A DNA stretch of 64,000 nt from Diadema antillarum. Taxonomy: Eukaryota. Below, in pieces: positions 1 through 64,000 of the stretch. A program made the translations under genes and the position numbers. A model generated the notes under the pieces. That model made no database searches. It was not told the DNA's origin and was given only the letters and a program-made list of their open reading frames with translations. The first letter of the stretch is position 1; each line of letters opens with the position of its first letter. The stretch spans positions 620,001 through 684,000 of the forward strand of contig NW_027272299.1 in assembly GCF_040938485.1 (NCBI RefSeq), in the 5' to 3' direction.

Positions 1-9
1 GTGCAGGAT

Positions 10-14
<5 letters not shown>

Positions 15-47
<33 letters not shown>

Positions 48-1860
48 CGGGACAAACAAAACAGAGTTAGAATAGCAGGGCAACAACAACGCAGATAATA
101 GCAATTTCAATGATCTAAAGCAAAATATTGTAAATACAGATTAACATAAAAAAGTCAAACAAATGATAATATAGGCAATAATCATTTCTTGTGGAGTTTC
201 ATTATTTCATCACAAAATTTAGCTAAATTAATCAACTCACTACAATTTCTGGAAATCAATAATTGGGACATCTGTAATGTGCTCGGTCTTATTCTATAGT
301 AGGACTTAATGGATTTATTTCTGGCATTAATCAATGTATGGCATTCAAATAAATAGTGAAATTCATCACCGAGTCAATTAGAATTGAATAAATTACAAAC
401 TCGATCACAATGTTCAAGTCCCATATATCTACCAGACACAACTGGCAATCTGTGGTTGGCATAACGAAATTTTGCAAGAGTTCGCCTGAACACGCTAGGA
501 AGTTTGTATCTAAATACAAATTACATTTTGAAGATCCTGTAATTGGTACAACATGTACTGTTTTTTTTTATCTTCGACTGCCAACTTTATACAAATGCTT
601 CACGTAGTCTTCAGTTTTATCGAAGACTTAAACCACGAAGAACTTACGTTATCAAAGCTATACCTAACAAAAGACATTCCTAACTCATTAAGTGTATCAT
701 AAACTTTCAACAACCATGGCGATAGATACATCTTGTAATATATGCAAATTTTGATGGTTGAATATTTGCTCTCTTTTCCAGTGATAGACTTCAACCAATA
801 ATTAAACATTATTTCCTTAACAGTAGCTACCTACAGGCTATTTCAAACTTACCTAATTCTCCAAGAGCCATGCTATTCATAGTACAAGTGTACTTTGTGC
901 TAATCTCAGCAAATGTTTACAGTATCGAGTATGTAGACTCTCTATAGGTACTAAATTTTCATATACCTAAACTTCACTTCCATAAATTAAACAAGCCGGT
1001 CAAACAAATCTAACTAGATATCTACTGGAAGCCGCAACTTTCGAGACTTGATTAACCATTAGACTATACATTGCTCATTTGGCTTGTTCGACTTGTTCAG
1101 CTTGAGCGTTTTAAAATCACTTTTATAATTAAACACAATTAGGTAAGTATACTCATCTACAACCTCTGAATTATTCTCTTAAAGGGCTTAAATTTTTCCT
1201 CTTGGGAAAATCATTACTTTTATTTTACTGACATTAACTTGAAGTAACCACAATTTGCAGTAATCACTGACAGCATTGAGTGCAGACTGCAATTCTTTCT
1301 CACTAATTGCTAGGATCAAAAGTATCATCGGCATACATCAATGAGGAGAGGTTTAGAAATACATCTATTCCTTCATCATGTAATACGGCCGACAAATTAT
1401 TAGGCAGAAAATCAACACCATTATATGCGGAACTTACATTATCTTGAAAATCATTTATGTTTACAACGCAAATAGCAAAGGAGATAGATTCTAACCCGTT
1501 GACCTAGTCTCACTCCAATATAACAATTAAAAAACTCAGAACGCTGTGAATTGTTGAGAACACACGACTTCAGATTTTGAAAAATATTTCGGATTACGTC
1601 CAAAACTTTTACCTGTATATAATGTGTAGATAGCAACTTTTTAAAACATGTTTTCTTATAATTCATAAACGCACAATAAACTCTTTTTCTCTGTGATAAA
1701 TACAAGTCAATAACTGAGTGCAATACAAATATGTATTGTATAAGTAAAGTATATGTATGTACATGTATAAGTAAACAGTAGAATAAGTCTCTCTAAATCC
1801 TGCCTGTTCTTCCTCGATCGCAAGGTTATCATCAAGAAATCTGTTCATCTATCATTAATT
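15..1860 (-). mobile_element. Degenerate LINE (RT region to 3' end)
   Basis: Broken frames: EEQAGFRETYST, RVYCAFMNYKK, FFNCYIGVRLG, and LAKFRYANHRLPVVSGRY near 430-490; (TC)n tail at 15-45. Confidence 0.75.
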
Positions 1861-2004
1861 ATTGAAGTAAATAATTTGCCAATGCAACTTAATAAAAATA
1901 TTCTACGGTAATTATCAGGGTCATTAACAGAACCTTTCTTTTTGTAAATAGGGCGTATCATACTAATCGTCCAATCCGTTGGAATGATTCCGGTATCCAC
2001 AACT

Positions 2005-2480
2005 AAATTAAATTTGATTTGATTTGATTTGATTTGATTTTATTGGTTCCTGCATTATATCATTGCTCATGCAGATACATACACATATATCATATACATT
2101 GATGGTACCATACATATAAATGGAAATACATAAACATTAATTGCTAACAAGGTAAGTTTCTTCATTACCTTTAGAATGTACAGCAATACAGTTTCTTCAT
2201 TGCCTTTACAATGTACAACAGAACATAATCAGTGATGCAATGAGAAACGCAGAAGGGCTACAGCTTAAGCATTGCTTGATTTGCATGCAGCTCTCGTACA
2301 TAATATATAACATAAAGGAAAATAAGGGGAGGGATGACTTGCAAATCTTTTAGCTTTCACATTCACTAGAGACGCATTGCTGGTTTTTTTTTTTATATCA
2401 TTAAGTATCAAATCAACACCAGATGCTTTACAAGCTCTGCTTTTCTGTGGATCAGTCTTTTTCATCGTCATATGATATAT
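2005..2480 (-). mobile_element. LINE 3' end fragment
   Basis: aagcaatgcttaagctgtagccc motif followed (on minus) by a (aaatc)n tail at 2005-2040. Confidence 0.5.
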
Positions 2481-2642
2481 TTTTAGTCAACCCTTCAAGG
2501 CTTATATGCATTGCTTCTCTTTATTATTCAATAAATCTGTATTTGTTATAGAGAAAACATTCAACTGGGATTCAGGCTACACTTTTTTTCAGATCTTCGG
2601 TTCAACGATTAAAAGACAAGCAGAGAGCGAAGAGATATCATG

Positions 2643-2819
2643 CAGGGGCGGATCCAGGAATTCCGTAAAGAGGGGGTGCGTTTACAAAGTTAAAGGGGGG
2701 GGGGGGGGCGCACGCACATCTCCCCAATTTTTGTCTTTTTATTTCATTTGTTTCAACAAAAACATAAAAAGGGGGGGGGTCGCGTGCGCCTGGTGCGGTC
2801 CTCCCTGGATCCGGCACTG
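2643..2819 (+). mobile_element. hAT-type MITE (caggggcggatcc family)
   Basis: caggggcggatccagg...cctggatccggcactg; homologous to 63642-63796 in the opposite orientation. Confidence 0.75.
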
Positions 2820-2825
2820 CTATGT

Positions 2826-3152
2826 GGGGTGCTGTTCGTTATTCCGAACGTTCGTTATTTCGAACGTTCGTTATTCCGAAGGTTCGATAATCCGAAACAC
2901 ACTATTCCCTATACCTAAAGTTTCGTTAATCCGAACAATTGTGGCGTTATTCAGAAGGTTCGTTAATCCGAAAATGAAATAGGGTTCGCTATTCCGAAGG
3001 TTCCTTAATCCGAAAATGAAACAGGGTTCGTTATTCCGAAGGTTCGTTGATCCGAAAATGAAATAGGGTCCGTAACGAACCTTCGGAATAACGAACCTTC
3101 GGACTAACGAACCTTCGGACTAAAGAACCTTCGGAATAAGGAACTGCAACCG
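2826..3152. mobile_element. MITE built from ttcgttattccgaagg repeats, 6-bp flanking repeat
   Basis: Imperfect TIR ggggtgctgttc / gaactgcaaccg; ctatgt on both sides; internal repeats switch orientation near 3070. Confidence 0.7.
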
Positions 3153-3255
3153 CTATGTATGATCACTTGGCTTGAGAAAGTCCATGTGAGTGGATGAAAG
3201 CTATAATCTAATAGCCGACAAAATTGCTATTAAGGTTGGTAGAAGCCGTAAACTC

Positions 3256-3398
3256 CAGGGGGCATTTCATGAAGCAGTTTGGTCGGATATTTTTCTGACA
3301 AACTGTTACAAGCTGCTGAAATCCTTGCATCTGATTGGCTGAGAGCAAATTTGTCCGACAACTTTGTCGGACAAAATGCTTCATGAAATGCCTCCCTG
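3256..3398. mobile_element. ggggcatttcatgaa MITE family (copies at 34243-34384 and ~42376-42516)
   Basis: TIR ggggcatttcatgaagc / gcttcatgaaatgcc; shared core gattggctgagagcaaattt. Confidence 0.75.
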
Positions 3399-3839
3399 TT
3401 GTACTTATACATTCTGAATCGTACTTTATGAGTCACCGTGTGCCAAACATAATTATTTCTTACAAAACAGTGCTAAAAATATGACTTGTGAAACGTTTGC
3501 TTTGTATCATGTTGTGAACTTCTTTTGGACGGAAATAAACTATCATGGAAAAAAAAAAGTGTTACAAGTAAATGAGTGAATGAGGTGGAGAGAGAGAGAG
3601 AGAGGGGGGGGGGGCGGGGAGAGAAGCAGGCAGAGAGAGAAGAAGAGATATCATATAGAACATTTCAACATAAGGATATCAAAAAACCGTGAAAGGGGAG
3701 TAGAATGTCACAAAAAGTTTAGGACATTGTTCTCAGCCTGTCCTCAGGTGAAATGCTTCTGTTCAAAGTATAGTGTGATAATAGTTTGCTACATAATGAT
3801 AACGTAGATAAGTATCATATCTATCGTAGATAGGTATCG

Positions 3840-4306
3840 CATTGCTTTTTTTTATTGTCGAACCTCCGAGGATCGTTGCCTCTCTTGTGTTAGTCTGATC
3901 CTTTCTAACGTGTCGTCATTAATTTTGTGCTGTCCCAATATTTTTGTTCCAAACTTTTTGCTGTTGCTTTGATGCCGGTGTTTATCAATATTTTCATGGA
4001 TTTTTTTTTTCCACGAGGGACCCACACTCTATACAAGCATTGTCTTTTCAGTGGGTCCCTCCATTTTTCGCACACTGTATATATTGATATTTCACTTTGA
4101 TTACTTCAGTCTCATTACAATGTATCCTTACCGTAAATTACGCTATCGATATCGTTACTGTAAGTTTACAGTTATTGTAGTTTACTCTATTCAGTCCACA
4201 TTGTTTTGTTTACATTATTTCTGTCACCACGGAAAGTGAAATCCATATCATTATGTTACTGTCGAATAATGGAAATAAATTTGAATTGAATTTGATTTGA
4301 ATTGAA
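3840..4306 (+). mobile_element. 3' end fragment of the same LINE family
   Basis: gagggacccacac...acaagc...gtgggtccctcc matches the 16400-16446 motif; ends aataaa + (gaatt/gattt)n. Confidence 0.7.
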
Positions 4307-4634
4307 TCGTGGTATTGCCATAATCCTCAAGGAATATTTCAGTTTCAGTTTCAGTAAGTTTTATTTCTCCACTTGTACATAACAGAAAATAAGTATTACA
4401 CGTATTGTACACGTATAGAGAAGAATATCAATTTTTTAATGTTGATTTAGCCTCTCAACGTTCTAATCTTATCCACTTTCCATCTTTTAAGGGATGGATG
4501 ACTAAAATCTACTCCATAGCTGAGATAATTTTATCCCATGCAAGTAGATCACTAGATCAGGTAGTTTGAATCGCAATCCAAGACAGGTATAAATCGATTT
4601 TGCTGCGTGAAGGCGATTAGAACATATTCTTGCA

Positions 4635-4981
4635 CTACTGCTTGTATTTAGCCAACATTTTGTTGAGGCACTTTGTGACTTCGCAGCAGAAGTAGTACCA
4701 CTCCATCCCATGGGCTGCTTTGTCCACCTTGTCGGGATGGTAGCAGGCGATTGCTTGGAGAAGGCATTTTTTCGCTGATCCCGATGACTTTGCGTTGCAA
4801 TTCATGGCAACGGTGCTGGATTTAGGGGGCCAAGCATCGAAGAGCTTCTGAACGAACATTTCAGTGGACAGGGAAGATGCCGTCAGTGAATTGAGTTTCT
4901 TCAGCTTGGGTTTCAGTGACTCCAAAGCCCTAGTCTTCTCCTCAGTCTCTTGCTTTTCCCGCTCCAAACGTCTTTGAAGTT
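4635..4981 (-). CDS. Exon 10: coiled segment and C-terminal J-domain-like region
   Basis: ttgcag|AA...; SAKKCLLQAIACYHPDKVDKAAHGMEWYYFCCEVTKCLNKMLAKYKQ*; HPDK motif lies between two predicted helices. Confidence 0.85.
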
Positions 4982-7900
4982 CTGCAAGAGGATAGACATG
5001 GACGTCGGGAACTTAAAACAGGTTTAAGAGCAAACAATTCATAACACATTATCATTCTTTAATCTACGCCTAGGGGAAAAACTTGAATGTAATGCAGTTG
5101 AATAGTGTTGATAAGCACAAGGCAGGCCGTATCTACAACTGTGATATAAATAATGTTAAGGAAATACACTGAGCACGAGTAAACCAACATCAGCTGAGTA
5201 TGATATACTAAACATTTTGTTGCCTTATTCATATATACTTACTATGCAGTTATGTGTGTGTGTGTGTGTGTGAAGTACATGGATACTATTTTCAACAACA
5301 ATACAATGCGCGACAAGTACAAGGCACAAACCATAGAAAGAAATGGGTATATAAAAACTAACAATACACGTCATTTCGGGGAAGATCAGAACAACAGCTA
5401 GGAAGATGTCCTTTAATATTCTCCCTGGAGATTATCTCATCGTGTCACAATATGTGAGGGAAAAGGGGTTATGAGAAGAAGTCATTTCAAGTGCGTGCAT
5501 GAAGGCCTACATGGGTCCCATTTCAATGTCGAGGTATGAGTCCGATACGTACCTGCTGCAGTAGCCAAGCGCTTCTTGACACTTTCCTTACAGGCATCCA
5601 CATTTTGCCGAAGGGTACGCACGTTTGTCATTACATTTCCTTCTCCGCCACACGTTCTCTCGGCATCATCCAACAAAAGGGAGCATCTCTTCATGTACCT
5701 GAAACACATTGTGACAGGGGTCAAGACTTTGAATAGATATTAGAAAAATGCATTTATCTTATTTTTTTTCTGACAAAGTTTCTCATCTTTTGATATGTGT
5801 GAGAAACAGACTGGCTTATGCATGTGCTTTATTCAATCGCAGCTCTAAAAACTCTTCTTAAGGAAGTGACGATATCATTAGTCTCCAAATCTCCCACTTA
5901 CCTGCAACGAAATCATTCTAAAGTACAATTAAAAAAATATATATGTTCATCTAATAATTATGTCCAAAAGAGGAAACATATATTATTTCTTGAATTGCAC
6001 TTAAGCAATGACTCCTTCAAAAGGAAATTACTGGCTGTTTCATAGACCAAAAGTATTTCTTTCTTAAAAGGATCGTTATCTTCACAGAGCAGGACAACAA
6101 TGCAAGAATTGTCATTGATGTCGCTTTGGCGAGAAATCATTCTACCTTGCAAAATAATTATTCCATAACTTCATTATGACCATTTTCATTTGATATAAAC
6201 TTGAACATGGCTGGAGTTTCCCCGGAATGATGAATTTGCAATGTAGCAGATGTCCAGGAGGGGTAAATTGACCCCCTCTGAGTTAACGCAAATCTTGCGA
6301 AATGTAAGTGAGTGGTCCACGAGTCCGACACTGCGTACATTTTCAGAATTACATAAACATACAGTGATACATGTACTTCCAACCAGACAATCTCTTTTTC
6401 CCCTTTTCATTGGAAGTAAATTATACAATAATGGATACAGGCGTGATACGGGGGATTTGAAAATCACAGATTATCATTTACCATACTGAATTAAATTTAA
6501 TTCAAATGCATAATGTTGTGCAAATGAAGCGTGGCATGATGTACCTTAGACACTCTTCGTACTCGTTAGTTTGGGATATTTCCAGGCCAGTGTTGTAAGC
6601 ATATTGGGCGAGCATCACTTTACCAACCGCTTTAGAGTGACAAACCGGCAGGCACTCTAGAAACTCTTCAAGTTTGGTAGCCTTGACTGTACATGAGAGA
6701 ACGTAATACAATGAGTGAATGGATTTCAGTTGTACATTATTAACATGAATGACAAGAGTAAACCCCTTACTTCTTGTGTTTAATCTGGCGTGTGAAAAGT
6801 TTTCTTAGCATTGTAGTATAAGGGACATAGACACATTGTTATCTTCTCCAAATATTAGGATGACAAGTGCATTTACACTGCTTATATTTTAACCAATTTA
6901 GTCTCAGAAACCATATTTCTTTGATTTTTCAATGATTTCACTAGGATTTGTGAGGTAGAAAAAATCAAAACATCAATCGTATTACAGCCCTTGGTTCTTC
7001 ATTGGTTCATAGTAGCAGATTTTTAAAATCTCAGCATAATTAAGGTTATACTGAATAGGTTTCTCTCTCAAAATGATTTTGAAAATTCCTTTCGGCTTTG
7101 TGTAGATTTGACAAACGTAATATAAAACATATGCAGTAGATTAATTAGTTCCAAGTATACATGACACAGGTTGATGACATTTTGAAGTAAAGTGTCCCAG
7201 CACTTGATACCTTAGATACAAAGTAATGTCTCTCCACTGAAAAAAGAATCAAACGTAATAAAATTTTTATCAATATCTGACATACTCGCAGAAAGAGACG
7301 ATGGATCAACTAGTTTGTATAGCGTATTTCATGTAGCGGATTAGCCGCTACGATTGAACATTCACAAGAAGATGACGAATTCGTTTTCATATGACGAGGA
7401 TATTTTATCAAGCAAAATTCATGAAGCAACAATATCCTCATCTTTGAAAGCTTATCAGGATAAGTTAATACAACTTTGCAGCGCTAAAGTCATTTAATGT
7501 GAAGTTTATGCTATATTCTTTTTTATTTCTTCTATTTCATTTTACTAGAGGGTATAAAGTAAACAGTGCTTGTATATCAAAATGTGAGATGTCATAACTG
7601 TCTTATTTTTGTTCATGTTTTAATGAAAGTTCCATGCCCTTCTAAATTAATTTCAATACTCTGTATACTGTTTATGTTAGTTTCAGCACAGATAAGCTTT
7701 CCAATTGAACATCATAAATTTAGTAGCATGATCAGCGCATTAAAAGATTACATCGGTCTCATATCTGGGAACTGGCTGCCTTTACAGAAAGTCGTTCAGA
7801 CTAAAAGTGTCGAGAGTAATACTTTTCCCAACGAACATACGCACATAAATGGCCTCTAATTATACAAAAATATGATAGATAGATTGCCTATTTTCTGTTC

Positions 7901-8893
7901 TTCTTTTATGTCACGGACTAAAATAATGCGCCCAAAGTGTCAAACTCAAAATTTTAAGCGTACAGTAAAGTGCGCAAAGAAATGAACACATTCTGTGATT
8001 AATGTCTGTCTACATTTAAAATAGGTCCTATTACCTCATCAGAATGATATTAAAAAAGAAAAAAAAAATCCTCTCACCCTCGACCGTCATGTGAGATACC
8101 CAGGACCGAAATTCTTGAAGACAGTTCTCGATGCATTTGCCAAGGTGGCTTCTCCATGCCAAAGGTTTGCATTTCCCCTTCGAGAATGCTCGAGCAAAAT
8201 ACTTTGCAGCATCCACGAAGTCATTTTCAATACCCTGCAGAAAGTGTTGTGAACAGTTGAACAAGGAATAATTATCTGTAAGTAGATATTTGCTTTTCCA
8301 TTTTTGTAAAAATATACATGTACAACATTGAAGGCAAAAGACAAACTACCAAATAAGATTGGCAGACTGATTGGGCAGGAGAGTTTGATATTGTTTTTCC
8401 CAAATATTGAAATTTTACAGCTTTTGAGCTTTAATTTTGCCAAATTCAAGGGATGTTTTGAGATTCTTTTCGAAAATTGTCCAGATTTCATGATGCCAGT
8501 ATGGTTTTCGGAGGTTTACCTTTGTTTTTAAAACTCTACATATCTGCTCGCCCATATATTTCTAAACTTGAAGGCTGATTTTCTGGCAACGGTTTTGTGG
8601 CAGATTTATTACAAAACATACAAAGGGAATTATAAAAATACCAAAACAAAGATATTACTCTCTAAAAAAAAATCGAGTGAAAATTTTCACTCTAAAAAGA
8701 GTGAATACAATAAAGAGTGAATTTCGAGTGAAATTGGAGTGAATTTTGAGTGAAAATGCTCATTTTCACTCATTTTGGAGAGACGTCAGGGATCACTCGA
8801 AGATTTTGGAGTGATCCCTGACGTCACTCCAAAGGTTCATTTTCACTCAAAATTCACTCCAATTTCACTCGATTTTTTTAGAGAGTATAAACA

Positions 8894-8945
<52 letters not shown>

Positions 8946-10022
8946 GTGTGTGTGTGTGAAAAGAAGAGCCAGATGGACGTAGCTAGGGTCAACGTGCCTG
9001 TTTATTGCCGGTCCCAAACGGACCTTCATCAGGGCTGTAACGATACAAAAATGACTCACTCGTATGGCTACACTAATAAATATATATTCATATATATATA
9101 CTAATATAAATCTAACTGGCGTGAGTCTATAATGACTGTGTAATCAATCAATCCGTAATTACAGCTGTATATAACATATTCCAATAATAATATACATAAT
9201 CAATTGCATATTATTGAATACATTTCATATCAAACTCGTGTTATTAATTGAGATGAAGGTATATAACAACAACACCATGCCAATTCAGTATCCTCATCTT
9301 ATGTGTTGTGTGACAGACGACTGTAATAATATCAAACTAGACATTTTTATGTTGTCGACGATAATACAGCATGTGGCAGCATTGCAAGACGTAAGTGGCT
9401 ATATAATACAGTACAACAGCCACGCGTCATCTTCTGGCTATCGTATAATGAGGTAAATAACACTAATATACCACAACCATTCATATACATACAGTTGTAT
9501 TATATAGCCCCTTACGTCTTGCAATGCTGCCACATGCTGAATTATCGTCGACAACATAAAAATGTCTAGTTTGATATTATTACAGTCGTCTGTCACACAA
9601 CACATAAGATGAGGATACTGAATTGGTGTTTTTGTTATATACCTTCATCTCAATTAATAACACGAGTTTGATATGAAATGTATTCAATAATATGCAATTG
9701 ATTATGTATATCATTATTGGAATATGTTATATACAGCTGTAATTACGGATTGATTGATTACACAGTCATTATAGACTCACGCCAGTTAGATTTATATTAG
9801 TATATATATATATATGAATATATATTTATTAGTGGAGCCATACGAGTGAGTCATTTTTGTATCGTTACAGCCCTGATGAAGGTCCGTTTGGGACCGTAAG
9901 CTCGGCGGCAATAAACAGGCACGTTGACCCTAGCTACGTCCACCTGGCTCTTCTTTTCACACTGAATGTAAATAATGAAGGAGCTACACTGGTACTGTAA
10001 ATGGTTGAGACCCCTTCTCGCA

Positions 10023-10069
<47 letters not shown>

Positions 10070-13000
10070 CATACATAGGGCTATGCCAAGGTACCTACGC
10101 AGCCGTACTTCTGTTCTTCCAAGATGATAACGAAGGGAGCGCATAACATTAGTAGAGTGTTTTGAAAGACAGCTCTGTGTTAGCCTACCTTATCCCCGCT
10201 TGGATAGTTGCCGTGTTCTCGGTATAGGGTGGCCAGTTTCAGGAAAGTCATGGCGACATTCTTGGCTGCCGAAACACCTTCCTCGTCCGTGCAAGCCAAC
10301 TGGCAGGCCTCCTTGTAAAGTTCCAGGGCTTCTTTGAGGCAACGAACCCTTTGTAGCGACCCAGCCTCATGGTCATCAGCTGACTTGAAAAGCCCATTCC
10401 CCAAAGTCCTCTTCTCCACTGATGCCGAGGCGGGAGGGGCAGTTACTCTGGCAGATGTTCTCGTGATTTCGTCTATCAAAAAGCCGTAACGTTAAAAAGA
10501 TACATGATCTTGTTTCTTCTCAATTTTCGTGTTTTTCATTTTCTTCTTAAAGATATCATTTACAACTTGCAGATGACAAACAAAACCCCAGCTTTAGTGC
10601 TTCAAAATAGTTCCGAAATGTGAGTTAGGGATAGAAACAACCAATGTACAATTCTAAATCTGTGTAATCAATGTTAAGTTTTGTTAAATATACAAAATGG
10701 GAACAATAGTTATGATAAAAATGTTTCTAGACTAAACAATCTACAAGTATGGTTTATGGAGAAAAATATTGATATCTCGTTATATTTTAGGCTTTATTGC
10801 GAAATTTGATATGGTAGGGTATTTTGTGATACATCTGACCTACACACATGCAGAAAATGTGATATCTTGAACATTTTTGAATCACTGCTCCCAATGGTAA
10901 ACAGTACCTTTAACACTTTAAGTATTTGTGGAAAATTGAGCAGAGAAAATGGGATTCCATCAGGATCCCATTTTCTTTGCTCAATTTCCACGAATAAGAA
11001 TTAATGATATTCATTTCTGGTCAGTTTCCATTTGTTTGCCTTTAACACTTTAAGTAGGAGAAATTATTCAAGGGTTAACGTATATCCATCCTGATCAAAG
11101 TAATCATCGTCCCATGCACGACGGCTGAATATTATGACACACGTGCCGTTCATAACGATCCGTTGAGTTTGTCACAAAGTAACAGAATGGTGAATTTTGG
11201 ATTCCCCAACGACCCCTCCGATCAATTAATACGGTCTTGTGTTGGGTTTGGGTTACATTTTACTGTTAAGGTAAGAGTCGTATCTAAGAAATAACCTGCT
11301 GACTTGGTCATTCGCCTCTTGACTATTTTAATACAGGCATTCACGGCCTTCCGAAGGCGAGGTAAGGATGTTTCCTCAGCTAATCCATCGTACAAGCTCT
11401 CGGCATTGTCCAGCACACCTAAGCATTTCGTCATGTACCTGAAATGCATTGTGAAAATAATCACAGATTTAAGTAGGAACTACATGAAAACTAATATTCA
11501 GTGGGACTCTTTTTTATTCACATATATCATCAATTAAACTTGGTAGACGCCTCATAAAACACGGATCCTAAAGGATCTACACGGTGATCTGGGGAGATCC
11601 GGGGAGATCCTTGGAGATCCTGGGAGACACGGGGAGATCCGGGATAGTTTCGACCTCGACGGAGTGTCGACGAGCGTTGATATGACTGTACACACGGGAT
11701 GTCTACGTGACTGGGGCATAAGGCTTGGCAATTGCTTCACCTTCCAATGANNNNNNNNNNNNNNNNNNNNNNNNNNNNNNNNNNNNNNNNNNNNNNNNNN
11801 NNNNNNNNNNNNNNNNNNNNNNNNNNNNNNNNNNNNNNNNNNNNNNNNNNNNNNNNNNNNNNNNNNNNNNNNNNNNNNNNNNNNNNNNNNNNNNNNNNNN
11901 NNNNNNNNNNTATGTTATGGAGACATGTGTTCCAATTTAGTCTGTAGCCCAATTCGTTTATAAGAGTCAGCACTTTGAGGAAGTAAACTTTTATAGGAGC
12001 ATGGAAAGAAAGAGCATATCAACATAATTTTGACCAAATAATGAAAATGCTAGAAGTTAAGATTGTTACGACTGTTTTTTGTATAAATTTTTCTGCTAAT
12101 GGATTCCCAAAGCCACTAAAGGACAATCGAGAAAGTAGTAATGTCGCGACGAAAACTATAGTCATTATTTCGTTTAAGTTTGATATTTCCTACATTTCCC
12201 TTGAAGAACTATTTTTCAGTGCTAATGTATAGTAAAGAATGAACTTTTTTTAATTCAGTTATGACACGGATTATGTTTTAAGACCCCATGCAACCCTCCC
12301 CTTCCCACAAAAGTGTTGATGATAGCAATACACATTTTGACAGACTATCAACAATGCTGACCAGAAACAGTTTCATGCAATGACACCTACCAGTAAACTA
12401 GTAACCACTGAGTATCACAAAATGTTCGAACTCTGGAAATAACCATGAAAGGTAAACGTAGGAATACATACTGCAGGCATCCCTCGCGGTCGGTTTTGGC
12501 TTTTTCAAAGCCAATTTCGTAGAGACCCAAAGCCAAGAAAAGTTTAGCTCTTGCTTTGGCTCTACTGTTCGGCAGGCGTTCTTGAAAAGCATCCAGTCTA
12601 AACGCCTTGTCTGGAAGTAAAATAACATGCAGGGAAAGAGTTCGATCTATGAGTTTTATGATTATCTCCCTTAAAACCTCATGCTCTGTCAGAATTCCCT
12701 TGAGCTAAATATTCTCAAAATTGTGGTTAAGTGAACCTTCTTTATTCCGTGTATTATTATCCGCGATACTGCCGGCAATTTCATGCCCCAGTCACACAGT
12801 GCTTTACGATGGATTACGTCCGCCGCGGATAGATACGAATGAGTGGACGCAGGGGGACGCAGCGTGGACGCAGGCATCCGCAGGGACGTATGTAGACGTA
12901 ACTGTCCGTAACTCATCCGTAAAGAAACGCAAAATGACGTCGCCAAACCTGCGAAATTTTGAAATGTTCAAAATTTCGCAGATTGACGCCACGGACGCAA

Positions 13001-13659
13001 ACTTACGCAAGTAACCGTAACCAAACGTAACTATCCGTAACTGAACGTAACTATCCGTGGCTTGGACGCAGACCATCCGCAAAAAGATTTATCTCCCGTC
13101 GGTTTGCGTTCGCTTACGTCCACCGTAAGTATCCGAAATTTACCGCAAGTTAACGTATCACAACAGTTTCGTCCGCTTACGGATATTTACGGATAGCTAC
13201 GGATGCTGCGGGCAATTACGTCCTTCGACGTTTTCCGTTTTCCACTCGCATGGGAACACAGAGACTCGTGGGAAGGCACACTACTCCTCTTGCCAAGCTG
13301 CAGCGCCTTTACCTGAAGGAATGCTACAACACAGTCGGAGCGGTGGAGAGGCAGAACTGCGTGGTCAAATTATGAAATTTCTCCCACAATTAATGGTCAT
13401 TTTAAGTGGCACCCATATACCATGTATAATCATGACATCGGTTGACTCTTGGTGCTGAACTTTTTTTCTTGTACTCTTCGAAAGTATATTTTTCGAAAAA
13501 AGCAATATTTTGGATAGGGGATGGGGTGACAGCACCTTATTCACTTTTCTGGCCGGGGAAGGTGTGGGACAGGGGCAACTATATAAAATGAGAACGAATT
13601 TAGTATTTCTCTGTAGTCTTATCCACTTTACGCTCCATCGAATGTGTATTACATTTTTT

Positions 13660-13706
<47 letters not shown>

Positions 13707-16700
13707 TAATAATAATAATAAAGGACATTTATATTGCGCAGCTACTACAATAATATACTCTACTGCGCATTACAAAATGACGTGCATACAAGAAATTCAA
13801 ACAGAAATACATTACTTCAAGAGATGACTTGATATTGTACTTGGGTGTGGGAGGGGTGTTTGAAAGTTTTGATGTCTTTTTTTTCCTGTAAATTTAATAA
13901 GCACTGCTTTATCATAAATATCTCCTTAACATAACCCAGTAAGTCATGAATATCGCTGAACAACGACAGCGTAACCACAGTTTGTCTATTCCATGACTAC
14001 AAGTAATATTTTCTCACTCTAATGTTTAACTTTTCGATCTACATTGTATTTAATTTGTGGTATGGTGATGTTATATGTGACCCTGCACCACAAAACACAC
14101 AAAAAGTCGCCACACATGAAATTTTAGTTGAGAGCATATTCTGAAAGAGCAGACTTTAAGCTTAACACGTTAAGGACGAGTCCCGAGTATACTCGGGCAA
14201 GTGTCTATGGGAAATGCGTGTTGTAGCAAAATCAAACCGTCCTCAACGGGTTAAAAATGATGTATTACTCAAATCAAATGGACTCTCTTAACCTATCTAA
14301 ATATTGCAAAGAATGCACACACTCAGAAAAAGTGTAAACTGAGAGAAGAGGCTGTGAAGTACAGTGTCTATTCAAGCGCTTAAAGGACAAGTTCACCTTC
14401 ATAAACATAAGGATTGAGAGAATGTAGCAATATTAGTAGAACACAATCATTGAAAGTTTGAGGAAAATCAGACAATCCGTTCAAAAGTTATGAATTTTTG
14501 AAGTTTTTGTGCAGTACCCGCTGGATGAGAAGACTACTGCAGTGTATGAATAACTTAGATGTCACATGCGTACAACAATATAAGGAAAATATAAAGAGAA
14601 TTTCACAAAATTCCATCTTTTGAAAAATGTACACATTCCCTTGACTCGTTACCGATAAATGTTATGGGTAATACTATTCCCCCTGCCTTTAGAAAGAGGC
14701 ATGTCAATTGCTCTTTTATTATGCAAAAAAAGTGAAAATATGTTGAATTTTCTTTTATATTTTCTTTATACTGTTGTACGCATATGACTCACAAGCTGTA
14801 GTAGTCTCCTCATCCAGCGGTTCCAACTCAAAAATTTAAAAAATTCATAACTTTTGCACCGATTGTCCAATTTTCTTCAAACTTTCACTGATGTGTTCTA
14901 CTGTTTGCATTTTCTCAATCCTTATGTTTATGAAGGTGAACTTGTCTTTATCAAGCCGTGCTGGTTGTGCGATGAATGGGACAAAAAACAGGATGGAAAC
15001 CACCGGAGTAACAACAATGAGGGGATTATCAGNNNNNNNNNNNNNNNNNNNNNNNNNNNNNNNNNNNNNNNNNNNNNNNNNNNNNNNNNNNNNNNNNNNN
15101 NNNNNNNNNNNNNNNNNNNNNNNNNNNNNNNNNNNNNNNNNNNNNNNNNNNNNNNNNNNNNNNNNNNNNNNNNNNNNNNNNNNNNNNNNNNNNNNNNNNN
15201 NNNNNNNNNNNNNNNNNNNNNNNNNNNNNNNNNNNNNNNNNNNNNNNNNNNNNNNNNNNNNNNNNNNGGGTAGCCTAGTCAAGATCGGCTCGGTTGACCC
15301 ATTTCACCTATTTTCAGTCCTCACACAAAATCAGTGTGAGCGACTTTTTGTTCGTTTTGTGATGCACGGTCACATATTCTTTACATTTATGACGTTTATT
15401 CATATTTGAGTTGCACAAATAAAGTTCAAACTTCAAGTTCAAAATTTCTTACATCTTTTATCATTGTAAAGCAAATTAAAGGTTTACGATTTTTTTCACA
15501 ACTTGTACGTAATTCAATTTCACCGGTTTTCCCCAGTGTACAATGTAAGACAGTCCAAATTGTGATAACCTTGCTGTCATAATACACTGACTTAGCAGGG
15601 ATCGTAAGAGAAAACCAAATTGTCCATAATTATTCATAACAATCTGGAACTATCCGTAACTATCCGAAAATATCCGCAACTCTCCGCAAGTGTTCAGAAC
15701 TATTATGTGCCAATTCGTAAGAATATCCGCAAGTGGACTCAATTATTCGCATCTGGTCGTATCTGTCCGTATCGCCCGCATTTTTTGCCCGCATGTTTTG
15801 TACAAATTTCTGGTGACGGCAAAGGATCCGCGGGGGTCCGCGGAAAAAATGACTTTTTTGGACGTAACGCCGGACGCAGAGCATTATGTGACTGGGGCTT
15901 AATTACAGGGGTGGAATGACCCAATGTACTGTCTGATAACCGGCAACTTGGTTTCAGGCGGCAAACCGATCGCTACATTAGCAACACTGAAAATGTGAAA
16001 ATTTTAACACGCTTACGCATTCCGTATGTGTCAATCAAATGATAATTCTTGTAAATGCCAGGGTGAGGTCAACTGGTTTATTTGCCAAGCGTTCAGTACG
16101 TGTTGATGCAATAAGCCATAACAGTTGATACTTACACATTGGTATAAATAACCTTTCTTTTTTTTTCTCAGTTGCATGGTTAGGCACTTTACTCGTTTTG
16201 AAAGCGGCATAATTCAATTCAATTCAATTCAATTCAATTCAATTTTATTTCCATTTCCATTGAATAAACAGAAAAAATATATACAATACATTTACAGAAC
16301 AAATTTATAACAATTTCAAAGAAAACGTACAAATGGTCACGAGTAACAACAGAATTTCGTTTCTAAGGTATATACCTAATACAAAGATTAGAATGGAAAT
16401 GGAGGGTCCCACTTAAAAAGCAAAGCTTGTAGGGTATGGGACCCTCAAAAAATACGTACACAAGGTCAAAGAAACCAATGTCAACTGACATGAAATTAAC
16501 TTAGGAAGGGGAAAAAAAGAAGAACAAAAAGAACAAAAAAAGGGGGAAATAAGACTATGGTACAACACGCGCCATCGTGGACACAAGCATACTGTACTTC
16601 ATGATTAAAATGCAATAACAAAACAATACAACGCTCCCTGGTTTGAAATTGCGATTGATTGGGTGCATATGCCGGTATGAATGCATAGGAACGGATATAA

Positions 16701-19700
16701 GAAAAAAGAGAAAGAGAATAGACTCACTGTTACTGGTACAATAAAATAAATATCTGAGGTAAACTTATGTTAGACAGATTGTTTTCCTTAAAAGATGATT
16801 TCTGTGTGATATCTTAATACTTGTAAAAACAAACAAACAAACAAACAAACAAACGACTTGATTGAGAGAATGAAACCGAAGCTAATTTGGTTGTATATCA
16901 AAAGATTTCAACAGAAAGAATTTTAATTTATTCTTAAAAGAATTCAAAGTTTGTGCTGTTATTATGTCGTTGGGAAGTGAGTTCCAATACTTAGGCCCCT
17001 CGTAGATGAAGGTTTGCTGAGCCAGCAAAGTCCTAAAAAATGGTAAATGAAATTCGTTGGATTGCCTTGTAGGATAATTATGAACAGATTGATTTTTTGA
17101 AAACATTGATTCAAATATATATGGAAGATTATTTTTATTGTAATTATACATAAATTGTCCTAAATTAAACAAATACAAATCTTTAATTTTAAATATTTTA
17201 TTTTCAAAAAATAACGGATCAGTATGAGACAAATATGCAGTGTGACATATAATACGCAGTGACTTCTTTTGTAGCAGAAGTAATTTATCCAAAAGAGTTT
17301 GATATGTATTTCCCCATACAAGAATACCGTAATTTAAATAAGGCAATATGAGGGATGAATATAATGTAAGCAGGGACGACAAAGGAAGACAAAATTTGAT
17401 CTTGTTGATTATACCGATGTTTCGAGAAATAATCTTACATATACTATCAATATGAAATTTCCATGAAAGCTTATTATCAACTGTTATTCCCAGAAATTTG
17501 ATATAAGAAACATTTTCCAGTGGTGTGCCATCAAAAATAATATCAGCAGGTAGTGCCTCAATGGAGTTGCTGAAAAGCATATATTTTGTTTTTTGGAGAT
17601 TGAGAGATAATTTATTAGCTTTTATCCATTGAGCAACTTTTTCTAATTCAAAATTTAATGTCTTTACTAGGGTAAAAGGATTATTATGCGAAAAAAACAA
17701 ATTTGAATCATCCGCAAAGAGAATGAAAGAAAGAATATCTGATGATTTACAGAAATCATTCATATAAATGCATTAGCTTGTCCGCCGTAGCAGTCTTATT
17801 ATGGAATTCAACATGTTCAAATAAAGAATAAACTTGCGTATTTTACATATTACAAACTACCCTCGGCAGGCATCTATATATTATTTTTTTTTTTGAATGC
17901 ATAAGCCCTTTTCTATTTGATATTGCCAAATAAAAGGCTTGCTGTCGGTTGCAATGGATGTACTAACACAGGCGCCGGAAGTGTGAGGGGGGGGGGGGGG
18001 GGGGGCCAAGGGGGGGGGGGCCGCCCCCCCCCCCCCCCCCATCCAAAAGATGGGGGGGCAAAACGCTTTTTTGCCCCCCCCCCAAAAAAAAAAAAAAAAA
18101 TTAATCATAATAATAAAAAATAATAATAAATAAATAAAAATAAAAAAATAAAATAAAAAAATACATAAATCAAATACAAATAGGGAAATTTATTAGTTAA
18201 GACTACTAATTCTAACTCTCATAAATGTTTTTTTCGTTGCGTGTGAGCAGATTATCTCAACCGCATTCAGCGGTAACCGTTGCAGTTTTTAGAGGTCTTT
18301 GGCTATGGAAAATCGTGTAAATATCAAAATGTTAGCTTTAAGCACTGGCAGATTTAGAGGCGGGCACAACTGGCCCACGCCAACCCGCCTTTTGAAGCAA
18401 CTTTTTAAAAATTATTCTTTGTTTTGTAATTTTTATACGTGTGCCCTCCCCCCCCCCCCCCGAGAAAAAAAGGAATCTTCCATACGTCCCGCTTCCTCCG
18501 CTAGTTGTTACTAACGTGACACCTGACGTAGGTAGCGCTCCCAGAAAATATTTTTAACCCCCCATCCCCGCTCATCTGTTTTGTTTTTTTCTGCGAGTTT
18601 CGACTTGGGGTAAATCCAGAGGCTGGGAAAGTACAAAAAATTGTGCCACCACCCCCCCCCCCCCCTTCTAAAATCCATATCACTACACTCGTCAGTCGTC
18701 ATTCTCCAGCTTATAAAACACAAAACAAATGGGGTGCCTCCTCCCTTTACGCAAAAGGTAGGGTCAAAACGCAGCCCCCCCCCCCCTAAAAAAAAGAAAA
18801 AAAAGAAGAGAATGAGTGAATGAAAGCAAAAGAGAACGAAAAAAGAGAGAAGAAAAGATAGAAAGGAAGAAAGAAAAAAAGGAAGAAAGACAGAAAGAAT
18901 GAATTTCAATGAAAGAACGAAAGGAAAAAATAATAATAAAGACCGAACATTATACGGAAAGTAAGAAAGAAAGGGAGGAAGGAAGGATTAAGGGCTTAAG
19001 GTGTGAGGAGGCGTAGCTCAAAAAGAAAAATTAAGGAAAGTAAAAAAGTTTTAATAAATCGAATCCTGAGCGAATGGTACATGGTACTACGTGCTACTGC
19101 ATTTCTATAGGGCTTTTTACACTTGTGTTTCTTAACCCCGGACTTTCTCTGACCCAGGACTATCGTTAGTCCCGTACCAATTTTTTCAGCTTTTTACACT
19201 CGCCAATTAGTCCCGTACTATCTCTTGTCCGGGGCTAAGGAGAAAACTGACCTTTTTACACTCGTATTTCTTAGCCCCGGACTTTCCAAACCACATGAAT
19301 ATTCACAATTACGCTGTGTACTGTACACGTACACGCACGCACCGGCAGCACTTGATTACCTCGTTTCTGATTGGTCAGTGAGGGTCGGACTTCGTCTCCG
19401 TCGCTTAGCCCAGGATTATTTTTTCGTTCTGTTTACACTCACTTGCTTGGCACCGCAATTGCGGTGCTAGCACCGCAATTGTGGTGCTAACCCCTGCTAT
19501 TTTGCAGGGCCAGATAGTACCGTACTATCGGTGGGGCTAGCCCACTTTGGCAAAAACGAGTGTAAACAGAAAGTGGGCTAAGGATAGTCCCGTACCAACG
19601 GTGGGGCTAAGGCCCCCCCTTAGCCCCACCGTTGGTCCGGGGCTAAGCAAAAATTTACAAGTGTAAAAAGCCCTTATCAGTCTATCACATTTTGATATTC

Positions 19701-22700
19701 ACCTTCGCCTGACCATCGAATACGAATGAACTCGAGAGCCTATCGATTGCAAATACCTTGTTTAGAATACCTTGCTTGATTTTGGCAGTTTTGGCACATA
19801 AATGTGTCAAAGCAATATGGACGCAAAACAATAAAAGCATTACAGTATGACAGGGATGAACATTTCTTGACCACGCGCTATGAGATTGCACATAGGCATA
19901 CTACTGTTTTGCTTGGAAATTGAGGCGTTATGCTGTCTTGCACCTGGAGCAACAAAATGATCACTTAAACTTCATCTGCCACACTGCATACATTATGAGT
20001 CGGGTAAGTTTTCGTTAACTTTGCTTTACTTTGTTTTCTTAGAATTCAGGAATGGAATGAAGATATAAAGCAGGAACTTACTAATCATTTTATGCCTTGT
20101 TTTCATGTTGTGTTGTTATGATTAATTGTGGGATTCCCGAATCCCGATGGTCAGCTGGGCCGATAGACCGCACCTATCGCCGCTGTCTAACTCTATCAGC
20201 CCCGGGCCCCGGTCTATCAGCCCCACGGTCTATCGGGTGTAGTTTTGTTGACCATATCATATGATAAGCTTTATTTGCAAACAATGATNNNNNNNNNNNN
20301 NNNNNNNNNNNNNNNNNNNNNNNNNNNNNNNNNNNNNNNNNNNNNNNNNNNNNNNNNNNNNNNNNNNNNNNNNNNNNNNNNNNNNNNNNNNNNNNNNNNN
20401 NNNNNNNNNNNNNNNNNNNCCAAAAAAACCAAATATGTGTGTGTGTGTGTGTATGTGTGTGAAGTTCAAGTTTATACAACTAAGTAAGTTGAAATAAGAT
20501 AAAATAAATCGTTATGTAGAAGTGTGAAAACTTGATGAACTTTCGTCCATTGCCAATATGACTTGACCATTGTGTTGGATTATGACGCATCTATATGTAG
20601 AGCTGTTTATTTAAAAATGATTGAAATCCGTTATCAATGTTTACATGATTTAACACTCCATAGAATATAGATCATAGGTCTAGAATCTATTCATATTAAA
20701 TAATCATGTTCAACTAGTTCCTATAAAATGTGGCCAACAAAGAGAGGAACAGTGTATAGTTTTTAAGTCTATGCTGGTTTAAAATGTGATAGTATTTTAT
20801 TTGTTGGATGGAACATATTTTCTTCTTTAAACATCACTAAAATTATATACTTTGGTTTAAAACTTTTTATTTTATTAGCGATTTAGTTTTAATAGTCATT
20901 TTCGGGATTAGCTCGTATTTTCAAAGTTCAGAGGGACGGAGAATGGCTTGTTCGGCCGTCCATGAATAGAGTAAGTATTAGCATACCTGAGTATTGTGGT
21001 ATGTGAAAAATGGAGAGGTCAATAAAAGTTTCCAACCAAATTTTCTGATTTTGGTGTCATTTCTACAAACTGAAACACTAATGCACCATCACAATTTATC
21101 TTAGCAAAGTCCTGAAAACTTACTCTTCCGTTTTTTCTGGGTCACCCTGTCCCTGTATATGATAATCTTTACATGTTATTAACTTCAATCAACAGAAGCA
21201 GAGACGTCAAACATGAAGAGATCTCGATCAGGGTCAGAAATCCGGAGGGCCCAAAGACAAAGAGCCTGAGAAAAGAGTGCAGCTGGATGCCACTCTCTGT
21301 TAACAATGTTTAAGGTGCAGTCTGCGGCACCAAAAGACCCAAAGGCAACAACTTCAAAGCAAGACGTTGACAAACAAAGCGGAGCAAGCGCAGAGACAGT
21401 CGACCTGGATCTCGAGGCTGAGTTACCAATGGATATCGGCAGTTCTGATTCGGAGTCAAACGAAGTCGAACTTGGCCAAGTCGCACAGTCTGGTAACGTA
21501 GAGAGACTGCCCCAGCCCCAGCCTCAGCTCCAGCCCCAGCCCCAGCCCCAGCTCCAGCTCCAGCCCCAGCCCCAGTCCCAGCCCCAACCCCAGCCCCAGC
21601 CTCAGACTCAGCCTCAGACTCAGCCGCTTCAAAAAGAGAATCTCCGGTCTCGACCGAATCAGCCACTATGTCAACTCAAGAAGGATCAACATGGTCGCAG
21701 ATTTCGAGGAGAATTGTACGAAACTTTTCCGTGGCTTGAATGGGACGGAGAAGCTAAGAACGGAAACGGTGCTGCATTTTGCCACACTTGCCGACAAGCT
21801 AAACTGCGAAATGTTCCCAGCTCTGGTAAATGTGAAGAAAGCTTCAGCAAAACCGGTTTCACAAATTGGAAAAATGCTTCCCCGAAATTCTTGAAACACG
21901 AGAAGAGTGAAAGTCATCGACTGCTGAGCTACAAGATGAGCAAACTCTGGCAGGGTGAGAATGTTGCTCAAAGACTAGACACAAGAGCGCAAGAAGAAAG
22001 TAAACAAAACACACAGTATCTACTGACAATAATAACCTCACTAAAGTATCTGGCGAAGCAAGGACTAGCTATCAGAGGACATACGGATCAGAACAGTAAT
22101 TTCATGACATTACTTCAACTTCGCAGTGAAGAAATCAAAGGCTTGGACAGATGGCTTACCAGGAAGACTTCTTGGACATCGCATCAAATTCAGGAAGAAA
22201 TTATCAACTTGATGTCTTCAACAGTGATGCGTCAGCTAGCTGCAGAAATGGGTGGAAAGCCATTTGCCATACTGGCAGATGAAACGGCTGATGTCTCAAG
22301 GATAGAGCAGCTCTGCATCTGTGTTCGAACAGCAACGGAAAACTTGGTACTTGAGGAATACGTCTTAGGACTATACTCTCTAGACAAATGCGATGCCGAA
22401 TCGATCTTCAAGACAATGAAAGATGCTCTGATCAGGTACAATCTTCCCCTCAGCCTTTGTCGCGCAGCATGTTTTGACGGAGCCGCTTCATTTCAAGGCA
22501 AACATAGCGGTGTTGCAGTTAGGTTACAGGAAGAAGAACCAAGAGTCGTGACAACACACTGCTACATGCATTCAATCAATCTTGCTGTACAAGACATGGT
22601 GAAACATGTTCCCAAGCTGAGAAACTTCCTCACAACAGTGACAGATCTAATAAATTTCTTGCGAGATTCGCCAAAGAGAGTTGCCATCGTCAAGACTGTA

Positions 22701-25700
22701 GCAGAAGCACTCGGCTGTCCACAGGCTCATATCAGGCCTCTCTGTCCCACTCGTTTCACTGTGAAACAGAAGGCTCTGAACAACATCAAGGAGCAACTGC
22801 AAGTAGTGAAGGAAGCCTTGGTCACAATAGAAGACACCGTCACAGACAGAGATTCACAATCAAGAGCAAGTGGATTCTTGCGGGTTGCGAGCAGCTTTGA
22901 CTTCACCATTTGTCTATTCATGAGTGTCACCGTGTTCGAAGTAAGCGACAGGCTCAGCGAAGCACAGTCACCCCATGTATCAGCAGGAGAGGGGGTTAAG
23001 CTTACACAAGTAGCTCTTGGACAGCTTCAGAACATTCGTAAGGATGAATGCTTCGATGAAGTTTGGCAGCATTCACTTGACTATGCACAAAAACACGACC
23101 AAGAAGAACCTACACAACCAAGACAATCTAGAGCACCACGGCGCCTTCAGGACAGTGATCCACATGCTTTCGAGACCCCCAAAGACATGTTCAAATCAGT
23201 TTGGTTTGATGCACTGGACAACGTGATTTCGGGGATGCAAGATCGAGTCTCCTCAAAGGCAATATCTGTCTTGAGTGCAGTAGAAGATCTTCTACTATCC
23301 GCATGGTCAGATAGAGAGGTCCCAACCAAGTCGCTCGAATGTGTAGTCAAGCACTTTGGAGACGGTCTGAATGAATCTCGACTTGAAGCTCAGCTTCGTG
23401 TTCTTGAGAATCTTAGGGACATCACCGGCAGCTCTACTGTAGCTGGCCATAGGGTAACAGTGAAGCACATCATTGACTCCATCTCAGAGACAGATATGAA
23501 GAGCATCATCCCAGAGGTTGTTAAACTCTGCAGGCTCTACATCGTGCATCCAGCCACAACAGCCACGGCAGAACGCTCTTTCAGTACGCTCAGACGCCTC
23601 AAGTCTTATCTGAGAGGAACAATGTCGCAGTCTAGACTGAACTCACTCCTGATTCTAACTATGTACAGAGAGAGAGTAGAATTGATTGACATGGTAGATC
23701 TGGTCAATGAGTTCATTTCACGCGGCGACACGAAACGAAGAAACGCGTTTGCTCCCTTGAGGAAAGTCTAAATGCTCTGATAATGTCAGTGTTCAAGTGT
23801 GGAATGACAAACTCTAAAAGAAAAACACGAATACTGTGTATCAGTTCAGGAAAATTATGTTTTAGAAGGTAATTGTAACGATGAATGCATAATTAAACAA
23901 ATACATGTACAACAAAAGCCTAACATTTATGAAAGAAATACCGGGAATTTAAAAGGTAACCTTGACTACTAGTTAAGGTAGAAAATTTTACAAGAGTGTT
24001 GGTCCTTGCTGATTTTATGCTGACAGCATTACTACATTTCCACGGAAGCCTAGTATGGAATCAGTTCATCTAAAACGAGCTGAATATTTTAAGATCACCA
24101 AATTAAAACGTGCTTGATATTTTGCGGCCCCCAAACAAAACAAAAAATGTAAACTAAGCAAAACAATCATCGCTGTGTCATAAACATGCCTTTCTGACAG
24201 TTTCTGTTAACACGAATTACACGATGATTCGTTTTGATTTTTTGTTTTATAAAGAATATTCTAAATTTTCCCACATATCTAATCAGACTTGGTCAAATTA
24301 TCAATAATTTGTTCACAGTATTTGAGGCTTGTTCAAGGACCTTTGTTTTATTCTGCAAGTACTCCATCTTGTCTTAGGAGATCAAGTGATTTGACAAATA
24401 ATATAAACATTGGAATTTGGAAGATTTGCGGTGGACATGAACAGATATCGTTAAATCTTTTTTCCCCTACAGCATTAACTTTCAATGATATCTTACACAG
24501 AAAGCGTAAGAAGTCAATGCCATCAATGATGTTGCTCAGTTATGCATAATTAGTGGTATTCACAATATTTTCAGGAAACTGGACATGCCAACATTTCGTA
24601 AGATATGCACACAATTCCTGAAACTAATAACAGCTCAGTTAGAATGATTTAATTTTTTTTGTGGTATCTGCTTTGCTATGCATTACTTCAAGTATTCAAG
24701 GTATTGTTATTGCAAACGCCATTCATTTGTTCAGATAACGAGACAGCTAGGCTCCTTAAGGCGCATTTACACCGAATCCGGCCCGGCATTTACGCGATTT
24801 CTAGTCTATGATTGGTCAGAGCGCTGCTCAATGTTCAACGCGTTGACCAATGACCGCCCAGATATCGCCTAAAATATGTCGCTCCGTGATGCCGTGCCGG
24901 ATGCGGTGTAAACGCGCCTTTAACCAGAATAAGGCGAGTTAACAGTCATGTTGGTGTCCGATTTTCAGTTTAAAAAAAACTTTGTTAAAGGGCATATCTT
25001 TGGTTTCTCATTGTTGAACTATTGCTAAAATACCAGATGTTTTAATTGTACCTTAACCTATGAAAAAGAAGCTACAAAATTAATTAAACAGAAGCTACAA
25101 AATCAATATAAGTCAGACACTCGTGATGAAACTACGAGTCTATTTGTCAGATGTTGCAGACAGGGATCCCGTGGGTGTCCACTGAATTCAATTGAATTTA
25201 TTGTAATGAAAAATCGACATGAACTTCGGCTACAAGTCATGTAGAGAATTATCAAGTTTTGTCATGTTCAATGTTACTCGAACTTGCAAGAAAAAGCAGC
25301 AAGATTGGTGTGAGTTACACTACAGTAAAACATAATATTTAGTATATTTGATAAATGTTATAGACAAATATTTCAGTGTTTCTTTCGTAGGTACAGAATT
25401 ATAGTATTTTACTGACTTACTGTCATACGAAACGAAAGCTAACTCTAAGTTTTGTGTGGTGACTTGTGAAATAACACCATCAAGGGGACTTGAACACTGA
25501 CGTCTATATATAATGCAGTAGTGCATTTTATATTTATCTTTTAAACTCTTCTTTTTTTTTTGATATATTTTGTCAAGACTTATTTCGTTGTTGAAACTTA
25601 TCCTTCTTGTCAACATTCTTCTTCTCTATAAACAGCTTAAAACAGGAATACGTAATACACAACAAAAATGTTATTTTGTTCTGGTGACAGGTGTCCGTCA

Positions 25701-28700
25701 CAAAGACTGGTCGTCTTCATGTTTCGTTTCATCTTTGTTCATGATTTATTGTTTGTGCTTCAATAAAATAAACAGAAGTTTTAACAAAAAACGTGCTTCA
25801 GGTGAATCTTGAATTTGAACTACTGCGGTACTGCTCGAAGTGTGATCACACTAGTGTTATTTCCTCCATTTGATATAAACAAACATAGTGTGTTTAATTT
25901 NNNNNNNNNNNNNNNNNNNNNNNNNNNNNNNNNNNNNNNNNNNNNNNNNNNNNNNNNNNNNNNNNNNNNNNNNNNNNNNNNNNNNNNNNNNNNNNNNNNN
26001 NNNNNNNNNNNNNNNNNNNNNNNNNNNNNNNNNNNGTATGGTCTATCGTGAGCCCCCTCCAATATTTGCCCCCCCCCCCCCCCCCCCCAATCCAAAACTG
26101 CTTCCGGCGCGCCTGTGTACTAACACGCATCATTGTTAGAATTACATGAATATCACATCACAGTTGCTTTTCTCAGCGAATTTCAAAACCAACATCAATA
26201 TGCCTGATTATGCAAATGGCCTTTTTTCTGCTCATATGCGAAGTGAAACTGTGAGGTGGCTTATCAGTTAAGTTGTTTGCATGATCAATAATATATTTAT
26301 CAAGGGATGTCCGATTTTTAACTTGACGTTAAAATGAAAATTTGTGCGTTTTATAGCATAAAGGAGGTTGTCGAAGGTCTGATAAAAGAAAACATCTTTA
26401 CTCAAATTTTACCAAAATTTCAGTGATCAGTGGAATCAAATTTGTTTATGAATGATTTAAATGGAATACATTGCTTACTAATGCACAAAATAATCGAAAG
26501 TTTATACCGTATCTTCGATCAAAGATTAGGCGATTCACTAAATCGTTTTTGTTTCAACTCATTCCTGTACCTTTAAGTGTAATCTGAGTGTGTTTCAGAT
26601 CCAAATATTCACTAACGCAGCTCTGCAAGCATTCTTCTAGATGGTTGCCCCAAGCCAGGCTTTTGCAGTTTTTCTTGGAATATGCCTTTGCAAAGTATTC
26701 AGCAGCTTCCATGAAATGATCTTCAATAACCTGGAGAGTATCAAGATACAAATAGGCAAAGAAGTATGTAAAGCCGACGCCATTAAACGCCATTTGTACA
26801 CAAATTTGAGCAGGTGACATGGAATGTTTAATCTTGCAGTGATGTAATATGTTTGGGACAGAAATTTGCACGTTTAAGAAAATGGTCCTTATTCGAGTAA
26901 AATATAGACAGCATGGCTGATTCCTGATCCAGTCCAATAAAAATGATGGAAAACATTTAGGCTATGAAATGTTATTTAAGTGGCATGAAGACAAATTCAT
27001 TAAATTGAAGGAGAGTCATGTGCAACCAGCCCACCTTATCCTCTCTTGGATAACTGTGAAATTCTCGACATAAGGTGGCCAGTTTCACGGAGGTCACGGC
27101 GACGTTTTTGGCAGCCGAAACATTGTCCTCATCGGTGCGAGCCAACTGGTAAGCCTCCTTGTACAGCTTCAGGGCTTCCTTGAGGCAGCGCATCCTTTCT
27201 TGCGAATAAGCCTCATGGTTGTCAACTGCACTCAAAGTTCTCTCCTCCGCCAACATGACCGATGCCAAGACGGAAGGGTCGGTTGGTCTGGCAGATGCTT
27301 CCGCACTTTTATCTGAGTGCAAAAATAATGATGAAAGCAATACGTTTACCATAATTATAGTTATCACACAAAATGGCATTCACCAAGGGTAGTCTCTCCA
27401 GTATTAACACTGCTCTCCTAGACAATTTCCCAGAGGAACATTAAGATTATTATTGCTCAGCGTTGCCAGGTATAGGGCTACCTATTTGCACACTGTTTGT
27501 TAAGAGGGACATTGTGGGCAAAATATCCCGTCCAGGGATGGACGCATTGGGCAACATTCGAACCCCACGTCCTTCTGTCTTCAAATCCAGAGCCTTATCC
27601 ACTCTAGGAAGACGGCAGTTTAACCCTATTAAGCCCAAGCTATTTTGACCCCTCGCAGGCCCAAGGGGGGGGGGGGCACATTGTGCCCCCCTATATAACT
27701 TTTTTATTATTTGATGTATCATCGTCATATTTGGCATGTGGGTAGAGTAACTCATACTCTACATGATCGTACATTTGAATTTTCACAAGGTCACCCATGG
27801 AGGGCGCTATTTACCAAAATATAAAGAAATACATAGGAAATATGCTAAAAACATGATTTTTCTGTATAATTTCTTCATCTCCATTATATATGTCTTATTA
27901 TAGACCAATTACTTTCATATTTGCTACAAATGATAAGTAAGTGGAATTTTATTATTTGTTATGGTTGAAATTTCTCAAGGTCACCACATGGGGGCGCTAT
28001 TCATATCAACATAGTGATACATTATGAGACCTGAGATGAAATGTTTGGGATGGGTACATGTATAGTTATGACATTTCATATTTGCATAATCCTGGAATTT
28101 TGAGATCGCAAATTGACAATACGATAAACTAATGATATTAGAGGCATAACTTGGGTGAAGGAATCAAAATAACTCAAAATATAAGGGCAATCTTTAGAAA
28201 ATATTATTGTTTTCAATTATCTCTATTATATCTATTGTTTTATGCCTTTGTCACATAAAAACAAAGGAAATAATAAGAAAAACTTTCCAGGACCATAATT
28301 ACTTCGAATTTTGCTCCTTCAACAAATTTCAGCCAAGAAACACCCATCTCATACACTGTAATGCTGTTAAATGAAATGGGAACAGAAAAAAGATGCAAAA
28401 TATGACTGACATGGTTGTCAGTTTATGGTTGCCATGGCAACCAACAACATCAAACATAGCTAAATTATATATCAAAATGTTCGCAATAAGATTTTAGGAA
28501 AAGTCACCAAATTTGGTTGAAATCGGATTAAGGGCGAAGGAGTGGCAAACGAAAATCTGGTAGGGGGGGGGGCACAATGTGCCCCCCTTGGGCTTTATAG
28601 GGTTAAGTTCTTATTCTATCTTTCGTCGTTATTATGGAAAACATTACAGATGGCCAGAAGCCGAGGCTTTTTTTGTCATATAGCTATGTTTATCCATTTT

Positions 28701-30947
28701 TTTTTGGGGGGGGGGGGGGGCATTGAAACCTGGCCTTTGACTCTTAACCTTTGACCTTTGACCTTCTGGCTGGAAATTTCCTGGAGAATCTCCATTAGGT
28801 AATGCATGTATTAAGTTTTGAAACTAATTATGCAAGTATTGATATACTAGTATATGAGGGAAATAGTAAAATTTTGAGGAGTTGACCCTGACCTTTGACC
28901 CCTTGCCAGGTATAGGGCTACCTATTAGCACACTGTTTGTTAAGAGGGACATTGTGACATTTGACCCCTGACTATTGACCCATGACCCCTAAATTCCCTA
29001 GATAATCCCTGCCAGTCAGTACATGCGTATGTACCAAGTTCCACGAAGATACATTGAACAATTTGTGAGAAAAGTGATATTGCAACATTTTCACCTAACC
29101 TTTGACCTTATGACATGAAATTCTCTCTGGAGAACCTTTACGCAGTAGTACATGTCCACACCAAGTTTCAAGAAAATACCTTTGGGCATTGCACAGATAT
29201 GGGGGAAATTGCAACATTTGTAGCATTTGACCTTGACCTTTTGACCTTTGACCTCTTGCCAATATCACTAAAATCTACTCAGCTGTAGTTGTCCCATCAT
29301 ACATCATCCTTGGACCAAGTTTGGTGAAAGCTGCTTCATCCAGTTTTGAGTTATCACGTAAACAGATGATAGGATTTGACCTTGATCTTTGACCTTTGAC
29401 CTCAGTCCAATTTCACTGAAAAACTAATGAAGTAATTAAGTATATGAATATAAGAACGACCCAAGTCCATGGAAGATCATTTCGAGTAAACTAAAAAAAA
29501 CTTCATATCTTTTTTATTTGTCCAATAATATTCTATTTAACTGTGATGGGAAGGCAACATTGTATATATACAAATTAGAACATATATTATTATGACAATT
29601 AACACTTACATTAATTGTGGAGAGGCCATTTTGTGTGATGGACTTGGGTCGTTCTTTGATTCATATGGACTTGGGTCGTTCTTTGATTCATATACATGAT
29701 ATTCTGCTATAGAGATGGGGGAAGGATGAGAGAGGGCGCTATTATATGAATGTAAGAATGACCCAAGTCCTTCATTCTTACATTAATATAAGATTTAACT
29801 CATTCATTTCAGGCACTTCCGGGGGTAATTAGGATTTATCATTTACACACAAGATGAGTCCATGCATAAGCTACAATTTCCCATGTCAAACTGAATTTGG
29901 CCAAAAATTGGACTTGGGTCATTCTTATATTCATATACTCAATTGCCCCGTCATACATCATCCTCCAATAAAGTTTGGTGAAATTTGCTCCATCCAGTCT
30001 TGAGTTATCGCGTAAACGGATACAATTTATTTCATGATTTGACCTTGACCTTTGACCTTCAGCCGATATCACCCAAAATCTAATCAAATAATTGCCCCAT
30101 CATACTTCATACTTGGACCAAGTTTGGTAAAATTCCTGTAAATATTACTCAAGTTATCGCGTAAACGAAAGCGGACGGACGTGCGGACGGACGGACAACC
30201 CGAAAACATAATGCCTCCGGCACCACTTCGTGGCGGAGGTATAAAAATGATCACACAAACACACACTCAAACACGCACTCGCATAGAGGTAACTTTATTT
30301 CTTTAGTCATATTTACTTGATAGCATTGTCCACCCCATCATTGTTCTTTTGATCACGCACCTCATGCCTGCGTACTGAAGCTTGAGTTAATAATTACGAA
30401 AACAAATTTACAAATAATTACCTATTCACTCACCTTTCGGGTGATGCCTATGACTGCTGCCCTTTATTCCCGTTGATGAACGAAAGTTGCTTTCAGTTTC
30501 ATATTCTTCCTCGTCGTCGTCGCCATCGTCGTCGTCAGAGTTCTCTACCGAGTTTAACTCCGAGGTCTCTTCACAATTTGAACTCCGATCGGAAAACTCT
30601 GAGGCCGTCGCCCACTCCTCATCATCCGTCTCACTCTGGGACATCAATCTCACACGTCGGGCGACATACCGCCAAACATACCCGTTTTGTACAATACCCA
30701 AATCAAAGATGACCCCGTCTTCTTTTTCTATGGTTTGATGATGGTTGCGTGGATGGTCGTCGACGATTGCTGAGTGGTGGAAAAAGACATCTTTGTAGAC
30801 AATCAGATCGAGAGAATGACGGTCGATAAAGCCGTACCCACGTGTGGCTAAGAAGCTCTTTACAACACCTGTTACGTCTCTTTTTATAAGAGTAAAATCG
30901 TCTTCTCTCTCATCCTTACGTGCCTGTCCGCTTGATTCCTGACCCAT
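4635..30947 (-). CDS. 10-exon gene, 769 aa: cold-shock domain + acidic linker + 2x TPR-like helical module + C-terminal J-domain (HPDK)
   Basis: Hand-assembled join (minus): 30947-30434, 27312-27035, 26730-26571, 12610-12472, 11438-11296, 10472-10189, 8234-8078, 6686-6545, 5698-5553, 4981-4635. All introns are GT-AG with phases 1,0,1,2,1,0,1,2,1. Total 2310 nt = 769 aa + TAG, with no internal stop. Confidence 0.85.
5553..5698 (-). CDS. Exon 9: helical module 2d
   Basis: tttcag|G...GCAG|gtacgt; YMKRCSLLLDDAER...VDACKESVKKR. Confidence 0.85.
6545..6686 (-). CDS. Exon 8: helical module 2c
   Basis: gtacag|TC...AG|gtacat; VKATKLEEFLECLPVCHSKAVGKVMLAQYAYNTG. Confidence 0.85.
8078..8234 (-). CDS. 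Exon 7: helical module 2b
   Basis: ctgcag|GGT...GAGG|gtgaga; GIENDFVDAAKYFARAFSKGKCKPLAW. Confidence 0.85.
8658..8885. mobile_element. Tc1/mariner-type MITE
   Basis: TA|ctctctaaaaa..atcgagtgaaa ... tttcactcgatttttttagagag|TA; internal gagtgaaa repeats. Confidence 0.8.
8954..9962. repeat. ~1 kb palindrome (arms about 455 bp), Penelope-like inverted terminal repeat, flanked by (TA)n
   Basis: 8954-~9410 is the near-exact reverse complement of ~9497-9962; (TA)n at 8898-8941 and 10026-10063; contains a hammerhead-like motif. Confidence 0.85.
9870..9906 (+). ncRNA. Minimal type I hammerhead ribozyme-like motif (one core substitution)
   Basis: gcc-CTGATGA-a-ggtcc(gtttg)ggacc-GTAA-gc-TC-ggc: stem I gcc/ggc, stem II 5 bp, palindromic AGCT stem III; GAAA reads GTAA. 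Confidence 0.6.
10189..10472 (-). CDS. Exon 6: TPR-like module 2a
   Basis: tgatag|AC...AAG|gtaggc; EKRTLGNGLFKS...EALELYKEACQLA...SAAKNVAMTFLKLA. Confidence 0.85.
10589..10914. repeat. Kolobok-like repeat fragment (second copy ~55285-55622)
   Basis: About 330 bp of similarity between the two sites, each ending ggtaaacag.acctttaa. Confidence 0.65.
11296..11438 (-). CDS. Exon 5: helical module 1d
   Basis: tttcag|G...GCAG|gttatt; YMTKCLGVLDNAES...VNACIKIVKRR; paralogous to exon 9. Confidence 0.85.
12472..12610 (-). CDS. Exon 4: helical module 1c (in a different frame from the overlapping ORF-track entry)
   Basis: ttccag|AC...CA|gtatgt; DKAFRLDAFQERLPNSRAKARAKLFLALGLYEIGFEKAKTDREGCLQ; aligns with exon 8. 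Confidence 0.85.
13661..13720. repeat. (AAT)n microsatellite
   Basis: Directly visible. Confidence 0.95.
14166..14250. mobile_element. 85-bp TTAA-flanked MITE nested in another repeat
   Basis: TTAA on both sides. The host repeat (from ~14075) recurs without the insert at ~63878-64000, and a related copy lies at ~56210-56305. Confidence 0.75.
14384..14948. mobile_element. Kolobok-like MITE
   Basis: TTAA|aggacaagttcaccttcataaacataaggattgaga ... tctcaatccttatgtttatgaaggtgaacttgtc. Confidence 0.75.
16211..17775 (-). mobile_element. 5'-truncated non-LTR retrotransposon (CR1/L2/Crack-type): RT C-terminus, 3' UTR and (GAATT)n tail
   Basis: ORF 16882-17763 with LFADDSNLF, LNLQKTKYMLF, KFLGITVDNKLSWKFHI. 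3' stem-loop gagggtcccac..gggaccctc near 16400-16446; (aattc)n at 16211-16242. Confidence 0.9.
19109..19674. mobile_element. PIF/Harbinger-like MITE nested in the hAT
   Basis: agggctttttacacttg...caagtgtaaaaagccct with 3-bp flanks tat/tat; internal ttagcccc/ggggctaa repeats. Confidence 0.8.
21306..23771 (+). CDS. hAT transposase, ZMYM1-like (TTF-type zinc finger, DUF4371-like region, hAT C-terminal dimerisation domain)
   Basis: 821-aa ORF: FPWLEW..AFCHTC..GFTNWK...KHEKSESH, GLAIRGH, ILADETAD (D), CFDGAAS (D), HCYMHSINL (CxxH), LCPTRF, PATTATAERSFSTLRRLKSYLRGTMSQSRLNSLLIL (E). Confidence 0.93.
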   Translation: MFKVQSAAPKDPKATTSKQDVDKQSGASAETVDLDLEAELPMDIGSSDSESNEVELGQVAQSGNVERLPQPQPQLQPQPQPQLQLQPQPQSQPQPQPQPQTQPQTQPLQKENLRSRPNQPLCQLKKDQHGRRFRGELYETFPWLEWDGEAKNGNGAAFCHTCRQAKLRNVPSSGKCEESFSKTGFTNWKNASPKFLKHEKSESHRLLSYKMSKLWQGENVAQRLDTRAQEESKQNTQYLLTIITSLKYLAKQGLAIRGHTDQNSNFMTLLQLRSEEIKGLDRWLTRKTSWTSHQIQEEIINLMSSTVMRQLAAEMGGKPFAILADETADVSRIEQLCICVRTATENLVLEEYVLGLYSLDKCDAESIFKTMKDALIRYNLPLSLCRAACFDGAASFQGKHSGVAVRLQEEEPRVVTTHCYMHSINLAVQDMVKHVPKLRNFLTTVTDLINFLRDSPKRVAIVKTVAEALGCPQAHIRPLCPTRFTVKQKALNNIKEQLQVVKEALVTIEDTVTDRDSQSRASGFLRVASSFDFTICLFMSVTVFEVSDRLSEAQSPHVSAGEGVKLTQVALGQLQNIRKDECFDEVWQHSLDYAQKHDQEEPTQPRQSRAPRRLQDSDPHAFETPKDMFKSVWFDALDNVISGMQDRVSSKAISVLSAVEDLLLSAWSDREVPTKSLECVVKHFGDGLNESRLEAQLRVLENLRDITGSSTVAGHRVTVKHIIDSISETDMKSIIPEVVKLCRLYIVHPATTATAERSFSTLRRLKSYLRGTMSQSRLNSLLILTMYRERVELIDMVDLVNEFISRGDTKRRNAFAPLRKV
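24759..24919. mobile_element. PIF/Harbinger-like MITE nested in the hAT
   Basis: tta|aggcgcatttacacc...ggtgtaaacgcgcct|tta. Confidence 0.8.
26571..26730 (-). CDS. Exon 3: helical module 1b
   Basis: ctccag|GTT...AAAG|gtacag; VIEDHFMEAAEYFAKAYSKKNCKSLAW; paralogous to exon 7. Confidence 0.85.
27035..27312 (-). CDS. Exon 2: TPR-like module 1a
   Basis: ctcag|AT...AAG|gtggg; encodes RCLKEALKLYKEAYQLARTDEDNVSAAKNVAVT; paralogous to exon 6. Confidence 0.85.
27624..28602. mobile_element. piggyBac-like non-autonomous element
   Basis: TTAA|ccctattaagccc...gggctttataggg|TTAA. Confidence 0.85.
28730..30244 (+). mobile_element. Second Helentron/DINE-like copy (5' part lost, interrupted at ~29440-29925)
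   Basis: Same tttgacctttgacc modules, (GGAC)n and aacataatgcctccggcaccacttcgtggcggagg 3' end. Confidence 0.65.
30434..30947 (-). CDS. Exon 1: cold-shock domain plus Asp/Glu/Ser-rich linker
   Basis: VTGVVKSFLATRGYGFID...DVFFHHSAIVDDHPRN shows RNP1/RNP2-like CSD motifs. ATG at 30947; donor AAAG|GTGAGT. A possible acceptor 8 nt upstream of the ATG means a further 5' exon may exist. Confidence 0.85.
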
Positions 30948-32639
30948 TGAAAATCCTGTGAATGTTATCCAGTGCAACAATTGGGAATTATCAAGGGTTG
31001 GTCGAAACTTGGTAGGACAGCAGGACTACACGGCTGACAAGAGGTTGCGATATGTCGAGAATCCAAGTTTTTTAGTTTGTTTCTTTTTTCTGACTGTGCT
31101 GGTACAGACGTGTTATGAAACGATTCAAGACGGCTGTTTTAAACTCGTAACTCATAATCATGCAGGGTATACTATAACTGCGACGAAGCTCAATATGGCA
31201 CCATTAGGTGAATAAATGTCCACGAACAGAAATGAAAACGTACACGGCATTCGCTATATCATAACGTCCCGTATTGCTGGGTTTCAATGATTGTGCATAC
31301 ACAGACTCGCCCACCACCAGTAGCTTAGGTACATGGAATGGGTTTTCCCCATCCATTCATATCTGCAGCATTTACTGCACCATGTTTCAAAAACATGCTT
31401 CACTGATTGCGCAATCGTTTAATATGGCAAGCAATGCATGTATCAATCCCAAGTTACCTTTGCCGATGTGACGTTTATGCTTTCTCCCAGAATAGTGCCT
31501 GAACAATAACGTTTTGGGGCTGTCCGCACGCCCAAGATATCTGCGACAAAATTAAAGACACATCGTTCCTAAATAAAAGACTCGTATAGATATTTTGACT
31601 GTTTTACTACACCGTACGTTTGAATGGTTATGACCCTAAAATGTTGTTTAATAGTAGGCCTATTGCTCTAGAGTTCGCATTGGTGTCAAGATCTATGTCA
31701 AATTACCCAATCAAAAGAAAAAAAACCAAATAAATCCAAATGAAATATACTACTCAAATTAATACATGTATACTCTTACGATTCACACTGAATGATTATA
31801 CAAGGCTATATGAACAACGACCTAGGTAATGTTTCCATATCTCTTCATTGAGGATAGCAATGGATAATCACCTTAGTCAACTAAAATAAACATTATCTAG
31901 TTGAATTAATGTCAGTTACACAAATGGACTGAATTATCTTTCACATTCTGATGGCTGCTTTTATTTCATATTGGCGTGTTTTGAATGCTTGAATGCCTGC
32001 TAAGGTTCATGGCGCGGCGCACTTTGAGTACTGTAGTATAGAGAGGGGGAAAGGGGTCATTATATCTACATGTATAGAGTCGAGTCATAATTTTTTTTAA
32101 CTGATTACTTTTTTATGCTTTTGTTCTTGTTTACGTGCACCATAATTCCTCACGCGCAATATACTAACGTTACACAAGTGACTCACACCCGAACACCCCA
32201 AAGGAAAACTCAATGGGTGTAATTTTGATTAGGCCTACTTAATCCTATTATATCCCCTCCTATTTCAGCAATGTCTGTTGTCCATTGATATTTGAACAGC
32301 GTATATGGGCTGAGTTATGAAAAACAAATATAGTTTATCTGTGCATACTCCAAATAAATGCAGGAAAATGTAAGTTCTTCAAGACATCATTAGTTTTCTT
32401 CAAAGGCCTATAGGGTGTAGTCGCGATGGTAAGCATGACTATCTATAACAGAGCTATATGACATGTCTTTAAAGTAATTTCTACTTTATGTTATCATTGG
32501 GAAAGAAAGACATTGCACTTACTTTTTCTTAGACTGATGTAGTAAAGAATATGATATCAAAGGCTGCGGAAGACCCTCTTCTTCGGAAGACCCTCTTGTT
32601 ATAAACTCTCGCAACTCTCGCACTACGGGATACGTGGAA

Positions 32640-33110
32640 AGGCCTTGGACTGGTTCAGGACCTTTCTAGCCAACAGGAAACAGTTTGTCTGTATTAATGG
32701 CTTTAGTTCCAGTTTAAAAACACTATCTTGCGGGATCTTTCAAGGATCTCTTTTGGTTTCGCTTTACTCATTCCTTACAATTTCAAAAATTCATCTAATG
32801 TTTTGTCCTTCCTTCTTTTTGCCGATGATTCTAATATTTTTTTTTCACATCGAAACCCAACAACCCTTTTAGATGAAGTGAACAGTTCAAATTTGGATTC
32901 AAGCAAACAAGTTGTCTCTGAATGTAAACAAAACCCATTCAATGTTGTTCAGTAATTCTGTCACTCGTTAACAGGTGATATAAAAATGAATAATGATTAA
33001 TTCAAGATGAATCGTCTAAATTTTGAGGTCTTTATAATAATATTGACCATGATCGACCATGGAAATATCTCATAGATGCTATTTATGTAAGATGCTTTCA
33101 AGAAATACTG
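32640..33110 (+). mobile_element. Degenerate RT fragment of a CR1/L2-type LINE
   Basis: LDWFRTFLANRKQFVCINGFSS..GIFQGS then LLFADDSNIFFSH in shifted frames; similar to 17640-17760. Confidence 0.75.
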
Positions 33111-33149
33111 GAATTCTAAGTAAGTTCAAACCTTCTTTTTTTCGAAGTA

Positions 33150-33940
33150 TATTTTGAACATTATATTCCATGTAATATTCCGCAAGTCGCACGGAAGGCT
33201 TGCCCGGAAAGATGTGACACGGCCTGAAAGACAAGCCTTGCGTGCGACTTGCGAAGAACAATTTTTGCTACCCGGAGGTCCCCGCGGTCCCCAGCTACAT
33301 GGATATTGGCAGTTTCGACACCTATTCTTGCCAATAAAACACTATTTCATTATACTTGTAGAATGCCCGCAGATGACGCACGCTTCCGGCCCATAGGTAT
33401 AGATCCACGCAACTTACCTACGTACTTCGAGCGGGTCAACTGCCTGTGACTTGCGGGATGCTACGGTCCTCTTACTGGTGTAGATGCGTGACCCTCTGCG
33501 GGCAATCCCCGCGACTCACTCGGAAAAAGTGTTGAGCACTCTCACAACTTGGCTGCGGGTAAATCGGACTAGCGTGCGCACCTCCGGGCAATGCATGTAC
33601 GGGCGAGATACGTGGAAAGTACCTCAGGTGCGGACCAACTGCAGGGAGCGCCGGATAGCATTCTTAGCAACAAATTTTCCCCGCAAGTCAACCTGCAAGG
33701 CTTCCCCAGACACGGTTTGGCAAGTCCTTGAGCATGCTCAAAATTTGTTCCGAGTGAGCAGATCGCGGGAGTTTGCCCCCAGAGGTACACGCCGGGCACC
33801 AGTAAGAAGCTCTTTCTCTGTCGCTCGTAACTGACAACGGATCGGTTTCGAAGCTCTCACTCAGGTCACACGGAATACACGCAAGTAGCAGGTAAGTAGC
33901 ACGCGTCTAGCAGGTAAGACGCAAGTTACAGATCTCGCCA
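33150..33940. repeat. GC-rich interspersed repeat with many acttgcg/cgcaagt motifs (probable non-autonomous DNA transposon)
   Basis: Motif orientation flips across the segment; no clear TIR or TSD identified. Confidence 0.4.
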
Positions 33941-34384
33941 ACACCCTACTCTTGTCCGCAGAAAATTCTCCTGCGTGCTATAGAAAATCCCTACTCGCAA
34001 CAAGCCCGTTAGCTTACCTGGAACAGCAAACAATCATTGGACCAAATAGCCGTCCAAGCAAAGGCCATCAGATTTTTATTAAAGTTTATGAGGAAAGTGA
34101 TGAAACATATCAATTTGATTTAAAAAAAAAGGGGGGGAAATAAGAAAAAGGGGAACCTGGCATACAGTATTCTAAATACTTAGTACATGTACTCAATTTT
34201 GAGTGATACAAACCAAAACAACAATTTCCACGATCGAGAACTCTGGGGGGCGTTTCATCAACGAGTTCGTCGGAGGTTTTCACCGACAAATTTGCTATCA
34301 GCCAATCAGACGCAAGGATTTCAGTAGCTTTTAACAGTTGTCAGTGTATATCACTGACAAAAAGTTTCATGAAACGGTCTCCAG

Positions 34385-34553
34385 TGTAGAGTTCTGTGAG
34401 GCAGCAGGGCGAGGAGCGATTTGAGGATCGCCGAATCTCGATTGCGCCACCTACGTTAATTTTCGACTGTCTTTATATTGAGATTGACAAGTTATCCGAA
34501 CGAAGGTACGGTGTACTGTGACTGAAATTTCATCGATTGTCATCGAAAAATTC
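34385..34553 (+). promoter_or_regulatory. Candidate promoter / non-coding first exon of NACA
   Basis: Locally CpG-rich unique sequence with donor-like sites AAG|gtacgg (34505/6) and TTC|gtaagt (34553/4). NACA needs an upstream exon because of the acceptor at 39683. Assignment is inference. Confidence 0.35.
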
Positions 34554-35789
34554 GTAAGTCATTATGTTAAAGTCATTAAGGTTACTATAGATTAGATTTA
34601 TGCGGTACGTTATACTCGTGCGTATTTCAGCTTACCGTAATGTTTCTAGCATTTAAGTTTAGATAAGAAGATTGTTTCACTTTGATGCTCACATGTACCT
34701 ACCTATGTGTGTTACCTTTCCACTAGCAGCGTGTGTGGAAGGAGGTACACTGTATATAGATCCGTGGTGTGTCATACATTTCTTGTGAATACGCGATGAA
34801 TGAAAGAGGCTGGTGTGTACTTTGTATGTGATGATGATCCACAGCATTTGTATGGCGCCATATATCTGTCATAGAAACATTCAGTATGTGCTCGTCTACG
34901 AGGTATTTTCTAAGGAGGTATTCCTCCCACAACGATAAAAGTAGAGGGTCTATAGAGCTAGACACTAATAATACTGATACTATAGACGCAATCCAAGTAC
35001 ATTGTATTCCAGTCACTTTGATTTTTGTTGTTGTTGGTGTGGTACTAACTGTAGCATTAGTGCAAGAATGAACACAAGCAGAAGAAATAATCCAGGAATA
35101 AGGGGAACCTACGCTTAGAACGCTACGGCTACTCTACTGCACTGTAGTACACACGTTACACGACAAGTTGGCAGTTACGGTAGTCCGAATTAGGATTTGT
35201 ATTGAGGTAGCATGGCCATGCCCATGGCATGGGTAACAATTAACTAAGGAATCATTTTCATTCTGCTTAGTGAGAAATTATCACCGTGAGACTTCATTGC
35301 ATGTCTTTTTTCTTTAGAGGCTTGCATATCTTTTGATACCTAAAAAAAAATTTGCGTGGGGTTCTGTGCAGCGGTAATTACAATGGACATGGTAATGGTG
35401 TTACATAACATTTTATGCCATATGGTCACATGTCTGTCAAAAATGAGGTATTTGTAGACGAATGTGTAGTTTACTATAAAGATTTTGCAAGATTCTAATG
35501 TAATGTGTTTTCATGTTGGCATGTTTAGCATGCACAGTCTGTTTTTTCAGCTATAAAAATCTGATCTGAGTTGACTTTTCTAAGAAAGTTGAAATTAATT
35601 CATTGTTCTGAATTTAAAAACCATAAAACACGAGAAAACATTAGATATAAAAACAATAATTAACATAAGTGTATTAAGAAATACTGAGATACTCAAGTTT
35701 GGTACCGGTATGTAGTTTTATATTGAGTGTAATTGTTCAATGGATTACCTATTTTCTCATCTTTGACAATCATTTTTCTTACATGTTAA

Positions 35790-38700
35790 AGACACCCAGT
35801 CGCGAGGATACATGGACATATTTCAGCCGCGGGCAGCAGCACGTAAACTCGCTTCCGAAGTTGCTACGAAGCGAAATGTGTGTGTGCGCAAGACATCCCT
35901 AAAGCAATGTATCGCGCTATAGTATCTCGATTGCTCGCGATCGCTTGCTGAGCGCGGGACAGTACGTGTTGTGTAATGTGAGTGATGTTCGCATATATGA
36001 GCTTGTAGCTAGCTGCGTATACTTCGTACGACTACGCATTCTCTTCATCGCATCGTCGATCGTCGTCACTCGTCAACTATACTGTAATCATCAGATCAGA
36101 TCAGATTAGTGAGTGCAGACCACATTATAATAGATAAGGTGGCCATCATGGACGATGACACATCGTCATGGGTAGCGGATATTACCGCCGAGTTGTCTAT
36201 TCTGAACGCGGACGATTGGGTCGGAGACCCTGCCTGTATCATGTACTTGCCCTGGCGTGTGTACATAAATTCAGGACGGGGAAGCGACTGTGCCCGTGCA
36301 GGGCCAACGGCCAACGGCCACAGTTGCACTGCACATTTATGCAGTATTTTTGCACTCTTCATTGTTTTACTAACTAATATGAAGAAGGTGAGCGTTGTAT
36401 CACCTGCCTGGAATATACTATATAGATGTAAGAAGCAATGCCGAAACCCTTTCATTTGACTAGGTAAACTCACAGTTATAGTTCTGTCAGCTTAGCCTGG
36501 TGTGAATAATCTTTAAAAAAAAGACACACACACACACAAAGTGAACATTTAAACTCATAGATAAGTACATGACAAATAAGATGTAATGCCTTCTTCAGAC
36601 AGGAGCATAAAGAAATTATTGTCTATCTCCCTCTTACACAAACAAACAGAACACTATTGTCTCAACAATACAGTGTGAAGGATAACCATTATAAATAAAC
36701 CTATCACAGGTATCAGTATTTGAGGTTATGTGTGAAAAATGCCCTACAAATTAATGAAAATCGCGGACAGTAGACCTTTGTCCATAGTCAACTCAGTGTA
36801 ACATCGCAAAGCCACTGTAATGGGTTAGCTTTCTACCAAACACTGATTAAAATACCAATCAGAGGCGTACCTTTGATCAACAAATAAGGGATGTGCCACG
36901 GATACCAATTAATCGTACTTGATGAAGCTCATACCTGTACATATTAGCATGTTACAAACTGATAGGTTCATATTGCCCCTTGACCTATGACCAATATCTG
37001 TATTAGAATTAAAACAATGGATTCTTATGAACTGTTGTTCATCAACAACTTCCACACCAATCAACATCCCTATTAGACACTCCTATATGAAGATGTGAAG
37101 GTAAATAAAACTGTAACTTTCACGTACAAGGGTATTGTACGTACACTACTGTATTAACTCTGTAGTTACTACCACTGACCTGACACTGTCGGTGTAACCA
37201 AACTTTAACGAATTTCAACTGTAAAGGATCAATTTTTTTTTCTTCAGAATTTACATTTCAACATACTTGTAGAAATTCACATGAAAAGATGTACACTTCA
37301 CTGGATCACTTGAATTTGGTTTCAAATTATTGGACCAAATGCATTGGAAGTTTGACTATAAATGCAACATAGATGCCTGAAACTTTTGCCAAGCTTATGA
37401 AAATTACAATCTTTATCAAAATTCCTTAACCAAACTTAAAATGTAGGGCCCCTAAATATGATGAAAGAGGAGACTTTGCTATACAGTTAAATCAATGGGG
37501 ACAAACAGTATTTGAATCGCAGCCATGAAATCTGGCTATGCAAATTTAACCTGGATTGTTGACGCTAGCTGCTCAGGAAAGTGACCTCTCTGTATCTACA
37601 TTTTGTATCTAGATTCTACATTTGCACATGAAATACTTTAAATTCTCAATACTGTGATGACAAAAAACTTACCACTACTTGCGATTCCCTGACTAATGAC
37701 ATTTGCTGCCTACTGCTGGGTCAGTTTTTAAGAAGCGATAAACTGACCCAGCAAATGTCATTTCGATTACGGCGTTATCATAATTTGACATAAATGAGAA
37801 CTTAGAGAAGTTTTTCGCGGAATTATACATAGAAAAATAGGCCTACTTGTCGATGAAACGCAAAGGCCCTAGCAGTTAAAGATAGATTAGAAAAAGTCAT
37901 TCCACTTCAATCATTGATTCATGTAATAGACTTTACGTTACTTACACATCATCTGGATCTGGATTCCTTGAAGTTGTTGACTTGGTCAGCTGGGGTTGCT
38001 TGATTGGCGTAAGCCGTGGCATTACAATTCCACCGTGCATGCCGTAACACGAATTTGCACATTCTAAATTCCTGCAAAACTGTTCATGCAACTCCAGCAA
38101 GTGGAAAGCAAATTTTTCATCGGCACGCCGATGCTGAAGCTTCCCCCTCTGCCACTGGTCTCTTACTTGTCCTAAGCAGGGAGGTAAGAGGAAACCTCCC
38201 TGTCCTAAGCATGCTAAGAACACGTCTCTCTGCGTTCTCCACTCGTCGATAGCGTCAAACAAGTAGATACGTTTTACTCGAGTTGGACGGCTGTTTTGAT
38301 CTCCATTGTGAGGTTTCATTACTAAACCAAAGCCAAGGCTAATCCGAAACAGTACACGCATACCACACACATTATTGATATTGACATACCGGTACCGACG
38401 ACTTTATACCAACTTTGTTATGTTCCGATCCGGCCCAACATACTGTAACACAGCTGACGCAGCAGACAATTGCCAATGAGATCAAAACAACCCGCCATAT
38501 GGCCATGAGCATTGCAACTTGCTATACATGAAGTTTAGAGTTTTAATATTTCTTCATCAAAGCATATTTATAAATACCAAATATTAAACAACGTAATATA
38601 TGAATGATTTAAAATATTGTTATATAATATTTTCAGACATTTTAAAATATTATTGCTTAGATTGCTGAAATTGGCACCATAGTGCAAATAAACAGAGACT

Positions 38701-39022
38701 GCAGCCAGATACGTACGTACGTACACCACACAGCTCTACTGTTGTGTCGCGACGGGGACCCGTAGGAGAGATTTTCATGCACATGGCTGTTGTGCGGTTT
38801 TGTGCGTGCACCCATTCGGCCCCATTCGGTAGGTATTCGGGCGTCCATGTTGAAATTACAGTGGACGGCTCTCGCACGGCTCTCGTGCCCCATCTGGTTT
38901 TCGCTGGTGCGCTGCGTAGCGTCGTGTTCGGCATTCGGTACGTACGGGGGTACAATAACGGGAGGAGCAGCTTGTCGTGCTTTTCTACTGAGCTGCGAAT
39001 CGCCTGCGACGACCGATTGCCT
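35790..39022. mobile_element. Possible 3.2-kb Kolobok-like element
   Basis: TTAA|agacacccagtcg (35790) versus cgaccgattgcct|TTAA (39022): 9/13 imperfect TIR, CpG-rich subterminal regions, and an internal minus-strand exon. Confidence 0.4.
37946..38319 (-). CDS. Putative first coding exon of a TE-associated gene
   Basis: ATG at 38319, open frame to a consensus donor GT|gtaagt at 37946; RIYLFDAIDEWR...DEKFAFHLL motif. No convincing downstream exon found. Confidence 0.35.
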
Positions 39023-39723
39023 TTAAACAACTCCCTTTCACATATTTCACAATGAAGGCATCACATGTCAACCATACTTAGTTGTATTGGCACAAAATAA
39101 ACAAAATGATGAAAAATTCATAAAAATTAGCATATTTGCACAATTACTTAGCCTTAATTAGAAAAATTATGGTAATTTTTGTAAACTTAACTATGCATTA
39201 TTGTAGAGTTCGTCACGAACTATCTGCATGCCGAACTTGGCAAAAATGAGACATGCCAAGGCCAAGATACATGTAGTGCCCCCCCCCCCCCCATCCACAA
39301 AACTGTCAAAAAGCCCAGTCTTTTTAGGGTTAATTTGTCAAATTTTGCAAGAGACAAGGTTTTGAACATGCACATGAAAGTTCTTGTCTATCCTTTAAAG
39401 CATTGGGTGCCAATAGGCTGTAGCAATTCTTCTGGTTCAGCAATTACCCAAAATGTAATGAAAATTTCATGCCACGGAAAGGCTACTGGCTCCAATTCAC
39501 AAAAATTTCATGTTGCGAATATTTCTTGCTTTTTGCTGTAGGTCTATAACTTAAGTCACAGTGTAGAGCACATATGCTACAACAGGTTTATAGGTTCTAC
39601 CCCTGTAGTCTATCAGCATTCCTCTAGCCAGATTTGTCAAACATGAATGTACATGTAAATACATCTTCTTTGTCTCTACATAGGGAAACCTCTTGGGAAC
39701 ACCTGTTGTGAGCAATTATCATC

Positions 39724-44355
<4,632 letters not shown>

Positions 44356-44524
44356 CACAAGGAGATGGTGGAGGATGGAGGAGGAGGCAGAGGAGGAGGA
44401 TGGAGAAGGGGATGAAGAGGAGGGGGTCTTGTGATCTGTTTGCAAATCTTCCAAATGAGTTTTCTTGCTACAAACCTGTCAAGCTTTGTGTAAACAGTGG
44501 GAGGGGTTTTACTGAACACTTTAA

Positions 44525-44916
44525 AGGGATCGTATAGTTTTGGTTGAGCCTTAACTGCAGGTTTTTATCACTTTTTTGGTGAGATAGTGAGAAACCTCTT
44601 ATGAAATGTGAAAGAGCATGTATAATTCCAAGAGGGATTCAATGTTTATTTGATGAAAATTGGTTTTGAAATGGCCTAGATATCCAAAACAGAGCGATCC
44701 TAATAAAGTGTGGGACCCACACTTTATTACGATCATTTTGTTTTACTTTGTTTTTGGATGTTTCAGATATTCCAAGCCCGATTTTTATCAAATAAACTTT
44801 GAATTCCTCTTAAAATGGTATGCTCTGTATTATTTCATAAGTGTTTTCTTGGTATCTCGCAAAAAAGTTGAAAGCCCAATTTTCATCTCCACCAATACAT
44901 GTACTGTACTATCCCT
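44525..44916. mobile_element. Kolobok-like MITE downstream of the NACA stop
   Basis: TTAA|agggatcgtatag...tactatccct|TTAA; a partial second copy at ~51246-51560. Confidence 0.8.
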
Positions 44917-47476
44917 TTAACATGCATGGGCACAAACAGCTGAAAACTATGGCTCACCATTCACTCTTGACCCAAGTGCAACCCTCATATTAGCACCAAA
45001 TTTGGCTCAGTTTTCTGCTCACAGGAGTGTTGGATGCTTGTTTCATAACAAATGACATACAAAGCTTTGGATATCAGTATGTGTTTTACTGCTCCCTAAT
45101 GCCGTCTTTTGTATTCAATCAGTTTCCAGTCATCATAGTCCAAAACTTTGATCCAACTTGATCAGGTTGCTCATAATGGATGCACAAATTTGGGAAAATT
45201 TCATTACAAAGAGATTAATGGAGTTACTTTTGAGATGACATGTTCACCAGTATAAAGGACATTAGTCAAAAATTGGGCAAGCAAACTTGCACACGTAATG
45301 AAGAGTTTTATTCTACTCAGTAGGTACTCCACTGCAGATTCGATAATTCATTATGCAAAGTGATAGGACAGGTTTAGGAACATGATGTCACATAGAGCCA
45401 ATGGTGGTGCATGACTCGTCCCATATGAGGGAGCTAAGTATTGTTCTTAGCTGGTTAATTTGCAAACAGATTATGGTTGCTGGATTATGCAACCAGGAAA
45501 ACATGCATAGGAGTAATTCCCTGCAATTTTTTTTTTTTTTTTTTGGGGGGGGGGGGGGGAGGTAGGAGGGAGTTATGTTTTATTTAATTTTTTTTTTTAA
45601 ACAGTATAATTTGTCCAAAAAGTTGATTTTCTGTGTTTGAAGTTGGTGCCCTCCTGTTGATTGATTATACTAGTAACAATAGCGACATCAATTATCAGTT
45701 TATTTCTTTGTATTTACAGATATATAATCCATGTTTCATATCTCATTTGATTTTTTTTCTCCCATCAGTTTTTTCTAATTTGTTAAATCATCCAAATCTT
45801 TATTAGTACTACATAAACACATTGTAGCTACAACACATTTTGTCGACTGTGTTTGGTCTCTTTATTGAAATGTGCCAGAGTGGTTTAGAACATCTACGAA
45901 GTTGAGAGGGAATACGATTTAAATGTATATATGACATTACATTGTATGTGAATGATGTACGTGTATACGCTGTTATTTTTGCATACAAAAATTTTCAGGA
46001 ATAAGGAGGTCACAGACATTTTCACGAGATGTTGTTTTCGCAAATTGACACAGAGGCCATCATAGGCGCACTATAATCTTGGCGCATGGTAACTTTTTTG
46101 TTTTGATGAATTTGTGGTCCAACTTTGATTCGCAAAACTTAGACCCTCATGAAAATAATGGCCTACACAGTAGTTGACGTCTTTAAATGCATCACGATGC
46201 ATGATGTGTACAACTGATACTGTACAGTATCTTAATCTGCCCTTGTCCGGTTTCTCCACCGAGGATAAAGGCATATACTACGTACATGTACATTTGTACA
46301 TTATATTATATACATGGGGTATAACTGCAGGAGGGCTAATTGACCATTTGGAGTGTATATTATCTTGAAAATGTGTACGACAGCTCGTCATCTTGAATGA
46401 AGCACAAGAGAGCATTCAACATTAATTTGAAGTTTTTATATGAACAGCGATTGCTTATACCAGAATGATAGAAACAACGAACATCACTAGGTGATGGCTA
46501 GGTGCAGAATCTAATTGTGCACAGGGATGTGTATTCAGTTGAATTTTGGACTTCAAACCTTCAGAAAGTTTCAAGGTGTTCATGGAGTAAAAGGTATCGG
46601 GCTCTGTAATTTTTCTCTCCCAATTTTCTAGACCTTTATGATTTGGTGCTTGTTTTAGGTAGACTGTATTGTGTGTAGGGTGTGTCATGATGCCTAGTTG
46701 TGTGTGTGAAAGGTGTCTTGCTATTAACATACCCAAGTGTGGGAGTGACTGTTTGTTTGTGTCTGGTTCATGGATCATTTTCTGTAGCATTGAACATACC
46801 AGGCCTCATACACACTTTGTGAAGTTTGCATTTCAAGCTGAAGTAATCAGAAAGATCACGCCAAATGTGATGCGTGATACATACATGTGCTAAAAATTTC
46901 ATTACAGGACAGAAATAAACTTGTGCTATGTGTGGATTTATGTAAATCTCTTACATTTTTCCTGGTAAGGAAATGGCTCAAAACAAAACACAGAAGATCA
47001 TTCCATTGGAGATGGAATGTATAGTGGCTGTGACTGTGGCATTCAGCCATGACAATGGAGAATTCTGAAGTAGTTGAAAGTTTCTCTGTACTTCCAGAAC
47101 AATTTTTGCTGTTGCTGTACCAATACCGCATTGTGTCATTTGCACCCCAAGCATCCTGTTGATCATTCAAATGACAGAATGACTGAATAATTCCAATATA
47201 AAACCATAGCCTTCAGACACACACACACATGTTCCTATCCACACCACAGATCCATACATGTCACACCTACCACAGACCTTTAAACTGTTAGCTTGGGTGT
47301 GACGAACAAATATAAGGGGAGGGGAGGAATGATATACAGTACAATACAAAGTGTAAAATTCTGATTTCTTTTATTGTTTTCCATCACAATGAAAAACCAG
47401 AACTTTTTCAGTTTAATTAACATCCTAACTAAATCATACCTAGTACGGAAGATGTTCATCATCGTGGTAGTAACTG

Positions 47477-47995
47477 AAGGAGATAAAGCCGATCTTTTGT
47501 CTCACGAAGCGAGGTAAACACACAAAAAAAATGAATATGACGTTTCAGCCGTGAAATCTGCTAACCTTCGTCTGGCAAAGTAGACCAAGCACTGCAATGC
47601 GTGGCTATTTATACAGTATTGCTAGTGGAAGGGAACATTGTGCTCAAGGGCACGCCATTGTTCCGCTTCGCTGGAGCATAAGCTGCGCTATTATTGAACG
47701 ATGCGAACTGGTTTAACTAGCTACCCCCACCGAAACATCATGAAACATCATGATTGGCCGACCATTATCTATCGCATCGTCCAATAATAGCGCAGCTTAC
47801 GCTCCAGCGAAACGGAACAATGGCGTGCCCTTGAGCACAATGTTCCCTTCCACTAGCAATATAAATAGCCAGGCATTGCAGCGCTCGGTCTACTTTGCTA
47901 GACGAAGGCTAGCAGATGTCGCGGCCGATACGTCATATTCATTTTTTTGTGTGTTTACCTCGCTTCGTGAGACAAAGGATCAGCTTTATTTCCTT
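47477..47995. repeat. ~520 bp palindrome with degenerate hammerhead-like motifs in both arms
   Basis: 47477-~47708 is inverted against ~47772-47995; AGACGAAGG...GCYGAWACGTC at 47539-47574 (-) and 47898-47934 (+). Confidence 0.75.
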
Positions 47996-48627
47996 AAATC
48001 ATACCTATCGTACAAATTGACACTGCAATTGATTCTCTTCTAGGGTAACGTTTACTTACCACAAATGTATACAATAGAGTATGTGGATTCAGTGCATGCA
48101 GAAATGGTAGTATGTCCATGTAGTACACATAGAAGTTTGAGGAAAATCTGACAGTCTGTTCAAAAGTTTATTGATATTAAAGTTTTGGTCAAATCTATAT
48201 GCAGTTATCACTGGATAATAAAACTACCACCATTCATGATGACACAGAAGGGCAACAATACAACTAAAATATGAGGAAAATTCAACATTTTCTAATTTAT
48301 TTGGCATAATGAAAGAGCACTTGAATTACCTCTTTTAGAAGGCAGGGGAATATACATGTATCCCCTTCACATGTCGATAACTAGAACTAATGTGTAGTTC
48401 GAAAAAAGAAATTTTGCATGTGTGTATTTTAGGTAAATTAGTCTTTTTTTAATTCACTGTCTAGGTATAAAGTTTCATTTTCTGATAGTCCATACCATCA
48501 AAAACTGTCAACTATCAAAAACCTTTTGATAAAAATGATGTCATTTACTTTAATAGAACTGTATTGTAACTGTCCTTCAGACGGTTTTACACCTTTCACA
48601 CAGATAAAACTTCATCGAAGTAATATA

Positions 48628-49053
48628 CAGTGCACTCCCGTTATAACGAACACGGTTATAACAAAATTCCAGTTACAACGAAGTAAAAAATCAGGCTGCA
48701 ACATTATCCACTCTATGTATTTTTTTTGTTCATTTGTTCAGTTATAACAAAATTTCAATATAACGAAAGAAATCTGCCGGTCCTGAGGACTTCGTTTCGA
48801 CGGGTGTCCACTGTATAGCCATAATACCGTGCATGCCGAATCTTCGCGAGGTATTTATTTTCGCGAATTTCGCAAGTCGGGTGCTATTCGCGAAATAAAA
48901 GACATGCGAAAATATTGACTCTGATCCCGATGTGGATGTGACGTACACGTGTACATCTCTCCGTTCAGTACAGAACTCCACGGTCGCGAATTTAATCGTC
49001 GGGAATTCCCGCTGTGCGAAAATTTAGACTCGCGAAATATATGGCGTATACAG
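48628..49053. mobile_element. Two adjacent TA-flanked MITEs (48628-48813 and 48827-49053)
   Basis: cagtgcactcccg...cgggtgtccactg and ccgtgcatgccg...ggcgtatacag; related copies near 40690-40860, 41815-42015 and 51056-51225. Confidence 0.7.
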
Positions 49054-49388
49054 TAATACAAGTACAGGTTACGTGCTGTCCTTTTCCCTCGGCACATAGA
49101 GTTGGTGATCTTTCTGCAGCTTGCTTACTCCTATATATTGACAATACAAAGTGGTAAAAGCATGACTTTTTGCAGTAAAGGATGTTCTTCCCTTTAAAAA
49201 AAAAAACGTTAACAGGACACACGTAAAAATGCTTTCAACGCAGTGCTTCTGTGTACTGTAATTTTTTTCTTTAGTGCTTGCACTAAAACAGAGGTTTCTG
49301 AAATGCCTTGGTAGTGTACCGTAAATTCATAGAGGAACCAGTTCTTGACATTACTGCATATGTGGGTCACAACAAGAATGCATCTTAA

Positions 49389-50166
49389 CCCTAACTAGGC
49401 CGGGCTATTTAGGTAGTTGATAGAGCTGGGGGGGCCTCCCAGGCCCCCCCCCCCCCCCCTCCAGATCTCGGCCGTCGACTGCGCGATCGCGACGAAAATT
49501 GGCACACACATTGCCTATGATGTAATCTAAAATACCATGAAGTTATTTTTTTCAAAAAATTATCATCTATGCTAAATTATGCTAATTTATGCATGATGAT
49601 GCATAAAATCAGACTATTTGGTATAAATCACAAAATAAAGCTCAAAACAGGCATATTTTTTGTGTAAATATTCTTTTCAGTGTCCTTAGCAAATGTAATT
49701 AAAAAAAATTGTGATATCAGAAAAAATTCTTAAGTATTGTATTGTTTTTTTGAATTTATGTATTTCTCTGTTTTTTCGACTTTATGTTTTTCATTGTTTT
49801 TTCGATGAAATTTGTCCGCGACATCGCTCCGAACAAGAAAATATGTTATTCATTAATTTTAATCAATAAAACACCAAAATAATCATGCTTTTATGAAATT
49901 TGCCTGTAAGCACAGTTTGCATTGAAATTGTACACGAATTAACGTTTTTGAGCAATTTTTGATCTGACATGCATGTACATATTTATGCGTAACTTTGGAA
50001 CCGCGCGCCCGGGCGTCGCAAATTTAGTGTCAAAAGATGCGGGAGACTCGAAAGAAAAAAGTCATGAAACGTCGCGGCGATAGCTTTTTGCGAGCGGAAC
50101 GTCGCGGGGTGGGGGGGGGGGGGGGGGGGGGGGGCTCGGAGCCCCCCCCCCCCGGCCTAGTTAGGG
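49389..50166. mobile_element. piggyBac-like non-autonomous element
   Basis: TTAA|ccctaactaggccggg...ccggcctagttaggg|TTAA. Confidence 0.85.
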
Positions 50167-50475
50167 TTAAATCATGTGACAGTTAATGTGTGTGATGCTG
50201 CTGCTGCATATAAATGATGAACAAAATACTTAATGGATGGTTGTAAGCTGATCTCTGTTCAGCTCTAGGTGTAGAGACACTAGTGTACGTAATAATGTAC
50301 CCACATATGGCATTTCTCATTCCGTCACACATCTTGCACAGCTCTGTCTCGTACTTGTTCATCAGCAGAAGATGTTCAAGATCTGCTTCACAGGGTTTGC
50401 TTATCACACTTGTCCTGCTTTCATTTTTATTTTTTCATACAAACATTCCTTCCTTCCACGGACTCACTGATATCA

Positions 50476-50718
50476 TCATCTTTTTGCGCCTTTAGAGAAT
50501 TTCTGCCTCTTTCCTCGGGTCTGACTTGAGGATGGGATGCACAGAGCGCCACCAGCGACCCCAGAGGCGTCCTCCTTGATTCCTCGAAATCGTGCCATCT
50601 CCCTGTTCTTGGCCTTGAGTATCTCCTTGCGATAAGTGCTGCTCCCGCGGCCCGGAGATGTGATCTCCACGTTGATGGGTCTACCCTGGATCTTGCTCAG
50701 GTGCATTTTCAGACCATT
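50476..50718 (-). CDS. RRM gene terminal exon
   Basis: ggcag|AAT...TGA; NGLKMHLSKIQGRPINVEITSPGRGSSTYRKEILKAKN, basic tail. Confidence 0.9.
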   Translation of the reverse strand, partial: NGLKMHLSKIQGRPINVEITSPGRGSSTYRKEILKAKNREMARFRGIKEDASGVAGGALCIPSSSQTRGKRQKFSKGAKR

Positions 50719-53700
50719 CTGCCACGGAAAAACAGTAACAGTGTCCAAACTCAATACAACACCACAAACGTTGTGGAGTTAAAATGCACATAAGCATGTA
50801 AATGCATTTTGGAAATCCTCACACCATGAACTGATGCTTTAAGTAGAATGCTGGATGTGAAAATGTCTTACCATGTAGAAATTTTAATTTATACATACTA
50901 CATACATATACATATTATCTAGAACAAAAAAACAACAAAAAAACTAATGAGAGTAAAAATTATTCATACAAATGTCAATGGAATTATGCTCTGCTATCGT
51001 GACTCACAAAGGTAAACAACAAATTATATATATATATGATATATATAAACAATGCACTGTATACGCCGAATATTTTGCGAGGTTTTTATTTTCGCGAATT
51101 TCGTGAGTCAGCTGATATTCGCAAAATTAAAAACACGAAAATATTGACTCTGATCCTGATATAAATGTGACATACGCATACACATTTCTCCGTTCGGTAC
51201 AGGACTCCACGATCGTGAATCCACCAATATATTACTGTAAGGTTTTAAATGGATCGTATAGTTTTCGTTGAGACCTAATTTCAGGTTTCTAACATTTTTG
51301 GGTGAGATAATGAGAAACCTCTTGTGAAATATGAAAGAGCATGTAATTCTATGAGGAATTCAATGGTTATTTGATGAAAATTGGTTTGAAATGGCCGAGA
51401 TATCCAAAAAAGAGCAATTCCAATAAAGTGTGGGACCCGCACTTATAACGATTGCTTTGTTTTACTTTGTTTTTGGATGTTTCAGGCATTCCAAACCCGA
51501 TGTTCATCAAATAAACTTTGAATTCCTCTTAAAATGGTATGCTCTGTACTATAGTGCACTATTTTCAATTGTACATAAATCTACACTGTAAGTGGGTACA
51601 GTTTCTGAAGAACGCACATCTGATAGGAATCCAGCCATCTGAGACAACAGTCACTATTTTACAACACCAAGTATTCACTTTAAATTAGGTGATTCAATTT
51701 ATTTTCATTAGCATCTCCTATAAAGAGCATATTGAAAGCTTTTAAATTGCAATATAGAGCATTTTCAGCACTCTTTTATTTCAATATTGTACATACATTG
51801 ATATTGATATAAAGAAATAAAACATTGTGATGGACCAACACATATTGCAGCATTATTGGCATGGCATTTCATTCATGCACAAATTTGTGCCTGTGACACA
51901 TTTTTCGACAAACACATTTGCATTTGGGCCAACACGTGAAACATGGAGCTCACCATGTAAGCCTTGTTGTTCTTGAATTCAACGTACGCAAATCCCCTGG
52001 ACTTGCCCGTATCCTTGTGTGTGGCAAGCCTCACAGACTTCAAGTCACCTATGTTGCAATCAAAGAGAAAAGCAATACAAGAGAACCACAAAATAGCAAC
52101 AACCAAAAAACCATGACAATTGTTTGCAGTTTGGGACCTGCAAAAACGACCTTGTTAGAAGAGAGTTCTGTTACAGTATATGCTGTTATTTTCTTGAATG
52201 AAGAGGGCATAGACATTTTTGCGAGATGTTTTTGCAAATTGACACTGATGCTAATGTAAATGCGCTATTACCCCAGCGCATGGCAACATTTTCATGCAAT
52301 CCAACTGTGATTTGCGAAAATTAAACCCCTATGGAAATAACAGCTTATACAGTATAATCTAACCTCTTCTTGAGGTCTCTTTTCCACCTCCCCGGTTCTA
52401 CTGTACATGTATTCATGGCTCGACACTAACTTTTTTGTTTGGTGGCCCGATGGGGCCACCAAAATCCTAAATTTCAAATTTTGGGTGGCCCGAGAGAAAA
52501 ATTTGGTGTCCCGAAAAAAAAACCAATAAAAAACATTAAAAGTCCTTTTTTTTTAATGAGTCAAATATTTAAGATTTATGATAGTAAGAATTAGAAGTTG
52601 GACATATCTACTCATGAATAAACTTCAACAAACTTGCAACACTCACTCTGAGGCATTCATTCAGTCCTTTTCATCCATCCTTTGAACAAATTTAACTGCT
52701 AATTTCCGGCGCAAAAAGTAACGAATTTATTGACGTACTTTTCAAAAAATTTTGGTGGCCCGAGGCGGGCCACCAAATTTGCTCGTTTTTGAAATTTGGT
52801 GGCCCGACTTTCATTTTTGGTGGCCCTGGGCCACCGGGCCACCGTTAGTGTCGAGCCCTGTGTATTGTATTTAAAACTCTATATGTGTCAAAGCAAAAAC
52901 ACTACGGTACTGAACTCATTTGGTTAATTACATCAGGCCTAACCTGGGACATGGTCACCTCCCTGGACTAATTCTATCCTTTACACTGAAATCAGTATAC
53001 ATTCATAGTTCAGCAACAGAAACCACCTGACAAATAATAGTTTGGTTTTTACAATATCTCTGCCCTTTCTTGGTGACAGTCATATAGACAGTTCACAGAA
53101 AACAAGCCTCATAAAAGAATAAGACAAGTTGAACAGTAAGAGCTATTTCTTGCTCCTACATGTTCATACACATAATAATGGATTAGTTCTCATTATCCAT
53201 GTCAGAAATAGCAAATATCTGAGGCTGTGGAGGTGCTCCATTCACAGCCTGTTCTGGCAAAACATGTTGATCTGCAACATACAAATGTATTAGTCAAAAA
53301 ACAACATAAACACAACTAGAAATGTCGCTTTGGCGACTGGTATGCCTCCGCCATAATGCATGATTTTCCCAATAGGTCTAGATAGTACATGTGGACAATG
53401 TGTGATTACATTTTCACAAAATTGGCAAAATATTGAAACAACAAATTTGTCACAAACGTGTTGAATGTTCACCTTCCTTGACCTAGGTTTAATTGCATGA
53501 ATAGGAGAGCATGTATCTAGGGATTTAAGGACTTTAACTTGACTTTGACCCATTCATACATTTAGGCATTGAGTAATTTTCAAGGTACAGGTGTGGAGAA
53601 TTGGTGTGAATTTCTGAATTGAATAGTAAATTGTTACCATTTTCATCTGGCCCTTGACCCTAAAATTCATAAGATAATCACTTTCAGGTAGAACATGCAT

Positions 53701-64000: not shown

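Follow-up and report, generated by a model that had tools for sequence, protein, structure and literature searches.

The minus-strand gene at 30947-4635 of the window (the whole stretch of 64,000 nucleotides of Diadema antillarum DNA analysed here) is probably a Diadema member of an echinoid family that combines cold-shock domains (CSDs), a helical module and a J domain, here with the module duplicated, and its product is a predicted co-chaperone. This estimate applies to the reading as a whole, including its premise that the locus is one protein-coding gene, NCBI-predicted and uncharacterized.

A ten-exon gene with one reading frame

We rebuilt the gene model from the sequence and obtained 10 minus-strand exons spanning 30947 to 4635, with AG...GT at all internal boundaries (Table 1). 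Spliced together, they give a stop-free coding length of 2307 nt, or 769 aa, and the translation is letter-for-letter that of P0015, an NCBI "uncharacterized protein [Diadema antillarum]" whose gene covers the same 26,313-nt span on JBFRCO010001411.1. The boundaries, the open frame and the identity to P0015 bear out the single 769-aa frame proposed in an earlier sequence-only reading of this DNA, and the rebuilt translation confirms the frame that it had assigned to exon X1. The gene is not hidden, as had been thought, since the model is already in the NCBI annotation. Exon E1 ends in the donor AAG/GTGAGT (phase 1), and its linker has a pI of 4.05.

Table 1. Exons and domain features of the D. 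antillarum gene, in window coordinates.
Feature	Positions	Strand	Basis
E1: start codon, predicted Y-box-type CSD and acidic linker, residues 1-171	30434-30947	-	Rebuilt model
CSD proper, residues 26-88	30684-30872	-	Pfam match on P0015 and YB-1 alignment
A1: opening pair of helical hairpins of module 1, SAAKN motif	27035-27312	-	63% identity to A2
B1: module 1; includes an internal Met that serves as start in five Diadema paralogue gene models	26571-26730	-	
X1: module 1, beyond the 14-kb intron	12472-12610	-	
C1: end of module 1; donor phase 1	11296-11438	-	
A2: module 2	10189-10472	-	93% identity to D. setosum orthologue
B2: module 2	8078-8234	-	
X2: module 2	6545-6686	-	
C2: end of module 2 and onset of the long connecting helix	5553-5698	-	
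J: remainder of the long helix, predicted auxilin-type J domain, stop at 4635-4637	4635-4981	-	
HPD tripeptide, residues 736-738, predicted loop between helices II and III	4731-4739	-	

The intron between B1 and X1 measures 14 kb and contains transposon ORFs together with three stretches of N (15033-15267, 20289-20419 and 25901-26035); a fourth stretch (11751-11910) lies in the intron between X1 and C1. None of the ten exons overlaps an N stretch. Across all four, the public record runs collinear with the window and shows no difference in length, which makes the flanks continuous; the N positions are masked letters, not gaps.

Conservation in Diadema setosum

The D. setosum orthologue is syntenic, with the same NAC/HYPK neighbour, and has all ten exons, E1 included, with conserved splice sites, in-frame indels only and a 769-aa ORF. 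Its locus is gapless and chromosome-level, with the same exon order and nothing extra between B1, X1 and C1; the intron between B1 and X1 is 1.7 kb there, versus 14 kb in the window. This conservation supports the assignment of all ten exons to one gene, as does the two-module layout common to all Diadema paralogues. The sequence-only reading had proposed a dN/dS comparison with an orthologue, and against D. setosum the overall value was 0.45 (p 1e-6), with 0.43 for module 1 and 0.44 for module 2. The CSD exon was likewise significantly below 1 (p 0.017); the J exon alone, with too few substitutions, gave a non-significant 0.60 (p 0.16). At the level of the coding sequence, purifying selection on the gene is shown by these ratios, and a value of 0.45 indicates rather relaxed constraint.

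Tandem duplication of a four-exon module

Exons 2-5 and 6-9 are two tandem copies of one helical four-exon module of ~240 aa, and the copies are ~49% identical to each other. Both ends of the module are in phase 1, so the reading frame is kept through a tandem duplication, and the phase compatibility of the exon chain is automatic. The ten phase-compatible exons, put forward in the sequence-only reading as an argument for maintained coding function, are not ten independent parts, and their phase compatibility loses its weight as independent evidence. The junction between C1 and A2 is present in all six Diadema paralogue models. In a tree of modules, the module-1 clade has the module-2 clade as its sister (support 96/98), and both are separate from the camarodont modules; the tree places the presumed tandem duplication inside the gene in the Diadema lineage, with both copies retained.

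Domains of the predicted protein

With a cut-off of 27 bits, Pfam PF00313 scored 36.9 on the CSD exon (E 3.3e-9) and 33.9 on P0015 (residues 26-88), and YB-1 structures were matched at E 1e-5, in support of the CSD called earlier. An RNP1-like GYGFI and an RNP2-like VFFHH align with GYGFI and VFVHQ of YB-1; where YB-1 has a Trp in strand 1 (VKWF), the window CSD has Ser, and one of the four nucleic-acid-contacting aromatics of YB-1 is not conserved. Judged from these alignments, the domain appears to be of the eukaryotic Y-box type, as in YBX1-3, Lin28 and CSDE1/UNR, with candidate RNP1/RNP2-like motifs. Unlike these proteins, the window protein has no basic/acidic C-terminal tail or zinc knuckles and carries TPR-like modules and a J domain instead. 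The array of CSDs in CSDE1 is resembled by the multi-CSD camarodont paralogues.

The AF2 model of the module (pLDDT 90) has eight helices. It matches TSK, NASP, LGN and CTPR with a Foldseek probability of 1.0 (E ~3e-4) and TPR proteins with VIA Z 12-14; no VIA match stands out, so the structural match is generic. No Pfam TPR model scored above threshold on the modules; TPR_12 came closest, with 20.6 bits where 30.1 are required, and exon-level E values were 0.004-0.07. The two TPR-like modules of the sequence-only reading thus stand as a fold (AF2, Foldseek, VIA) and fall short in Pfam: the confident AF2 model points, by fold only, to a TPR-like alpha-solenoid of stacked helix-turn-helix hairpins.

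In the AF2 model of the J exon (pLDDT 85.6), helices I, II and III occupy model residues 39-49, 68-80 and 87-113 and are preceded by an extra N-terminal helix (2-34). Helices II and III pair as an antiparallel hairpin within a compact helical fold. The HPD (81-83) lies between the helices at 68-80 and 87-113, and the loop between helices I and II (50-67) is modelled poorly, with pLDDT 46-67. The top five VIA structural matches are without exception J domains of auxilin or JAC1, at Z 7.3-8.6 (best 8.1-8.6), the next standing at 4.2; for so small a helical domain a Z of ~8 would not convince by itself, but these matches stand out and the HPD is in place. The best match among reviewed UniProt models is Arabidopsis auxilin-like protein 1 (TM 0.66), and the language-model neighbours are J-domain clusters. 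The Foldseek E-values of the J domain were ~1, PDB sequence searches returned noise only, and Pfam DnaJ (PF00226) gave no match at E up to 10 in the window J exon or in any member of the J-region alignment. Sub-threshold DnaJ matches were found in full-length P0029 (E 0.03) and in the distant relatives L004 (3.8e-4) and L007 (2e-3). The HPDK J domain claimed earlier, though missed by Pfam DnaJ, is supported by the AF2 fold, the auxilin/JAC1 matches and the HPD in its loop, and from the model, an auxilin-type J-domain fold with the HPD in the loop between helices II and III appears essentially right.

Comparison with known J-domain proteins

Auxilin/GAK (DNAJC6/26), plant JAC1 with the auxilin-likes, and Swa2/Ucp7 resemble the modelled window protein in that their C-terminal J domain is preceded by an additional helix and has a long loop between helices I and II. 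The fungal Swa2/Ucp7, a weak language-model neighbour (0.82), also has a TPR domain preceding the J domain. The window J domain is 11-14% identical to the solved auxilin/JAC1 J-domain structures and 24% identical to the modelled Arabidopsis auxilin-like 1. A motif scan of the window protein found no clathrin-box, DPF, DLL, NPF, FxDxF or W-box motifs, and Pfam found no PTEN-like, kinase or UBA domains, which sets it apart from the auxilin group; it is not an auxilin orthologue.

In DNAJC3 (p58IPK) and DNAJC7 (TPR2), TPR repeats lead up to a C-terminal J domain, which gives a TPR-based scaffold for loading Hsp70. This order is common to the window protein, but DNAJC3 and DNAJC7 have canonical TPRs, a Pfam-recognised J domain and no nucleic-acid-binding domain, whereas both corresponding parts of the window protein are below the Pfam thresholds; neither protein was among the top structural matches. 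Several J proteins are associated with RNA, such as DNAJC17, with its RRM, and DNAJC21 and DNAJC2, on ribosomes. The concept of a J domain coupled to an RNA/RNP-binding module would be common to them and the window protein. Theirs, however, is an RRM, zinc fingers or SANT with an N-terminal canonical J domain, while the window protein has a predicted Y-box-type CSD and a C-terminal, putatively auxilin-type J domain.

A family of sea urchin proteins

The combination of domains had been called chimeric and unfamiliar, a view that is not supported, as the same architecture is predicted in paralogues from S. purpuratus, L. variegatus and L. pictus. CSD, module and J domain occur together in S. purpuratus P0024, P0029 and P0031, L. 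pictus P0022 and L. variegatus P0020; S. purpuratus P0032 has CSDs and the module, its gene model stopping before the J domain. Relatives in the databases include S. purpuratus LOC105444399, LOC583115 and LOC115918514, L. pictus LOC129255554 and L. variegatus LOC121430300. The family order is 1-8 CSDs, a linker, a SAAKN-type module peculiar to the family (exons A, B, X and C), a long helix of ~50 residues and a WPPK...YHPDKVDK J domain. The window gene fits this order and also the intron positions, the latter as checked in one S. purpuratus paralogue: in P0029 (LOC105444399), where the CSD and linker are again a single exon, the boundaries E1/A, A/B, B/X, X/C and C/J are at aligned positions.

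The modules of these relatives are 32-36% identical to those of the window gene. The relatives have a single module, 1-8 CSDs and often a long disordered S/T/N/G-rich linker, whereas in the window gene a single CSD is joined to two modules by a linker that is short and acidic. Taken from the gene models, the architecture is that of a conserved sea-urchin-specific family, present in databases without a name. The sequence-only reading took a described family with this architecture as a refutation of its claim, and half of that holds: the family is in RefSeq and UniProt, with entries called "uncharacterized" or "CSD domain-containing protein", but our literature search found no papers on it. "J domain-containing protein" clusters from molluscs and elsewhere (K1RLG1 among them), L004 and L007 have the same module and a candidate auxilin-type J domain with YHPDK, no CSD in the stretches examined, and an extra TPR-like insert between module and J domain that is also found in S. 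purpuratus P0026.

Proposed function

The CSD would bind single-stranded RNA or DNA and the TPR-like modules would hold protein partners, while the J domain would dock ATP-bound Hsc70 via its HPD and trigger ATP hydrolysis. Hsp70 would thereby be loaded onto any cargo of the CSD and TPR parts, making an RNA/DNA- or RNP-directed Hsp70 co-chaperone a plausible role for the modelled protein. A bolder and decidedly doubtful idea is that sea urchins may have evolved a family of RNP "uncoating" co-chaperones, in which 1-8 Y-box-type CSDs would bind mRNA in stored or viral RNPs and the auxilin-type J domain would fire Hsc70 to dismantle the particle, much as auxilin acts on clathrin coats. If true, chaperones would have a direct part in unmasking maternal mRNAs, or in an RNA-directed defence, and the two-module form of Diadema would elaborate the partner-binding scaffold in that lineage alone.

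Alternative explanations

It is unlikely, though worth serious consideration, that the locus is transcribed as two units, one for a short CSD(+A1) protein and one for a ~500-aa B1...J protein starting at the B1 Met, the 769-aa fusion being a prediction join rarely or never expressed. Five of the six Diadema models (P0001 and P0016-P0019) do start at the B1 Met, the annotation of the paralogue locus L002 has a 410-aa CSD gene that stops two codons after the A-exon donor, followed by a 500-aa gene starting in B1, and the current S. purpuratus model P0023 is without the CSD part. A search for protein fragments spanning the CSD-A1 junction found none, which counts against the single-gene reading. 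A protein begun in B1, however, would start within the first TPR-like module, minus its first two hairpins. Both Diadema species preserve E1 and A1 in intact, spliceable form under purifying selection. Only ~300 nt of intron follow A1, in D. setosum as in the window, and the stop just past the E1 donor of D. antillarum is absent from D. setosum, where the donor GT is retained. The CSD and module are moreover joined in the models of four species, with the E1/A boundary at the aligned position in P0029.

That the C-terminal domain is a J look-alike, a helical hairpin with a fortuitous HPD that serves some purpose other than activating Hsp70, in a CSD-TPR scaffold without chaperone function, would agree with its being missed by Pfam DnaJ and the PDB sequence searches, with the Foldseek E-values and with the poorly modelled loop. 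We find this quite improbable: HPDKVDK is invariant in 11 family members and, with its flanking helix residues, between Diadema and the camarodont urchins at a region identity of only 41-46%, J domains account for each of the five best structural matches and stand well apart from the others, and the sub-threshold DnaJ matches of the relatives fall exactly on helix II and the HPD. An assembly or scaffolding artefact behind the two-module arrangement, or a decaying duplicate, might be suspected from the four N stretches in the two introns separating module parts and from the transposon ORFs in the 14-kb intron, but either can hardly be the case. The N stretches are masked letters across which the record is collinear, the gapless D. 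setosum locus and L002 have the same exon order, and the ORFs are intact with dN/dS below 1 in both modules, which at only ~49% identity are not haplotypes.

Gene model and annotation status

Ten exons of the gene were rebuilt from the raw sequence (table). All introns are GT...AG, and joining the exons yields an uninterrupted reading frame of 2307 coding nt (769 codons). The single 769-aa frame proposed in the sequence-only reading is thus borne out, and the frame given there for the exon at 12472-12610 was right. The gene had also been called hidden, which is inaccurate: NCBI already predicts the same protein as P0015, "uncharacterized protein [Diadema antillarum]", which our ten-exon translation matches without any difference. 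P0015 is encoded on JBFRCO010001411.1 (GCA_040938485.1), where the window covers positions 620001-684000. The gene is not a unique chimera. It belongs to an unstudied family of sea-urchin genes and is ordinary in one respect, being annotated already and one among several paralogues. We class it as a variant of the modular J-domain co-chaperones, some of them RNA-associated. Searching the whole window with the gene model by tblastn revealed no further convincing paralogous exons; a CSD-like match at 3416-3559 (E 0.024) was dismissed as weak and without ORF support.

Positions of the exons (E1, cold-shock domain (CSD) exon; A1-C1 and A2-C2, modules 1 and 2; J, last exon) and of the N stretches in the window
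Feature	Position	Strand	Remark
E1	30947-30434	minus	exon rebuilt from raw sequence
A1	27312-27035	minus	exon rebuilt from raw sequence
B1	26730-26571	minus	exon rebuilt from raw sequence
X1	12610-12472	minus	exon rebuilt from raw sequence
C1	11438-11296	minus	exon rebuilt from raw sequence
A2	10472-10189	minus	exon rebuilt from raw sequence
B2	8234-8078	minus	exon rebuilt from raw sequence
X2	6686-6545	minus	exon rebuilt from raw sequence
C2	5698-5553	minus	exon rebuilt from raw sequence
J	4981-4635	minus	exon rebuilt from raw sequence
N stretch	11751-11910		intron X1>C1
N stretch	15033-15267		14-kb intron B1>X1
N stretch	20289-20419		14-kb intron B1>X1
N stretch	25901-26035		14-kb intron B1>X1

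Domains of the protein

The C-terminal domain is taken as a J domain on structural and comparative evidence, sequence searches missing it. Pfam DnaJ gave no match at E up to 10 for the J exon or for any of the 11 members of the J-region alignment, and PDB sequence searches with the exon and its profile returned only noise. PDB matches of this region to a racemase and to the Vip2 ADP-ribosyltransferase (E 0.014) were dismissed as chance. The AF2 model built on the 11-row alignment (pLDDT 85.6) has helix I at 39-49, a loop, helix II at 68-80, HPD at 81-83 and helix III at 87-113, with a long extra helix ahead of helix I. Its top five structural matches are all auxilin/JAC1 J domains (Z 8.6, 8.3, 8.2, 8.1 and 7.3; the next, 4.2), and the best match in reviewed UniProt is Arabidopsis auxilin-like 1 (TM 0.66). 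Diadema and the camarodont urchins share HPDKVDK, WPPK and the helix III motif without change, at a regional identity of 41-46%, and in distant relatives the sub-threshold Pfam DnaJ matches (E 3.8e-4 and 2e-3) coincide exactly with helix II and HPD. Although the J domain is of the auxilin type, the protein lacks the clathrin-binding motifs and the PTEN-like domain, and auxilin orthology was rejected. Because standard domain annotation is blind to this J domain, the family is filed only as "CSD domain-containing" or "uncharacterized".

The CSD encoded by E1 matches Pfam PF00313 at 36.9 bits (cut-off 27), and its closest solved structures are YB-1 and YB-2 (E 1e-5). GYGFI and VFFHH align with RNP1 and RNP2, the strand-1 Trp of YB-1 being replaced by Ser; the linker that follows is acidic (pI 4.05). 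The last CSD strand (30684-30720, minus strand) carries a 12-nt insertion in D. antillarum relative to D. setosum, whose E1 keeps the GPKGY motif common to camarodont CSDs.

For the module, Pfam TPR models stayed below threshold (best 20.6 bits vs 30.1). In a confident AF2 model (pLDDT 90) of module 2 and J together, from a family alignment of 19 rows, eight helices pair up as four hairpins ahead of a helix of ~50 residues. This fold matches many TPR proteins, among them TSK, NASP, LGN and CTPR (Foldseek E ~3e-4; VIA Z 12-14), none of which stands out as a specific relative. As modelled, the module is a TPR-like solenoid at the fold level only. A BRO1-domain match to the module was also seen in the AFDB clusters. 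The CSD, TPR and J assignments of the sequence-only reading were therefore largely right: structure backs the J domain, and TPR holds at the level of fold.

Duplication of the module

A1-B1-X1-C1 and A2-B2-X2-C2 are copies of one ~240-aa module, with ~49% protein identity and dS 0.83. In the maximum-likelihood module tree, the Diadema module-1 and module-2 clades are sisters (96/98), outside the camarodont modules, module 1 having the longer branch; the duplication therefore dates to the Diadema lineage and precedes the multiplication of the paralogues. Misassembly, haplotype duplication and the chaining of two tandem genes were rejected as sources of the second module. The C1-A2 gap, at only ~740 nt, is too short to accommodate the J exon of one gene together with the promoter and CSD exon of another, and both the module tree and the D. 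setosum orthologue also argue against these sources.

Phase 1 is found at the module start and end, at the E1 donor and at the J acceptor. Because the module is phase-1 symmetric and matches E1 and J, any E1-(module)n-J chain is in frame. The ten phase-compatible exons, offered previously as evidence of coding function, are therefore a much weaker argument than they appear, the phase match being automatic. Coding function is argued for instead by the intact orthologue, by purifying selection and by the shared C1>A2 junction, which is present in all six Diadema paralogue models. The locus is a clean case of a phase-symmetric exon block that was duplicated in frame within its gene and afterwards retained under selection.

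A D. setosum orthologue and the extent of the gene

The D. setosum locus was identified as the syntenic orthologue because it has the same NAC/HYPK neighbour as the window gene. All ten exons are present, with conserved splice sites and indels only in multiples of three, and form a 769-aa ORF whose last 499 residues are the NCBI model P0016. Upstream of the P0016 start (OZ188199.1; L003:5864-6362 and L003:9387-9679), the CSD and A1 exons are both intact, and their splice sites are good. P0016, which starts inside B1, is probably 5'-truncated, and the real D. setosum product would be 769 aa. A dN/dS comparison, suggested in the sequence-only reading, was run against this orthologue and indicates purifying selection: 0.45 across the whole gene (Fisher p 1e-6), 0.43 in module 1 (p 7e-4) and 0.44 in module 2 (p 5e-3), with p 0.017 for the CSD exon. 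Changes in the J exon, taken by itself, are too few (p 0.16).

It is possible that the locus yields separate or alternative transcripts, including some that skip one module in frame by an E1>A2 or C1>J junction. Five Diadema models do start at a Met inside B1, and the D. antillarum paralogue locus L002 (JBFRCO010000135.1; L002:142-474 and L002:9926-19617) is annotated as two genes: a 410-aa CSD gene whose last exon is of the A type and runs on through its donor for two codons to a TAA, and, 9.5 kb downstream, the 500-aa P0017, which starts in B1. However, a protein begun in B1 would start within the first module and miss its first two hairpins, while E1 and A1 are intact and under constraint. 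On these grounds we read the B1-start models and the split L002 genes as under-called single genes, L002 being likely one gene split by annotation. Protein fragments across the E1/A1 and A1/B1 junctions, sought as a stand-in for transcript data, gave no match, which speaks neither for nor against the 769-aa product.

A sea-urchin family

An exhaustive search with an exon-A profile recovered only 14 proteins among 1.84 billion representatives, and all the named ones are from sea urchins. One to eight CSDs precede one module and the same J domain in S. purpuratus P0024, P0029 and P0031, L. pictus P0022 and L. variegatus P0020; S. purpuratus P0032 has CSDs and a module, its model stopping before the J domain. 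P0029 carries CSD and linker in one exon, like the window gene, and its E1|A, A|B, B|X, X|C and C|J boundaries fall at aligned positions. Module+J genes devoid of a CSD are found in S. purpuratus (P0026) and on the eukaryotic contigs L004 and L007. By structure, oyster K1RLG1 matches (E 1.6e-11); the nearest language-model neighbour is a large mollusc "J domain-containing protein" cluster (0.93). A TPR-like+J cassette likely gained its CSD exon(s) in echinoids. Literature searches on the CSD-module-J architecture and its LOC identifiers found nothing relevant.

Two relatives have peculiarities of their own. In the old S. purpuratus model P0012 (379 aa), the family module is followed by a tail with a histone fold, where CENP-T_C, TAF and Histone match at 318-372; the model looks like a chimeric prediction with a neighbouring histone gene. 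The relative on the metagenome contig L007 lies ~7 kb from an HSP70 gene (1-957, minus, and 8001-9909, plus), a nearness that may be due to chance; this contig has, in addition, an ORF for an integrase (rve) and a kinesin fragment.

Proposed role

Judging from the domains, the CSD would bring a nucleic acid or RNP and the TPR-like modules protein partners, onto which Hsc70 would be loaded by the HPD J domain. J-domain proteins set the site of Hsp70 action. If the family couples RNA/ssDNA binding by a Y-box-type domain with an auxilin-type J domain, it would represent a new way to target Hsp70 to nucleic acid or RNPs. The idea is testable in sea urchins, because they are a classic system for stored maternal mRNPs.

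Neighbouring genes, introns and N stretches

A 217-aa NAC / UBA_HYPK gene (nascent-polypeptide-associated-complex alpha type; ~39724-40947 and beyond, plus strand) lies head-to-head with the CSD exon, about 8.8 kb upstream. The 14-kb intron B1>X1 holds, in antisense, an intact 821-aa hAT-family transposase ORF (21306-23771, plus strand; Pfam DUF4371, E 1e-14; hAT dimerisation domain, E 3e-6), with a Gln/Pro-rich repeat near its N-terminus and annotated as a gene in the record. On the gene's own strand, the same intron carries a 293-aa ORF (16882-17763, minus) that is probably left over from a non-LTR retrotransposon: it covers the C-terminal portion of a reverse transcriptase, with an RVT_1 match (E 5.5e-6) short of the gathering score.

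The window is AT-rich (38.7% G+C; CpG observed/expected 0.73) and has four N stretches, all intronic and none adjoining an exon. Compared position by position with the public record of the locus, it differs at 661 N positions alone, where the record has letters over the same lengths, and the flanks of all four stretches are in register. Because the record is collinear and has ordinary letters there, the N stretches are masked letters and not assembly gaps, and their flanks are continuous. In the gapless D. setosum orthologue, B1, X1 and C1 come in the same order with nothing extra between them. Simple repeats also occur in the introns, at about 8900-9050, 9990-10060 and 13600-13730: one long run of (AAT/ATT)n, and (TA/TATA)n-type runs whose translation in the ORF list is YIYIYI.
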